Source: Candidatus Oxydemutatoraceae bacterium (GTDB lineage Bacteria > Pseudomonadota > Gammaproteobacteria > Poriferisulfidales > Oxydemutatoraceae). From it: DNA of 64,000 bases. Below, in pieces: positions 1 through 64,000 of the stretch (its first letter is position 1; every line of letters starts with the position of its first letter). The notes below the pieces were generated by a model. It did no database searches, was not told the origin of the DNA, and worked only from the letters and a program-made list of their open reading frames with translations. The stretch covers positions 160,001 to 224,000 of the forward strand of contig OZ244717.1 in the NCBI GenBank assembly GCA_965218975.1, given 5' to 3'. The translations under genes were made by a program, and so were the position numbers.

Positions 1-190
1 CACTTTGCACTTCACGCGATTGAACCCACTCTAGACTGGATTCAAAATCAACTAGCAACGCATCCGAATATCGCTGTTCGGCAAACGAACCGCGAACCGC
101 ATATGAATTAAAATCGCAATACGGGCATTTGCTCTCGCACCATGGCAAGTGCACATACAAAGACAATGGCGGTCGCGTGGTAAGCGTCAT
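1..190 (-). CDS. hemW: Radical SAM heme chaperone HemW, N-terminal part (runs off window)
   Basis: Reverse strand from ATG at 190 reads [29 protein letters not shown] (CxxxCxxC motif); overlaps rdgB stop. Confidence 0.9.
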   Translation of the reverse strand, partial: MTLTTRPPLSLYVHLPWCESKCPYCDFNSYAVRGSFAEQRYSDALLVDFESSLEWVQSREVQS

Positions 191-783
191 TGAAAGTCAT
201 GTGTCAGTATCATCTTCAATTGACGCAAAGCAAGTGCTCGATGGCTGACCTTATTTTTTACTTTCATGGGAAGTTGTGCGGCGGTGCAATTATATTGCGG
301 CACATAGAAAATCGGGTCATAACCGAAGCCATTGTCCCCTACCGGTTGACGCACTAAACGACCATGCCAAACCGCATACGCTAGAACCGGTTGTTCCATC
401 GCGGGTTCCAAGTAGGCAATCGCACAATGGAAGCTTGCGGTCAAATCCGCTAGAGGTATTTCGGCAGTTACTTGAATGAGCTTTGCCAAATTCGCTGCAT
501 CGTCGGCATCTTCTCCGGCGTAACGTGAAGAAAATATCCCCGGTGCACCGGACAACGCATCAACCGCAAGCCCCGAATCGTCGGCTAATGCCGGCAATCC
601 GGCCGAAGCGCAAACATATTGCGCTTTCATAACGGCATTTTCTTCAAATGTCGCACCGGTCTCAGGCGGGGTGTTTAATGTCCTTTGCGACTGGGATTTC
701 AATGTGCATACCCCTTTGAGCATTACCGAAAATTCCGCAAACTTTTTCAAATTATCACTTGCAAGGATAACATCATAATTCAT
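187..783 (-). CDS. rdgB: dITP/XTP pyrophosphatase
   Basis: [14 protein letters not shown] and KNKVSHR motifs; rph-rdgB-hemW order. Confidence 0.95.
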
Positions 784-1505
784 AAATTAAGCGCCGATCT
801 TTGTGCCGCAATAATCTCAGTAATTCCCTTACTCGTCAGTTCAAGCAAAGCATCCAAATCATTGCGCCGAAACGCGTTTCCCTCCGCTGTGCCTTGTATC
901 TCAATAAATTGTCTCGCCTCATTCATTACAACATTGATGTCAACTTCCGCATGATTATCTTCACTGTAGTCAAGATCAAGCAGGAAGCTTCCTTTACAAA
1001 TGCCTGCCGAAACTGCCGCAACCATTCCATGCAACGGGTTTTCTTTGATAACTTTATGTTTTAACAAGTGTTGAACCGCATCATATAATGCGATATATGC
1101 GCCGCTAATTGCCGCGGTTCGAGTGCCGCCGTCCGCTTGCAGCACATCACAATCCAATGTGACCGTCCGCTCCCTCAAAGCGGCGAAATCAACCACCGAA
1201 CGCAAAGAGCGGCCGATGAGCCTACGAATCTCTTGGGCGCGCCCATGATGCACCGTATCGCGCCGAGTGCGCGTCTGCGTTGAACCCGGCAACATTCCAT
1301 ACTCCGCAGTAACCCATCCGTTTCGACTGCCTTTGCGGAAAAGCGGCACGCGGTCTTCCGATATCGCGGTACATAAAACCCGGGTGTCTCCGAACTCAAC
1401 TAAGACCGAACCGGGTGCATGACATGTGTAGCTTCGGGTAAAACGCACCTCGCGCAATTGATCCGCTTTGCGTCCCTTAGACCTGATCATAATTTCCGAT
1501 AACAA
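780..1505 (-). CDS. rph: Ribonuclease PH
   Basis: [11 protein letters not shown] and [14 protein letters not shown] motifs; true start may be a few codons downstream. Confidence 0.95.
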
Positions 1506-1689
1506 TAATGAAATAATGAATGAATAAAAATAGTCAGTATTCTCGACTTATACGCAACGCATAATGCGAACAAACTTAGCTGCTACAGTCCCGCTTATTA
1601 TACCCCCCTACGCAAACAAAACGCCTTACCGATCGATATAATCTTATAAAATATTACTCACCAAATAATTCGACAAAAGTCACGATAAC

Positions 1690-2187
1690 ATGAGCGCAAA
1701 AAAAATTTTTATCCTCACGACCGGAGGCACCTTCGATAAAGTTTACTACGATAAATTAAGCACGTACAAGATCGGCGAGCCGCAGATCGAATGGATTTTG
1801 GCACAGGCAAACCCCCGCATTGATATAGAGATTCAATCAGTAATCAAAAAAGACAGTTTGGATATGATTGATGCCGACCGTGATCTGCTAAAGGAGCGGC
1901 TAATAAGCATAACGGGGCAGCGAATTATCATTATCCACGGTACCGATACGATGGTTGAAACGGCAAACAACTTGCAAACAATAACCAATAAAACTGTCGT
2001 TTTGACCGGAGCAATGCGTCCGGCACGTTTTCGCGACAGCGACGCTATATTTAATACCGGCTTTGCACTAGCAGCCGTGCAATTGCTGCCTGCCGGTATT
2101 TTTATCGCGATGAACGGCAAAGTATTCACTCCTGATACGGTACAAAAAAACCGAACTGCCGGATGTTTTGAAACTATTCAAAAGTAG
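1690..2187 (+). CDS. Short asparaginase-domain protein
   Basis: TTGGTFDK and HGTDTM motifs. Confidence 0.85.
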   Translation: MSAKKIFILTTGGTFDKVYYDKLSTYKIGEPQIEWILAQANPRIDIEIQSVIKKDSLDMIDADRDLLKERLISITGQRIIIIHGTDTMVETANNLQTITNKTVVLTGAMRPARFRDSDAIFNTGFALAAVQLLPAGIFIAMNGKVFTPDTVQKNRTAGCFETIQK

Positions 2188-2216
2188 CGCTTCATTCAAT
2201 TGTGATTGATGTTCCT

Positions 2217-2244
2217 CTTGAAAAAAATTAATCGCCCCCCATAT
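2217..2244 (+). promoter_or_regulatory. Sigma-32 (RpoH) heat-shock promoter
   Basis: CTTGAAA-N13-CCCCATAT matches consensus, 42 bp upstream of a small heat-shock gene. Confidence 0.85.
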
Positions 2245-2286
2245 AAAGATGTAACAATAAATGAACTATAAACGGAGGTAGTCGTT

Positions 2287-2712
2287 ATGTATTTGACAAG
2301 GCATGAACCTTTCCTAGATATCTTTCATAACATTTTGGGAATTAATGATTCCTTGAATGTTAGCACGCCAACTCGGAGCCTGTCGCCTTCGGTTGATGTT
2401 ATAGAAAAAGAAAACCAATGGACTTTCTATTTCGATTTACCCGGAGTGGATAAAGAACACATTGATATTGAGGTGGACGGAAATCAACTCGTTGTCTCCG
2501 GTGAGCGTCAGAGCGAAAAAGAGGAGAAAAAAAGCAGTTATACGTACACCGAACGTGTACACGGAAAATTTCAGCGGTGCTTTACTTTGCCTGACAACGC
2601 TGATACCGAGAAAATCTCGGCTGCATCGGAAAACGGTGTGTTGAAAGTGCATGTCGAGAAAATCGCGCAAGCGCAAGCACAGCCGAGAAAAATCGCACTT
2701 CAACCGAATTAA
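2287..2712 (+). CDS. Hsp20/alpha-crystallin small heat-shock protein
   Basis: DLPGV, ERVHGKFQRCFTLP, ENGVL motifs; GGAGG RBS. Confidence 0.92.
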   Translation: MYLTRHEPFLDIFHNILGINDSLNVSTPTRSLSPSVDVIEKENQWTFYFDLPGVDKEHIDIEVDGNQLVVSGERQSEKEEKKSSYTYTERVHGKFQRCFTLPDNADTEKISAASENGVLKVHVEKIAQAQAQPRKIALQPN

Positions 2713-2730
2713 AACAACGTAAATGCAAAT

Positions 2731-2771
2731 AGGCGCCATAGCCTCATCAAGAATATGGCGCCTTACTTTTT
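2731..2771 (+). terminator. Probable intrinsic terminator
   Basis: AGGCGCCATA / TATGGCGCCT 10-bp stem followed by T-rich run after the Hsp20 stop. Confidence 0.6.
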
Positions 2772-2819
2772 ACTCACCGGCTAAAGTGTATATCTAATTT
2801 ATCTGGCCCCGCCCAATAG

Positions 2820-4193
2820 ATGACACTAAAACATGCACCAAACTTAGTAGCTGCTTGCATCGGCATCCTCGCAGGTATTTTATGTTTAAGCAATGTTGCT
2901 ACCGCGACAATACCTCTCACGACAAAAGGCGGCATACCGACGCTAGCGCCACTACTGGAAAAAACGCTTCCCTCGGTCGTACACATAGAGACGCAATCAA
3001 CTATCGTTCTTCGTAGAAAACAACTGCCGTTCCCATTTGGGGATTTTTTTGCTCCGATTCCTCCTCCGGCGCAGGAGAGACAACGCAGCGGTGCCGGTTC
3101 CGGAGTTATCATTGATGCGAAGAAAGGGCACATCATTACCAATAGCCATGTCATACAAAAAGCCAAGAATATTATTGTTACTCTAAATGATGGTAGACGT
3201 TTTGAAGCGGAAATTCTCGGACAGGACCCTGACACGGATATTGCAGTTTTACAAATTTCTGCCGATCAGCTTACAGAAATTAAACGAGGCGATTCGGAGC
3301 AATTGCGCGTCGGTGATTTTGTCCTTGCAATCGGTAATCCTTTCGGACTTGAACAATCGGTTACTTCCGGAATCGTCAGCGCACTAGGCAGGAGTGGTCT
3401 GGGAATAGAATCGTATGAAGATTTTATCCAAACCGATGCCTCTATCAACCCGGGTAACTCAGGCGGCGCACTGATTAATTTACACGGCGAGTTGATCGGA
3501 ATCAACACTGCGATTTACGGTCCGAGCGGCGGCAATATCGGTATCGGATTTGCCATTCCTGCCAATATGGCATTTAGTGTCACCGAGCAATTACTGCAAT
3601 ACGGCAGTGTTAACCGCGGTAAACTTGGTGTCGCAATTCAGAGCTTGACTTCCGACTTGGCAAAAGCTTTCGGCGTTGAACAAACATCCGGCGCAATTAT
3701 TACTAACATCGAAAAAGGTTCGGCGGCGGAAGAGGCCGGCTTACAGTCCGGAGATATCGTCCTTTCAATCAACGGAAAAGTTGTTAACAATGCTTCCGAT
3801 ATGAGAAATTTTATCGGCTTATTGCGCGCCGGAACAAAAATCTCATTGGACATTTTGCGGGATGAAAAACAAATTCGCATTACCGCAACCATCAGCCCGC
3901 CGAAAAATCTGATTGTACAAGGCAGCAAATATCACTCGAAACTAAGTGATACACTTTTACAAGTTGTCACTGAAAACGACTCGCCATACCATGAGAACGG
4001 CATTTTGGTGAAGCAAATCAGGTCTGCCAGTGTTGCGTATAGGGCGGGAATGCGTGAGGATGATTTAATTGTCGCTGCCAACCGTATGCGCGTAACAACA
4101 ATCGAAGAACTTAACGAGGTGATTCAAAACAGCACTTCTATTTTATTAAACATCCATCGCGGGCCACGCGGCTTATTTATTATCCTCAAATAA
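2820..4193 (+). CDS. degQ: DegQ/DegP-family periplasmic serine protease with two PDZ domains
   Basis: Signal peptide, TNSHV, IQTDASINPGNSGG. Confidence 0.9.
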   Translation: MTLKHAPNLVAACIGILAGILCLSNVATATIPLTTKGGIPTLAPLLEKTLPSVVHIETQSTIVLRRKQLPFPFGDFFAPIPPPAQERQRSGAGSGVIIDAKKGHIITNSHVIQKAKNIIVTLNDGRRFEAEILGQDPDTDIAVLQISADQLTEIKRGDSEQLRVGDFVLAIGNPFGLEQSVTSGIVSALGRSGLGIESYEDFIQTDASINPGNSGGALINLHGELIGINTAIYGPSGGNIGIGFAIPANMAFSVTEQLLQYGSVNRGKLGVAIQSLTSDLAKAFGVEQTSGAIITNIEKGSAAEEAGLQSGDIVLSINGKVVNNASDMRNFIGLLRAGTKISLDILRDEKQIRITATISPPKNLIVQGSKYHSKLSDTLLQVVTENDSPYHENGILVKQIRSASVAYRAGMREDDLIVAANRMRVTTIEELNEVIQNSTSILLNIHRGPRGLFIILK

Positions 4194-4269
4194 TAAAAAC
4201 CAACGTCCGGCTTCAACCGCTATCGCTTCCCTCTCCTTTATAATCTTAGGAAGCTCTTGAAATCCAGAA

Positions 4270-4506
4270 TCATCCTCCTGTAACCGGTGGAAAAAAAGCG
4301 ACCTCATCTCCGTCACAAACTTTAGTTTCAGCTGTCGCATAAGCATGATTGACGGCACACAAAACTCCTTCCGGCAAACCGCTTTGCCCGGTATTTGCCT
4401 GAATCCAAACATCTCGAACCGACTGTGCTTGCGCTGCATCCAACACCTCCTCGTCTTTACCCAACTTTTCTTTCAAACTTGCAAAATATTTGATCGTAAT
4501 CACCAT
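4270..4506 (-). CDS. moaD: Molybdopterin synthase sulfur carrier
   Basis: YFASLKE start, C-terminal FFPPVTGG. Confidence 0.93.
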   Translation of the reverse strand: MVITIKYFASLKEKLGKDEEVLDAAQAQSVRDVWIQANTGQSGLPEGVLCAVNHAYATAETKVCDGDEVAFFPPVTGG

Positions 4507-4587
4507 TTTTCTCGCTCAACATCATCCTATATCCGTCTATAATACCACTTTGCCTATTAGCACAGTCACAATAAATAAAAGCAAGAA

Positions 4588-5067
4588 ATGGCGGAATTAA
4601 CTCATTTTGACCGACATGGCGAAGCGCACATGGTTAATATCGGCGATAAAGATATTACACATCGCATTGCTATCGCTACGGGGAAAATTTCAATGCAAGC
4701 TGCAACTCTTGACCGCATCCGCCGGAGAGGCCATAAAAAAGGCGATGTTCTCGGAGTTGCCAGAATCGCCGGTATTATGGCGGCAAAGAAAACCGCCGAA
4801 ATTATTCCGCTTTGCCACTCGCTACAACTATCCTCGGTTAGAATCAACTTTATGCCGGTCGATAATCCCCCAAGGATTGAATGTGAAGCCTGCATTGAGC
4901 TCAATGGACGCACCGGCGCAGAGATAGAGGCATTATTTGCAGTACAAACTGCTCTGCTCACTATTTACGATATGTGTAAATCGGTTGATCGAGGAATGTG
5001 TATCAGCGACGTACGTTTGGTTAAGAAAAGCGGCGGAAAATCGGGAGATTGGACAAGGAAGGGATAG
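4588..5067 (+). CDS. moaC: Cyclic pyranopterin monophosphate synthase
   Basis: LTHFD...MV, IPLCH, IYDMCKSVD, KSGGKSG. Confidence 0.95.
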   Translation: MAELTHFDRHGEAHMVNIGDKDITHRIAIATGKISMQAATLDRIRRRGHKKGDVLGVARIAGIMAAKKTAEIIPLCHSLQLSSVRINFMPVDNPPRIECEACIELNGRTGAEIEALFAVQTALLTIYDMCKSVDRGMCISDVRLVKKSGGKSGDWTRKG

Positions 5068-5094
5068 CCTCATATTAGTTGCCTAATTTAGCGC

Positions 5095-6129
5095 ATGCAG
5101 GACCCGGATTTTAGCAATCAATTGATCACATGGTTTCAACGTCACGGGCGTAAAAATTTACCATGGCAAAAAAAGAAAACTGCCTACCGTATTTGGGTTT
5201 CTGAAATCATGCTGCAGCAAACGCAGGTTAAAACTGTCATCCCTTATTTTATACGCTTCATGCACAGATTCCCTACGGTTTCAAGACTCGCCTCTGCCGA
5301 ACTTGACGAAGTGCTCGAATGCTGGGCAGGATTGGGTTACTATAGCCGCGCAAAGTATTTGCATCAATCAGCAAGACGGGTCCGTGACAAACACCATGGC
5401 AAAATACCTGCAGAAATAGCTGCATTGGTTCAACTGCCCGGAATAGGCCGTTCAACTGCGGGGGCAATCCTTGCTCTATGTTATGAAAAACCATTTCCAA
5501 TATTAGACGGCAATGTAAAGCGAGTGTTGACGCGATACTTTAACATTGCGGGTTGGCCGGGAAAATCTCAAGTTGAAAAAAAACTTTGGAAGTTGTCGGA
5601 AAGGTTGTTGCCGGCAAAACAGATTGCGGACTATACTCAATCCTTAATGGATTTGGGCGCGCTTATTTGTACAATACAGACACCTGATTGTGCCGTTTGC
5701 CCAGTGCGCAATAATTGCCAAGCGCGCATTGCGAATAAAATTGCACTGCGACCGGGGAAAAAACCTGCGGTAAGCAAACCGCAGCGCTCGGTAATTATGC
5801 TGATTATCACAGTGAAAGACTCAGTTCTATTAGTACGCCGCCCACCGACCGGTATTTGGGCCGGATTGATGTGTTTCCCTGAGTTTACCCGGTTTGAATC
5901 TATGGAAATTTGGTGTCGTAAACAATTAAAAGCAAGCTACTCTATCAACGAATGGGCTGTTTTCAAGCACACATTCACTCACTTTCACCTCATCGTTACA
6001 CCGATACACATCAATCTACCGGCCAAACCGAAACAGGGTGTTAGAGAAACATCATACGTTTGGTGTAAAATGTACGCACAGCTTGCTGTTCCGGCACCGG
6101 TCAAAAAGCTGCTGCAAAAACTTCAATGA
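5095..6129 (+). CDS. mutY: A/G-specific adenine glycosylase
   Basis: WVSEIMLQQTQV, GLGYYSRA, HhH motif, Fe-S cysteines. Confidence 0.95.
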   Translation: MQDPDFSNQLITWFQRHGRKNLPWQKKKTAYRIWVSEIMLQQTQVKTVIPYFIRFMHRFPTVSRLASAELDEVLECWAGLGYYSRAKYLHQSARRVRDKHHGKIPAEIAALVQLPGIGRSTAGAILALCYEKPFPILDGNVKRVLTRYFNIAGWPGKSQVEKKLWKLSERLLPAKQIADYTQSLMDLGALICTIQTPDCAVCPVRNNCQARIANKIALRPGKKPAVSKPQRSVIMLIITVKDSVLLVRRPPTGIWAGLMCFPEFTRFESMEIWCRKQLKASYSINEWAVFKHTFTHFHLIVTPIHINLPAKPKQGVRETSYVWCKMYAQLAVPAPVKKLLQKLQ

Positions 6130-6141
6130 AAAAGATTTATT

Positions 6142-6414
6142 ATGGCACGTAATATCAACTGTATAAAATTAAAACGCGAAGCGCCAGGGCTTGAATATCT
6201 GCCTTACCCGGGTGAGCTTGGTCAAAAGATTTATGACAATATCAGTCAAGAGGCATGGCAGGAATGGACCAAGCATCAGACCATGTTGATCAATGAGTAC
6301 CGACTGACACCGGTTGACCCTAAGGCGAGAAAATTCCTTGAGGAAGAAATGGAAAAGTTCTTATTCGGCGAGGGTTCAGCGGCGCCAAAAGAATTTGTTC
6401 CCCCTGAAGAATAG
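6142..6414 (+). CDS. yggX: Fe(II)-trafficking / oxidative damage protection protein
   Basis: YPGELG...[11 protein letters not shown]; follows mutY. Confidence 0.93.
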
Positions 6415-6467
6415 GCCTAGGGCTCGGTATACAAAGCTACCGGAAGATAAACTAATACTGTTTTAAT

Positions 6468-6540
<73 letters not shown>

Positions 6541-6763
6541 CCCGACATGGAGATTGCCAGCCTAAACCGATATGCACTCGGCGCATACCATACTACTCCA
6601 AACATAACTATACGCAACACGATAATCTTGCTCATCAAACAGATCATGTTTAAGCGTTCTGTGCATCCGGAATCAACCCCCTTTGCCCGCCTGGTCAAAG
6701 CAAAAACACTACGATAGAGATTTCTTTCTCTTTTAGAAAAAAAGTCCGGCGGGCTCAAGTGCG

Positions 6764-7729
6764 CTACCACCGTAGATGTCTGCCACGTCTGTGCTTTTTT
6801 CCTCGTTTGCGCCACAGTCTAAATCTTTGTTGAATACTCGTGCCGCCACTTTGCCAAAATCTCAACAACCATCGGTCATAACCGGTTGGTTCCCTACCGA
6901 GGTAGACTCGTAACGGCGATCGGCTCGTGCCGCCATCCATAGCATAGGTCTCGACGCGAACCATAGCATATCTCGACGGAACCGCTTTTGCTAAATCGGA
7001 AAAATCAAAAAAATGTTTCACTGCAGGTGCTCGAATATGCCAACGTTTAGCTCGTTCGGCTTTATCGTTATCAAGTAAACACAGTGACACAAGTTTGATA
7101 TCAGGCAAGCTTTCGGTTCCTTGCGGAGCATTGACGAGAAAATTACCCGCATACGCATCACCGTGACGAAGACCGGCAATATGAATCTTTTTGATAAAAG
7201 CGGCCATTTTGCATGTGCATGTACAGTGCAATTGATCGGCATATCGATTATCCTGAGCGAATTGCCCCCTGATGTTCACAATTGTCTCACCACTCTGATA
7301 TTCGTATAAAAAATAATTGTCTGTTATAAACCATTTTTTCCAGCCATGTCGAAAAGTCCAATATGCCAAAGGGCGCGGCACCGGAATTCCCTCACTGTGC
7401 AACAGGCAAGAACCGACAAATGCCCTGCGTGCATATATCCCCAGCAAACAATAAAACCATATTTCAATTCTTCTAGACAAACGATAACGAAAATTAACCG
7501 TGGTTTTTTTCATCGCCAACTTAGTCGGATGATATGGAAGAAAAAAAGCATACAAGGTATTACTAGGCCTGCCATATGACAAAATATGAAATTGACCCCG
7601 CTCAAATTCGCGAAATTCTCCCCGCTTGATCCATTCAATCAATTTATTCTTTTCTTGCAAGCTGGAAACGACCGTATATGTTCCGGGCGAATATTTGCCG
7701 TGTAACAACTTACGTGCACCGGCATTCAT
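6764..7729 (-). CDS. Kdo/WaaP-like (LPS kinase fold) protein, copy 1
   Basis: GIPVPRPLAY, HGDxxxGNFL and LLDND kinase-like motifs. Confidence 0.75.
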   Translation of the reverse strand: MNAGARKLLHGKYSPGTYTVVSSLQEKNKLIEWIKRGEFREFERGQFHILSYGRPSNTLYAFFLPYHPTKLAMKKTTVNFRYRLSRRIEIWFYCLLGIYARRAFVGSCLLHSEGIPVPRPLAYWTFRHGWKKWFITDNYFLYEYQSGETIVNIRGQFAQDNRYADQLHCTCTCKMAAFIKKIHIAGLRHGDAYAGNFLVNAPQGTESLPDIKLVSLCLLDNDKAERAKRWHIRAPAVKHFFDFSDLAKAVPSRYAMVRVETYAMDGGTSRSPLRVYLGREPTGYDRWLLRFWQSGGTSIQQRFRLWRKRGKKHRRGRHLRW

Positions 7730-7779
7730 AGCGTACGCCGGGTCGCATCAAGTCCGCCGCGCTTTTATGCACTGCGCGG

Positions 7780-8712
7780 TCAATGTCTGCCATGTTTACG
7801 CTTCTTTCTTTGTTTGCACCACTTCATAATCCGCCGCTTCAATCTTCGCCGAATATTTATGCCGCCGCCTTGCCAAAACCTTAGCAACCATAGATCATAA
7901 CCGGTTGGCTCTCTGCCGAGGTAGACTCGTAACGGTGAAACAATCGTAGTATATTTCTTCGTATACTTCTTCGGAATCGCTCTCGCCAAGTCGTCAAAAT
8001 CAAAAAAATGTTTCACCGCAGGTACTCGAATATGCCAACGTTTAGCTCGTTCGGCTTTATCGTTATCAAGTAAACACAGCGACGCAAGTTTGATATCAGG
8101 CAAGCTTTCGGTTTCTTGCGGAACGCTGACGAGAAAATTATTGTCACTCGGGTCACCGTGGCGAAGACCGAGAATATGAAGCTGTTTGATAAAAGCAAAC
8201 TTTTTGCAATACAATTGATTGATATATTGATATTGATCATCTTGAGCGGCTCGCCTCCTGATCTCCTCAATTGTCTCACCGTTTTGATATTCGTATAAAA
8301 AATAATTGTCTGTTATAAACCATTTTTTCCAGCCATGCCGAAAAGTCCAATATGCCAAAGGGCGCAGCGCTGAAATTCCCTCATCGTACAACAGGCAAGA
8401 GGCGGTAAATGCCCTGCGCGCAAGTCTCCCTAACAAACAAAGATACCATATCTCAATCCTCCCACGTAAACGGAAACGAGGATTAACTATGTTTCTTTTC
8501 ATTACCAACTTAGCCGGATGATACGGAAGAAAAAAAACATACAAGGCACGGCTATACAGGAACGAAATATTAAATTGGTCTTGCTCAAATTCGCGAAATT
8601 CTCCCCGCTTGATCCATTCAATCAGTTTATTCTTTTCTTGCAAGCCGGAAACGACCGTATATGTTCCGGACGAATATTTACCGCGCAGTAACGGACGCAC
8701 ACTAGCATTCAT
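7780..8712 (-). CDS. Kdo/WaaP-like kinase, copy 2
   Basis: Paralog of copy 1; HGDPSDNNF. Confidence 0.75.
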   Translation of the reverse strand: MNASVRPLLRGKYSSGTYTVVSGLQEKNKLIEWIKRGEFREFEQDQFNISFLYSRALYVFFLPYHPAKLVMKRNIVNPRFRLRGRIEIWYLCLLGRLARRAFTASCLLYDEGISALRPLAYWTFRHGWKKWFITDNYFLYEYQNGETIEEIRRRAAQDDQYQYINQLYCKKFAFIKQLHILGLRHGDPSDNNFLVSVPQETESLPDIKLASLCLLDNDKAERAKRWHIRVPAVKHFFDFDDLARAIPKKYTKKYTTIVSPLRVYLGREPTGYDLWLLRFWQGGGINIRRRLKRRIMKWCKQRKKRKHGRH

Positions 8713-8766
8713 AGCGCACGCCGGGGCGCATTGAAAAAGTCCGACGTGCTTTGATGCACTACGCGG

Positions 8767-9713
8767 CTAATCTCCGCCATGTTTGCGCTTTTTTCTTTGT
8801 TTGTAATACTTCCTAATCTTCCCCCTTAATATTCGCTGAATAGGTATGCCGCGGCTTTGCCAGAATTTCAGTAACCATAGGTCATAACGGGTCGGTTCCC
8901 TACTGAGATAGACTCGCAACAGTGAAACAGCCTTGTCATACCCTGTAACAAATCCTTTTGTTAAGTCTTTGAAATCGAAAAAATATTTCACTGCAGGTAC
9001 TAGAATGTGCCAATATTTGACCCGTTTGGCATAATCGTTATCAATTAAATACATTGATGCAATGTTTATATCAGGAAAACATCCGGTTTGTTGCGGATCG
9101 CTGATGATAAAATTGCCGGTTTTCTGGTCACCGTGGCGGAGACCGGCAAGATGGACCAGTTTAATAAAAGAAAAAATTTTGCAATGCCATTGGTGGATAT
9201 CTTCTTTTCTTCCGTGTTGATTCAATCGCCTTATGAGGCTCTTCAATGTCTCGCCGTGCTGGTATTCGTATAAAAAATAATTGCCTGTTCTAAACCGTTT
9301 TTCCCAGCCATGCCGAAAAAGTCCAATATGCCAAAGGGCGCGGCGTTGAAATTCCCTCATCGTACAACAGGCAAGAGGAGAAAAATACTTTGCGGGCAGG
9401 TTTCCCTGACAAATGGTCATACCATGATCTAATCCTCCTAGGCCTAAACCTCCTAAGAAAATTGGAACTAGGATTAAGCATTTTTCTTTTCATTACCAAC
9501 TTGGTCGGATACGATGGCAGAAAAAAAGCATAAACAATACCATAAGGACGACGTTGTCGTTGTGAAATAATAAATTGGTCTCGCTCAAAATTCCGAAATT
9601 CTCCTCGCTTGATCCATTCAATCAGTTTATCCTTTTCTTGCACGTCGGAAACGATCGTATATGTTCCGGACGAATATTTGCCGCGCAAGTAACGGACGCA
9701 CACTAGCATTCAT
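8767..9713 (-). pseudogene. Kdo/WaaP-like kinase, copy 3, two +1 frameshifts
   Basis: Extra A near 9687 and a 5-A run at 9316-9320 versus 4 A in copy 2; homology spans three frames; HGDQKTGNF. Confidence 0.75.
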
Positions 9714-9768
9714 AGCGCACGCCGGGTCGCCATTGAAAAAGTCCGACGTGCTTTGATGCACTACGCAG

Positions 9769-10701
9769 CTAATCCCTGCCATGTTTGCGCTTCTTTCTTT
9801 GTTTGCACCACTTCATAATCCTCTTCATAATCCTCCGCCTTAATCTTCGCCGAATACGTGTGCCGCCTTGCCAAAATCTCAACAACCATCGGTCATATCC
9901 GGTTGGTTCCCTACCGAGGTAGACTCGTAACGGCGGATCTATAGCATATCTCGACGGAACCGCTTTTGCTAAATCAAGAAAATCAAAAAAATGTTTCACT
10001 GCAGGTACCCGAATATACACACGCCCGAAGCTATCGTTATCAAGTAAACACAGCGACGCAAGTTTCATATCAGGCAAATCTTCGGTTTCTTGCGGAGCGC
10101 TGACGAGAAAATTACCCGCATACGCATTACCGTGACGAAGACCGGCAATATGAAGCTGTTTGATAAAAGTGGCCATTTTGCAATGTAATTGATCAATATA
10201 TTGATATTGGCCATCCCCCCTGATGGCTTGTCCCCTGATGTCCACAATTGCCTCACCGTTCTGATATTCGTATAAAAAATAATTGTCTGTTATAAACCAT
10301 TTCTTCCAGCCATGCCGGAAAGTCCAATATGCCAAAGGGCGCGGCGTTGAAATTCTCGCATCGTGCAACAGGCAAGAGCCGACAAATGCCCTGCGTGCAT
10401 ATATCCCCAGCAAACAACGAAACCATACTTGAATCCTCCTAAGCAAAAGAGAACGAGGATTAACTGTGGCTTTTTTCATTACCAGCTTAGTCGGATGATA
10501 CGGAAGAAAAAAAGCATAAATGGTATTACGAGAACTATACAGGAACGAAATCTTAAATTGGTCTTGCTCAAAATTCCGAAATTCTCCCCGCTGAATCCAT
10601 TCGATTAGTTCATCCTTTCCCTGCAAACCGGAAACAACCGTATATGTTCCGGACGAATACTTGCCGCGCAGTAACGGACGTACACTAGCATTCATGTTCA
10701 T
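9769..10701 (-). CDS. Kdo/WaaP-like kinase, copy 4 (catalytic Asp replaced by Asn)
   Basis: HGNAYAGNF; start overlaps cysQ stop. Confidence 0.75.
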   Translation of the reverse strand: MNMNASVRPLLRGKYSSGTYTVVSGLQGKDELIEWIQRGEFRNFEQDQFKISFLYSSRNTIYAFFLPYHPTKLVMKKATVNPRSLLLRRIQVWFRCLLGIYARRAFVGSCLLHDARISTPRPLAYWTFRHGWKKWFITDNYFLYEYQNGEAIVDIRGQAIRGDGQYQYIDQLHCKMATFIKQLHIAGLRHGNAYAGNFLVSAPQETEDLPDMKLASLCLLDNDSFGRVYIRVPAVKHFFDFLDLAKAVPSRYAIDPPLRVYLGREPTGYDRWLLRFWQGGTRIRRRLRRRIMKRIMKWCKQRKKRKHGRD

Positions 10702-11519
10702 AGCGTACGCCGGGTCGCATCGAAATGAATACGCGCCTTGGCGGAAGGCGCAAATGCGACAAACGGGGGATTAATTAAGGAATCTTTCATATTATAACGA
10801 AAAGGGTTACCCGACCAATCAGTGAGTCGCCCTCCCGCCTCTTCAAGCACACATTGTCCGGCGGCAGTGTCCCATTCGTAAGTGTTGCCTAACCGCGGAT
10901 AAATATCCGCCTCCGCTGCAGCGATCAAACAGCACTTGATCATGCTCCCGCGACGTAGCAGTTTATGCGGCCCCAAACTCCTTAAGAAATCTTTTATCTT
11001 ATTTCTGGCATGGGAGAAACTTACCGCTACGACCGGCTCGGCGATTGGGAGTTGCCGCGCTTCAAGTGAAGTCACTTGATCGTTGATAAAACGATATGCG
11101 CCATTACCCATAGATGCCGCATAGCAACTTTCTTCGGTAGGAACATAAACCGCACCGAGGATGGCATGATGTCGATAAATCAATGCAATATTTACAGTAA
11201 AGTCATCGCGCTGATTAATAAATTCTTTGGTGCCATCCAGAGGGTCAACTAGCCAATAAGCTTCCCATCCCCTACGTTCAGAAAAAGGAATCTCCGAATT
11301 TTCCTCGGATAAAACCGGCAAATTCGGTTGTAATGCAGCGAGTTCCTCGGTAATAATCGTATGCGCAACTTTATCGGCTGCCGTTACCGGCGATCCGTCC
11401 TGTTTGTAATCAACAGAAAAATTATCAGCGTAAATTTCCCGGATGCTTCTCGCTGCGGATGCGCCGATCCTGCGCACTTCAACAAGCAACGATTCCAGAT
11501 CAAAGGGAGAAGGTGTCAT
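10698..11519 (-). CDS. cysQ: 3'(2'),5'-bisphosphate nucleotidase
   Basis: SPVTAAD, WLVDPLDGTKEF, EWDTAAG. Confidence 0.95.
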   Translation of the reverse strand: MTPSPFDLESLLVEVRRIGASAARSIREIYADNFSVDYKQDGSPVTAADKVAHTIITEELAALQPNLPVLSEENSEIPFSERRGWEAYWLVDPLDGTKEFINQRDDFTVNIALIYRHHAILGAVYVPTEESCYAASMGNGAYRFINDQVTSLEARQLPIAEPVVAVSFSHARNKIKDFLRSLGPHKLLRRGSMIKCCLIAAAEADIYPRLGNTYEWDTAAGQCVLEEAGGRLTDWSGNPFRYNMKDSLINPPFVAFAPSAKARIHFDATRRTL

Positions 11520-11528
11520 AATTAAATT

Positions 11529-11945
11529 TCAGCCTCGCACCCAACGCTTAAAACGCTTCTTACAATATTCTAATAACGATTCATAATTTTCAAAATATAG
11601 ATGAAACCCGTCTTCCGCCGGTGCGTCGTATTCGCAATACTCATTGGAATGATCACGGCAAATTTGCGGACGTATTTCGTAAATACCGCAGATGCCATGC
11701 GGACGCAAGTGTGTGCAAGTAGTTTCAAACAGCAGATACCAACCATCGTCGTCCTTATAAATCTTAACACCTTGATGTGAAACTTGCCACAAAAGATATT
11801 CAAAATCTTCTTTACTCCTTGGTGTATCTATTTTCTGAGTTACATACTGACAGCATTTGCTACCCACACAAAAACTACACTTATTCTCCGAAGTTAATAC
11901 AATTTGCGCATCAACTTTAATCGGAATGTTCCCAAAATGTTGCAT
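11529..11945 (-). CDS. YkgJ-family cysteine cluster protein
   Basis: CxxC...CC and CGIYEIRPQICR motifs. Confidence 0.85.
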   Translation of the reverse strand: MQHFGNIPIKVDAQIVLTSENKCSFCVGSKCCQYVTQKIDTPRSKEDFEYLLWQVSHQGVKIYKDDDGWYLLFETTCTHLRPHGICGIYEIRPQICRDHSNEYCEYDAPAEDGFHLYFENYESLLEYCKKRFKRWVRG

Positions 11946-11948
11946 TGC

Positions 11949-12386
11949 CTAAACCGCCCTGATACTCATTTGATTAATACTCCAAGCAAAAGTACAGTCC
12001 AGTTCGGCTCTGACCCACACCAATCCGTCCAATCCGTCTTGAACTATTTTCTCAAGAGGGGTTTGGTTATTGTTCAATCGCCGGTGAGGAATATTAATCC
12101 ATACTTTTCCCATCTCTTTGTTTTGCGGAAATGTCGTACGCAAAGCTTCAATAATACCAATAAGATGCTCAAGCCTTTCTTCTAATTGCGAATCCGGAAG
12201 AAAGCGACCATCGCGCCATTCCGCCATCCGACGCGCCAACCGCCCCTCCACGCCGAGTATTTTGGCAATTTCTCCCGATTGAAGCTCCCAATCCGAAAAC
12301 ACTCGCATTACCGACCGAATCTGATCATAATTAAACTTCATCGTTAAATTTTTAAGACGTAAACGAACCCTTGAGAATATATACAC
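11949..12386 (-). CDS. Xre/MbcA/ParS antitoxin-like (DUF2384) domain protein
   Basis: N-terminal HTH-like region, C-terminal WxxxPxxxLxxxTPL; start probably near MKFNY. Confidence 0.6.
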   Translation of the reverse strand: MYIFSRVRLRLKNLTMKFNYDQIRSVMRVFSDWELQSGEIAKILGVEGRLARRMAEWRDGRFLPDSQLEERLEHLIGIIEALRTTFPQNKEMGKVWINIPHRRLNNNQTPLEKIVQDGLDGLVWVRAELDCTFAWSINQMSIRAV

Positions 12387-12620
12387 TCAAGACCCATCTG
12401 CATAATACGGTTTTTCTCTCAAGTACTTGCCCTGAGCTTCCATCAATTCTTTTTCACGTTCGGCTATCAGGATGAAGCATTCTCGGATAGATTGTATTGT
12501 GCTGTCTTGTAACGGATGACGCATACCTTTTGAACTCGGTGTCGTATCTTTAATAATTTGTGCCAACACTTTACGCATCATGCGCATAATACGCTGCTCC
12601 TTGCTCAAACCATCCTGCAT
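12387..12620 (-). CDS. Small hypothetical protein
   Basis: 77-aa ORF with GAGGA RBS, abutting the next gene. Confidence 0.65.
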   Translation of the reverse strand: MQDGLSKEQRIMRMMRKVLAQIIKDTTPSSKGMRHPLQDSTIQSIRECFILIAEREKELMEAQGKYLREKPYYADGS

Positions 12621-12787
12621 TGTCCCGTCCTCACATAATTAAAAGCGCATTATATATAGAAGCATAAGGCTCCGGCAAAAAGAGACGATAAGTCATATTG
12701 TAGACAAGTTTACTCCGGCAAGGAAAGTGATAACGCACAAACTCGGTCAATGACGCTCACTGAAAATATCGTTCATTCTACAACATT

Positions 12788-13387
12788 TTAATCACGGGTA
12801 ATGCGATACAATGCAATCTCTCTGAACCAATTCGGCATAATCTGCGGACCGATACCAACGCGATGAGTGCAGTTAATCGCAATACGTTCCAAAATACGGA
12901 TCCTGCGTTTCGCACAAACATCTTCAAAATCTTTAACCGTACACAGATGGATATTTTCAGTTTCATACCACATCGCGGGCAATGCTTCGGTAACCGGCAT
13001 TCTTCCACGTAATAGAAATTGCAAGCGGCAGCGCCAATGCCCCATATTGGGAAAAGTGATAATTCCCTCATTACCGACGTGTAACATTTCTTCAAGCAGT
13101 TCTACCGGATTGGGTAAAGCTTGTAATGTCTGAGTCATAACGACGTAATCGAACATATTATTGTTGAAATAATGTGTCAGTCCATCGTTTAAATTAATTT
13201 GAATTACATTGACACCATTCTTAATACATCGGACAACATTCGCATCGTCTATTTCCAAACCTAACCCGCGTACGCCTCTTTGCTGCGCCAAATACTTCAA
13301 CAAGGCGCCGTCGCCACAACCCAAATCCAAAACGTTGGAGCCTCGCTGAATCCAATTGCAGATAATTTCCAGATCGGCACGCATCAT
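12788..13387 (-). CDS. metW: Methionine biosynthesis protein MetW
   Basis: [27 protein letters not shown]; coupled to metX. Confidence 0.95.
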
Positions 13388-14544
13388 TCGCTTTCGCGCA
13401 CTATTTCCGGCACCACTTTGCTACTCATGTAAGATTTCAGCACTTCCATATATTGCGGGATCGCCATTAAAAAAGCATCGTGTCCTTGTTGTGCAGTGAT
13501 CTCCGTGTATGTTGTACGCTTACCCGATTTCAACAGTGCATGGACAATTTCGCGCGAGCGTTCCAGCGGGAATCGCCAGTCGGTTGTAAACGAAACCACT
13601 AAAAATTGGGCATTGGTTGCAGCAAAAGCTCGCGACAATTGATCATCAAAATCGGCAGCGGGATCAAAATAATCCAGCACTTTTGTCATCAGTAAGTAAG
13701 TGTTGGCATCAAAACGGTCGACAAAGGATCTGCCTTGATAACGTAAATAACTTTCCACCTGAAAATCCACATCGAACCCGAAGCTCAACTTACCCTCGCG
13801 TAAATCACGTCCGAATTTACTCCGCATAGCATCGTCCGAAAGGTAAGTGATATGTCCCAGCATCCGCGCAAGCATTAATCCTCGCCGCGGCACGCTGTGA
13901 TCGTAATAATTGCCGCCATTAAATTCCGGGTCGGCAATAATTGCCTGTCGAGCAACTTCATTGAAAGCAATGTTTTGCGCAGATAACCTAGGCGCCGCCG
14001 CAATGACTAACGCATGTCTCAAGTCGTGCGGATAGTCAATGGCCCACTGCATTACCTGCATTCCTCCCAAACTACCGCCGATCACTGCTGCCCAACGCCC
14101 AATACCTAATGCATCGCCGAGCATTTTTTGACTACGTACCCAATCGCGCACAGTCACGATGGGGAAATCAGCCGCATATAACTTGCCGGTTTCGGGGTTG
14201 ATGGTGTTCGGCCCGCTACTTCCTTTGCAACCACCTAAATTATTCGGACAAACAAAAAAGAATTGATCCGTATCAAAAGGTTTCCCAGGCCCGATACAAG
14301 TATCCCACCATCCGGGTTTTTTATCTTTCATACTATGATAGCCTGCCGCATGTTGGTCGCTAGACAAAGCATGACAAACCAACACCGCGTTTGAAGCATC
14401 TTTATTCAATTTGCCATACGTTTCATATGCAAGCGTAAAATTAGGTAAAATGCGCTCACAATCCAATAGCAACGACTGACGAATTGATATGGTCTGCGGT
14501 CGGACAATTCCAACAGAATCAAATGGTATGTTGTCTGGCATCAA
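13384..14544 (-). CDS. metX: Homoserine O-acyltransferase
   Basis: [20 protein letters not shown]. Confidence 0.95.
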
Positions 14545-14887
14545 ACTCTTCGAGGACTATTCCTTGTTTTGCATTTATCGGAATTATATAGATAGTCGGC
14601 AGTGAGTGCAGTAACACGTATCATCGTCACCGCATTTTAGGTTTTTCGAAACTATTCAGCCTTTACTTTTCTATTTCTGTAAAAATGGTGATCCGATGAA
14701 AATTTCATCATTTCCTACAAAGTATCATGCCCAAAAAACACGGACAGAAATGACCTGTTAAGTTAAGGGGACGACATATACTGCTCTAATTAAGTAATGG
14801 GTAAAAATAAACAAGATGATGACGTTTTTTTGCATAACCTCAGCAGATGCGTATAATGCTTCCCCTTTAGTTACGATAAATTTTATT

Positions 14888-15100
14888 ATGCCGGGAGTAA
14901 AAGTTAAAGAAAACGAACCTTTTGATGTCGCATTGCGCCGATTTCGCCGGTCCTGCGAAAAAGCCGGAATCCTAACCGAAATACGGAGGCGAGAGTTTTA
15001 TGAAAAACCGACAACTATTCGCAAACGCAAAGCCGCCGCTGCGGTCAAACGGCAACGCAAACAAAACGGTCTCTTTCCTCGCCACAACCGCCTTTATTGA
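14888..15100 (+). CDS. rpsU: 30S ribosomal protein S21
   Basis: [19 protein letters not shown]...RRREFYEKP; start moved to ATG 14888. Confidence 0.97.
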
Positions 15101-18086
<2,986 letters not shown>

Positions 18087-18095
18087 ACGGTTCGT

Positions 18096-19853
18096 TTAGT
18101 AATCGCCGTGTACAATTTCGACTTGCGGCATTCCCCAACAAACATGCCCCATATCTTGCGCCATTTGCCCTAATCCTTCCGTTTCAATATAGTGGCGATA
18201 AGGGTGCGGCGGAAAAATTAATCCTTTGCGATGAATATCAGCATTTACCAAAAGCATCGTACCGCCTACACCGTCCAACTCAACATAATCCGTATCGGGA
18301 AAATGTTTTAGATAATAACGTCCGTAACCGACCGGCGGTTGCAAAATACCGTCAATCAGATATCGTTCCCAATCAAGCGTATCCGCATCTTCACGTAACT
18401 TAAAAGTATTCAAATCAAAAGTATCGCCATTCTCTCCGACACAATGCGGCACAACAATATCTTTACCGGACTGTAAGAGGTGAAGAAATGTATCCTCATG
18501 CCAACTGAGAAGGTCCGCATCAACCCATAATACCCACGCCTCATCGCGCAATGTCCTGCTTAATAATACGTTGCGGCTTTGTGCCAAAATCGACCGCCGC
18601 CGGAACTGTTGGCCGACGGCCCAACGTTGCCCTCGCATACGATAAGCAAAATCTTGTTTATGCAACTCAACGCGCGCATATTTCTTACGCAATTCAGGCA
18701 ATAACTCTTTGAGCAAATCGTAAGAACCGTCATCGCTGTCACTCTCAAGCAAACCGATGGAAATTTTTTTCTCGGGATAATCCGTGCCGGCAAGATTCTG
18801 GAAAAACCTTGGAATGTGCGACATGGCATTTTTAACCGGCGTCAAAATCAATAAATCCGGATAGGCATCGGGACGCTTGACTACAGGCAAAGGTTTCGAA
18901 GTATCCTCATGCATCGCTTTGGTTTCCGCCTTTGTAGCCAAATCAATACCATATTCCGCCGACAAATCACGCAACTTTACCGCATATTGATCGCCGCAAT
19001 AACGATACGAGTGTTGCCGGATAATCTTCTTATAATGTCCGACCCCCCAAGTGTTTTGCCCATGAAAAACGTAAATATAGGCATCCGGTCGGTCACATAA
19101 TGCCGTTCTCGCAGTGCGTACAATTGCATTACACACCACCGTATCCTCGCCTTTTTTCATCGGCGCATAATCGGGAACCAACCGCTTCTCGCAAACCATT
19201 GTGCCCTCTGCCATGCAATAGCCGGAAATATCTAAACGATGCCGCTCAGGAGACCACAAAAGCTGACGATGCAAAAAGCAGACTTCAACTTCCAATGCCC
19301 GAATGACGCCCATTTGCAATGATAATCTGTCGGGGTGGCTCAGATCGTCATCGTCCCATTGCGCAATGTATTCTCCGCTCGCATGGTCTAACGATACATT
19401 GCGCAAGTGGCCTAGCGAATAATTTTTATTCGGTAAACGAATATGCACAATCGATGCATCCGACAAAGAATCCGTCCATTGCTTTAACCGATCGTCAGAA
19501 TCATAATCAATAATAATCAGTTCTTTACTCGGATAACTTTGTCTGCGAAAGCATTCAATTGATTTCTGCGCCAGCGAGAACCGCTTGCGTGTTATCATCA
19601 GGCAAGAAATTTTAGGATGAGACGACTGTTGTAAAATATCGTAAGCAACCGGCAAATCAACCGCAGCATGCGATACACACCGTCCGTGCACTAAACAGCT
19701 TGTCCAAACCTGCGATGCGGATAAAGGAGGCAGGACAAGCGGTGAAGGAATCTTAAAACTCCACCGAAAACCTTTTTCAGGATGAAGTAAGAAATAAAAG
19801 CGCCGTGCCCAACATCCGGACCAATTCCGAATCTGTCGCTCTAGACTATTCAT
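18096..19853 (-). CDS. Two-domain glycosyltransferase (GT2 plus Anp1/GT62-like), copy 1
   Basis: N-part LRN...GEYIAQWDDDD; C-part LTPVKNA, WVLWVDAD, LDGVGG, IETEG resembling Anp1/Mnn9/Van1. Confidence 0.75.
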   Translation of the reverse strand: MNSLERQIRNWSGCWARRFYFLLHPEKGFRWSFKIPSPLVLPPLSASQVWTSCLVHGRCVSHAAVDLPVAYDILQQSSHPKISCLMITRKRFSLAQKSIECFRRQSYPSKELIIIDYDSDDRLKQWTDSLSDASIVHIRLPNKNYSLGHLRNVSLDHASGEYIAQWDDDDLSHPDRLSLQMGVIRALEVEVCFLHRQLLWSPERHRLDISGYCMAEGTMVCEKRLVPDYAPMKKGEDTVVCNAIVRTARTALCDRPDAYIYVFHGQNTWGVGHYKKIIRQHSYRYCGDQYAVKLRDLSAEYGIDLATKAETKAMHEDTSKPLPVVKRPDAYPDLLILTPVKNAMSHIPRFFQNLAGTDYPEKKISIGLLESDSDDGSYDLLKELLPELRKKYARVELHKQDFAYRMRGQRWAVGQQFRRRSILAQSRNVLLSRTLRDEAWVLWVDADLLSWHEDTFLHLLQSGKDIVVPHCVGENGDTFDLNTFKLREDADTLDWERYLIDGILQPPVGYGRYYLKHFPDTDYVELDGVGGTMLLVNADIHRKGLIFPPHPYRHYIETEGLGQMAQDMGHVCWGMPQVEIVHGDY

Positions 19854-20292
19854 TTCTTATACCCCGCAACAAGTACATAAACCGAAGCGGATATTTTCAT
19901 CCGAGCAGCAAAATCCAATCTGTCTGCAGGTTAAAACAAATCACAAGGCTGACCGGGATTCTGCGTCAACGTAAAAACATCCGGCTCTATTTGAACATGG
20001 ATCAAATGTATCGCCAAGTTGGCTTTCACGGAAGATAACCGATTGGCATAGTCTGTTCCCCGGAAACATTCCGGATACCGGCAGGATCAAGAGGCTTTTA
20101 CACATTTGATTAGAATGAATATAAGGCGTTACACCACTCCCGCCATTGTGGAAACGCCTTGGCTTTCAACTCCGATAAGCAATCTTGTCTTGGCCTTTTG
20201 GCATAGCTATTGCCCATAGCAAGGCGTCTAATAAGTCTCAGAAAAATCGCTCATCCGCTTATCAATCTGCCCATTGTGCGACTTACTATTGC

Positions 20293-22062
20293 TTAGTAAT
20301 CGCCGTGTACAATTTCGACTTGCGGCATTCCCCAACAAACATGCCCCATATCTTGCGCCATTTGCCCTAATCCTTCCGTTTCAATATAGTGGCGATAAGG
20401 GTGCGGCGGAAAAATTAATCCTTTGCGATGAATATCAGCATTTACCAAAAGCATCGTACCGCCTACACCGTCCAACTCAACATAATCCGTATCGGGAAAA
20501 TGTTTTAGATAATAACGTCCGTAACCGACCGGCGGTTGCAAAATACCGTCAATCAGATATCGTTCCCAATCAAGCGTATCCGCATCTTCACGTAACTTAA
20601 AAGTATTCAAATCAAAAGTATCGCCATTCTCTCCGACACAATGCGGCACAACAATATCTTTACCGGACTGTAAGAGGTGAAGAAATGTATCCTCATGCCA
20701 ACTGAGAAGGTCCGCATCAACCCATAATACCCACGCCTCATCGCGCAATGTCCTGCTTAATAATACGTTGCGGCTTTGTGCCAAAATCGACCGCCGCCGG
20801 AACTGTTGGCCGACGGCCCAACGTTGCCCTCGCATACGATAAGCAAAATCTTGTTTATGCAACTCAACGCGCGCATATTTCTTACGCAATTCAGGCAATA
20901 ACTCTTTGAGCAAATCGTAAGAACCGTCATCGCTGTCACTCTCAAGCAAACCGATGGAAATTTTTTTCTCGGGATAATCCGTGCCGGCAAGATTCTGGAA
21001 AAACCTTGGAATGTGCGGCATGGCATTTTTAACCGGCGTCAAAATCAATAAATCCGGATAGGCATCGGGACGCTTGACTACAGGCAAAGGTTTCGAAGTA
21101 TCCTCATGCATCGCTTTGGTTTCCGCCTTTGTAGCCAAATCAATACCATATTCCGCCGACAAATCACGCAACTTTACCGCATATTGATCACCGCAATAAC
21201 GATACGAGTGTTGCCGGATAATCTTCTTATAATGTCCGACTCCCCAAGTGTTTTGCCCATGAAAAACGTAAATATAGGCATCCGGTCGGTCACATAATGC
21301 CGTTCTCGCAGTGCGTACAATCGTATCGCACACCGCCGTATCCTCGCCTTTTTTCATCGGCGCATAATCGGGAACCAACCGCTTCTCGCAAACCATTGTG
21401 TTCTCTGCCATACAATAGCCGGAAATATCTAAACAATGCCGTTCGGGAAACCACAAAAGCTGACGATGCAAAAAGCAGACTTCAACTTCCAATGCCCGAA
21501 TGACGCCCATTTGCAATGATAATCTGTCGGGGTGGCTCAGATCGTCATCGTCCCATTGCGCAATGTATTCTCCGCTCGCATGGTCTAACGATACATTGCG
21601 CAAGTGGCCTAGCGAATGATTTTTATTCGGTAAACGAATATGCACAATCGATGCATCCGACAAAGAATCCGTCCATTGCTTTAACTGATCATCAGAATCA
21701 TCGTCAATAATAATCAGTTCTTTACTCGAATAACTTTGTCTGCGAAAGCATTCAATTGATTTCTGCACCAGCGAGAACCTCTTGCGCGTTATCATCAGGC
21801 AGGAAATTTTGGGATGAGACGACTGTCGCAAAATATCGTAAGCAACCGGCAAATCAACCGCAGCATGCGATACACACCGTCCGTGCACTAAGCAACTTGT
21901 CCAAACCTGCGGCGCGGGTAAGGGGCGCGGGGCAAGCGGTGAAGGAATCTTAAAACTCCAATAGCGTAAATATTGCCAGCTTTCTCCGGGACGAAGTAAA
22001 ATATAAAAGCGCCGTCCCCAACGCTTAATCCAATTCCGGGTACATTGTTTTAATTTACTCAT
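20293..22062 (-). CDS. Two-domain glycosyltransferase (GT2 plus Anp1/GT62-like), copy 2
   Basis: Near-identical to copy 1 at offset 2197; start overlaps GT32 stop. Confidence 0.75.
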   Translation of the reverse strand: MSKLKQCTRNWIKRWGRRFYILLRPGESWQYLRYWSFKIPSPLAPRPLPAPQVWTSCLVHGRCVSHAAVDLPVAYDILRQSSHPKISCLMITRKRFSLVQKSIECFRRQSYSSKELIIIDDDSDDQLKQWTDSLSDASIVHIRLPNKNHSLGHLRNVSLDHASGEYIAQWDDDDLSHPDRLSLQMGVIRALEVEVCFLHRQLLWFPERHCLDISGYCMAENTMVCEKRLVPDYAPMKKGEDTAVCDTIVRTARTALCDRPDAYIYVFHGQNTWGVGHYKKIIRQHSYRYCGDQYAVKLRDLSAEYGIDLATKAETKAMHEDTSKPLPVVKRPDAYPDLLILTPVKNAMPHIPRFFQNLAGTDYPEKKISIGLLESDSDDGSYDLLKELLPELRKKYARVELHKQDFAYRMRGQRWAVGQQFRRRSILAQSRNVLLSRTLRDEAWVLWVDADLLSWHEDTFLHLLQSGKDIVVPHCVGENGDTFDLNTFKLREDADTLDWERYLIDGILQPPVGYGRYYLKHFPDTDYVELDGVGGTMLLVNADIHRKGLIFPPHPYRHYIETEGLGQMAQDMGHVCWGMPQVEIVHGDY

Positions 22063-22774
22063 TTTTTGTATTCCATAACAAACGCTGAACCATTCTAATT
22101 AAACCGCGTCCACGCCACCACGTTCCTTGCCAATGATGAATAGCGTATGCATCATCAAGATCCCAACTTGATCGCTGCAGATAAATTTGATCTTTATCGA
22201 CCGGGTAAAGCTTTCGGTAAGATTCGATGCTAATATCGGCTTTGTTCGGGTAAGTAGAATAAGCTTGGGAAGCAAGCAGCGGTCCGGTACTAATCAATAC
22301 ATCGTCGGTGATTTTTTGCATCGTCATCAGATGAATCAAATGATCTAAAAACGGATGCTGCGGAACGGATGCTATAAAAGCATTGCAAAGTATCTTACCG
22401 TCTGCCGGTTTTTCGGAAAGTTTATATAGATGTGACGGCGGTTCGCAACCGATGACCAACTGTTTGTTTTCAAGCAATTGATCTACCGAACGCAAACACT
22501 CGAAGTCTAAATCAACATAAATCCCGCCGTAGTGCTTTAAGATAAAATAGCGTGCCGCATCGGCCCGCATAATATTTTCAGGATACATTTCGTATGTCGG
22601 TACGAACCACGCATAATATTTTTCCAAAAACTCGAGATTATCTTTATCGGTCCAGAAACGATGTTCGGAATTAGGATGATACCGCATCCATGTCGCGCGA
22701 AATTGCTTAAATTGCTGCGGCAACCGCTGCGATTTCCATGTTTGATGGAAAATGTAGGGAATATAGCGTGCCAC
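22055..22774 (-). CDS. GT32 (Och1-like DXD) glycosyltransferase
   Basis: IPYIFHQTW, RADAARYFIL..YGGIYVDLD, STGP, HHWQGTW. Confidence 0.85.
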   Translation of the reverse strand: MARYIPYIFHQTWKSQRLPQQFKQFRATWMRYHPNSEHRFWTDKDNLEFLEKYYAWFVPTYEMYPENIMRADAARYFILKHYGGIYVDLDFECLRSVDQLLENKQLVIGCEPPSHLYKLSEKPADGKILCNAFIASVPQHPFLDHLIHLMTMQKITDDVLISTGPLLASQAYSTYPNKADISIESYRKLYPVDKDQIYLQRSSWDLDDAYAIHHWQGTWWRGRGLIRMVQRLLWNTKNE

Positions 22775-22782
22775 GATTTAGT

Positions 22783-25191
22783 TCAGAAAAGCATCTGATC
22801 AAGATCACCACCGGGAATACCTTTTGCTCCCGGTGCGTCGGCAATACCTTTTGGAAGATAGTCTTTGCGGAAAGTTTCTATAATTGCGCTTTCATCGGCA
22901 GGATGCGCCAGCAACCCATTCACAATATTGATGCGCGCCGATATAATGTCATCCGGTTTATAGAAATTCGTTTCAGGTTTATCTTTCAAAACCCGCCCCA
23001 TAAAATCAATCCACATTGGCAAAGCGGCGCGACTACCGGTTTCATGACGCCCTAATGGCCTAACATCATCAAAACCGACCCAAACGGTACAAACAATATC
23101 ACGGTTGAAACCACTAAACCATGTATCACGCTGATCATCCGTCGTACCGGTCTTTCCCGCTAAATCGTTACGTCCCAACGATCCGGCACGCCGACCGGTA
23201 CCACTTCGGATAACATCTTGCATCATGCTGGTAATTTGATAAGCGACCCCCGAAGAAATAATCGACGGGGCGGGATATGGCAGAGAGGGCGATCCATCAG
23301 ACACCCTATTTGCCACCGTGCCTGCCGACGCAAATGTTGCGGTCGGCGTACTAGTCGGAAGCAAACATTCGATACAGGCAGTTAGCAGAGATTCTTGATA
23401 AATCAGTGTGTCATTAAGATAAATTTCATCAACTAAATAAGCATTCACCTTAAAGCCCCCGTTAGCAAAGGTCGCATAACCAGTTGCCATCTCAATCGGC
23501 GATGCTGCTCCTGAACCCAACGCAAAAGTTAGATTATGCGGCAAGCTAGTTCGCTCAAAACCGAATTGCAGAACATGATCAATCACAGTACGTAGCCCCA
23601 TCTCATCAACTAAACGAACTGAAATCAAATTACGCGAATGCTTCAGTGCTTCGCGTAGTCGCGTCGGACCAAAAAATTTGCCGCTATAATTCGACGGACG
23701 CCAATCTTGACGCGTGCCTTGATTACTAAATACAACCGGAGTATCTGTAATAATACTTGCCGGAGTGTACCCTCGCGTTAGCGCCGCCGAGTAGATAAAC
23801 GGCTTGAAGCTTGACCCCGGCTGGCGCTTGGATTGCACCGCCCGATTAAATTTACTCAGTTGAAAATCATAACCGCCCGATAAAGCCAACACCGCACCAT
23901 TATTCGGCTGCAACGCGACAATCGCACCGGCGACATCAGGCACTTGCCTGAGTGTCCACCCTTGACTTTGTTTTATCAAACGCACCACTTGCCCGGCAGT
24001 TAGTACATCCGATGCGGTCTCAGGCGGCAACCCACGTTGATTTTCATTGATGTACGCACGTGCCCAAGTATATTGTTTTTCATCCAGAACTATTGCCCGA
24101 CTGTCCGCCAAAACCGCTTGTGCACTGCTTGCTAAAACGGCGGTAATGACCGCCGGCTGCAACTCGCCGATCGGAAAATAGTTTGCAAGAATTATCTCCG
24201 GCGATTGCTCCTTTAAATCAAAGATTGCTTCGCTGCCACGCCAGCCATGACGTAAATCATAAGCACGCAAAGATTTTCTCAGACTTTCATCGGCATATCG
24301 TTGATATTGGCCATTCAACGTAGTAATCACAGTATAACCACCGGTGTAAGCGTCATCTCCATAACGCTCAACCATTTCTGCACGTACCATTTCGGCAACG
24401 TAAGGTGCGCTCACATCTAATGGCGCTCGGTGCCAAGTCGCAGTCACCGGACTCGATACTGCACTTTCGAATTGTTCGAGCGTAATCATTTCCAACTCAA
24501 GCATTCTTTTCAAGACTGCGTTTCTACGAGTAATCGCAGCGGTCGGATACGACAGAGGATTGTATCGTGAAGGCCCTTTGGGCAAACCGGCAATCATCGC
24601 CATTTGCGCTAAATTCAAATCACCGACAGATTTACCATAATAGACTTGCACTGCCGCACCGACTCCGTACGCATGATGCCCTAAAAAGATTTTATTAAGG
24701 TACAAATTAAGAATTTCCTGTTTGTTGAATTGCCGCTCTATTAGCAAGGCAAGAAAAATTTCCTTCAGTTTACGTTTATATGTCCGCGTACTAGTTAGGA
24801 AATAATTACGCGCCAATTGCATCGTAATCGTACTTCCGCCTTGTTTTTTCTCTCCGGTACGAAACAGGATAATAGCGGCACGCAGCAGCCCCTCATAATC
24901 AATACCGGGGTGTTCAAAAAAACGATCATCTTCAATTGCAAGAAACGCTTGAATCAAAGTTGGCGGAATTTCCGAATACTCAATAGGAATTCGTCGTTTC
25001 TCTCCGAATTCACCCATCAGCTCACGGTCCGCAGTGTAAATCCGCAACGGTGTTTGCAAATGAATCTCCTTGAGCTTTGCCACCGACGGCAAATCCGTAG
25101 CAACATAAAAATAAGCGAGTAAGACCACGGCGACACCTACTACGAACAGACTCGGGACGATGTATAAAATTCTCTTAAGCAACAGATTCAT
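22783..25191 (-). CDS. mrcA: Penicillin-binding protein 1A
   Basis: EDDRFFEHPG, GGSTITMQ, QPGSSFKP, KTGT. Confidence 0.95.
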   Translation of the reverse strand: MNLLLKRILYIVPSLFVVGVAVVLLAYFYVATDLPSVAKLKEIHLQTPLRIYTADRELMGEFGEKRRIPIEYSEIPPTLIQAFLAIEDDRFFEHPGIDYEGLLRAAIILFRTGEKKQGGSTITMQLARNYFLTSTRTYKRKLKEIFLALLIERQFNKQEILNLYLNKIFLGHHAYGVGAAVQVYYGKSVGDLNLAQMAMIAGLPKGPSRYNPLSYPTAAITRRNAVLKRMLELEMITLEQFESAVSSPVTATWHRAPLDVSAPYVAEMVRAEMVERYGDDAYTGGYTVITTLNGQYQRYADESLRKSLRAYDLRHGWRGSEAIFDLKEQSPEIILANYFPIGELQPAVITAVLASSAQAVLADSRAIVLDEKQYTWARAYINENQRGLPPETASDVLTAGQVVRLIKQSQGWTLRQVPDVAGAIVALQPNNGAVLALSGGYDFQLSKFNRAVQSKRQPGSSFKPFIYSAALTRGYTPASIITDTPVVFSNQGTRQDWRPSNYSGKFFGPTRLREALKHSRNLISVRLVDEMGLRTVIDHVLQFGFERTSLPHNLTFALGSGAASPIEMATGYATFANGGFKVNAYLVDEIYLNDTLIYQESLLTACIECLLPTSTPTATFASAGTVANRVSDGSPSLPYPAPSIISSGVAYQITSMMQDVIRSGTGRRAGSLGRNDLAGKTGTTDDQRDTWFSGFNRDIVCTVWVGFDDVRPLGRHETGSRAALPMWIDFMGRVLKDKPETNFYKPDDIISARINIVNGLLAHPADESAIIETFRKDYLPKGIADAPGAKGIPGGDLDQMLF

Positions 25192-25252
25192 ACAGGCAAA
25201 AAGTTGTATAAACAGTTAGTATAATACCAATTACTATTCATATCCGTATGAC

Positions 25253-26367
25253 TGTACGATGTTACCCTAAATGGGATTCTTGAAGGGCTTCGGAGGAAGC
25301 GTTCGGCAGTAACATTCGGATCGGCGCTTTCTGTCCGTTGCCGGCATGAGGACGGTGCAGGGTGAGATGCGCCCGGAAAACCGATCGGTTTTCAGCGGCG
25401 AACGACCCGACAAGGACGTCGGGGCTGGCGCTCATTGACAGAACCCAGTCTCGTCATGGACGAGCAGGGTGAGACGCGCCCGGAAAACCGATCGGTTTTC
25501 AGCGGCGAACGACCCGACAAGGACGTCGGGGCTGGCGTTCATTGACAGAACCAAGTCTCGTCATGGACGACAGACACTTTGCTGAGCATTCACCAACAAA
25601 CTACAAAACGGCTTCATAACCGGTCATTGAATGCTTCCGTATCGGCGAATAGCAGGTTTTCTGCATGATCGATACAATCTTCTTGAACGGTGCGGTTGAA
25701 GCGCTCGATGTGCGCGTTCATTTTTGGACACTTGGGATAGGTCAGCCACTGCTCAATCGCGGGTGATTCCCGGATGAGCCGGGCAAACCTGTCCTTGAAA
25801 CTCACTACCACCATCTGTCAGGGTGAGACGCGCTCGGAAAACCGATCGGTTTTCAGCGGCGAACGACCCGACAAGGACCGTCAGGGCTGGCGCTTATTCG
25901 CAGAACCAAGTCTCGTCACGGACGAGCAGGGTGAGACGCGCCCGGAAAACCGAACGGTTTTCAGCGGCGAACGACCCGACAAGGATGTCGGGGCTGACGC
26001 TCATTGACAGAACCAAGTCTCGTCATGGACGACAGGCACTTTGCCGGGTTGCGGCCAGACCCGCCGACGCCTCTTGCGCAGCGCTTTGCTGCGGTCATGC
26101 AAGGCGCTGAGCCCAGTGCGGCAATAACGTCGGCGCCAGCGGTACAAAGTGCTGCGACCGACCTTAAATGCGTTTAGGGTTACAATCCTCCCAAAATAAC
26201 AGGGCATCGTGTTTCTGTTGAGCCGTTGTGTTCATGAGCCTCTATTTTTGAAGCAAAATTGGCTCATATAGAAACCTTTGATGCGGTGGTGGCCGATGTG
26301 CTGATATTGCATATCGGTCACCTTTTCGAGTTAAGCCGTGAGTCCCATATGTATCTGGTACTATACA
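25253..26367 (-). mobile_element. IS481-like relic A with four nested ~100-bp units
   Basis: TGTA...TACA imperfect terminal repeats; transposase fragments (HTH RSTLYRW; TDGGSEF; NAHIERFNRT); no target duplication seen. Confidence 0.8.
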
Positions 26368-26426
26368 TTGATCAAAACTTCGATAATAAAAAAAGCATTG
26401 GGACATCAAGTGATTAAAGCGTTTCT

Positions 26427-26948
26427 ATGAAAAACCTATCGCGTATTTTCCTGATCGGAGCAATGGGCTGCGGTAAAACTACCGTAGGACAGGCGCTTGC
26501 CAAGCAATTGGGATGGGAATTTATTGACATTGACCGCGTGTGCGAAGCGCATACCGGAAAGAGTATTACGCAAATATTTGCAGATGAGGGAGAAAAAGCT
26601 TTCCGAAAATATGAAGCCGCTCAAATCGCCGAGCGAAGCAGCGGTAATAAAATTGTTCTTGCAACCGGCGGCGGTGCGATATTGATGCCGGAAAATCGCT
26701 ATCATCTACAAACACGCGGCAACGTGATCTTCTTGGATGCCAGCATTGAAACACAGGCTGCTCATATAAAAAACGACAATAGCCGACCATTGCTCGCCAA
26801 CAGCAATCCATATGAGACATTACAGAGACTCTATTGTGAGAGAAAACCTTTGTATCAAAAAATTGCCGATTTTAAAGTGAGTGTTGATCATCAATTACCC
26901 ATACAGATCGCTGATAAAATACTCAGTTTATTACGGCTTGGAACATGA
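26427..26948 (+). CDS. aroK: Shikimate kinase
   Basis: GAMGCGKTT, GEKAFR, TGGG, RPLL. Confidence 0.96.
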   Translation: MKNLSRIFLIGAMGCGKTTVGQALAKQLGWEFIDIDRVCEAHTGKSITQIFADEGEKAFRKYEAAQIAERSSGNKIVLATGGGAILMPENRYHLQTRGNVIFLDASIETQAAHIKNDNSRPLLANSNPYETLQRLYCERKPLYQKIADFKVSVDHQLPIQIADKILSLLRLGT

Positions 26949-28042
26949 TCGACTCATCAATAAAATTGTTAAATTTCGATAGCGGTGACAGCCGCTATCC
27001 GATTTATATCGGGCACGGGTTACTCAAGGAACCTTCTTACTTTGAAGAAATACTACATAATCGCCGCTGCGCCATTGTAACGGATAAACAAGTCGCGTCT
27101 CTATACCTAGCTCAAATCAAGAAAACGCTACCTGTTAAAAACTCGGTTGAAATTGTCCTGCCCGCGGGAGAAACCAGCAAGACGTTTGCGTCTGTTGAAA
27201 ATATTTGCGGCAAACTTCTGCAGAGTAGCATTGATCGCAGTGGTATGTTGATTGCATTGGGCGGCGGTGTGGTAGGTGACATCACCGGGTTTGCCGCTGC
27301 CTGTTATCAACGAGGCGTTGATTTTATTCAACTTCCGACAACCCTGTTGGCACAGGTAGACGCTTCGGTCGGAGGGAAAACCGGGGTGAATCACGTTTTA
27401 GGGAAAAATATGATCGGCGCGTTTCATCAGCCGCGCGCAGTTATAATTGACTTGGAGACACTGAACACATTACCCGCGCGACAGATCGCCGCAGGCACCG
27501 CTGAAATTATTAAATACGGTCTTATTATCGATGCTGGCTTTTTTTCTTGGTTGGAAAAAAACATTACCGAAATTCAACAACTGAAAACACAACCACTCGG
27601 CGAAGCGATTTATCGCTCTTGCGAAATCAAAGCTGAAATCGTCGTACAAGATCAATATGAAAAAACCGGACTGCGAATGTTGCTCAACCTCGGGCATACT
27701 TTCGGACATGCCATTGAAACCGGTTTGGGACATGGTAGTTGGCTGCACGGCGAAGCAGTCGGTTGCGGTATGGCGCTAGCAGCGCAGTTTTCAGAACGAC
27801 GTAATCTCATATCAGCCGACGATACTACTCGTATTATGGCATTGATCCGAAAAGCAAGATTGCCGATTAAATTGCCGGGAAACCTAAATGCACTTGAATT
27901 GACCAAGCTAATGCAACGCGATAAAAAAAATCTGGGCGGCAAGCAACATCTTATTCTATTGAAAAAAATAGGCGAAGCATTTGTTGACAAGCAGGTTCCT
28001 GTCACTGAAATTGAGAGTTTTTTAAGTACTTTGCGCACATAA
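26945..28042 (+). CDS. aroB: 3-dehydroquinate synthase
   Basis: GGGVVGD, DASVGGKT, NLGHTFGHA. Confidence 0.96.
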   Translation: MIDSSIKLLNFDSGDSRYPIYIGHGLLKEPSYFEEILHNRRCAIVTDKQVASLYLAQIKKTLPVKNSVEIVLPAGETSKTFASVENICGKLLQSSIDRSGMLIALGGGVVGDITGFAAACYQRGVDFIQLPTTLLAQVDASVGGKTGVNHVLGKNMIGAFHQPRAVIIDLETLNTLPARQIAAGTAEIIKYGLIIDAGFFSWLEKNITEIQQLKTQPLGEAIYRSCEIKAEIVVQDQYEKTGLRMLLNLGHTFGHAIETGLGHGSWLHGEAVGCGMALAAQFSERRNLISADDTTRIMALIRKARLPIKLPGNLNALELTKLMQRDKKNLGGKQHLILLKKIGEAFVDKQVPVTEIESFLSTLRT

Positions 28043-28170
28043 ATATCCATATCATTTTCTTCGATGTACCTCGTGAAAAACACATCCTAATTGAAGAATA
28101 CCCACAGCAAGAAGCATCGGTGATCCGTTATGCGCATGGTATAATGGGCGTTTATTATAAACCGTATCTA

Positions 28171-31100
28171 ATGAACCAAGCGCCTCATACAAAACTATAT
28201 TCGCCAAAATTTGAAAAAGACAGTTGTGGCTTCGGTCTGATCGCGCAGATGGACGATCAACCCAGCCATGAGTTATTGGAAACAGCAATTCAATCGTTAG
28301 CACGGCTGACTCACCGAGGCGCAATTGATGCCGATGGCAAAACCGGCGACGGATGCGGACTATTGCTGAAGATGCCAAAGGCATATATGCAAACCAAAGC
28401 GGTTGAAGCCGGCATCAAATTGGGCGACCTATTTGCAGTCGGCGCAATATTTCTTAGCCGCGACGAAGCCGCCGCCGCACGCGAGCGGCAAATGCTTGAA
28501 GAAGCGTTGCGCGGCGAACAGCTTGATCCCGCCGGTTGGCGTACTGTTCCGATAAACCTCGAGGTATGCGGTCAAGTCGCATTGGATACTTTACCTAGAA
28601 TTGAGCAAATTTTTGTCAACACCAACGAAACCGATCCGGAAACATTTGAGCGGAAATTATTTATCGCTTCACGTCGAACAGCCTGTATGATCACTTCCGA
28701 TACCAGCACATTTTACATTGCAAGCTTGTCATCTCGCGTTATTTCCTACAAAGGTTTGGTGATGCCGGGAAACCTGCCGATTTTCTACAGGGATTTGAAC
28801 GACAAACTTTTGGCAACTTCAATTTGTGTGTTTCACCAGCGATTTTCCACCAATACATGGCCGCAATGGCGACTTGCACAACCATTTCATTTTCTTGCGC
28901 ACAATGGAGAAATCAACACGATCCAGGGCAACCGTAACTGGGCACGGGCACGCATTTGTAATCTGAAAAGTTCTCTATTGCCTAATCTTACCGAATTTGG
29001 TTCGATTGTCTGCGAAGATGGTTCCGACTCAAGCAGTCTTGATAATATGTTGGAAGTTTTACTTGCCGGAGGGTTGGACATTTTTCATGCCGTACGTTTG
29101 TTAATTCCTCCGGCATGGCAAAACATCAGCCACTTTGACACCGACTTACGCGCATTTTATGAATACAATGCATTACACATGGAACCCTGGGACGGCCCCG
29201 CTGGCATTGTGATGACCGACGGACGTTATGCCGCTTGTGTAATGGACCGCAATGGTTTAAGGCCTGCACGCTATGCGATCACTAAAGATCGCCATATTAT
29301 ACTTGCATCGGAAATCGGAGTGCATGATTACCGTTCGGAAGAAATAGAAACCAAAGGACGTTTGCAGCCCGGAGAAATGATCGCAGTTGATATTGCCACC
29401 GGCAAATTGCTGTTGTCGGAGGATATTAATCATCAGCTCAAACAACGTAAACCTTACCGTGATTGGCTAAATAAAAACTTACTGCGCCTATCTTCATCCG
29501 CCGAAAATAATCAACTGATTAAAAATCCGATGCCAAATGAAGACATGATGACTTATGAAAAAATGTTCGGGGTATCTTCTGAAGAAAAAGAACAGGTTAT
29601 TCGCGTATTAGCGGAAGTAGGGCAAGAAGGTGTCGGCTCAATGGGTGATGATACCCCCTTACCGGTACTTTCAACGCAAACACGTTCGGTGTTTGATAAT
29701 TTCCGCCAGCTATTTGCCCAAGTAACTAACCCGCCCATAGATCCGTTACGTGAACAAATCGTCATGTCGCTTGAAACTTCACTAGGTCCCGAATTGAACC
29801 CTTTTGCGGATATGTGCGACTGTCGGCACATTGTGATTGATTCGCCGGTTTTGTCCGAACAAAAGCTTTCCATGCTGACAGATAGCACTAAAAGCGGCTA
29901 CTTGAGCCGGGTATTTGATTTGAATATTCCGTCGGAAACAAGAATTGAAGACGGCATTCGGACTTTGTGCGACGAAATTACCGTTTCTGTTCGCAACGAG
30001 AACATTACTTTCATCATATTATCGGACTATAAAATTGCGCGAGGGAAAATACCTATACCCGCCCTATTAGCTTGCGGCGCAGCACATCAACAGCTTATTC
30101 GCGAAGGACTGCGCTGCCGAGTCAATATCATTGTCGAAACTGCTACCGCTCGCGATCCTCATCATTTTGCGACTCTAATCGGTCATGGTGCAACTGCGAT
30201 TTTCCCCTATCTCTCATACCATCTATTAGAGAACATGCACCGCACACAAAGTGTCAAAAATGATATCGCTCCGGACACTTTAGCCATTAACTATCGACAA
30301 AGTATAAACAAAGGTTTATATAAAATTATGTCGAAGATGGGTATTTCAACCATCTCAAGCTACCGCAGCGCCGCATTGTTTGAGATTGTCGGATTACATG
30401 ACGAGGTAGTGTCGCTTTGTTTCCCCGATACAAGCAATCGAATACAAGGCGCTAAGTTTGAGGATTTGCGTGAAGATCAGTTGCGTTTAGCATGGCAAGC
30501 TTGGAATAAACAGACATCCATTCAACAAGGCGGTCTTCTGAAATACATTCATAACGGCGAATACCATGCTTATAATCCCGATGTTGTTCAAAGCCTACAT
30601 AGGGCGGTTAAGAGCGGCAGCTACGAAGATTATAAAGTATTCGCCGATCACGTTAATCACCGCCAGCCAATGGTATTGCGTGACCTACTAAATCTTAAAG
30701 ATACAAACCGATCAATTTCGTTGGATGCAGTCGAGCCTATTGAAAACATACTGCCACGATTCAATTCCGCAGGCATGTCGCTTGGCGCTTTATCACCCGA
30801 TGCACATGAGGTATTGGCACAAGCGATGAACATCATCGGAGCACGCTCCAATTCCGGCGAGGGCGGCGAAGATTCGGCACGCTACAACACCGACAAGTCA
30901 TCAAAAATTAAACAAGTCGCATCCGGCAGATTTGGTGTTACCCCTCATTATTTAATGAATGCCGAAGTTTTACAAATTAAAATTGCGCAAGGAGCAAAGC
31001 CGGGAGAAGGCGGACAACTACCTGGCCATAAAGTCGACAAAATGATCGCCAAACTACGTTACGCAAAAGAAGGAGTCGCATTAATCTCACCGCCCCCTCA

Positions 31101-32634
31101 TCATGACATTTATTCGATCGAAGACCTTGCGCAACTAATTTTTGACTTAAAGCAAGTTAATCCAAACGCGCTGGTTTCAGTTAAATTAGTTGCCGAAGCG
31201 GGCGTCGGCACGATTGCGGCAGGCGTCGCTAAAGCGTATGCGGACTTGATTACCATTTCAGGCTATGACGGCGGCACCGGTGCAAGTCCGTTAACCAGCA
31301 TCAAATATGCCGGCTCTCCATGGGAAATTGGTCTGACAGAAACACATAAGACGCTACGAGCGAATAATCTCCGCGACAAAGTTCGTTTGCAAACCGACGG
31401 CGGCTTAAAAACCGGTTTGGATGTAATCAAAGCTGCGCTGCTAGGTGCCGAGAGCTTTGGATTTGGCACCGCACCGATGATTGCAATGGGATGTAAGTAT
31501 CTACGTATATGTCATTTGAATAACTGTGCGACCGGGATCGCAACCCAGAATCATGAATTACGTATGCGTCATTTCATCGGTAAAGCCGACATGGTTGTCA
31601 ATTATTTTAAGTTTGTCGCAACTGAAATTAGGGAATGGATGGCATATCTCGGGGTATGCCGGTTTGAAGATTTAATCGGGCATACCGAACTACTAGAGAT
31701 TAACCAGGGAAAAACTGCTCGGCAACAAAACTTAGACCTTTCACCATTATTGTCTCAAGGCGATATTCCCGAAGGAAGACCGCATTTTTGCAATCAACCG
31801 AAAAATAAACCATTTGACCAAGCAATTCTTGCCGGAAGAATGATTGCCGACATCTCGGATAACATTACGCGAAAAATTTCCGGGGAATTTTATTACCAAA
31901 TACACAACACCGACCGCTCAATCGGGGCACGTATTTCAGGCGAGATTGCAAAACGTTACGGCAACCGGGGAATGCACGATAAACCATTACATATTCATTT
32001 CACCGGCACTGCCGGACAAAGCTTCGGAGTATGGAATGCCGGAGGCGTACTACTTGATCTTGAAGGTGATGCAAATGATTATGTAGGGAAAGGGATGGCA
32101 GGCGGAGAAATTGTTATTTATCCCCCTCCTCCGCTTGCATCGCAAAGTAACCGAATGCCTATTATCGGCAATACGTGCTTGTATGGCGCAACCGGAGGTA
32201 AGTTATTTGCCGCCGGGCGAGCAGGTGAACGATTTGCAGTACGTAACTCGGGGGCAATCGCGATTGTTGAAGGTGTCGGCGAACATGGCTGCGAATACAT
32301 GACAGGCGGCGTGGTCGCCGTCTTAGGGGACACCGGGGCAAACTTTGGCGCCGGCATGACGGGCGGATTTGCCTTTGTTTTGGATCAAAAAAATACTTTT
32401 AGCGACTTATATAATCATGCACTGGTTGAAACATACAGACTTGACGCTGAAGCGATGGATGTTCAGCGGAAATATTTGCACAATTTAATCGTTGATTACT
32501 GCGAAAAAACTCATAGCCCATGGGGAAAGGAAATCCTCAATAATTTTTCGAGATATTTGTCAATGTTCTGGTTAGTTAAGCCTAAAGCGGCGGAACTCGG
32601 CGCATTGATCCGTAACTTGCGCGCCGCCGCTTAA
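28171..32634 (+). CDS. gltB: Glutamate synthase large subunit
   Basis: EKDSCGFG propeptide/Cys, HQRFSTNT, QGAKPGEGGQLPG; ATG 28171 preferred over the longer ORF start. Confidence 0.96.
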   Translation: MNQAPHTKLYSPKFEKDSCGFGLIAQMDDQPSHELLETAIQSLARLTHRGAIDADGKTGDGCGLLLKMPKAYMQTKAVEAGIKLGDLFAVGAIFLSRDEAAAARERQMLEEALRGEQLDPAGWRTVPINLEVCGQVALDTLPRIEQIFVNTNETDPETFERKLFIASRRTACMITSDTSTFYIASLSSRVISYKGLVMPGNLPIFYRDLNDKLLATSICVFHQRFSTNTWPQWRLAQPFHFLAHNGEINTIQGNRNWARARICNLKSSLLPNLTEFGSIVCEDGSDSSSLDNMLEVLLAGGLDIFHAVRLLIPPAWQNISHFDTDLRAFYEYNALHMEPWDGPAGIVMTDGRYAACVMDRNGLRPARYAITKDRHIILASEIGVHDYRSEEIETKGRLQPGEMIAVDIATGKLLLSEDINHQLKQRKPYRDWLNKNLLRLSSSAENNQLIKNPMPNEDMMTYEKMFGVSSEEKEQVIRVLAEVGQEGVGSMGDDTPLPVLSTQTRSVFDNFRQLFAQVTNPPIDPLREQIVMSLETSLGPELNPFADMCDCRHIVIDSPVLSEQKLSMLTDSTKSGYLSRVFDLNIPSETRIEDGIRTLCDEITVSVRNENITFIILSDYKIARGKIPIPALLACGAAHQQLIREGLRCRVNIIVETATARDPHHFATLIGHGATAIFPYLSYHLLENMHRTQSVKNDIAPDTLAINYRQSINKGLYKIMSKMGISTISSYRSAALFEIVGLHDEVVSLCFPDTSNRIQGAKFEDLREDQLRLAWQAWNKQTSIQQGGLLKYIHNGEYHAYNPDVVQSLHRAVKSGSYEDYKVFADHVNHRQPMVLRDLLNLKDTNRSISLDAVEPIENILPRFNSAGMSLGALSPDAHEVLAQAMNIIGARSNSGEGGEDSARYNTDKSSKIKQVASGRFGVTPHYLMNAEVLQIKIAQGAKPGEGGQLPGHKVDKMIAKLRYAKEGVALISPPPHHDIYSIEDLAQLIFDLKQVNPNALVSVKLVAEAGVGTIAAGVAKAYADLITISGYDGGTGASPLTSIKYAGSPWEIGLTETHKTLRANNLRDKVRLQTDGGLKTGLDVIKAALLGAESFGFGTAPMIAMGCKYLRICHLNNCATGIATQNHELRMRHFIGKADMVVNYFKFVATEIREWMAYLGVCRFEDLIGHTELLEINQGKTARQQNLDLSPLLSQGDIPEGRPHFCNQPKNKPFDQAILAGRMIADISDNITRKISGEFYYQIHNTDRSIGARISGEIAKRYGNRGMHDKPLHIHFTGTAGQSFGVWNAGGVLLDLEGDANDYVGKGMAGGEIVIYPPPPLASQSNRMPIIGNTCLYGATGGKLFAAGRAGERFAVRNSGAIAIVEGVGEHGCEYMTGGVVAVLGDTGANFGAGMTGGFAFVLDQKNTFSDLYNHALVETYRLDAEAMDVQRKYLHNLIVDYCEKTHSPWGKEILNNFSRYLSMFWLVKPKAAELGALIRNLRAAA

Positions 32635-32637
32635 TGA

Positions 32638-34362
32638 ATGGCAGGCTATATCCCTCAGGAGTTTATTCAAACCCTGCTCGCTCGCACCGATATCGTCGAA
32701 ATAATTCAAGAGGTTGTGCCGCTGAAAAGAAAAGGCATGAATTTTAGCACCTGCTGTCCATTCCACGACGAAAAAACCCCTTCATTTATCGTTAAACAAG
32801 ATAAACAATTTTATCACTGCTTCGGCTGCGGAGCTAACGGCACCGCAATCAGCTTTCTAATGCAGTATTCACGGATGGATTTTATTGAGGCAGTAGAAAA
32901 ACTAGCACAACTAGCAGGGTTGCAAATTCCTTATGGAAGCAATGGGACGAAAGATAGCCCGGCGCTGCATAAAAAACTCATACAAGTAATGGAAACCGCC
33001 GCAAACTTTTTTCATGAAAATTTATATGAAACCTCAATTAGCATCGAATACCTAAAACGACGCGGGATTAAAAAGAAAATAGCTAAAAGATTTAAAATCG
33101 GCTATGCTCCGCCCGGCTACGACAATATCAAATCCTTGTTCAAAAAGGATTATGATGAAGAATTACTATCACGTGCCGGACTGCTTACAGCAAAAGACAA
33201 CCGGCATTACGCACGTTTCAGAAATCGGCTGATTTTTCCGATCCGTAACCCACGCGGACAAACGATCGCTTTCGGCGGACGAGTTTTAGCAGATAGTGAG
33301 CAACCGAAATATTTAAATTCACCGGAAACGCCTATCTTTCGAAAACGTCGCACCCTATATGGAGTACATGAGTTGCGCCATGTTAAAAAACTTGAACATA
33401 TTCTTGTTGTAGAAGGGTACATGGATACGGTTGCACTCGCTCAGCACGGAATTGAAAATGTTGCGGCGACACTTGGCACGGCAATTACTTCGGAACACGC
33501 TCGACAGTTACTGCGTACTTGCAACGTGTTGAAATTTTGTTTTGATGGTGACGCGGCAGGATACAAAGCAGCAATTGACGCAATGCAGCAAGTATTACCC
33601 GTTTTCAAGGACGGATATGATATTCGATTTACATTACTTCCCGAAGGGGAAGACCCTGATAGCCTGATTACAAAGCAGGGTCGTGAAGCATTCGAAGCTC
33701 TGACACAGAAAGCAATCCCTTTGTCTAATTTTTTGTTCCGGCATCTTACTAAAGACTCAGATTTAACCAGTCCCGAAGGACGCGCTTCTTTCGGCGCACA
33801 TGCTCGCCCAATGCTTGCAAAAGTGCCTAACGGAACTTTCCGGGATTTATTAATAGAAGATTTAGCAATGCGCTCAGGGCTTAGTACGGAACACTTAAAA
33901 TTCGCCCCCAATACAATACCGACTTTACATAAAGCCCTTTCGCACCGACTTAAACGCCGCTATTCAGCTACTCGAGTCAGTGCCGCATTACTTACCGGCA
34001 ACCCGGAATTAGTTCATAAAGCCCTACCAGGAGATAAAATCCGTCAGTTGAGTCAACCCGACAGTTTAATACTTGCCGATTTAATTGATGCTATCAGGAC
34101 ACATCAGGTAACTACTACCGCTGCATTACTTGAGCTATATCGGGACCACAAATATCAATCGATTATCAGCGAACTGGCAACTTGGCCTCCCCCTCCCAAA
34201 GACCATATTGAATTTGAACATTGTATGGAACATTTAGAAAAGTCGCTGGACAAACAACGTGAAGAACTGTTGATTGAAAAAGCAGGCAGGGGGGAACTAG
34301 CAGCAGATGAAAAAGCGGAGCTGCAAACTCTACAAAAGGCTAATAAAGCGATGCAGAAATAA
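32638..34362 (+). CDS. dnaG: DNA primase
   Basis: CPFHDEKTPSF zinc finger, KYLNSPET, VEGYMD, FDGD. Confidence 0.97.
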   Translation: MAGYIPQEFIQTLLARTDIVEIIQEVVPLKRKGMNFSTCCPFHDEKTPSFIVKQDKQFYHCFGCGANGTAISFLMQYSRMDFIEAVEKLAQLAGLQIPYGSNGTKDSPALHKKLIQVMETAANFFHENLYETSISIEYLKRRGIKKKIAKRFKIGYAPPGYDNIKSLFKKDYDEELLSRAGLLTAKDNRHYARFRNRLIFPIRNPRGQTIAFGGRVLADSEQPKYLNSPETPIFRKRRTLYGVHELRHVKKLEHILVVEGYMDTVALAQHGIENVAATLGTAITSEHARQLLRTCNVLKFCFDGDAAGYKAAIDAMQQVLPVFKDGYDIRFTLLPEGEDPDSLITKQGREAFEALTQKAIPLSNFLFRHLTKDSDLTSPEGRASFGAHARPMLAKVPNGTFRDLLIEDLAMRSGLSTEHLKFAPNTIPTLHKALSHRLKRRYSATRVSAALLTGNPELVHKALPGDKIRQLSQPDSLILADLIDAIRTHQVTTTAALLELYRDHKYQSIISELATWPPPPKDHIEFEHCMEHLEKSLDKQREELLIEKAGRGELAADEKAELQTLQKANKAMQK

Positions 34363-34456
34363 TTCTGCTTGGAACATGTATGTATGTATGTACAGTATTT
34401 AAGGATGGGAGATGTTATCATGTGCAGTTTTGAATACCTTGCCTAGGTGAACGTTC

Positions 34457-36250
34457 ATGGTAAATGCCGCACAACAATCTCAAATTAAAGAACTCATTAC
34501 CAAAGGTAAAGAAAAAGGTTTTCTGACACATGTTGAAATCAATGATCATCTACCCCACGAAATCGTCGATCAGGAACAAATAGAAAGTATCATCGGCATG
34601 TTCAATGATATGGGAATTGTTGTTTTTGAAAAAACACCAAGTGAAAGTGAACTACTGCTCGTTAAAAAAGAAGTCTCTACGGAAGACGCTGAAGAAGCTG
34701 CCACCGTGCTCGCAAATGCTGAAATCGGTCGCACTACCGACCCGGTCAGAATGTATATGCGTGAGATGGGATCCATCAGTCTACTTGATAGAAAAGGCGA
34801 AGTGCGTCTGGCAAAGTGTATTGAGATCGGCACAAAAGAAGTTTTACATGCCTTAGGACACTTTCCGCCCTGTATTGAAACACTGATAGATATTTATGAA
34901 AACGACCATCAAAAGAGCGGTAAGATAAAACTAACCGACATTTTTACCGGATTCCTTGACCCAAATGAAGAAGATGACGAAGATGACTTGCAACCGACCC
35001 AAGAAACGCAAGCAGAAAAAAATGAAAGACTGGAAATGCTCGGCCCTCATCAGGATGATGCTAAAAATTATTTCAAAGAACTGGCACAAAGCTATAAGAA
35101 AGTAAAACGCAAAGCGTCGCTTGCAAGCAGAAGAGGCTTCGATAAAGCGCTTGATGAGATGGCAACCCTTTTTATGGAATTGAAGTTAACGCTTCCAGTT
35201 GTCAATCTGCTCGGTCCAAAGCTTAGCGACACATTATTTGCGGTCCGCACTCACGAGCGAGTTCTAATTGATATTTGCGTCAACCGAGCACATATGCCGC
35301 GTAAATATTTCATTACTAATTTCAAAGGGGAAGAAACTAACCCTCAGTGGTGGAAAAAACACACAGCATCGCGCACAAGGTACGCTAGAGGGTTAAAACC
35401 TCACCGCGAAGAGTTTTTTAAAATGCAGACAAAACTTCGTTCAATCGAAAAAAAAACTTGCCTGCTAATTTCGCAAATCAAACAAATCGGCCGGCAAGTT
35501 TCCACCGGAAAAGCTAAAGCAAGACGTGCCAAAAAAGAGATGGTTGAGGCTAATCTCAGATTGGTTATTTCAATTGCGAAAAAATACACTAATCGCGGTT
35601 TGCAGTTTCTTGACTTGATTCAGGAAGGAAATATCGGTTTGATGAAAGCAGTCGACAAGTTTGAGTACCGCCGCGGATACAAATTCTCCACCTACGCAAC
35701 ATGGTGGATTAGGCAGGCTATCACCCGTTCTATTGCCGATCAAGCACGCACTATAAGAATTCCTGTCCATATGATTGAGACCATCAATAAGCTCAACCGA
35801 GTTTCAAGCCAGATTGTGCAAGAAAAAGGACGCGAACCAAAAATAGACGAACTAGCGGAAAGAATGGACGTGCCAAAAGATAAGATTTATAAAGTAATGA
35901 AAGTTGCGAAAGAACCCATTTCGATGGAAACGCCGGTAGGCGATGATGAAGATTCTAGTTTAAGCGATTTTATTGAAGATGAAACTATCAGCTCTCCGGA
36001 TGAAGAAGCGACTATGGAAAATCTGAAGCAAGCATCCGCCGAACTGCTTGCATCGTTGTCTCCACGCGAAGCAAAAGTTTTGAGGATGAGATTTGGCATT
36101 GATATGAATGCCGATCATACTTTAGAGGAAGTCGGCAAACAGTTTGATGTAACGCGCGAGCGTATTCGTCAAATTGAAGCAAAAGCGCTAAGAAAATTGC
36201 GTCTCCCTACCCGCACTGAGAAACTTAAAGGCTTTCTAACAGAAAATTAA
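34457..36250 (+). CDS. rpoD: RNA polymerase sigma-70
   Basis: [31 protein letters not shown]. Confidence 0.98.
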
Positions 36251-36281
36251 GATTTTCACACCATACAATCCGGACTTTTAT

Positions 36282-36358
36282 GGGCCTGTAGCTCAGTCGG
36301 TCAGAGCAGGGGACTCATAATCCTTTGGTCGCAGGTTCGAATCCTGCCGGGCCCACCA
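36282..36358 (+). tRNA. tRNA with CAT anticodon, probably tRNA-Ile2
   Basis: GGGCCTG/CGGGCCC acceptor stem plus ACCA, CTCATAA loop; position after rpoD is typical of Ile2. Confidence 0.9.
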
Positions 36359-36432
36359 TATTTATCAATAAGATACAAATTAACTGTTTTCAATCCTTGT
36401 GTCATTCGGTACACCTGCACTGGAATTGATGC

Positions 36433-37471
36433 ATGGCAACCATAACAAAAACCCCTTCGAACACTTGGAAAGCGATCATCCGCAAGCGTGGCTGGCCGAC
36501 CACGATAAAGACGTTCCGCACCAAGCGCGATGCCCGGACTGGGCGCGTCGCACCGAGGATGACATGGTGCGCTGCGTATACATCAACCGTGCCGGTTCGG
36601 ACCGTATTCTGCTGAAACATGCACTGGACCGTTACCTGAGCGAAGTCTCCTCCACCAAGTGCGAGAACACGGCGAATGTCGAGCGACACAAAGCCAAGGC
36701 GCTGAAAGCGAGCTTGGAGGTCTACAGCCTAGCGGCCATTACTCCGGACCTGATCGCCCGGTACCGGGATCAACGCCTGGAGGCCAGCAAGGCCGCCAAC
36801 ACAGTGCGCCTGGAACTGTCCTTGCCCTCGCATCTTTTCACCATCGCCATTAAGGAATGGCGGGTGGGGCTTTTCTATAATCCGGTAGCCAACGTCCGCA
36901 AGCTGGCACCGGCGAAGGGCCGGGATCAAAGGTTACGCACGGATGAGGAACAATCCCTGCTCAGGGCCCTGTGACCAGCACTCCAACCCCATGCTTGGCT
37001 GGCGGCCCGGATTGCCCTGTACACCGGTATGCGGGCCGGGGAGATCAAGTCCTTGACCCGACAGCAGGTGGATTTGCAAAAGCCACCGTGCACCTGACTG
37101 AGACCAAGAACGGCTCTGCGAGAACTGTCCCCCTCACCCGCAAGGCCACGGATGTTTTTCATACGGCACTCAGTCATCCCGTGCGCCATTTCGATACGGA
37201 CCTCATCTTCTTTGGCGAACCCGGACGAGACGGCACACGCCGTCCCTATGAATTTCGTCCCGCCTGGGCCCGCACCCTGAAAAGGGCCGGCATCAAAGGC
37301 CTGCGCTTTCATGATCTTCGCCACGAGGCGGTCTCGCGCCTGGTCGAGGCGGGCCTTGGTGATCAGGAGGTCTCTGCAATCTCCGGCCACAAATCCATGC
37401 AGATGCTCAAGCGCTATACGCATCTGCGTGCGGAGGACCTGGTGGGGCGCCTGGATCAATTAATGGGTTGA
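36433..37471 (+). pseudogene. Tyrosine integrase, frameshifted
   Basis: MATITK...RKRGWP start, TGMR, TKNG, HDLRH and GHKSMQMLKRYTH spread over several frames. Confidence 0.85.
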
Positions 37472-37635
37472 ACAAACACCCGCCACAGTCCGCCTCCCTA
37501 GTCAAGCGTAAACCCTGACACGAAGGGTTTTGGTTTTAAAAAAACCACGACACGGCTTGAATGGATTCACGCTGGTTCACCCATCAAACATTGTGCGACC
37601 TTGTGCCTTTAAACCCCGTACAAGGAGAGCACAGA

Positions 37636-37898
37636 TGATGCAAGTTAGCGAAAGTCCCGGCACCCTCGCGCTGGAAGGTCAACTGACCGAACGTTTTGGC
37701 CTGTTGATGTCACAAACGCAACTGTCCACCTTGCTGGGGCGCTCGACCGGGGGCCTGCGTTACAGCCTGAGCTATCCGAGTGACCGGCAGACAAGGGCAT
37801 TAAAGGCCTGCGGGCGCAACATCGGGCGACGGGTGTATTATCCCGGCTGCGGAGGTGGCAAGGATCATTCTCGATCGCAACCAGGACTGATCCGTTAA
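37636..37898 (+). CDS. Small DNA-binding / excisionase-like protein, C-terminus probably frameshifted
   Basis: AGGAG RBS; FGLLMSQTQLSTLLGRS...IGRRVYY. Confidence 0.55.
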
Positions 37899-37919
37899 CG
37901 CTCTTCGTAAACCAAAGCT

Positions 37920-38557
37920 GTGAGCGTTACCGCCAGGGACCGGGCCCTGCGCCAGGGCCTCAGGCCGATCCCCGGGTTTGTCCTGGCGGTACTGGCCGAT
38001 GCCGCCAATGAGAAGAATACCTGCTGGCCGCGTACATCCACCCTTGCAGACAGGGCTGTCACCCCCTCCCGACGCCTGTGTCAAGGGGGTGGTGACACAG
38101 GGGTCACCCCTTTAACCACCAGAAGAACACAAAGAGAACCACCACCACGTGAAACAAAAGCTGAACCTGAACTTGAACTGCCAGACCGTGGGGGTGGGAA
38201 TATTTGTGATTTGCATTACCCCAAAGACCTGTTGTCACCCGAAAGGACCCGGGCACAAGTCATGATGGGTGCACTCGATCCACCGCTCGATCAGCAGGTG
38301 CTCAATGAGTGGGCCGGGATCATCCATGCCGGTGGCATCCGTGCCTCACCGCTTTTGGGTGCCTGCGTGCATTGATCCGGCGGGCACAAGAGGGCACGTT
38401 CACACCGGAGCGTGGCTTGCGGGTGGGCGAGGCTCGCAAGGTACGACAGCAAATCACGGCACAAGTGGCGGCATTACCCAAACCGGGCCCTGCCGATGAA
38501 AACAACCCGCTTGTGCGCCGAGTGCTGGAGATCGCACAGCGCTCATGCAGGAAGTAG
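37920..38557 (+). pseudogene. HTH-type replication initiator remnant
   Basis: FVLAVLADAANEKNTCWP start; continues in another frame as CLRALIRRAQEGTFTPE. Confidence 0.5.
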
Positions 38558-38809
38558 CCCTGGTTCCATGCAAACACTACAACAGGCCTGTGCGACAGGC
38601 CCATGTCCGGTGAACGACCTGACGAGCGAACCTTGGGATCAAGGTGCACAACGAAAGGGCTGAGCAGGAAAAGCGTGCTCACCGCCCGGGTCATCTTGGT
38701 GCAGGAAAGCCGGTTGGGACCGATGAGCCGTAACAACACCGCAAAGCACTGGCCCGGGCGAAGATCCCGGCGGTGCGCGACGTATCGTTTCGCCTGGAAC
38801 CCGGCCAGA

Positions 38810-39000
38810 CACGCCTTGCAGACACGCCTTGCGGGCAGGCCAGAAGGCACAACTCACCGAACGCATCGGCCAGACGCGCAAGCAGATCGCGGGGCCTGGC
38901 GCACAGGCCGGGTCCGTGAAACGGCAAAACGGCTTCATTGCCCGCGAGCTTGCGGCCCATCGCGAACTGTTTGCAAGGGCTTGCCCGACTACTTCCCGCG
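38810..39000 (+). pseudogene. Fragment resembling a HlyD-family type I secretion adaptor coiled coil
   Basis: GQKAQLTERIGQTRKQIAG...IARELAAHRELF. Confidence 0.45.
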
Positions 39001-39349
39001 CTCCCTGCACGAGAAATGACGGAATAGGCAGGATGCCCCGTGCGATGCAGACAACAGGCTTTCGTATTGCAACCGCTTCCCGATGCCTTGCTTGAGCAGG
39101 CGGTTACAGTGTAACCACCCGCCCTATGTCCGGCGCAACCGGTTTCGCACTTGCCTCACCAACGCTCGGTCCATCAAGCTCACAGACCTTGCCCGCCACA
39201 CGGTGCAGCGGTGGGTCCCTGTAGTTGGGCAAGTGGCTCTGCAAGCTTCGGATGGACGGCAGGTCAATGCCCGGTGAACGTCAGGCGAACTAGCGACCCC
39301 GCGCTCATGGCCGTGTCACTACCAAGCAAAGCGCGGTAGTGACACGGCC

Positions 39350-39883
39350 TGTACAGTGCCAGATACATGTGGGAATCACCCGTGATTGAGCAGTGGCTGA
39401 CCTATCCCAAGTGTCCAAAAATGAACGCGCACATTGAGCGCTTCAACCGTACCGTCCAAGAAGATTGTATCGATCACGCGGAAGACCTGCTATTCACTGA
39501 TACGGAAGCATTTGATGACCAGCTATGAAACCGTTTTGTGTTTGTTGCCGGATTTTCGGCGGATTGTGCCGGATTGTCGGCAAAGTGCCTGTCATCCATG
39601 ACGCGACTGGGTTCTGTCAACAAGCTCCAGCCCCGACGTCCTTGTCGGGTCGTTCACCGCTGAAAACCAATTGGTTTTCCGGGCGCGTCTCACCCATGAC
39701 GAGACTTGGTTCTGTCAATGAGCACCAGCCCCGACATCCCTGTTGGGTCGTTCACCGCTGAAAACCGATCGGTTTTCCGGGCGCGTCTCACCCGGCAACG
39801 GACAGAAAGCACCGACCCGAATGTTACTGCCGAACGCTTCCCCAGAAGCTCTTCAAGAATCCCATTTAGGGTGGCATCGTACA
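39350..39883 (+). mobile_element. IS481-like relic B (opposite orientation) with two nested units
   Basis: TGTACAGTGCCAGATACAT ... GGGTGGCATCGTACA ends; NAHIERFNRT fragment. Confidence 0.8.
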
Positions 39884-39888
39884 GTAAG

Positions 39889-39917
39889 TTGTAGGTTTCA
39901 TTGTTTGCTCGTATAAT
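39889..39917 (+). promoter_or_regulatory. Putative sigma-70 promoter of rplU
   Basis: TTGTAG-N17-TATAAT. Confidence 0.5.
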
Positions 39918-39991
39918 CTAGCATCCTAGTGAAAACCAGCAATGCTAATCGGAGCTACTTTAAATAAAAGGCCTAAAACGAGAAGAAACTC

Positions 39992-40300
39992 ATGTATGCA
40001 GTGATCGTTACCGGCGGGAAACAATACCGGGTCTGTAAAGGTGATGTCATCCGCGTCGAAAAACTACCTGTTGAAAATGCCTCAACAGTGAATTTCGATA
40101 AAGTGCTGATGATCAAAAATGAAGATCAATGTGAGATTGGCGCCCCTTATTTGGAAAATAACCGTGTCACCGGCAGAGTGATTACCCAAATGCGCGGCAA
40201 AAAAATTGATGGAATTAAATTCAAACGGCGCAAAAATTACTTGCGCCGTTACGGACACCGTCAGCATTATACGAGTGTTGAAATTACTGAAATCTGTTAA
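39992..40300 (+). CDS. rplU: 50S ribosomal protein L21
   Basis: MYAVIVTGGKQYRV, GHRQ. Confidence 0.97.
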   Translation: MYAVIVTGGKQYRVCKGDVIRVEKLPVENASTVNFDKVLMIKNEDQCEIGAPYLENNRVTGRVITQMRGKKIDGIKFKRRKNYLRRYGHRQHYTSVEITEIC

Positions 40301-40315
40301 TTGAGATAAAGTCGG

Positions 40316-40573
40316 ATGGCACATAAAAAAGCAGGCGGCAGTACTCGGAACGGTCGTGACTCGCATTCTAAGCGGCTTGGGGTGAAAAAATACGGTAACG
40401 AACAGGTGCGTGCCGGTAATATCATTATTCGTCAACATGGTACCCGCTATCATCCCGGTGTAAATGTCGGTTGCGGTAGGGATTACACCTTATTTGCCAA
40501 AGTTGACGGATGCGTTCGATTTGAGCGCAAAGGCTCCCGTCAACGCTATTTTGTCAGCGTCCTCCCTAGATAA
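40316..40573 (+). CDS. rpmA: 50S ribosomal protein L27
   Basis: [16 protein letters not shown]. Confidence 0.98.
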
Positions 40574-40587
40574 TATCTTCTATTTAA

Positions 40588-42796
<2,209 letters not shown>

Positions 42797-43000
42797 CTAA
42801 CAGCAATTGATAGATTACTTCCTAATCGTTTATAAAGTTGCCGGGAGCAATGCCTATACGATTGTTGAACTCTGTTGCCGAACAAGTCCCAAAAGAGTTA
42901 CTTGATCATTCTAAGAAAGAGCTGAAAAGCTTACACAAGCCGATGCTAAGCTTGCATTGACTTATTTTATGAAGATGTAATCGGCGCTCACCGACCAAAC

Positions 43001-43264
43001 TCAGGGCATATTCAGAATACGCCGATTTAAGTTGCGTTTATGTCGCGCCGCTTTGTTTTTATGTATGAGGCTTTTGCCGGCACCGCTATCAAGCAGGGAA
43101 CTTGCATTGCGGTATTTTTCACGGGCGCCTTCACGATCGCCGCTAGCAATGGCTTTTAGAACATTTTTCATTGCCGTGCGAATACGCGAGCGCAGACTAG
43201 CATTATGTAACCGCCGTTTCGCTTCTTGCCGGGCGCATTTGCGCGCCGAGGAAGTATTTGCCAT
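43001..43264 (-). CDS. rpsT: 30S ribosomal protein S20
   Basis: MANTSSARK...IHKNKAARHK. Confidence 0.96.
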   Translation of the reverse strand: MANTSSARKCARQEAKRRLHNASLRSRIRTAMKNVLKAIASGDREGAREKYRNASSLLDSGAGKSLIHKNKAARHKRNLNRRILNMP

Positions 43265-43340
43265 ATAAAGTTACCCGCTTACAAGTGGTGTGTAGATAAA
43301 GGACGTACTATGCAACCGTCTTGGATTAATGTCAAGTGAG

Positions 43341-44113
43341 TGTACGATGCCACCCTAAATGGGATTTTTGAAGGGCTTCGAGGGAAGCGTTCGGCAGTAA
43401 CATTCGGATCGGTGCTTTCTGTCCGTTACCGGCATGAGGACGGTGCAGGGTGAGACACGCCTGGAAAACCGACTGGTTTTCAGCGGCGAACGACCCGACA
43501 AGGACGTCGGGGCTGGGGCTCATTGACAGCACGAAGTTTCGTCATGAACGACATGCACTTTGCTAATAATCCAGCACAATCCGCCGACAACCCTGCACCA
43601 AACACAAAACGGGTGAGACGTGCCCGGAAAACCAATTGGTTTTCAGCGGCGAACGACCCAACAAGGACGTCGGGGCTGGGGTTCATTGACAGAACCAAGT
43701 CTCGTCATGGGTGAGACGCGCCCGGAAAACTACACAGTTTTCAGCGGGTTTTTCAGCGGCGAACGACCCGACAGGGACGTCGGGGCTGGGGCTTGTTGAC
43801 AGAACTAAGTCGCGTCATGGACGACAGGCACTTTGCCGACAACCCCGCACAATCCGCCGACAACCTCGCACAATCCGCCGACAACCCACCAACAAACACA
43901 GAACGGGGGAGACGCGCCCGGAAAACCAATTGGTTTTCAGCGGCGAACGACCCGACAAGGACGTCGGGGCTGGGGTTCATTGACAGAACCAAGTCTCGTC
44001 ATGGACGACAGGCACTTTGCCGACAACCCACCAACAAACACAGAACGCTTTCATCACCGGCCATTGAATGCTTCCATATCGGTGAATAGCAGGTTTTCTG
44101 CATAATCAATATA
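43341..44113 (-). mobile_element. IS481-like relic C, one end only, four nested units
   Basis: TGTACGATGCCACC end; units at 43450, 43613, 43711, 43907; right boundary approximate. Confidence 0.78.
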
Positions 44114-44116
44114 ACA

Positions 44117-44644
44117 TTGCACCTGTTGGCAGGGCTTGATTTGCCCGACGCCGGCACGATTATTGCCGATGGTGTCGTGATTGATGCTATGGACGAGAAT
44201 GCGCGTTGTTTATGGCGTCAGGAAAAACTCGGGTTTGTCTATCAGTTTTATCATCTGCCGGCAGAATTTTCTCTGCTCAAAAATGTAATGATGCCCGTTT
44301 GGATTGCCGGGACCCGGGACCCGGAAGTACGCAGCCGAGCGGTTGATTTATTACAGGCGGTAGACTTGGGCCGGCGGCTCAACCATAAGCCTGCCGAGTT
44401 ATCTGGCGGCGAACAACAACGTGTCGCAATCTGTCGCGCCTTAGTCACCAAACCCAAACTCGTACTCGCGGATGAACCGACAGGCAATCTTGACGTGCAC
44501 ACTGCCGCCTTTGTCGCAGATGTTCTGCTCAGGCTCAATCAACAGAAAGGGGCAACGCTTATTGTTGCGACTCACGATTTAGAGTTCGCGCAACGTTTTG
44601 ATGATGTCTATCGTTTGCGCGAAGGCGTGTTGAATCCGGTTTGA
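44117..44644 (+). pseudogene. 5'-truncated LolD-like ABC ATPase
   Basis: Begins LHLLAGLD just after the missing Walker A; GFVYQFYHL, LSGGEQQRVA, ADEPTGNLD. Confidence 0.8.
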
Positions 44645-44770
44645 CCTTGTGTTGCGTGGGGTTGGTCGTCGGTTGTCAGGCAGTGTTTTCTCCGGATAAT
44701 AATACTTCCCGTAGCCGCGAGACAAAGCTCAATTCCTGCAGGAGCTTCCAAAGCAACCGAGACAAACCGA

Positions 44771-45934
44771 TCAGCAATTCTTAAAGTTCTTTTTGACGCA
44801 TTCGCGGGCAAGCGCTTGCGCTTTAGAGATATCGGCAGGGGCCATTTGTTCTTCCAATTCATCTCTTAACTTTGCTCCTTCTTCACTCCCGTTTTCGGAA
44901 GCGATGCTTGCCCACATATAAGCATAGACATTATCCTTTGTTAATCCCTTGCCAAGAGCATACGCCACGCCCAGTTTATATTGCGTATCTGCATTTCCCT
45001 GTTCGGCAGCGCGTCTGAACCACTCCACTGCTTTTTGGTCATCCTGAGGAACGCCATGTCCCTCGGCATACGCCACGCCTAGATTGTATTGCGCATCTGC
45101 ATTTCCCTGTTCGGCAGCGCGTCTGAACCACTCCGTTGCTTTCTGATCATCCTGAGAAACACCGCGTCCCGCGGCATACGCCACGCCTAGGTAAAATTGC
45201 GCATCTGCATTTCCCTGTTCGGCAGCGCGTCTGAACCACTCCACTGCTTTTTGGTCATCCTGAGGAACGCCGCGTCCCGCGGCATACGCCACGCCTAGAT
45301 TATATTGCGTATCTGCATTTCCCTGTTCAGCAGCGCGTCTGAACCACTCCACTGCTTTTTGGTCATCCTGAGGAACGCCATGTCCCTCGGCATACGCTAC
45401 GCCTAGATTGTATTGCGCATCTGCATTTCCCTGTTCGGCAGCAAGTCTGAACCACTCCGTTGCCTTCTGATCATCCTGAGAAATACCGCGCCCCGCGGCA
45501 TACGCCACGCCCAGATTAGATTGTGCACTTGCATGCCCCTGTTCGGCAGCATGTCTGAACCACTCCACTGCTTTTTGGTCATCCTGAGGAACACCGCGTC
45601 CCGTGGCATACGCCACGCCTAGATTAGATTGCGCATTTGCATTTCCCTGCTCGGCAGCGCGTCTGTACCGTTTCACTGATTGCTGATCGTTCTGGGAAAT
45701 ATCGAGTCTACTCTCGTCCTTGGGTTTGTCCTTGGGTTTGTCCTCGGATTTTATTGAGAAGCTTTTTGTTGAGATGAAGGTTTCTATTTTTATGGACTTG
45801 GCCTTTATTGAGAGTGAGAAGGAGGACGGTCTTGCTTCTCCAGAATCAGTAGATCGGGATATCCATCGCTTCAATAATGTAGGCAATAAAACAGAAATGA
45901 AGGACAAAAAAGCTTTCTTTATTATATTGTACAT
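44771..45934 (-). CDS. Sel1-like repeat protein (7 repeats)
   Basis: 36-aa repeats AQxNLGVAYAxGxGVxQDDQKAxEWFRxAAEQG; native start probably ATG 45934, ORF stays open into IS relic D. Confidence 0.88.
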   Translation of the reverse strand: MYNIIKKAFLSFISVLLPTLLKRWISRSTDSGEARPSSFSLSIKAKSIKIETFISTKSFSIKSEDKPKDKPKDESRLDISQNDQQSVKRYRRAAEQGNANAQSNLGVAYATGRGVPQDDQKAVEWFRHAAEQGHASAQSNLGVAYAAGRGISQDDQKATEWFRLAAEQGNADAQYNLGVAYAEGHGVPQDDQKAVEWFRRAAEQGNADTQYNLGVAYAAGRGVPQDDQKAVEWFRRAAEQGNADAQFYLGVAYAAGRGVSQDDQKATEWFRRAAEQGNADAQYNLGVAYAEGHGVPQDDQKAVEWFRRAAEQGNADTQYKLGVAYALGKGLTKDNVYAYMWASIASENGSEEGAKLRDELEEQMAPADISKAQALARECVKKNFKNC

Positions 45935-45952
45935 GTTCAGATTCACACTGGA

Positions 45953-46816
45953 TGTACAATACCACCCCAGTGGGATTCTTGCAGAGCTTTGTGGGAAGCA
46001 TTCGGCAACAACATTCGGATCGGTGCTTGCTGTCCGTTGCCGGGTGAGACGCGCCTGGAAAACCGATCGGTTTTCAGCGGCGAACGACCCGACAAAGACG
46101 TCGGGGCTGGCGCTCATTGACAGAACCAGGTCTCGTCATGGACGACAGGCACTTTGCTGAGCATTTACCAACAAACACAAAACGGTTTCATCAGCTCAAA
46201 AACTTTACTGCTGCCGAAATTCTGCCCGGCGCAGGCGTTTGATTTCACGCTGAATCGGTTGTGGCCAGATCCGCCGACATCTCTTACGCGGCGCCGGCCG
46301 CGGGCATCGAGGTGCTGCAGGATACGGCGCATCTTATCGGGGGCTGCGGCGATGATGCGCCCGATAGTCGAGACGCTGGGGGTGGTCAGGCCGTGGCGCT
46401 CGCACCACGGCTCAAGCAACTTCTGCACCGGCTGTTTACCTAAGTTCGGATACCGCTCGCGCAGACGGCGGATTGCTTGCACCAAACCGGATGGGCACCG
46501 CGCCTGCCGTCGGCGATGCGGTGCGGTCGAACGCGGCGCCAGTGCCGCTACGTTGTGTCCGGCTTCCCTCAAGGTCTGCCGCCACCGATACAAGGTACGG
46601 CGACTGACTTTGAATGCATCGCAGGCAGCGGCTATGCCATGGTTTTCCTGGAAGGTGAGAATTTTGAGTCGTTGTTTTGCATCGTAAGTCATAGTATCCC
46701 AACTATGCCCGATTTTAGCGACCCGGTAAAACCCCCGGATTCGATAGCCTATGTGTTGGATTTGCAAGGCTGCTTCTCCTGTCGGCAGGAGTGCCAAATG
46801 TTTCTGAGCTTATGCA
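45953..46816 (-). mobile_element. IS481-like relic D, chimera of two related IS, one nested unit
   Basis: Family-1 end and fragment to ~46293, then a divergent transposase N-terminus (SRRTLYRW, PSVSTIGR) ending in a TGCATAAGCTCAGAAACAT-type end. Confidence 0.75.
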
Positions 46817-47544
46817 CCCTTTAGCGTACGCGCTACAACCCATACTTCAACGATATCAATTCCGGCCGTATTCAGCAATCGGGCAATTTCATTAACCGTC
46901 GCACCAGTAGTCATCACGTCATCAACAATGGCAACGTGTCGGGCAAAAGGTTTATGGTGCAATTGATAAGCGCCCCGAGCATTATGCAAACGATATTTTG
47001 CCGTCAATGCGGTTTGCGGTTGACGATCGCAGATTTTACGCACGCATGACGCATCCATCCGAATGCCAAAATGGTGCGCCAACAGCTTGGCGATTTCATA
47101 CGCTTGGTTAAACCCTCGTTGCGACAAACGCTTCCGATGTAACGGTACCGGTATTAATATATCCGGCAAAGTCACCCCCAGCTGTTTTAATCGCCATGCC
47201 ATTAACTGTGCAATGGTGCGTACATCAACATAGCGTCCATGATACTTCACTCCTCGAATTAAATAATCAATCGGCGACCGATATGCAAATGCTGCAATTG
47301 CACGTGCGAATTCCGGCGGCTGAGTTAGGCATTTCCCGCAGACCGAATGCTGCCGGAACATCTCAGGCAGCAATGACATTGCACAAATTTCACAACTATG
47401 ATCAAGACACGGCAAGTCGTACCGACACGTCTCGCATAGACCGAATCCGGGTAACGTCTTACCAAGGCACAGTAAGCACGGCGATACAAACACGTGGTCC
47501 AGCACTACTCTGATCCATGTACGTAAGCGCTTCATGTTTGACAC
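46810..47544 (-). CDS. comF: ComF-family phosphoribosyltransferase-like protein
   Basis: CxxC motifs, RGFNQA, VDDVMTTGAT; divergent from bioB. Confidence 0.9.
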   Translation of the reverse strand: MSNMKRLRTWIRVVLDHVFVSPCLLCLGKTLPGFGLCETCRYDLPCLDHSCEICAMSLLPEMFRQHSVCGKCLTQPPEFARAIAAFAYRSPIDYLIRGVKYHGRYVDVRTIAQLMAWRLKQLGVTLPDILIPVPLHRKRLSQRGFNQAYEIAKLLAHHFGIRMDASCVRKICDRQPQTALTAKYRLHNARGAYQLHHKPFARHVAIVDDVMTTGATVNEIARLLNTAGIDIVEVWVVARTLKGA

Positions 47545-47591
47545 ATCCGCTAGTAACGATAGACTAACAGATTAAATATTTTTAACTTGCG

Positions 47592-48596
47592 ATGGCAACC
47601 GAAAATCCGACAACTTCTATAGATGATGAATCCCTCATTCGTCACGATTGGACAAATGAGGAAACGATCGCATTGCTGGAGCAGCCGTTTAATGATTTGT
47701 TGGCTCAAGCGCACAACGCCCACCGTCGCTTTCACGACCCTAACAAAATACAGATTAGCACTTTGCTTTCGGTGAAAACCGGTAACTGTCCGGAAGATTG
47801 CGCATACTGTCCGCAAAGCGTGCACTACAAAACCGATGTCGGGGTGGAAAAGCTTTTGACTACCGACGAGGTGACCGCTGCAGCGAAACGCGCCAAACAA
47901 GCCGGCGCCGAACGCTTTTGTATGGGCGCCGCATGGCGACAACCCACGAACCGCAACCTTGAAAGCATTGCTAAAATGGTGCAGGCGGTGAAACAGCTCG
48001 GACTCGAAACTTGTGCGACTTTGGGTATGCTCAGCGAGGGTCAAGCACAACATCTGTTTGAATCCGGTTTGAATTATTACAATCATAACCTTGATACTTC
48101 TCCCGAGTTTTACGGCACGGTTATCACAACACGCACTTACCAGGAGCGCTTGGACACACTGGAAAATGTTCGTCGCGCCAACTTAAAGGTTTGCTGCGGT
48201 GGGATTCTTGGCATGGGAGAATCCCGCAACGACCGTGCCAGCCTGTTAATGCAACTTGCCAACTTGCCGCAACATCCCGAATCGGTGCCGATAAATATGC
48301 TGGTGCAAGTTAAAGGAACCCCTCTGTATCAACAGGTGCCGGAGCTTGACCCTCTTGAGTTTATTCGCACAGTCGCCGTCGGTAGGATACTGATGCCACG
48401 CGCATGGATACGCTTATCCGCCGGACGGCAGGCAATGTCCGACGAAATGCAGGCTTTCTGCTTTTTTGCGGGGGCAAACTCAGTTTTTTACGGTGAAACA
48501 CTCCTGACGACGCCAAACGTCGATGTCGAACGCGACTTAGACTTATTTAAGCGGCTCGGTATCAAAGGGCCACGACGGCCTGATAACATTAATTGA
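47592..48596 (+). CDS. bioB: Biotin synthase
   Basis: [18 protein letters not shown]. Confidence 0.96.
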
Positions 48597-48601
48597 TCAG
48601 A

Positions 48602-49792
48602 ATGAAAAGTGTACGCCGGCATCTTGATGCAATAAAATATGCTGGCTTATATCGCACCCGCAATCTTTGCGATAGCAAAACTCACACGCACCGCATTATT
48701 AACCGCCGTGAAGTTGTTTCCTTTTGTAGTAACGATTACCTCGGACTTGCATCCGATCCGCGGGTGGTGCGCGCATTGCAAAAAGGCGCTGAGGATTTTG
48801 GCGTCGGTAGTGGCGCATCGTATTTAATCAACGGTTACACACGCGCACATGAAGCACTTGAAACCAAACTTGCGACATTGACCGGACGCGATCGCGCGCT
48901 ACTGTTCTCTACCGGTTTCATGGCAAACTTAGGTGTGATACACGCATTGGTAAGACGTGGTGAAGCCGTGTTGCAAGATCGATTAAGCCACGCATCATTG
49001 ATTGACGGTGCGCAGCTTGCCCAAGCAAAGCTCAAGCGTTACGCACACGGCGACCCTACCGCATTGGACGCTTTGCTTGTCGGCACCACCGGTACTTTTG
49101 TTGCAACCGATACGGTGTTTAGTATGGACGGCGACATCGCACCATTGATCGAGCTTGCGGATGTTTGCGGCAAACATCAGGCAGTGTTGCTGGTAGATGA
49201 TGCGCATGGTTTCGGGATTTTTGGGAACAACGGGAGCGGTACTGTTGCGCAGCACCGGCTTAACCAAACGCAAGTGCCGATTCTAATCGGTACTTTTGGC
49301 AAAGCATGCGGCACTTTTGGTGCGTTTGTCGCCGGGGACGAAGCACTGATTGAAACGTTGGTACAACAGGCGCGCACTTACATCTATACGACCGCACTAC
49401 CCGCGGCGGTTGCTTGCGCAACATTGCGAAGTTTGGAGATTATCGCTGCCGAACCGGAACGACGCGAATGGCTGCATGAAAACATCACATTATTTAGGCA
49501 ATGTGCCGCTGATGCTGATTTACCAACTCATTCACAAACTGCAATACAGCCGATTATTGTTCACGATGCGCGGCTTGCAGTTGCCATCAGCAGCGCACTA
49601 TTCAACGATGGCATTCAGGTCAGCGCCATTCGTCCGCCGACCGTTGCCGAAGGTATGGCGCGTTTGCGCATTACTCTGTCAAGCCAGCATACCAAACAAG
49701 ACATCCGGCGATTGGTTCAAAGCTTGGCACTTCATTACCGAAATTTTGTCACCAAGACGACAACGCATCCGAATAAACATTCGATAACTTGA
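48602..49792 (+). CDS. bioF: 8-amino-7-oxononanoate synthase
   Basis: SNDYLGL, HASLIDG, DDAHG, IRPPTV. Confidence 0.95.
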   Translation: MKSVRRHLDAIKYAGLYRTRNLCDSKTHTHRIINRREVVSFCSNDYLGLASDPRVVRALQKGAEDFGVGSGASYLINGYTRAHEALETKLATLTGRDRALLFSTGFMANLGVIHALVRRGEAVLQDRLSHASLIDGAQLAQAKLKRYAHGDPTALDALLVGTTGTFVATDTVFSMDGDIAPLIELADVCGKHQAVLLVDDAHGFGIFGNNGSGTVAQHRLNQTQVPILIGTFGKACGTFGAFVAGDEALIETLVQQARTYIYTTALPAAVACATLRSLEIIAAEPERREWLHENITLFRQCAADADLPTHSQTAIQPIIVHDARLAVAISSALFNDGIQVSAIRPPTVAEGMARLRITLSSQHTKQDIRRLVQSLALHYRNFVTKTTTHPNKHSIT

Positions 49793-50167
49793 GATACGGA
49801 TCACATCCGAAAACAAGAGCAAGCCCGGAAGAGCTATGTATTCAACTTAGGGGGGGAGAGACAAACCTTATGTTTCAATCATTTGGTATACAATATCCGA
49901 AATGTAGATGGGCATAAGCCTGTATGCACCAAATACGGATGTACGGAGAAAGAGACTCCTCATAATAAAGTCGGTGATTATCTATGTAGGGTGTGTAGAA
50001 TCTATTTTAATTTTTTCATTAGCATGTCGCTTGAGAAAATAAAGTAGATGTTAGATCAAATGACCGGATATTGATATCTCAGAGCATAAGGTTGAAGATG
50101 ATGACGAAATCTAATGTTTTTCTGCGCTTGGCACGCTGAATTTTGGAATGCCCCATATAGAATTGGC

Positions 50168-50297
50168 ATGTCGCATCTTGATCATTTAAAGCGGTTTTAT
50201 GCCCTTCTTGATCTGCTCGAGAAACGACTCGGTGGCGCTCGCCAACTGTCCGGTTGCTCTTGTAGTATGTCATGGCCGAAGCGCGGTGTCTATTTCT
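50168..50297 (+). pseudogene. N-terminus of a hypothetical protein truncated by IS relic E
   Basis: MSHLDHLKRFYALLDLLEKRLGGARQL...WPKRGVYF stops at the IS end. Confidence 0.5.
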
Positions 50298-51469
50298 TGT
50301 ACGATGCCACCCTAAAAGGGATTCTTGAAGGGCTTCGGGGAAAGCGTTCGGCAGTAACATTTGAATCGGTGCTTTCTGTCCGTTGCCGACATGAGGGCGG
50401 TGCAGGGTGAGACGCGCCCGGAAAACCGATCGGTTTTCAACGGCGAACGACCCGACAAGGACGTCGGGGCTGGCGCTCATTGACAGAACCAAATCTCGTC
50501 ATGGACGACAGGCACTTTGCTGAGCATTCACCAACAAACACAAAACGGCTTCATAACCGATCATTGAATGCTTCCGTATCGGTAAATAGCAAGTTTTCCG
50601 CATGATCAATACAATCCTCCTGGACGATACGATTGAAGCGCTCGATGTGCGCGTTCATTTTTGGACACTTGGGATAGGTCAGCCACTGCTCAATCACGGG
50701 TGATTCCCGGATGAGCCGGGCAAACTATCCTTGAAACTCACTCCCGCCGTCCGTCAGGGTGAGACGCGCTCGGAAAACCGATCGGTTTTCAGCGGCTAAC
50801 GACCCGACAAGGACGTCGGGGCTGGCGCTCATTGACAGAACCAAGTCTCGTCATGGACGACAAGCACTTTGCCAGGTTGCGGCAGTACCGACACTATACA
50901 CGCCAGGGTCAGGCGCAGGAATGCGGCAGCACTACGGCTGTTACAGCGGTTGGTTGCCACTGCTATTGCCATTCGGGTATAGACATTGATGCCCGTTAAG
51001 ACGTAGCGGCGCACTCCGTGCTGATAACACACAGTATCCAGGGCGATGCAATGCCCCGGATACTGTGCTTTGAAGTGTTTCGGCTTGCGTGCCCTGCAAC
51101 GGCGCTTGAACAGTCGTTTTGTTTGTCCTTTGGCATTCAGCCGCTGCGGAATACAGCGCATTTTATCCGGCGCATCTGCGGTCAGGCGCGCAATTGTGCG
51201 GACACTTGGGCAGAGCAGCTGGTGGCGATGGCAAAACGGTTTCATCAGCTCAAAGACTTTATTGCTGCCGAGATTCGCCAAAGCTGTCAAAATTCTGCCC
51301 GGCGTAGGCGTTTGATTTCATGCTGAATCGCCTGCGGCCAGATCCGCCGACGCCTCTTGCGCGGCGCTTTGCCGCGGTCATACAAGGCGCTGAGTCCAGT
51401 GCGGCGATAACGTCTGCGCCAGCGGTACAAAGTGCTGCGACCGACCTTGAATGCGTTCGGGGGTTACAA
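50298..51469 (-). mobile_element. IS481-like relic E with two nested units
   Basis: TGTACGATGCCACC end; fragments with PGHCIALDTV, TDGGSEF, ERFNR and HTH; second end missing. Confidence 0.8.
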
Positions 51470-51608
51470 CCGGAGAGGAGTTGATATGTTCCTTGCTAAA
51501 TTAAGATATTTCTCCTCCGCCTAGCATGATCGGAAGATCTTTTGCAAGGGCATCGCGGGGGCAACTACGTACTGAACGCACATAGTCCGTGTGCAGCCGT
51601 TACATCTT

Positions 51609-52562
51609 TCAGTAGAATACGCGGGCCATCCCTGCTATCGCTTTGCGCAGGGCGTGTTCAACCGGGGGCTCGGATTGACTGTGGCCGGCGGCTCCGGCGT
51701 AAACCACTTTGCTTGCAGACCAGTGTCTCGATAGATGATACGCTGTTTCGGGCGGACATAGAAGATCGTAGCGGGATTGGACAATCACGCCACAAATATT
51801 GTTAAGGCGTGAGGCATGCTTGATTAACTGGTTTGTCTCCAAAAAGCAGCGGTTCGAAAAATAGTGTGCTTCCATACGCGGAGTTGCAGGCTGTGGAAAA
51901 TCTGTATTCAACAATGCCGAAAAATTACTCGGGAATGCGGGTAAGGTTGGTTCTAGATGGGATAGGGCGCGCTCATAATCGTGCCATATATAACTGGCTG
52001 GCAGCGCAATTTCCGGATCACTATGTAAAATACGCCGATAATAAGATTGCATCGGGTTTTGTCTTTCTTCTTCCGGTAATAAGGCGATAAATCTCCGATA
52101 CAGTTCCGGATAGAATATCTGCGGCAATGTGACAAACGCCTGCAACAGCTCCTCACCACTACCTAGGAACGTGGAACGCAAAACAATGCCTGCAACTACC
52201 TGCGGGTACGCCTCAGCGTAAGCAATCGCAAGCAACGCCCCCCATGAGCCACCGACCACAAACCAGCGTTTAACTCCTATCTGTCGGCGAATTAATTCAA
52301 GATCGGCAAGTAAATGCATAGTGGTATTTTTCTCCAAAGCGCCTTTAGGGGCACTTTCTCCGGCGCCTCTTTGATCGGGCGCAATCACGCGAAAACGATT
52401 CAGGTTAAACAGACGACATAGCGAAGGACGACAACCGCTACCCGGGCCGCCATGGAGAAATACGACGGGAATTCCAGTTTCGGAACCGTATTCTTTTATC
52501 GACAGGACGTGGGGAGGGTCAACCGGCAGTTTATAATGGCAACGGGGCTCAACTTCCCGCAT
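51609..52562 (-). CDS. Prolyl aminopeptidase-like alpha/beta hydrolase (S33)
   Basis: LHGGPGSG, DQRGAG, GGSWG; overlaps pqqE stop. Confidence 0.88.
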   Translation of the reverse strand: MREVEPRCHYKLPVDPPHVLSIKEYGSETGIPVVFLHGGPGSGCRPSLCRLFNLNRFRVIAPDQRGAGESAPKGALEKNTTMHLLADLELIRRQIGVKRWFVVGGSWGALLAIAYAEAYPQVVAGIVLRSTFLGSGEELLQAFVTLPQIFYPELYRRFIALLPEEERQNPMQSYYRRILHSDPEIALPASYIWHDYERALSHLEPTLPAFPSNFSALLNTDFPQPATPRMEAHYFSNRCFLETNQLIKHASRLNNICGVIVQSRYDLLCPPETAYHLSRHWSASKVVYAGAAGHSQSEPPVEHALRKAIAGMARVFY

Positions 52563-53679
52563 TTATCGCTTTAACAGGTATTCCGCTTAGACGACGATAA
52601 TCAAACTGCTTTTCCTGTTTGTTAGATTCCGTAATGGCAATATTAAGCAATTCCTGATGGTGCTCTGAAAATTCGCACGCAGGGTCCATATTGGCGGCAT
52701 CACCGGTGATCGAGAATGCCTGACAACGGCAACCGCCCCAATCTATCTCCATACGAGGGCAAGATCGACATTTTTTCGGCATCCAATCAAGTCCGCGATA
52801 CTTTTCAAACGCATCCGAATTTTCCCAGATATCCGTCAACGTGCGCTCTTTGATATTATCGAACTCAAGAGTAGTAATGCTCTCGGCAGCGTGGCAGGGC
52901 ATGATTTTGCCGGAGGGTGTGACGTTAAGAAACTGTCGTGCCCAGCCTCCCATGCAGGCTTTCGGACGTTTTGCATAATAATCCGGAACAACATAGTCAA
53001 TGACGAGAATCCCCTTGAGTCGCTCGCGTGCGGCTGTAACGACCTCTGTCGCCTGTTCCAGTTGCGTGCGTTTGGGCATCAAAGCTGCGCGATTATGGTA
53101 AGCCCAACCGTAATACTGCACATGCGCAACTTCCAGCCGCGAAGCGCGCATTTCAACGGCAAAATCAATGATCGCCGATAGATTATGGATGTTCATCTTG
53201 TGAATCGGTGCATTGATTGTCAAAGATAAATTGTGTGTTTTGACGGCTTTGGCAATCCTGATTTTTTGCGCATAGCCGTCGTGATAGCCGCCAATCCGGT
53301 TAGCGCTGTCTTCTACGCTGTCCTGTATGCTAACCTGTACATGCTTTAGTCCCAACCCGGCAAGACGAGCGATGCGTTCATCATTGAGTAATACACCCGA
53401 AGTGATTAGGTTACTGTAAAGCCCCATCCCTTCGGCAGTTGCCACTAGCTGTTCAAGGTCTTTACGCACCGCCGGTTCGCCGCCGGAAAAATGCACTTGC
53501 AAAATCCCCATGTCCCGTGCCTGTATAAGTAAGTTGATCCATTGCTCAGTGGTTAGTTCGTTTGAGCGCCGTTCGAGCTGCATCGGATTGGAACAATACG
53601 GACATTGCAGAGGACAGCGGTGCGTTAATTCGCACAGGATCGAAACAGGCATCCCTATTGTCCGGTCACGCTGGCTCAT
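52549..53679 (-). CDS. pqqE: PqqA peptide cyclase (radical SAM)
   Basis: CPLQCPYCSNP, PKACMGGW, GGCRCQA. Confidence 0.96.
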   Translation of the reverse strand: MSQRDRTIGMPVSILCELTHRCPLQCPYCSNPMQLERRSNELTTEQWINLLIQARDMGILQVHFSGGEPAVRKDLEQLVATAEGMGLYSNLITSGVLLNDERIARLAGLGLKHVQVSIQDSVEDSANRIGGYHDGYAQKIRIAKAVKTHNLSLTINAPIHKMNIHNLSAIIDFAVEMRASRLEVAHVQYYGWAYHNRAALMPKRTQLEQATEVVTAARERLKGILVIDYVVPDYYAKRPKACMGGWARQFLNVTPSGKIMPCHAAESITTLEFDNIKERTLTDIWENSDAFEKYRGLDWMPKKCRSCPRMEIDWGGCRCQAFSITGDAANMDPACEFSEHHQELLNIAITESNKQEKQFDYRRLSGIPVKAINAGS

Positions 53680-54710
53680 ATCTGTATAAAATCCTTATCT
53701 GCGAGGTCCTGCAGCAGAAAGATGATGTCATTACGAATCTGTTCAATCGGAGCATCATAAGTCCGGGCCAGGTCGTCCGAAATTTGTGCGACCGTTGATT
53801 GACCGTTACATAAACGCAATATATTCAGTGCCACCTCGTCCGGTTCCAGTAGACGTTCCGGAGCAAGCAATACCCAACGATCACGCGCTTTGTCATGATG
53901 TAATTTGATGTGACCGGGTAGCAATGGTGCCGATTCTTCCGATACCATATCACGCTGCCTATCTTTGTTGAAAGCAGCGGGATCAAAACAATCGGGTGCA
54001 ATAAATCCGGGCTCAACGTAAGCGAAATAAAGTGCATCGAGTTGGCTCCATAAAACATCACACTTGAAGCGCAACGCGTCCAATACACCCTGCTGTTGAT
54101 CAATGGTACGTGCATTATCAAGCACGTAACTCAATGCCCATTCAACGTCACGGCGCGCCTGCATTAACCTCGGCTTAAAGTAAGCCAATGTCTTCTCTGT
54201 CACAAAATCATAGTTAGCCAGCATCCCGCTCATACGTTCGGAAATGATCTGCGGTGAAAATATCTCGGTTAACGACGATGCTACCGCGTCGAGCAAAGGC
54301 ATATCGGACACAAAATGGACGTAAGCTTCCACAGCAAACTTTGTCGCCGGTAGTGCACCTTTGCGCGAAATAACGTAATCACGTTCAAGCCCCAGATCTG
54401 AGCTTAGCTGCAACCACCGCTCAATGCCTCCTTCGCCGGCCTTGTCTCCATCATGATCTACGATCCTGGTCCGCCATGCCTGCCTCAGCTCGTGGCTGGG
54501 AAGTTTTGCCATTAGCAATGCATCTTTGATCGGGATTGCAGCCTGATAGCAATAACGATTCAATGCCCATGCCTGCACTTGCCCTTTGCTGAGTTTGCCG
54601 TTGTGAAGAAGTTGATGAAAAGGGTGCTTGTTATGATAATAGTCAGCACCTATCTTACGTAGGCTTTGTTCAAGCTGTTTCCGGCTTACAACCCGACTTA
54701 AATCAGCCAT
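53676..54710 (-). CDS. pqqC: PqqC-PqqD fusion
   Basis: YHNKHPFH...DHDG PqqC domain followed in frame by WVLLAPER PqqD domain; ATG overlaps pqqB stop. Confidence 0.9.
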   Translation of the reverse strand: MADLSRVVSRKQLEQSLRKIGADYYHNKHPFHQLLHNGKLSKGQVQAWALNRYCYQAAIPIKDALLMAKLPSHELRQAWRTRIVDHDGDKAGEGGIERWLQLSSDLGLERDYVISRKGALPATKFAVEAYVHFVSDMPLLDAVASSLTEIFSPQIISERMSGMLANYDFVTEKTLAYFKPRLMQARRDVEWALSYVLDNARTIDQQQGVLDALRFKCDVLWSQLDALYFAYVEPGFIAPDCFDPAAFNKDRQRDMVSEESAPLLPGHIKLHHDKARDRWVLLAPERLLEPDEVALNILRLCNGQSTVAQISDDLARTYDAPIEQIRNDIIFLLQDLADKDFIQI

Positions 54711-55639
54711 TACAGATTCACCAACATACCGTCCGCGGAAACTTCCCATCCCGCTGCTTCAACGATTCGTCGCTCATGAGAATCATTCAATAAGACCGGA
54801 TTGGTATTATTAATATGAATGTAGATTTTCCGCTGCACGTCGATATCCCTGAATCCTGCCAGCGAACCATCGTTGCCACTCATGCTGATATGCCCCATAC
54901 GTTTACCGGTTTTATGCCCGACGCCCATTGTAATCATTTCGTCGTCGCGGAATAAAGTACCGTCAAAAAAAACAAGGGCGGCGCCGTCAAGCCGCTCTCT
55001 AAGCGAGTCGCTAAGAGCGGCGCATCCGGGGATATAATAAAAAGAAGTTTCATTGCGGAGGTCTTTGACGTGTAGGCCGACCGTGTCGCCTTCGCGAGTG
55101 CCAAAGTTATTGCCCTGACTTTGTTGTTCCATAAAAAGGGCCACTTTGCCGGGTACTGTAAAAGCTTCTATTCCAAGTCCAAGCTGTTGGCTCTGCGGAC
55201 CGGTAAGTGAAAAAGGATTATTCAGAGCAAAAGTGTCGCGTTCTACGTAGTCCGGATTCAGCACGTTGAATACCGTGTTCGTTTCAAGAATATTATGTAC
55301 TCTGTCGGATGCATAAATACGGAACGGAGTGCTTTCTCTCATCGTCAAAAGCCCGGCAATATGATCAATATCGCCGTTCGTCAAAACAACGGCTTTAATC
55401 GGGCTGCTCCTGAGACCGTCGCAAGGATGTAGTTGTTGGGTTTGATTGATCTGCTGACGCAGATCAGGAGAGCAGTTCAGCAGAGCAAAATGTTCCCCGT
55501 CCGTCGTTACTGCAATAGATGACTGAGTTCTCGATTCAGCTAAAGTACTGCCCTCTCTTGCGAGACAGCAGTACTCTGAGCGACAATTCCATTGAGGGAA
55601 ACCGCCACCTGCTGCCGAACCCACCACAATAATCTGCAT
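54710..55639 (-). CDS. pqqB: PQQ biosynthesis protein B
   Basis: GSAAGGGFPQWNC, RTQSSI, HINNTNP. Confidence 0.96.
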   Translation of the reverse strand: MQIIVVGSAAGGGFPQWNCRSEYCCLAREGSTLAESRTQSSIAVTTDGEHFALLNCSPDLRQQINQTQQLHPCDGLRSSPIKAVVLTNGDIDHIAGLLTMRESTPFRIYASDRVHNILETNTVFNVLNPDYVERDTFALNNPFSLTGPQSQQLGLGIEAFTVPGKVALFMEQQSQGNNFGTREGDTVGLHVKDLRNETSFYYIPGCAALSDSLRERLDGAALVFFDGTLFRDDEMITMGVGHKTGKRMGHISMSGNDGSLAGFRDIDVQRKIYIHINNTNPVLLNDSHERRIVEAAGWEVSADGMLVNL

Positions 55640-55692
55640 TTAGAGATCACCTTTTTAACCGGTGGGCTCGATTTTCTTACGTCTATTTTTAT

Positions 55693-55776
55693 TTAGGAAA
55701 TTTCAGCGCAAGCATAGCAATTGATTTCCATGCCTACGGAAGTTTCTTTAATAGATGGCGTATACCACTTTTTCAT
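55693..55776 (-). CDS. pqqA: PQQ precursor peptide (27 aa, below the ORF track cutoff)
   Basis: MKKWYTPSIKETSVGMEINCYACAEIS with ExxxY; AAGGAG RBS; directly upstream of pqqB. Confidence 0.93.
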   Translation of the reverse strand: MKKWYTPSIKETSVGMEINCYACAEIS

Positions 55777-55970
55777 ATTTTCTCTCCTTTAATATCATCT
55801 ATAGTCAATATCTTCCCTTAATTAAGGAAGAAGATGCTTATGAATTATATATGCCTTCATTTTGATGTCAACCTATCGCACGATATAAAATACCTATTGT
55901 GAAATATCCCGCACACAAGCTTGTTTAGGACCGCCAAATACATAACGACTTATCATGTCAACCGCCTCTA

Positions 55971-56357
55971 TTAGAAGCAGCGGATTTCAGCTTCGGCCTG
56001 GGATTTACGATATCTGTCAATCATTATGTTAGCCCATTCCGAGTTACGGAATATATCAACTCGGTCACTAGAAAGTTGTCTCATTCTGAGCACTGTTTCC
56101 GCTTCGACATACTCATCATACGTTATCGTTTCGGCAATAACGTCAATACTGCATGAACATTTTTCCAGCATGACCTCGGTTTGATCATTACTGCTCATAC
56201 AGGCAAATACATACTCCGCAAGCGCTCTGGTCGGAAAGTCATTGCCGGCAGCGGCAGGCTGACAGAAAATAAGCATCAGAACCGTTAAACTAACACTGCG
56301 TTTGAAGCAGACTACTTGTTTCATTTCCAACATCGCTATAACCAAACTATTCGACAA
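55971..56357 (-). CDS. Exported Cys-containing hypothetical protein of the xox cluster
   Basis: Signal peptide, NDFPT..EYVFACM, KCSCSID. Confidence 0.7.
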   Translation of the reverse strand: MSNSLVIAMLEMKQVVCFKRSVSLTVLMLIFCQPAAAGNDFPTRALAEYVFACMSSNDQTEVMLEKCSCSIDVIAETITYDEYVEAETVLRMRQLSSDRVDIFRNSEWANIMIDRYRKSQAEAEIRCF

Positions 56358-57051
56358 AGGCAGCTTCCGGTCTAACTCGGCTGAATATCATTTCAGCTCG
56401 CTCGCTGGGTTCGTCTTCGGAATTATTGCCGCCCGGAATTATCGTTTTAATACTATGGATTCCTCCCGGCACATCTTTGGACAAAAAAAATTCATAACGC
56501 TTATTCATAAAGTTGCGGTATTTATCGGTATCATCAACGCCCTTGAACGGTTCAAGTGATATATGTTTCCCCGCAATACGGTTTCCCGCATACGACAAAG
56601 TAATATCGCTACTCTTCGCCTCGTTGACAAAAGCGTTACGTATCATATAACGAAAATAATCCTGCAACACTTTGTTGGTGCTGTCCATTTTCTCCACATC
56701 CCATTGTAAAAACAGCATGATCAGCGGGTTGGACCGAAAATTCTCAATCTTGTTATATGCCCGATGGTTATCGCCGCTCAAAAATACAGGTTGTATATCT
56801 TTCCTGCCGTTTTCTTCTATATTAACAATTTCTATCGTGACCAGGTCGTTGATCTCGTTCGTATCGGAACCCGATTGGCGAAAATCATAATAAAGCGTCG
56901 CTTTACGGTCTATATTTTGTAGATGTTGGTTGGCAAACAACAACATTTGTGCTTCGCTGTAATCAGAGCTGTTTTGACCGGACAATATGCCCGGTACGAT
57001 GATTAAAGTAACGATAGCAATCCTAATCAGTAATTTTTTTAGTGGGATCAT
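56347..57051 (-). CDS. Exported hypothetical protein
   Basis: Signal peptide; overlaps both neighbours. Confidence 0.7.
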   Translation of the reverse strand: MIPLKKLLIRIAIVTLIIVPGILSGQNSSDYSEAQMLLFANQHLQNIDRKATLYYDFRQSGSDTNEINDLVTIEIVNIEENGRKDIQPVFLSGDNHRAYNKIENFRSNPLIMLFLQWDVEKMDSTNKVLQDYFRYMIRNAFVNEAKSSDITLSYAGNRIAGKHISLEPFKGVDDTDKYRNFMNKRYEFFLSKDVPGGIHSIKTIIPGGNNSEDEPSERAEMIFSRVRPEAAFVE

Positions 57052-57635
57052 TGGTATCGCTCTCCGTCAGAACGCAACGTTTCCACAGGCATTTCCACCG
57101 GCTCACCAGCGGTTAATTCATAACCCAGGGCCTCCCACTCATCGGTGCCGCCAGGAAACCAGTGCACATTTTTAAACCCCAGCGCAAGCGCTCTTTTAGC
57201 CACATTCCATGACATCCAACAATCCGCAGCACAATAAAAAACAAGGCGTCTTTGTTGTTTATCTGCGACCAGCAGCTTCAGGTTCGTTATCAGATATTCC
57301 CTAAATTCAGGAGAGATCGTGCCATAGCCAACATTAGGTAACCAGACACTATCGGGTAAGTTGTAGCGTGTCGGCGGACGCCATAAACGATCGGCCGGGA
57401 AATCAGGGGGCTTGGGATGCAACGGCATAACGTCAATCAAGGCAGCTTCATGTTTGTCATCATTGATTAACGCGTATAGCTCGATCGCGTCAATGACGGT
57501 TGCGCCACGCAAAGTCGCCGGCACCGGCGCTCGATAATTCTCCATGCGATAACCATCCGGCTCGGTAATGCTACCGGAACCGGAAACTCCGGTTTGCGCC
57601 AGTAACGAAGCGACAATCCAAATAACTTTCATCAT
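57048..57635 (-). CDS. Rhodanese-like PQQ-catabolism-associated CXXCW protein
   Basis: YRAPVPATL, FYCAADCWMSWN; start set at MMKVIW. Confidence 0.85.
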   Translation of the reverse strand: MMKVIWIVASLLAQTGVSGSGSITEPDGYRMENYRAPVPATLRGATVIDAIELYALINDDKHEAALIDVMPLHPKPPDFPADRLWRPPTRYNLPDSVWLPNVGYGTISPEFREYLITNLKLLVADKQQRRLVFYCAADCWMSWNVAKRALALGFKNVHWFPGGTDEWEALGYELTAGEPVEMPVETLRSDGERYQ

Positions 57636-57769
57636 GGGATTATGAATAATAATGTGTTTTATCCATTTATCTTCTATGCCGTTACTCTGCAGCGGCGGCT
57701 CATGCCAACAAATGTCGGTCCTGATTCCATAGGCTGAGTACGTAGGTGTGGAACCATAGGAAACAGCTT

Positions 57770-58600
57770 TCATTCTGTTGTTACCAAAGGCACATTATAC
57801 TGTGACAACACCGTGTGTATTTTTTCTTTGTTGCGGTGCAAAAATGTATTCAGCCGCCGCTTCCATTTTACCTCACCGAATCTGACTCCTAAGGTCACAC
57901 TATAAATCATACGATGCTTATCCGAATGGTCCGCTAGCAGCGGCACTACTTTGAGTTGATTGTCATAGATTTTATTCAGATAACCTACAAGCGGCCCCCA
58001 GAGAATAGCGCAATCAAGTTTTCCCGACAACAAATCTTTTACGATCTGTTGTGCGGGAGCATCCACCCGGGTATCAACCACCAAATGGTACGAAGCAACT
58101 TGCTCCATCAGGCCTTTTTCAATCAACAAACCTGTCGGCGGTGTCCCGGCGATCAGACCAATCCGCATGTTTTTGTCTTTTAATCGAGGGTTTGACAAAG
58201 AACGCAGTTCGTAGCCAGCATCCGCCAGGTAAACCAGCGAAAAAACCGAAGAATAATAGGGGTTGGTATTCAGCAGCGTCTCGTTTCCGGATGACACTCC
58301 CATAATGAGGTCACATCTTCTGGCTTGCAGGGTAGTGCGGACAAACCCCATGCTTTGCGGAAACCAATAATAGGAAAGCGGCACATTAAGGTCTGCGGCA
58401 ATAAACTCGGCTATCTTATTTTCAAACCCCTGTTGCGCCCTGTTGGAATACGGCAGATTGTTAGGGTCTGAGCAAACACGCAAAGCGGTCCGTTCCCGCG
58501 GCTCGGTACTATTATCAGCGGCATTCGGCGTTGGTGAAACGCAAAGTAAAATAACCAGACATATCAACCCTAAACAACTCTCATTATTCCGGATGTTCAA
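57770..58600 (-). CDS. xoxJ: XoxJ/MxaJ periplasmic binding protein
   Basis: LRVCSDPNNLPYSN, GFENKIA, WGP. Confidence 0.9.
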   Translation of the reverse strand: MNIRNNESCLGLICLVILLCVSPTPNAADNSTEPRERTALRVCSDPNNLPYSNRAQQGFENKIAEFIAADLNVPLSYYWFPQSMGFVRTTLQARRCDLIMGVSSGNETLLNTNPYYSSVFSLVYLADAGYELRSLSNPRLKDKNMRIGLIAGTPPTGLLIEKGLMEQVASYHLVVDTRVDAPAQQIVKDLLSGKLDCAILWGPLVGYLNKIYDNQLKVVPLLADHSDKHRMIYSVTLGVRFGEVKWKRRLNTFLHRNKEKIHTVLSQYNVPLVTTE

Positions 58601-58618
58601 GGCAATAAGATATCGGAT

Positions 58619-59086
58619 TTAATTACCGAAGCAGGCATTATCGCGTTCGATTGCCTCCTTTGGTTTGGCCACGCGGTCCGGACGTCCCGGAGCAACAGCT
58701 CCGTCCGCTCGTGCAACAAGATAAGCATAGATATCATCCAGGAAACACATCACGTTTAAGTTGGTTGCGAACCCGGGCATAACGTTCTGCGTAGCGGTGC
58801 CGACGTTCACTCTGCCATTGACAACAATCTCCAAAAATTTTCCGTAGCCGAGAGTTTTCACGGATTCCAGCAGGTTCGGAGCAAAAGAACTGCCCATCCC
58901 GGCCGGCCCATGGCATACGTGACATTCGGAATGATAACGGCGGAAGCCGCTAAAGGTGTACCAATCAACCTTACCGTCTGCGGTAATCCGATAGGGTTTA
59001 TCCTGACCGTCTCCGTTACTAGCAATGGCGACAGACACGAAGGTTAAAAGAGCAAAGCTCAGTAACGCAAAAAACAGCTCTTTCAT
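58619..59086 (-). CDS. xoxG: XoxG cytochrome c
   Basis: VDWYTFSGFRRYHSECHVCHG; follows xoxF. Confidence 0.9.
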   Translation of the reverse strand: MKELFFALLSFALLTFVSVAIASNGDGQDKPYRITADGKVDWYTFSGFRRYHSECHVCHGPAGMGSSFAPNLLESVKTLGYGKFLEIVVNGRVNVGTATQNVMPGFATNLNVMCFLDDIYAYLVARADGAVAPGRPDRVAKPKEAIERDNACFGN

Positions 59087-59136
59087 GGAAACTTCTTCCT
59101 CCCTCAAGTCAAATCGGTCAATTTAACCAAGCGGTT

Positions 59137-59184
59137 AAAAAAAACCTGCATCCGAAACAGAGACGAACTCTACCCCGGATGCAG
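59137..59184 (-). terminator. Hairpin plus T run between xoxF and xoxG
   Basis: CTGCATCCG / CGGATGCAG stem then 8 T on the minus strand. Confidence 0.6.
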
Positions 59185-59199
59185 AATCTTAACTCTCAA

Positions 59200-61014
59200 C
59201 TACAGTGAGAAGACGAATAAAGTGCCTCCTAAACGAGTATAGTTTTCAAGATGACGATAACCTCCGACAGCGCCCAAACCATCACGGTCTCCCGTTAAGC
59301 CTGCGGCCATACCGATACCGGCCCAACCACCAATGCCTGACAGAATAGCAATATACTGCTTCCCACCGTGCATGTAGGTCGTGACGTTGCCGATAATCCC
59401 GGAGGGTGTCTTGAAGCGATAAAGCTCTTTGCCTGTCTTGTGATCGACGGCTTTTAAGTAACCTTCCAAAGTGCCATAAAACACGATGCCACCACCGGTT
59501 GCTAAAGCACCGCTCCAAACTGAAAACTTCTCGTCAATTGCCCAGGCTTCTTTGCCGGTACCGGCATTCCAGGCAATAAACCGACCCATGTCCGGGCCCC
59601 TGTCAGTGCGGCCAGGAGCCGTCGGGGCGGGAAACATATCCAGGTTCGCCCCCACATACGGCTGACCCGCAGTGTAGCTAACCCTGAAAGGCTCGTAGTT
59701 CATGCACACATGGTTAGTCGGAACATAGAACAGATTAGTCATCGGCGAGAAGGAAGCCGGTTGCTGGTCTTTGGTGCCCAACGCAGCCGGACAAATATCT
59801 TTTGATAACACATCCTCACCGTTGTACTCGGTTCTGTACTTGTTCACCATCATTGGCCGTCCGGTTTTCATATCGATGCCCGTCGCCCAGTTGACCACGT
59901 CATCGTACTTCTCCGCAACCAACAGTTCACCTGAGACTCGGTCCAGAGTATAACCAAACCCGTTACGGTCGAAATGCACCACGGTTTTGCGCATCTTGCC
60001 ATTGACCGGAATATCAGCGAGAATCATCTCATTGATTCCGTCATAATCCCACTCGTCATGTGGCGTCATTTGATAGACCCACTTGGCGAAGCCGGAATCG
60101 GCATCACGCGCAAAAATGGTCATGGACCAACGGTTGTCACCCGGGCGTTGCTTCGGATTCCACGTGCTTGGATTACCTGAGCCGTAATAGACCAGATTCA
60201 GGTCGGGGTCGTAGGAATACCAACCCCAAGTGGTACCGCCGCCGATCTTCCATTGATCGCCTTCCCAGGTATCAGTGCCCGAACCCTTACCGACGGACTT
60301 CCCAAGATGCGTGGTCTTGGGTCCCATCAACGTATCCGAATCCGGACCCATTGAGTAGCCACGCCAGACACGCTTGCCGGAATTAACGTCGTATGCGGTT
60401 AGATGGCCGCGAACACCGAATTCACCGCCGCTAATACCGACATAAACTTTATCCTTGACAACCATGGGTGCCGATGTACCCGTTTCCCCCTTGGAAATAT
60501 CACCGTTGGATACACTCCACATTTTTTTGCCGGTTTTCGCATCCAAGGCAACCAACGTCGCATCCGCTTGATACAGGAAGATTTTGCCGTCGCTGTATGC
60601 AACACCGCGGTTAACCGTGTCACAGCACATCACCGGTATAGTGGCCGGATTCTGCTTGGGTTCATATTCCCATACGATCCTTTGGTTATCACTCAGGTCC
60701 AGTGCGAATACCTTGTTAGGAAAAGGTGTATGCACATACATCATGTCACCGATAATCAAAGGGCCACCTTCGTGACCGCGAAGAACACCAGTCGAGAATG
60801 TCCATGCAACCTTTAAGTCTTTAACATTACCGGAATTGATCTGCTTCAGTTCGGAATATCGATGATTGGCGTAGTTACCTGTAGGCATCACCCATTGATT
60901 CGGGTCTTGCGACATTTTCATCAACATGGTGTTCGCCTGCACACCCGCCATTCCGACAAGGCACATCATCCCGACAGTCAAGACCGAGATTAAATGTTTA
61001 GGGTTTTTTAACAT
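59200..61014 (-). CDS. xoxF: Lanthanide-dependent methanol dehydrogenase
   Basis: VMCCD vicinal disulfide, EWDYDGINE with the extra Asp, Trp docking motifs. Confidence 0.93.
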
Positions 61015-61228
61015 ATAAAGTCCCTCCTTTAAATTTGTTAATTTGTTAATCCAGTGATTTTGTCAACAGCCCAAAAACGACCGGCTTTCCAACGAGCAAT
61101 GTCGGTTTTGAAATCCGAAGCCTTGCTGCTTGATTGCCATCATTCAAAATAACAACCTTAAGAGTGCCGTCTATCTATTCTGGGCTATGCATTAGTATAC
61201 TATACTTTTAAATGTAGTGTATAGGTTG

Positions 61229-62821
61229 TGTACGATGCCACCCTAGATGCCACCCTAAATGGGATTTTTGAAGGGCTTCGGGGGAAGCGTTCGGCAGTAA
61301 CATTCGGATCGGTGCTTTCTGTCCGTTGCCGGCATGAGGACGGTGCAGGGTGAGACGCGCTCGGAAAACCGATCGGTTTTCAGCGGCGAACGACCCGACA
61401 AGGACGTCGGGGCTGGTGCTCATTGACAGAACCAAGTCTCGTCATGGGTGAGACGCGCCCGGAAAACCAATTGGTTTTCAGCGGTGAACGACCCGACAAG
61501 GACGTCGGGGCTGGCGCTTGTTGACAGAACCCAGTCGCGTCATGGATGACAGGCACTTTGCCGACAATCCGGCACAATCCGCCGACAACACGGCAACAAA
61601 CACAAAACGGTTTCATAACTGGTCATTGAATGCTTCCGTATCGGCGAATAGCAGGTCTTCCGCATGATTGATACAATATCTTCTTGGACGGTGCGGTTGA
61701 AGCGCTTGATGTGCGCGTTCATTTTTGGACACTTGGGATAGGTCAGCCACTGCTCAATCACGGGTGATTCCCGGATGAGCCGGGCAAACTGTCCTTGAAA
61801 CTCACTACCGCCGTCCGTCAGGGTGAGACGCGCCCGGAAAACCGATCGGTTTTCAGCGGCGAACGACCCGACAAGGATGTCGGGGCTGAGGCTTGTTGAC
61901 AGAACCCAGTCGCGTCATGGGTGAGACGCGCCCGGAAAACCAATTGGTTTTCAGCGGTGAACGACCCGACAAGGATGTCGGGGCTGGGGCTTGTTGACAG
62001 AACCCAGTCGCGTCATGGATGACAGGCACTTTGCCGACAATCCGGCACAATCCGCCGACAACACGGCAACAAACACAAAACGGTTTCATCAGCTCAAAGA
62101 TTTTACTGCTGCCGAGATTCGCCAAAGCTGCCGAAATTCTGCCCGGCGTAGGGTGAGACGCGCTCGGAAAACCAATTGGTTTTCAGCGGTGAACGACCCG
62201 ACAAGGATGTCGGGGCTGAGGCTTGTTGACAGAACCCAGTCGCGTCATGGATGACAGGCACTTTGCCGACAATCCGGCACAATCCGCCGACAACACGGCA
62301 ACAAACACAAAACGGTTTCATCAGCTCAAAGATTTTACTGCTGCCGAGATTCGCCAAAGCTGCCGAAATTCTGCCCGGCGTAGGGTGAGACGCGCCCGGA
62401 AAACCAATTGGTTTTCAGCGGTGAACGACCCGACAAGGACGTCGGGGCTGGAGCTTGTTGACAGAACCCAGTCGCGTCATGGACGACAGGCACTTTGCCG
62501 ACAATCCGGCACAATCCGCCGACGCCTCTTGCGCGGCGCTTTGCCGCGGTCATGCAAGGCGCTGAGTCCAGTGCGGCGATAACGTCGGCGCCAGCGGTAC
62601 AAAGTACTGCGACCAACCTTGAATGCGTTTAGGGTTACAATCCTCCCAAAATAACAGGGTATCGTGTTTCTGTTGAGCCGTTGTGTTCATAATAGCCTCT
62701 ATTTTTGAAGCAAAATGGGCTCATATAGAAACCTTTGATGCGGTGGCCGATGTGCTGATATTGCATATCAGTCACCTTTTCGAGTCGTGCCGTGAATCCC
62801 ATATGTATCTGGCACTATACA
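61229..62821 (-). mobile_element. IS481-like relic F with six nested units
   Basis: Both ends present (TGTACGATGCC ... GGCACTATACA); fragmented transposase. Confidence 0.82.
61921..62524. repeat. 232-bp tandem repeat, about 2.6 copies
   Basis: Starts at 61921, 62153, 62385; each full copy is unit + tail + transposase fragment. Confidence 0.9.
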
Positions 62822-62834
62822 CTAAGGAGGAATT

Positions 62835-63263
62835 ATGTATTTCTGTGGCACTGATAAATCTTTCCGGGAGAATACTCCATGCGGGCTTTCTCGCGGCATA
62901 CTAATCTTTTTATCAGTCTGCCTTACGTTTTTGAGCGGAACGCTTTATGCCGGCGATATCGACAACGGCAAAAAAGTGTTTGTGAAATGTCAAGCGTGTC
63001 ATTCGGTGGAAAAAGACATCAGCAAAATCGGTCCCAGCTTATACGGTGTTTTCGGTCGCAAGTCCGGAACGCTTGCAAGCTTCTCTAATTATACGGAAGC
63101 GATGAAAACGGCGAATATCACTTGGGAGAAAAAAACGCTTAGTGAATTTTTGAAAGCGCCGCGCAGCTATGTGCCGAATACGTTGATGATCTTTCCCGGA
63201 TTAAACAACGACAAAGAGATAGACGATCTCCTGACTTACCTGGAATTGATTGTCCCTAAATAG
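62835..63263 (+). CDS. Class I cytochrome c (c2/c550-like)
   Basis: TAAGGAGG RBS, signal peptide, CQACH, GPSLYGV, PNTLM. Confidence 0.9.
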   Translation: MYFCGTDKSFRENTPCGLSRGILIFLSVCLTFLSGTLYAGDIDNGKKVFVKCQACHSVEKDISKIGPSLYGVFGRKSGTLASFSNYTEAMKTANITWEKKTLSEFLKAPRSYVPNTLMIFPGLNNDKEIDDLLTYLELIVPK

Positions 63264-63430
63264 AATAATACGGGCTTTGTTGGTCCGGATTCGACCTATG
63301 CCGACAACCGACCTGAACCTTACGGCGGCGTCATTGTCAACATTAATATCTACTCGTTTGTGCCGACCTGAACGAGTAGATGAGTTCTTGCCTTGTGCAG
63401 GAGCAAGGCATTGCCTCTCGCTTTATGACA

Positions 63431-63994
63431 TTAGCTACAGGGATTTCCGCGTGTTTCAAGGGTCCGCAGTCTAAGCGCATAAACGACCGCGGCATTCAGC
63501 AATGCATCGGAACGCATGGCATGACCGGTGACAATGTTTAAAACGTTGCGGCGGCAAAACTTGCTCCTAGAACGATTCTTTGAGGTATCGAGGTTGTAAA
63601 ACCAGGATTGCTTGCCCTGTTCAGAATCAACGATGGCAAGCAGTTCATCGGCATTGATATCAACGATAAACTCCCGTACGCCTCGCTTGAATGCCGTTCG
63701 GAAAGCCTGCCTTACCGCAGCCGCATCGCCGAGAACCACGGTTTCGAGAGCGTACGGCTGATCAAAAAACCGGCCAGTGGCACTGCTAGCCGTTTGCTTT
63801 ACATCGTCCTGCGGCGATGGTCCCTGTATCTGTTTGAGGAAAACGATCGCAACATGCTCCCCTTCATCGGCTACGGCCGCCCATGCAAATATATGCAGCA
63901 AAACAAAACACAGCGCAGCAGGCAGTTGTTTATCCGATATATATCTCATTGATAAACTCCGGACTGCTCGTCTATTGTTTTTTCCTTGTATCAA
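63431..63994 (-). pseudogene. Truncated PQQ-catabolism-associated ABC substrate-binding protein
   Basis: TGRFF...CRRNVL...AMRSDAL resembles the N-terminal half of that family, then ends early. Confidence 0.5.
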
Positions 63995-64000
63995 ACAAGC

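Follow-up and report, generated by a model that had tools for sequence, protein, structure and literature searches.

The stretch analyzed here (the window) is a 64,000-nt piece of the genome of Candidatus Oxydemutatoraceae bacterium (GCA_965218975.1, contig OZ244717.1, positions 160,001-224,000), a sponge-symbiont-like organism whose genome is a single 2.08-Mb contig. It contains relics of an IS481-like insertion sequence family, IS-A, of which no intact copy is left in the genome, and these relics are interrupted by arrays of a short repeat unit (Table 1). All 11 arrays of the window (19 cores) have IS-A DNA on their left (flank copy number 28-80), in line with the initial annotation, which had placed every copy within IS481-like relics. 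The relic at 25253 has its transposase on the minus strand and retains open reading frame fragments (FKDRFARLIRES...ERFNRTVQED...FNDRL); contigs from public sequencing runs break at 25253-25280 and 26339-26367. The stretch of IS from s2 to r4' is absent at array 2. In array 4, full periods of core plus tail (163 and 196 nt) are joined after caaaacGG and cagaacGG. The relic with arrays 6 and 7 keeps uninterrupted native copies of s3 (gggcagagcagctgg...caaaacggtttcatc) and s4 (cgtaGGcgtttgatttc), and the cores at 61921, 62153, and 62385 make up a 232-bp repeat (2.6 copies, 98% matches).

Table 1. IS-A relics and repeat arrays of the window (s, left joint; r, right joint)
Feature	Position	Strand	Description
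IS-A relic, IS481-like	25253-26367	-	tips TGTACGATG... and ...CTATACA, 1115 nt apart
Array 1	25362-25614	+	cores 25362-25459 and 25469-25566 (107-nt period), tail 25567-25614; left s1 (ggtgcaGG), right r1
Array 2	25823-26039	+	cores 25823-25921 and 25931-26028, short tail 26029-26039; left s2 (ctgtcaGG), right r4'-like
Array 3	39528-39791	-	core starts 39791 and 39693 (98-nt period), tail 39595-39528; left s0 (ttgccGG), right r1
Array 4	43450-44051	+	four cores (43450, 43613, 43711, 43907); left s1, right r1
Array 5	46044-46177	+	single core + 36-nt tail; left s0, right r3; ∼600 nt of IS deleted
IS-A relic with arrays 6 and 7	50290-51470	-	
Array 6	50407-50551	+	single core + 47-nt tail; s1-r1 replacement (simple), separating ...FNDRLW from LHRPH
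Array 7	50759-50873	+	single core + 17-nt tail; simple s2-r2 replacement, immediately upstream of LTDGGSEF motif
IS-A relic with arrays 8-11	61229-62821	-	tip motifs 1593 nt apart
Array 8	61350-61613	+	two cores (98-nt period) + 68-nt tail; s1-r1
Array 9	61823-62075	+	two cores + 57-nt tail; s2-r3, catalytic-core half deleted
Arrays 10 and 11	62153-62513	+	cores 62153 and 62385, both after cgtaGG (s4)

The unit is 98 bases long, hairpin-rich, and present in ∼315 copies in this genome. A search for its start (three or fewer mismatches) returned 19 matches in the window, versus none in each of 100 shuffles; genome-wide, there are 304 starts. The 19 are those reported initially, the minus-strand pair (39693 and 39791) included. 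The 5' end is sharp: of the 340 blastn pieces, 315 have their start at unit base 1-3, and 298 run as far as base 98. The other 25 pieces are mostly self-matches of the first hairpin on the reverse strand, and ∼5 are genuinely 5'-truncated. The core carries conserved hairpin-forming palindromes and reads ..CATGG at its 3' end. Its two ends can be paired in an imperfect closing stem of 8 nt (GACGCG/CGCGTC), beyond which there is no clear terminal inverted repeat; in the 98-nt period, this stem has GG on either side. Folding z scores of the unit (-1.0 to -1.7) are no better than those of shuffled sequence. A length of merely ∼100 bp, as first described, understates the element, given that each terminal core is followed by a ragged, A/C-rich tail, ∼11-95 nt long, with a short repeat of variable number, (CAATCCGSC)n. 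A small noncoding module, made of a core (often several in tandem) and a tail cut at differing lengths, has the unit as its conserved head. Tandem periods are 98, 107, 152-163, 197, 232, and 302 nt, every one of them ending in GG.

The unit is not native to the IS481-like transposase genes that it interrupts, because transposase copies without it read through (...AVLLQPVKYILTDGGSEF and FNDRLWEYLAWYKLHRPH) and residues 54-120 of an uninterrupted copy match positions 4-67 of the 67 in the rve_3 profile without a gap. This bears out the earlier view that the unit splits the transposase. The transposase is found in 10 of 18 genomes of the same family, and its full-length homologs in relatives (353-390 aa) all lack the unit. 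The unit itself was found in none of the 52 other genomes of the order, and no relatives of it were detected in the collections searched. Within this genome it is joined to at least three IS481-like lineages.

GG lies directly before 287 of the 304 unit starts, the joint reading GG/GTGAGAC (the slash marks the joint). When the 20-nt left flanks are clustered, 30 of 35 clusters end in GG (a hand count of the cluster list), and what the ∼30 different flanks all have in common is only (CA)GG. The proposal of one fixed end placed after GG, made from the window alone, is thus upheld by the genome-wide tabulation. The seven junction types listed for the window were all recovered: tgcaGG (4), gtcaGG (3), tcatGG (4), tgccGG (2), cgtaGG (2), aacGG (2), and (ga)gcaGG (2). 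At least nine left joints fall within IS-A alone (V82-V834).

In native, uninterrupted targets, GG is present at the joint in all four copies of s4 and in most of the rows listed for s0, as well as at ACATTCGG, at three unit-internal joints, and in a fic-like gene. Five junction types had been said to have the GG in the target already, and they do (tgccGGcatg, cgtaGGcgttt, unit-internal tcatGG, aacGG, and acaGG). For the other two types, copies without the unit at other places in the genome show GG in two of five cases at s1 and in two of four at s2, and the sole native copy of s3 reads GA (GG in 0/1). Because native s1, s2, and s3 are not all GG, some of the GG may be contributed by the element. 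Outside any IS, in the fic-like open reading frame, a 302-bp repeat (×3) begins at core base 1, joined after GCGCAGG, and the only letters shared at the joint are GGG; this is a de novo joint outside an IS. Several left joints show 6-9 nt of imperfect similarity to the end of the preceding core or to another left flank, and 8 nt of flank homology is a sufficient explanation for the V702 joint, so the independent end-joining events must number fewer than 30. Overall, a first base joined in this way to GG points to an unusual one-ended DNA rearrangement.

The right joints are of a different kind. They fall at variable tail lengths (∼11 to 95 nt), and the far side is closed through microhomology of 5-10 nt (e.g., CAAAACGG, ATCCGCCGAC, and TTTCA). 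At two of the five main right joints (r1 and r4'), the native target has no GG before the joint, and at r4 the element side lacks it as well. The claim that the target never resumes after the unit holds only in part: 53 of the 184 arrays (28 + 4 + 11 + 10) have the same IS continuing 8-35 nt onward. Each of the simple sites (s1-r1, s2-r2, s3-r3, and s4-r4/r4') has lost 8-35 nt of native sequence, so no insertion is conservative, and target-site duplication is absent from all of them, as had been observed. Tabulation of left against right joints also yields deletion classes (s1-r3 in 17 arrays, s2-r3 in 14) and back-jump classes (s2-r1 in five, s4/s4v-r3 in nine). That the same DNA follows many cores is largely the expected product of homologous recombination between units, as seen both in this tabulation and in the 232-bp repeat of the window.

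Genome-wide, 164 of the 184 arrays share one orientation and are located in IS-A DNA. Three are in the orientation opposite to an IS481-like fragment, and only three have unique DNA on both sides. Core identity is 0.912 (∼91%), compared with 0.897-0.936 for IS segments; the unit copies are as old as the IS relics, among whose 34 tip pairs five still have perfect 5-bp direct repeats. Identical composite architectures recur, with core-to-core spacings of 352 nt at 10 loci and of 373 nt at six, and from this recurrence we infer that passive spread, with IS copies as carriers and through unit-unit recombination, is the probable origin of most copies. The age, the location, and the recurring architectures together do not support the free transposon seeking out an IS that was pictured at first. 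Passive spread does not account for the site-specific 5' end and the new local joints that it has formed with GG time and again.

The window had shown no enzyme capable of making such an end, and extending the search to the whole genome did not change this. There were no matches to the serine recombinase domain (Resolvase, PF00239; control positive in 12 of 14 genomes), the Y1 HUH domain (Y1_Tnp, PF01797), or the IS110 DEDD transposase (PF01548), no candidates for the reverse transcriptase domain RVT_1 (control positive in three of 14 genomes), and no TnpB or Tn3 domains. Profiles for IS91-type HUH Y2 enzymes (PF04986, NF033538) did not match in this genome, with controls that were silent in every genome. 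A search against Rfam gave nothing at the gathering threshold, and its sole hit by E-value (narK, 14.8 bits, E = 4.9) is attributable to chance.

Several known systems resemble the unit in part. As described in excerpts from PMC6188088, IS607 has GG at its termini and at every target, prefers (G)GG, and has neither target duplication nor terminal inverted repeats; to that extent the unit, with GG on both flanks of its core, a GG/G joint, and no target duplication, is similar. However, it shows no conservative insertion, only its left end is exact, it is 98-195 nt long and geneless, and its genome lacks a Resolvase domain. One-ended rolling-circle transposition of IS801/IS91, as described in PMC3189936, involves one constant end, with the other end varying and halting at a short motif similar to the target; in this family (IS91, IS801, ISCR), miniature derivatives share the constant end, neighboring DNA is taken along, and target duplication is absent. 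The unit likewise has a constant origin end, and its tandem periods all stop at GG, a short motif like that of its targets. In contrast to the GAAC/CAAG of that family, its target or stop motif is NGG; moreover, its insertions lose 8-35 nt of target with microhomology at the closed side, and its events are local and IS-confined.

Comparable features occur in smaller elements. Miniatures of IS200/IS605 and REP/RAYT elements are small and hairpin-rich, insert 3' of a short motif without duplication and in a strand-specific manner, and are often clustered. The unit has these features in common with them, but it is inserted imprecisely and inside IS genes rather than between genes, in a genome without Y1_Tnp, and at targets that share only GG and not a fixed motif of 4-5 nt. 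Bacterial MITEs (Correia, RUP, ERIC) are short, structured, high-copy, noncoding, and sometimes gene-interrupting, as is the unit, which however has no terminal inverted repeat beyond ∼8 nt, no duplication, one exact end, and so few copies in unique DNA. A DDE-type MITE was rejected, given the imperfect 8-nt stem and the lack of a fixed-length duplication (the 5-bp repeats belong to the IS-A relics). Also rejected was a target or cargo of an IS110 bridge RNA, there being no DEDD transposase and no long specific target among the ∼30 left flanks. Of the three mechanisms suggested at first, IS110-type recombination is the least likely, since nothing but GG is common to the targets; one-ended transfer of the HUH type and priming by a nucleic acid with a fixed end are still candidates. 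Lastly, palindrome slippage and microhomology template switching give local, orientation-keeping deletions and tandem duplications with 2-10 nt of microhomology. The events at the unit are similarly local, in the same orientation, and of both types, but a single exact end at base 1 is not predicted by such processes.

The explanation we favor, with slightly less than even confidence, is an old, lineage-specific, non-autonomous element, the copies of which are mostly passive and the own activity of which is local and one-ended at GG/GTGAGAC. IS copies that already carried the unit would have spread, presumably mobilized in trans, and would later have been reshuffled by unit-unit and short-repeat recombination. 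A defined DNA end (or template end) at GG/GTGAGAC would repeatedly join GG in nearby DNA. The products would be adjacent deletions, tandem duplications whose first base is exactly core base 1, and small "replacement" insertions; these last would lose 8-35 nt of target and be closed at the far side through 5-10 nt of microhomology. As the mechanism, we consider it most likely that replicative copying follows once a strand-specific nick or template end has formed at the 5' boundary, which would resemble rolling-circle one-ended transfer or break-induced/template-switch repair. For the putative agent, we would give roughly equal weight to a lost nickase or recombinase encoded by the element and to replication and repair by the host at the folded core, and about half as much to anything else. 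Against this explanation stand the lack of an end-making enzyme in the genome (among the Y1 HUH, reverse transcriptase, serine, IS110, TnpB, and Tn3 types searched) and the base-1 landing site, which simple fork pausing at a hairpin would not by itself predict. The native copies without GG at s1, s2, and s3, the similarities at several left joints (with V702 explained by flank homology), and the three arrays of opposite orientation count against it as well. Bolder, and in our view unlikely, is the proposal that this is a new kind of non-autonomous element with one defined end, where a nick or template end at GG/GTGAGAC primes copying into any nearby GG by way of a putative, possibly host, enzyme. 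Such an element would reside in IS481-like insertion sequences as a hyperparasite, disrupt the transposase genes, and drive the break-up of these sequences as the symbiont genome is reduced.

It could instead be that there is no special end, and that a satellite-like hairpin repeat entered the IS once or a few times, with all variety arising from homologous recombination between units, slippage at the folded core, and recombination at chance short similarities. Events of this sort did occur in the same relics independently of the unit (AGGCGCAGG joins s4 to V∼515 in at least 15 copies, and GGTTGCGGC joins s2 to s4), and the 232-bp repeat of the window is the exact product of unequal exchange between cores. 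Left joints that look like the core 3' end or the tail start (CGTCA(T)GG, GACGAGCAGG), the flank-homology event at V702, and the GG on both sides of the closing stem also speak for it. We nevertheless think it rather improbable. Some 25 chance shared 6-mers would be expected between a 1.1-kb IS and the 93 interior core positions (our estimate, not a computed value), yet the left joints are ∼30 classes at base 1, versus ∼5 truncated cores. One exact and one ragged end are not predicted, and the fic-like repeat starts exactly at base 1 with no more than GGG in common.

The possibility that the unit is a trans-acting, non-autonomous transposon actively targeting IS481-like elements, with its enzyme since lost or encoded elsewhere (IS91-like HUH, IS607-like serine recombinase, or similar), is one we doubt. 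The GG overlap without duplication or inverted terminal repeats is as in IS607, and the constant and variable ends are as in IS801/IS91 (in the excerpts of PMC6188088 and PMC3189936, respectively). Tandem periods that all end in GG and the joining to several IS481-like lineages agree with it too, and an external origin would be consistent with the unit being absent from the 52 further genomes of the order. However, a rule that asks only for GG cannot produce such a concentration in IS-A in one orientation, with so few arrays in unique DNA. The copies are old, simple insertions are never conservative, GG is missing at r1, r4', and r4 as detailed above, and the genome has no Resolvase, Y1_Tnp, IS110, RVT_1, TnpB, or Tn3 domain.

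In target-primed reverse transcription, one end is exact and the other ragged and closed by microhomology, with loss of target. The ends of the unit and its target loss have this pattern, and its variable, A/C-rich (CAATCCGSC)n tail and concatemers of several periods could suit a retro-element, in which a reverse transcriptase, primed by the 3'-OH of a GG or jumping at the template end, copies a short structured RNA that has one fixed end, and the host closes the other junction as for SINEs and LINEs. Considering that RVT_1 has no candidates in the genome, that Rfam offers only the chance narK hit, and that folding is like that of shuffled sequence, we regard this as very improbable. That the unit is native to the intact IS, or its arrays assembly artifacts, would agree with its near confinement to the IS but is hardly credible in view of uninterrupted sites that match the family profile, unit-free homologs in relatives, the single-contig genome, and unit-bearing contigs in public runs of at least two studies, although these contigs end at IS edges and so do not confirm array lengths.

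After bacteria have settled in a host, their insertion sequences first proliferate and then decay, a loss for which drift is mostly held responsible. In the present genome, a small, structured repeat with one-ended, GG-anchored joining has broken into an IS family at recurrent sites, and no intact copy of that family is left. If a dedicated or host enzyme makes its end, the repeat would offer a compact natural system in which DNA is copied from one end, and would illustrate how a parasite's own parasite shapes the reduction of a genome. If only recombination of hairpin repeats is at work, the ∼30 joint classes and 184 arrays of one genome would be a clean natural record of microhomology-mediated rearrangement.

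The genome consists of a single contig of 2,081,000 nt with a G+C content of 47.7%. Its glutamate-synthase-like gene is 67% identical to that of the nearest named relatives, chromosomes of "Candidatus Porisulfidus" and "Candidatus Oxydemutatoraceae" assembled from metagenomes. According to a genome note, the name occurs among sponge-associated microbes; nothing was found to indicate a pathogen. The unit, a hairpin-rich repeat whose 98-nt core starts with GTGAGAC, is present in many copies. Its 21-nt start occurs 304 times genome-wide, and the 19 copies that the initial annotation reported in the window were all recovered there, compared with none in each of 100 shuffles. The two bases preceding the start are GG in 287 of the 304 cases, so the joining after GG noticed in the window holds for the whole genome. 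The claim of a fixed 5′ end fares equally well: a blastn search with one core returned 340 pieces, 315 of which begin at base 1–3 and 298 of which end at base 98. The others are mostly reverse-strand self-matches of the palindromic hairpin, with only about five genuinely 5′-truncated cores. Filtering leaves 317 cores in 184 arrays, of which 99 contain one core, 56 two, 19 three, and 10 more than three, with head-to-tail periods of 97–99 nt (n = 84), 106–108 nt (n = 32) and, more rarely, 152–163 nt.

The last core of every array leads into an A/C-rich tail, which begins with A(C/T)GACAGGCACTTTGC, continues through one to four CAATCCG(G/C)C-like motifs, and then reads ...CAAACACAAAACGG. Because nearly all of the 180 matches to the tail start are preceded by a core end, the tail does not occur alone. 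Three junction types, the most common ones, lie within this module (..GTCATGG for the 98-nt period, ..ACGAGCAGG for the 107-nt period, and ..CAAAACGG for the 152–163-nt period). Within the core there are two conserved hairpin-forming palindromes, GAAAACCGATCGGTTTTC and CCCGAC-AAGGAC-GTCGGG, along with a short closing stem. Most predicted stem pairs are kept in 91–100% of 245 distinct cores. A single core folds no better than shuffled sequence (z −1.0 to −1.7), and compensatory (double) changes number 0–5 per pair. The hairpins are thus strongly conserved, but with so few of these changes, selection on the structure is not proven. Some cores outside the window (genome 405.4, 416.8, 476.8, and 712.7 kb) contain a second, tiny palindrome of ∼26 nt (TGTCTGCGTGC..CACAGGCAGG) within the loop of hairpin 1 or of hairpin 2, and at 476.8 kb this palindrome is central in a long perfect foldback of two core 5′ ends.

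The usual surroundings of the unit are relics of an IS481-like insertion sequence, here IS-A, the transposase of which runs antisense to the unit. We count ∼80–88 left and ∼50 right ends of IS-A in the genome, and the relics range from 378 to 2012 bp. A 157-aa fragment of the transposase has 77 matches in this genome, none full-length; open frames of 353–390 aa (44–51% identity) are present in 10 of 18 genomes of the same family. The inverted repeats of these intact relatives were inspected and yielded nothing informative. Exact 5-bp direct repeats surround 5 of 34 paired IS-A tips (e.g., genome 485028, 1959012, 402518, 837248, and 823431), and thus IS-A made 5-bp target duplications. Importantly, uninterrupted copies of the unit-bearing sites exist, reading ...AVLLQPVKYILTDGGSEF... 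and ...FNDRLWEYLAWYKLHRPH..., and the latter matches Pfam rve_3 without a gap (positions 4–67 of 67). Sequence comparison thus identifies the unit as an insertion rather than a native part of the IS, as the initial annotation had proposed. Units are also found in a second IS481-like lineage (..SDNGSEF..WWTYPKSPKMN..) and in a third.

To locate the joints, we placed the array flanks on four natural IS-A pieces via numeric offsets, with no joined sequence constructed (see table). Clustering of the 20-nt left flanks gives 35 groups, 30 with a terminal GG and ∼18 with a terminal CAGG. A native GG lies exactly at the joint for s4 (4/4 copies), s0 (most of the copies listed), ACATTCGG, three unit-internal joints, and a fic-like gene, but in only 2/5 native copies for s1, 2/4 for s2, and 0/1 for s3. 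The 2-nt overlap, whether a target requirement or microhomology with the GG(G) tip, therefore has good though not absolute support.

Joints between the unit and IS-A, and other loci. V numbers are positions along IS-A; left joints lead from IS DNA to unit base 1, and right joints from the tail to IS DNA.
Feature	Position	Strand	Arrays or description
Left joint s0	V155		11 arrays
Left joint s1	V172		54 arrays
Left joint s2	V400		27 arrays
Left joint s3	V∼742		19 arrays
Left joint s4	V834		8 arrays
Left joint s4v (s4 variant flank)			∼20 arrays
Rarer left joints	V82–V149		V82 found in one of the placements only
Right joint r1	V195		43 arrays
Right joint r2	V∼401		6 arrays
Right joint r3	V758		66 arrays
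Right joint r4′	V846		21 arrays
Right joint r4	V868		20 arrays
302-bp triplication (×3)	genome 1034700–1035800	minus	first 38 nt of fic-like ORF and upstream region
Island L115	genome 148500–154500		3.3 kb, between inverted copies of a 105-nt IS481-like end (TGTATAG...)

In 53 of the 184 arrays the same IS resumes shortly beyond the left joint (s1–r1, 28; s2–r2, 4; s3–r3, 11; s4 or s4v–r4, 10), with 8–35 nt of native sequence replaced in each such pair. At every right joint, the tail and the target share 5–10 nt of partly imperfect microhomology (CAAAACGG at r3, ATCCGCCGAC at r4, TTTCA at r4′, TTT(G/A)CCGG at r2, and AAA(T)AC at r1). Among the other arrays are deletions (s1–r3, 17; s2–r3, 14) and back-jumps, that is, duplications (s2–r1, 5; s4 or s4v–r3, 9; s4v–r1, 2), both of which we read as the outcome of recombination between units at different sites. 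An example of unit–unit recombination is the 232-bp repeat at window positions 61919–62523 (2.6 copies, 98% matches). Internal rearrangements that do not involve the unit also occur in IS-A relics at short direct repeats (AGGCGCAGG, in at least 15 copies, and GGTTGCGGC; e.g., genome 77068, 485924, and 1501077), and thus short-homology recombination is frequent in these relics. Three arrays (genome 326541, 1216698, and 1751524) have in common a joint after cctatcggcagg, and their tails enter an N-terminal IS481-like fragment (GLSSLHDRSRTPRKRRR) that lies in sense orientation, the reverse of what is usual.

It was suggested initially that the unit is a one-ended, non-autonomous element that parasitises the IS. 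The foreign origin and the fixed, GG-joined end stand; the part that needs revision is how the copies multiplied. IS-A flanks lie in one orientation in 164 of the 184 arrays (153 clean and 11 with an extra 33–37-nt reverse match), with only three in the opposite orientation and 17 lacking an IS-A flank match. Unique DNA adjoins both sides in only three of the 184. The spacing from an s1 array to an s2 array is recurrent (352 nt at 10 loci and 373 nt at six). Together with the 5-bp repeats at the IS tips, these patterns suggest that most copies spread inside IS copies, not via jumps of the unit itself. Because units at s1 and s2 break the transposase gene, such IS copies would have been mobilised in trans. 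The mean identity of cores (0.912, 80 sampled) is similar to that of IS-A segments (0.897–0.936), and therefore units and relics are of the same age. Nearest-neighbour cores belong to the same class at a frequency of 0.38, versus 0.21 at random, and the figure for within 2.5 kb is 0.18. The sense strand of the unit is lagging in 116 arrays and leading in 68, a weak bias among non-independent arrays that tracks IS orientation; replication-strand bias was rejected as an explanation.

What remains to be explained is the left end itself. About 30 classes of left joint meet the unit at base 1, compared with about five truncated cores, and the other end is ragged. We estimate that the 6-mers which a 1.1-kb IS shares by chance with the interior of the core would make ∼25 interior joints possible. 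Within the first 110 nt of IS-A, the left joints follow one another in a nested series (V82, seen in one placement only, then 105, 130, 149, 155, and 172) that resembles adjacent deletions from a transposon end. At the fic-like locus, each 302-bp repeat opens with a 3′-truncated core beside a solo IS-A end, and the repeat starts exactly at core base 1, after GCGCAGG, within the unique fic-like reading frame. Repeats 1 and 2 differ at eight positions, seven of them in the core part, which hints at a different donor core or later conversion. From the joint classes at base 1, the ragged other end, the nested series, and this triplication, we conclude that a defined end at GG/GTGAGAC was repeatedly joined to a nearby GG, and that the other side was closed by host-type microhomology.

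Two known systems come close. IS607-family transposons follow a GG rule and have neither target duplication nor terminal inverted repeats (PMC6188088); the unit shares these traits, but its insertions are never conservative and the genome lacks a serine recombinase. In the one-ended transposition of IS91/IS801, one end is constant and the other varies, stopping where a target-like motif occurs (PMC3189936). The unit is alike in both respects and differs in that the motif is another one, target sequence is lost, and the events stay local. Searches for an IS91 transposase gave no match in the genome, and the controls were likewise silent. The initial remark that no matching enzyme is encoded in the window extends to the whole genome, in which no Resolvase, Y1_Tnp, IS110 DEDD, RVT_1, TnpB zinc-ribbon, or Tn3 DDE domain was found. 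The tyrosine recombinases comprise XerD, XerC, two truncated P4-like integrases, and one broken integrase. The last of these lies in the window (36282–37432), where a tRNA-Met (36282) is followed by two Phage_integrase segments separated by a single TGA; an integrated element probably left this remnant.

Several other readings were discarded. The inverted repeat GGGTGAGACGC..CGGAAAAC resembles Tn3 repeats; a transposase and 5-bp duplications at the unit are both missing. A spliceosomal or group II intron (given the CAGG^GTGAG...CAG^G appearance) conflicts with the antisense orientation to the transposase and with the lack of exact exon continuity at any site. The unit is not a known RNA or tRNA-like gene, as a search of the window against Rfam had no hit at the gathering threshold (the sole E-value hit in 43300–44200 was narK, 14.8 bits, E 4.9) and ARAGORN finds only the tRNA-Met. 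A Type IIS restriction reading, based on CGTCTC within the first 8 nt, fails because the rest of the genome shows no avoidance of this site (observed/expected 1.07).

Relatives of the unit were sought by blastn in 40 related genomes and with a covariance model in 52 other genomes of the order, with no hits in either set. An exact 28-mer had no match in genome, metagenome, or viral contig collections, "distant" blastn found none in plasmids or phages, and a literature search with the terms used here found no published description. The unit is present in eight public runs from four studies, no RNA run among them; contigs from four public runs break at IS edges, and array lengths, circles, and molecule ends are not visible in them.

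Several other loci deserve mention. The flanks of island L115, the layout of which looks like a composite transposon, also carry diverged unit arrays (GTGAGCC/GTGAGGC), and its cargo comprises an MNT/HepT pair, an HNH_2 endonuclease at genome 151.0–151.6 kb, and an M78-peptidase-like gene. A 108-bp tandem repeat on the minus strand of the window (44771–46117, 6.6 copies) corresponds to a gene for a Sel1-repeat protein (Pfam Sel1, E 1.6e-83). An IS-A relic adjoins the 5′ end of this gene, which has no relation to the unit. All-against-all ORF clustering is dominated by unit-encoded peptides and by a repeat protein of ∼19,500 codons, a single adhesin-like open frame with internal repeats (genome 928220–986875).

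The interest of the finding is limited by the age of the copies, the missing enzyme, and the uncultured host. We assign the unit to no family. In its behaviour it comes closest to a one-ended replicative element, but host replication and repair at a folded repeat may drive it.

Follow-up and report, generated by a model that had tools for sequence, protein, structure and literature searches.

The window analysed here is a 64,000-nt stretch of a contig from a Candidatus Oxydemutatoraceae bacterium. It contains a hairpin-rich unit that is repeated in short arrays, next to fragments of IS481-family transposase genes. The features of the focal locus, and the other places in the window where the unit occurs, are as follows.

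25253 to 25361, plus strand: IS-derived "head" that abuts the first unit and consists of the IS end and the transposase 3' end (..LHRPH..) in reverse complement
25362 to 25468, plus strand: focal unit of 107 nt, first of a two-unit array that ends at about 25570
25364 to 25400, plus strand: junction helix Pa (5' side about 25364 to 25374, 3' side about 25395 to 25400), which encloses H1
25376 to 25393, plus strand: hairpin H1, the 18-bp palindrome, with a 7-bp stem and a 4-nt loop of GATC or, in the other subtype, AATT
25406 to 25423, plus strand: hairpin H2, with a CCCGAC/GTCGGG stem and the loop AAGGAC (C-ANGGAY-G motif)
25450 to 25464, plus strand: 3' hairpin Pf, CTCGTC ATG GACGAG, or C-ATGGAC-G as a hexaloop
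25617 to 25796, minus strand: IS481 transposase fragment (profile positions 201 to 259), between two unit arrays
25823 to 26032, plus strand: two more units of the focal locus
26052 to 26171, minus strand: IS481 transposase fragment (profile positions 22 to 61)
39592 to 39791, minus strand: two units with a 98-nt period
43450 to 44008, plus strand: four units (43450 to 43551, two in 43613 to 43824, and 43909 to 44008), the first with a GACT centre
46044 to 46145, plus strand: solo unit adjoining an IS481 fragment (46345 to 46674, minus strand)
50407 to 50860, plus strand: two units (50407 to 50508 and 50759 to 50860) with IS481-derived sequence between them
61350 to 62486, plus strand: six units found with the palindrome pattern and model R1, as G-then-A dimers (61350 to 61549 and 61823 to 62022) followed by 232-nt higher-order repeat units (62153 to 62254 and 62385 to 62486)

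A sequence-only reading of this DNA had described a palindrome with a GATC or AATT centre, a GACT intermediate in the 43450 copy, and a second hairpin made of CCCGAC, a 6-nt loop and GTCGGG. All of these are seen. The palindrome pattern has 18 matches in the window, and 0.00 were expected from 100 shuffles. Nine cores have GATC at the centre, seven AATT, one GAAC and one GACT (43464 to 43481). The second hairpin is H2. The second array unit (25459 to 25585) scores 63.1 bits with a covariance model from other genomes. In the whole genome (2.08 Mb), nhmmer found 326 units, 164 on the plus strand and 162 on the minus strand, spread over about 96 loci. At about 102 nt each, they amount to about 1.6% of the DNA. 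Exact-arm palindrome cores number 274 genome-wide, with GATC in 140, AATT in 83 and other centres in 51.

The unit and its IS481 carrier

The genome has 118 fragments of IS481-family transposase (family assigned with NCBIfam NF033577), none of them intact, and these fragments carry the units at fixed places. Relative to the nearest fragment, 243 units are antisense and 8 are sense; for the other 75, no fragment lies within 400 nt. The tandem arrays have periods of 98 and 107 nt. The upstream flanks of 199 arrays fall into classes of 69, 38, 28, 20 and 11, and a single downstream flank is common to 177 of the 199.

We found empty and filled IS sites side by side, and the transposase sequence is uninterrupted in the empty copies. 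The unit stands in for 22 to about 40 nt of the transposase gene, at several fixed sites. The empty-site form is also visible in contigs from four DNA runs, which break at the repeat and are uninformative on expression and array length. Of the runs on record as RNA, none contains the locus. Unique contigs of public runs halt at position 25280 and restart at 26339. The unit is foreign to its IS481 carrier; uninterrupted IS copies exist at the same sites and relatives of the unit occur with no IS481 nearby.

Homologues in other Gammaproteobacteria

A 24-nt pattern from H2 matched four loci in three named Pseudomonadales assemblies, and their alignment shows a common architecture. By BLAST, the element has at least 86, at least 41 and at least 45 matches in these three genomes. 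Covariance model R1 was made from 58 copies from the same three genomes only, and no copy from the present genome entered it. R1 recovered 14 units in the window at 36.8 to 71.4 bits, 13 of them at 59.2 bits or more, with model positions 1 to 139 covered. On the whole genome it scored 79 places, at up to 78.5 bits. R1 also has matches in 33 of the 151 gammaproteobacterial families sampled (32 of 150 when genome G333 is left out). BLAST of the unit against 40 relatives gave no match, and the covariance model later found the element in 2 of these 40. The exact 23-mer of H1 (palindrome plus flank) had no match in 185,579 species genomes.

R1 comprises helices Pa, Pb, Pc (H1), Pd (H2) and Pf. The units here have Pa, H1, H2 and Pf, and Pb is deleted in all of them; it is mostly absent in 26 distant members too (18 to 22 gaps of 26). 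H2 is the most conserved part of the family. H1 corresponds to the family's variable-sequence hairpin Pc, whose sequence is free between genomes while its pairing is kept. The 58-copy set has 18 double-changed pairs, compared with 10.3 +/- 1.2 in shuffles (none of 500 reached 18), and 128 double-changed cells, compared with 42.9 in shuffles and 9 to 23 in slid controls. In an alignment of 26 elements from 18 other genomes, fitted to R1, double changes are seen in all but 3 of 29 pairs (26 of 29) and in 154 cells, against 44.9 in shuffles. The homologue of Pa has all five pairs double-changed in other genomes. The pairs of highest mutual information in the homologous elements are helix pairs. 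A candidate helix Pe (columns 101 to 103 with 111 to 113 of alignment A4) was dropped at 59.4% paired.

By sequence and architecture, the unit is not specific to this genome: it belongs to a structured element that is widespread in Gammaproteobacteria, of which it is a shortened form particular to this lineage. We infer that both hairpins were inherited with the element and that selection has kept them in the family. That the identity, the homology and the IS-borne amplification hold jointly, leaving aside CsrA binding, we consider probable.

The known element that most invites comparison is the TwoAYGGAY motif, Rfam RF01731 (Weinberg et al. 2010, PMC2864571). It has been extended in a preprint (bioRxiv 10.64898/2026.09.22.753630) that notes a mobile-element-like expansion. 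As far as the accessible parts of these sources go, both have two hairpins with (A)NGGAY loops, both are multicopy in Pseudomonadota in very uneven numbers, and both occur in tandem or doublet arrangements with other repeats flanking. The R1-type elements of G042 share long basal-stem arms with near-threshold RF01731 elements of G043, and the first TwoAYGGAY hairpin in those relatives has about the same sequence as H2. In contrast to TwoAYGGAY, the units lack a basal stem, which relatives L050 and L047 have. About 30 nt separate their two GGA hairpins, which follow a junction with H1. The H2 loop of the units is AAGGAY, and the units form tandem arrays of 98- and 107-nt period within IS481 remnants. 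Rfam gave nothing at gathering score at the units in the window and nothing at an E value of 1 or less on six unit loci. The best score in the genome with the Rfam RF01731 model is 21.1 bits against a gathering score of 43, and all six weak matches lie on unit arrays. On the sequence comparison, the design, the sequence of one hairpin and the basal stem in some relatives tie the element to TwoAYGGAY. The intergenic repeats BRE (of Betaproteobacteria), BOX, ERIC and BIME are similar in size (about 90 to 130 nt), hairpin content, frequent tandem arrangement and variable copy number. However, their sequences are unrelated, and the accessible part of the source (PMC3110155) reports none that lies within a transposase gene or serves as a tRNA leader.

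Folding and variation among the copies in this genome

We computed the minimum-energy fold of each full copy (n = 241). Hairpin H1 is present in 220 to 222 of these individual folds, H2 in 179 to 205, and the Pa extension pairs (9 to 13 with 34 to 39) in 93 to 118. RNAalifold gave poor consensus folds, both for the within-genome copies and for the mixed alignment A3, and a hand-drawn structure checked by pair counts was used in place of its consensus. The wider nesting proposed earlier, with GCGC arms and an outer stem around the two hairpins, was not confirmed. At unit positions 10 and 68, which belong to the GCGC arms, 135 distinct rows have G-C in 49, G-U in 12 and no pair in 74. The outer stem forms in just 16 of the 241 folds, and its 5-bp pairing excludes Pf. 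The letters show that the 3' variants GTCTC and CGCGTC can each pair with a part of the 5' GAGACGCG. None of the five pairs of helix P0, which corresponds to this outer stem, is double-changed; the helix is pairable and uninformative.

Within the genome, the apparent compensatory change is essentially that of a single pair. Pair 22-25, the site of the GATC/AATT difference, is G-C in 86 rows, A-U in 40 and G-U in 5, and it provides 40 of the 46 double-changed cells. This pair cannot form in the hairpin because it would close a 2-nt loop. With it removed, 7 double-changed cells are left, compared with 3.6 in shuffles (7 was reached by 30 of 500) and 1 to 8 in slid controls. Mutual information between columns 22 and 25 is 0.66, compared with 0.63 for the adjacent unpaired columns 72 and 73, and the association decays with distance.

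The analysis confirms two linked subtypes and recombinants between them. Haplotype (G..C, CA, T) occurs 121 times and (A..T, TG, G) 54 times, and five recombinant classes number 24, 17, 15, 15 and 13. Neighbouring units with a 98-nt period follow the order G-then-A in 30 cases and A-then-G in 4, and the 107-nt arrays contain the G type only. Variability at stem sites is not significantly lower than at the remaining sites (p = 0.13), and rare stem changes are balanced (26 G>A, 24 C>T). The dead transposase DNA alongside varies as much as the units do and is no less conserved. The "compensating" changes within this genome appear mostly to mark two lineages of copies.

The sequence-only reading had seen in these changes the mark of selection on a folded RNA or ssDNA. 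Such selection on the fold is true of the family, where helix covariation is strong, but it is not carried by the variation among the copies here, which shows linkage, array position and variability of the kind just described.

Possible function, alternative readings and origin

Two loops of the element present GGA. The H2 motif CANGGAYG is kept in 44 of the 58 Pseudomonadales copies and in 292 of the 326 units here, and the same motif in Pf is kept in 50 of 58 and 202 of 326, respectively; the Pf loop is cut at 98-nt junctions in 83 units. In the 26 elements from 18 other genomes, GGA lies within the loop of H2 in 22 and of Pf in 24. Units carry 2.59 GGA each on the plus strand versus 0.04 on the minus strand. 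ATGGAC or ATGGAT forms the Pf loop in 182 of the 326 units. In H2, 279 units have AAGGAC or AAGGAT, with a purine at the second place, so that this loop is AAGGAY and not AYGGAY. The CsrA SELEX consensus has GGA in a hairpin loop, according to the accessible part of the source (PMC4347634). The C-ANGGAY-G of both loops agrees with this consensus and also resembles the TwoAYGGAY motif. H2 fits 10 of the 12 consensus positions, and a csrA gene is present in the genome. A Csr/Rsm sponge has been proposed for AYGGAY loops in the accessible text of the preprint (bioRxiv 10.64898/2026.09.22.753630). The sponge RNAs CsrB/CsrC and RsmX/Y/Z likewise hold many GGA motifs in hairpin loops, and unit arrays would be multivalent in the same way. 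However, those RNAs come from one to three genes, whereas the units are dispersed in hundreds with no sequence or model match to them. The CsrB and RsmY models had no match in the genome and RsmZ scored 14.5 bits at a place elsewhere, which is weak evidence since the models are lineage-bound. Neither a promoter nor a terminator is seen at the focal unit locus: between 25100 and 26450 there are no sigma-70-like promoter sites, and the two terminator-like sites are on the minus strand and within the shuffle range.

The family often adjoins tRNA genes. At the best-hit loci of 35 other genomes, the element lies 2 to 15 nt upstream of a co-oriented tRNA gene in 14, and a tRNA lies within 100 nt in 22. 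This upstream position is absent in all 20 loci of the three high-copy genomes. In the present genome, which has 45 tRNA genes, no unit lies within 150 nt of one, and the nearest is at 156 nt. ARAGORN and Rfam call only tRNA-Phe (6467 to 6543) and tRNA-Met (36282 to 36358) in the window, neither at a unit. The accessible part of the TwoAYGGAY preprint (bioRxiv 10.64898/2026.09.22.753630) does not mention tRNA genes. For the family, these sequence features make it about an even call that the plus-strand RNA binds CsrA/Rsm through the two GGA loops and is made elsewhere as a tRNA-precursor leader. For the copies in this genome, binding of their plus-strand RNA to CsrA/Rsm through the same two loops is doubtful. 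A fuller scenario would have them as an escaped class-wide tRNA-leader RNA, amplified by IS481 to more than 300 copies and now serving as a host CsrA sponge in read-through transcripts antisense to the dead IS; we think this quite unlikely.

Several other readings were weighed against that of a captured family member. If the unit were a genome-specific minisatellite that arose from IS481's own sequence, it would be plain junk with accidental hairpins. The constant location of the units within dead IS481 copies, their lack of better conservation than the flanks, and the empty BLAST search of 40 relatives and H1 23-mer search would suit this origin. However, elements of the same architecture occur in the 33 families that R1 reached, 38 context loci (110 kb) from genomes with homologous elements contain no IS481 fragment, and empty IS copies have intact transposase sequence at the place that the unit takes up in filled ones. 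An origin in IS481 sequence is largely refuted, and we hold the minisatellite reading as a whole to be very unlikely. The palindrome could also be a double-stranded site of a dimeric protein, which would preserve symmetry in the change from GATC to AATT; it is perfect, and GATC or AATT is found in 223 of 274 cores versus 8 with the single-step forms GATT or AATC. Against this, the homologous hairpin elsewhere has an unrelated sequence with pairing alone kept, and columns 22 and 25 are associated no more strongly than adjacent unpaired columns. The change represents about one event, because it comes by descent with a subtype whose place in the arrays is fixed. One templated mutation within the palindrome, by quasipalindrome correction, could produce such a symmetric double change. 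The symmetric protein site suggested from the letters is unsupported, since H1 differs freely between genomes, and we judge it highly improbable.

An alternative that concerns the whole family is that it acts at the DNA level, as ssDNA hairpins recognised by a copying transposase or recombinase in the manner of REP/REPIN or MITE elements, with the GGA loops as contacts of that enzyme and not of CsrA. High and very uneven copy numbers, tandem arrays and overlapping inverted doublets (for example, in G305) would fit, as would the mobile-element-like expansion noted for TwoAYGGAY in the accessible preprint text. G-U and A-C mismatches in the helices (28 versus 17, p = 0.135) are not significantly skewed and give no decision between RNA and DNA; H2 alone leans to the plus strand (10 versus 1). 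Against a DNA-level family, the purine-purine covariation of A.G to G.A at the base of H2 (35 versus 17 of 58) has no other-strand counterpart. Unlike REP/REPIN systems with their RAYT, this genome has no match to Y1/RAYT (PF01797), nor do the three high-copy genomes G041 to G043; the control was positive in 6 of 14 known genomes. Unlike a MITE, the unit has inverted ends of just GAGAC/GTCTC (5 nt), and the flanking DNA showed no duplication; the CAGG or ATGG shared at unit junctions is part of the repeat. The precise co-oriented site before tRNA genes fits co-transcription better than insertion. We regard a DNA-level family as unlikely. A tRNA-like or tRNA-derived unit draws on the proximity to tRNA genes and on relative G008, in which a copy of the first 22 or so nt of the adjacent tRNA-Lys precedes each array unit, so that the unit's GGGTGAG comes after a D-arm-like stretch. 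However, neither ARAGORN nor the Rfam tRNA model calls a tRNA at any unit, which leaves the earlier minus-strand tRNA likeness unsupported. A cloverleaf is without covariation support, and the minus strand carries no conserved feature. We give this reading hardly any weight.

For a captured structured element, the following history may be proposed. The element would have been captured by an IS481 before the IS multiplied, and the units would then have spread with it, perhaps aided in trans by a transposase since lost. This order is read from shared junctions only, which gene conversion could mimic. Short GG/CAGG homologies may then have allowed local expansion through slippage or unequal exchange. 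GATC/AATT and the linked variants would be two recent sub-lineages with fixed array places, shuffled by exchange between copies. The copies here would have lost the tRNA-leader setting and may be inert.

A genome repeat thereby gains a traceable origin in a single structured element carried by a transposon. If the sponge reading is true, a regulatory RNA has been spread by a transposon, with hundreds of GGA hairpins in a small-genome symbiont that has no detectable CsrB, RsmY or RsmZ gene. The R1 family reaches about a fifth of the sampled gammaproteobacterial families and was missed by Rfam 15, its two loops agree with the CsrA consensus, and in many genomes it occupies the place of a tRNA-precursor leader. 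Together, these points would make the function of TwoAYGGAY-like elements directly testable.

The repeat unit and its IS481 carrier in the source genome

The repeat unit carries an 18-bp palindrome hairpin with GATC or AATT at its centre (H1), a CCCGAC/GTCGGG hairpin (H2), and a 3' hairpin (Pf).

Window 25362-25468, plus strand: repeat unit of 107 nt, starting with GGGTGAG; a second copy follows directly.

The palindrome pattern had 18 matches in the window versus 0.00 expected. The source genome (G000) is a single contig of 2.081 Mb with 47.7% G+C, and it contains 274 palindrome cores with exact arms (140 GATC, 83 AATT, and 51 other). An iterated nhmmer search found 326 units genome-wide (plus strand, 164; minus strand, 162), forming 199 arrays at 96 loci; 241 are full length without indels. 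Among the arrays are 89 solo G units (GATC-type centre), 27 G-A dimers, 19 solo A units (AATT-type centre), and 17 G-G dimers. Subtypes occupy set positions within the arrays: with a period of 98 nt, G preceded A 30 times and A preceded G 4 times, and arrays with the 107-nt period consist of the G subtype only. Three other repeat features lie in the window.

Window 6764-10701, minus strand: tandem row of four paralogous genes, each about 990 nt long (65 to 93% repeat identity; 321, 310, 217+139, and 310 aa, the third being split); the first has only a weak match, to a Kdo-kinase-like family (E = 2.9e-4).
Window 18096-18395 and 20293-20592: 300-nt stretch, 100% identical, shared by the 3' ends of two neighbouring glycosyltransferase-like genes (585 and 589 aa, minus strand).
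Window 44771-46117, minus strand: 448-aa ORF on a 108-nt (36-aa) tandem repeat (seven copies, 68 to 93% identity), matching TPR/Sel1-like repeat proteins (MerG, AlgK, MotX, and ExoR models); its 5' end is overlain by a unit.

The units sit between fragments of IS481-family transposase genes. There are 118 such fragments in the genome, none above the family cut-off, and their boundaries recur (profile positions 22-61, 109-183, 190-260, and 206-283). Relative to the nearest fragment, 243 units are antisense and 8 are sense; the other 75 lie more than 400 nt from any fragment. Upstream flank classes comprise 69, 38, 28, 20, and 11 of the 199 arrays, and a single downstream flank is common to 177. 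IS copies with unbroken sequence at the same sites show that the unit cassette replaces transposase sequence: 22 nt close to the 3' end at one site, and about 40 nt preceding the LTDGGSEF motif at another. The empty-site form is also present in public short-read contigs, which end at window 25280 and restart at 26339. The approximately 39 nt after each array appear, by eye against another IS481 lineage in the same genome, to be native transposase codons. No Y1/RAYT transposase was found in the source genome.

The two hairpins proposed in the sequence-only reading proved robust: in the minimum-energy folds of 241 individual units, H1 (7-bp stem and 4-nt loop) formed 220 to 222 times and H2 179 to 205 times. 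The nested arms said to enclose them were not supported. Only 16 of the 241 folds had an outer stem and about 11 had a third hairpin, and one pair of the GCGC arm was unpaired in 74 of 135 rows. For covariation, we aligned 150 units, 19 from the window and 131 taken at random from 173 other fetched units, which came out of 301 near-full units. The proposed nested structure gave 46 double-changed cells, but 40 came from the single pair 22-25. This pair lies at the palindrome centre and would close a 2-nt loop, so that in any hairpin it belongs to the loop. Compensatory change within the genome was not confirmed. Its mutual information (0.66) is matched by the neighbouring unpaired columns 72-73 (0.63), and columns are less tightly linked the farther apart they lie. 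The minimum-energy structure had 7 double-changed cells versus 3.6 in shuffles (30/500 reached 7) and 1 to 8 in slid controls.

Median variability was 0.015 at stem sites and 0.020 at other sites, a difference that was not significant (P = 0.13), and rare stem changes were balanced (26 G>A and 24 C>T). The units are as diverse (mean 0.063, median 0.017) as their IS-derived flanks (means 0.033 to 0.090 in subsets with an exact motif, 58/69, 23/28, 14/20, and 63/177). There is one real stem flip: pair 20-27 is G:C, the state of the Pseudomonadales copies described below, in four copies at one locus and C:G in all others. The two linked subtypes noticed earlier were recovered as two main haplotypes, of 121 and 54 units, with recombinants also present. 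The within-genome variation of the units reflects two copy lineages.

Homologous elements and covariation across the family

BLAST with the unit gave no match in 40 relatives, and the exact H1 23-mer was absent from 185,579 species genomes. A 24-nt H2 pattern occurred at 4 loci, which belong to 3 named assemblies: an uncultured Pseudohongiella and two Pseudomonadales MAGs. Alignment revealed a homologous element, about 123 nt long, with the same 5' GGGTGAG; it has an extra hairpin (Pb), an H1 of different sequence, and a 3' hairpin. The H2 core is identical over at least 28 nt. These three genomes hold at least 86, at least 41, and at least 45 copies at 75 to 95% identity, some of them in tandem. 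No RAYT was found in the three genomes, and their elements had no Rfam match at an E value of ≤1.

We built a covariance model, R1, solely from 58 full Pseudomonadales copies, without the source genome's units. R1 matched 14 window units at 36.8 to 71.4 bits; the matches span the whole model apart from Pb, which is deleted. It was positive in 2 of 40 relatives, both from the window's own family; in 14 of 151 genomes from the order to which the Pseudohongiella assembly belongs, a count that includes the assembly itself; and in 33 of 151 genomes of a class sample with one genome per family (32/150 without a genome flagged unpublished). No IS481 fragments were present at 38 context loci from other genomes.

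On the 58 copies we drew a junction helix around H1 (Pa), Pb, the H1 and H2 equivalents (Pc and Pd), and Pf, and 93.7% of the helix cells were paired. Eighteen pairs were double-changed, versus 10.3 ± 1.2 in shuffles. The double-changed cells numbered 128, versus 42.9 in shuffles (0/500 reached 128) and 9 to 23 in slid controls. The top mutual-information pairs were those of the drawn helices, together with a purine pair at the H2 base that switches from A.G to G.A. In the pair counts, another candidate helix, Pe, was unsupported and an alternative outer helix had no double change. Among 26 elements from 18 of the genomes that R1 matched, 95.0% of cells were paired (shuffles, 64.6%) and double changes occurred in 26 of the 29 pairs, in an alignment fitted to R1, which favours this result. 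The sequence-only observation was confirmed in part. Its inference of selection on a fold is right for the wider element family; it cannot be drawn from variation within the source genome, where two copy lineages account for the differences.

Conserved GGA loops and tRNA gene setting

The H1 sequence varies freely between genomes, whereas H2 and Pf both keep the loop C-ANGGAY-G. It is kept in 44/58 (H2) and 50/58 (Pf) Pseudomonadales copies and in 292/326 and 202/326 units of the source genome; Pf is lost at 98-nt junctions in 83 units. The 26 distant members have GGA in the loop of H2 in 22 cases and of Pf in 24. Units contain on average 2.59 GGA on the plus strand versus 0.04 on the minus strand. 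The CsrA SELEX consensus (PMC4347634) has ACA and GGA as its invariant parts, with the GGA placed in a hairpin loop. By sequence, the H2 and Pf loops fit this consensus. CsrA is encoded in 4/4 genomes checked, the source genome among them. CsrB, RsmY, and RsmZ were undetected there by Rfam models, which are lineage-bound, so that this is only a hint.

The same loops recall the TwoAYGGAY motif. A 2026 preprint (bioRxiv 10.64898/2026.09.22.753630) reports TwoAYGGAY in multiple copies in Pseudomonadota, with a long basal stem, additional hairpins, structural variants, and repeats on its flanks; it also restates the proposal that the loops are bound by Csr/Rsm proteins. With the Rfam TwoAYGGAY model the units scored no more than 21.1 bits against a threshold of 43, and the model's weak matches in the source genome fall on unit arrays. 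In a Pseudomonadales genome, G043, near-threshold matches lie at other places.

L108:1495-1640 and L112 (loci of G043): compact TwoAYGGAY-like elements, 41.0 and 40.6 bits versus the Rfam threshold of 43.

The first hairpin of these compact elements is almost the H2 sequence. Furthermore, the long basal-stem arms of the near-threshold elements also enclose some R1-type elements, one of which folds at -135.6 kcal/mol (z = -7.4).

Two arrangements of neighbouring elements were also seen. In genome G305, R1-type elements form at least five pairs on opposite strands with 3' ends overlapping by about 20 nt, reminiscent of doublets reported for TwoAYGGAY. Many Pseudomonadales copies are followed by a second conserved module, a hairpin (GCAGAATCC...GATTCTGC) and then a REP-like palindrome, which echoes the downstream REP arrays of Pseudomonas fluorescens SBW25 in the part of the preprint available.

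G305 C1:1675337-1675471 (plus) and 1675450-1675586 (minus): example of an inverted doublet, found with R1.
Flanks in L038, L039, L041, L044, L045, and L048: second downstream module.

We called tRNA genes with ARAGORN at the best-hit locus in each of 35 other genomes (own family 2/2, order sample 11/13, and class sample 22/32). In 14 of the 35, the element ends 2 to 15 nt before a co-oriented tRNA gene.

L093, L097, L099, L115, L118, L122, L125, L127-L130, L132, L136, and L137: elements 2 to 15 nt upstream of a co-oriented tRNA gene.

Several of these sit within tRNA operons, e.g., Arg-His-[element]-Lys in L129. Eight more genomes have a tRNA within 100 nt in another arrangement, and 13 have none within 100 nt. 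There was no tRNA setting at 20/20 loci of the three high-copy Pseudomonadales genomes, and no unit of the source genome is less than 156 nt from any of its 45 tRNA genes. In G008, from the window's own family, three tandem elements directly precede tRNA-Lys (L115:1374-1862). Each array repeat carries a copy of the first approximately 22 nt of the adjacent tRNA-Lys; thus, the element's GGGTGAG comes after a D-arm-like stretch. The tRNA-adjoining position implies that the element would be transcribed in those genomes. In the accessible text of the TwoAYGGAY preprint (bioRxiv 10.64898/2026.09.22.753630), we saw no reference to tRNA genes.

The unit is best filed as a TwoAYGGAY-like, Csr/Rsm-type element, putative in function in the source genome. 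It has probably lost its basal stem and tRNA setting, and was probably captured by an IS481 and amplified along with it.
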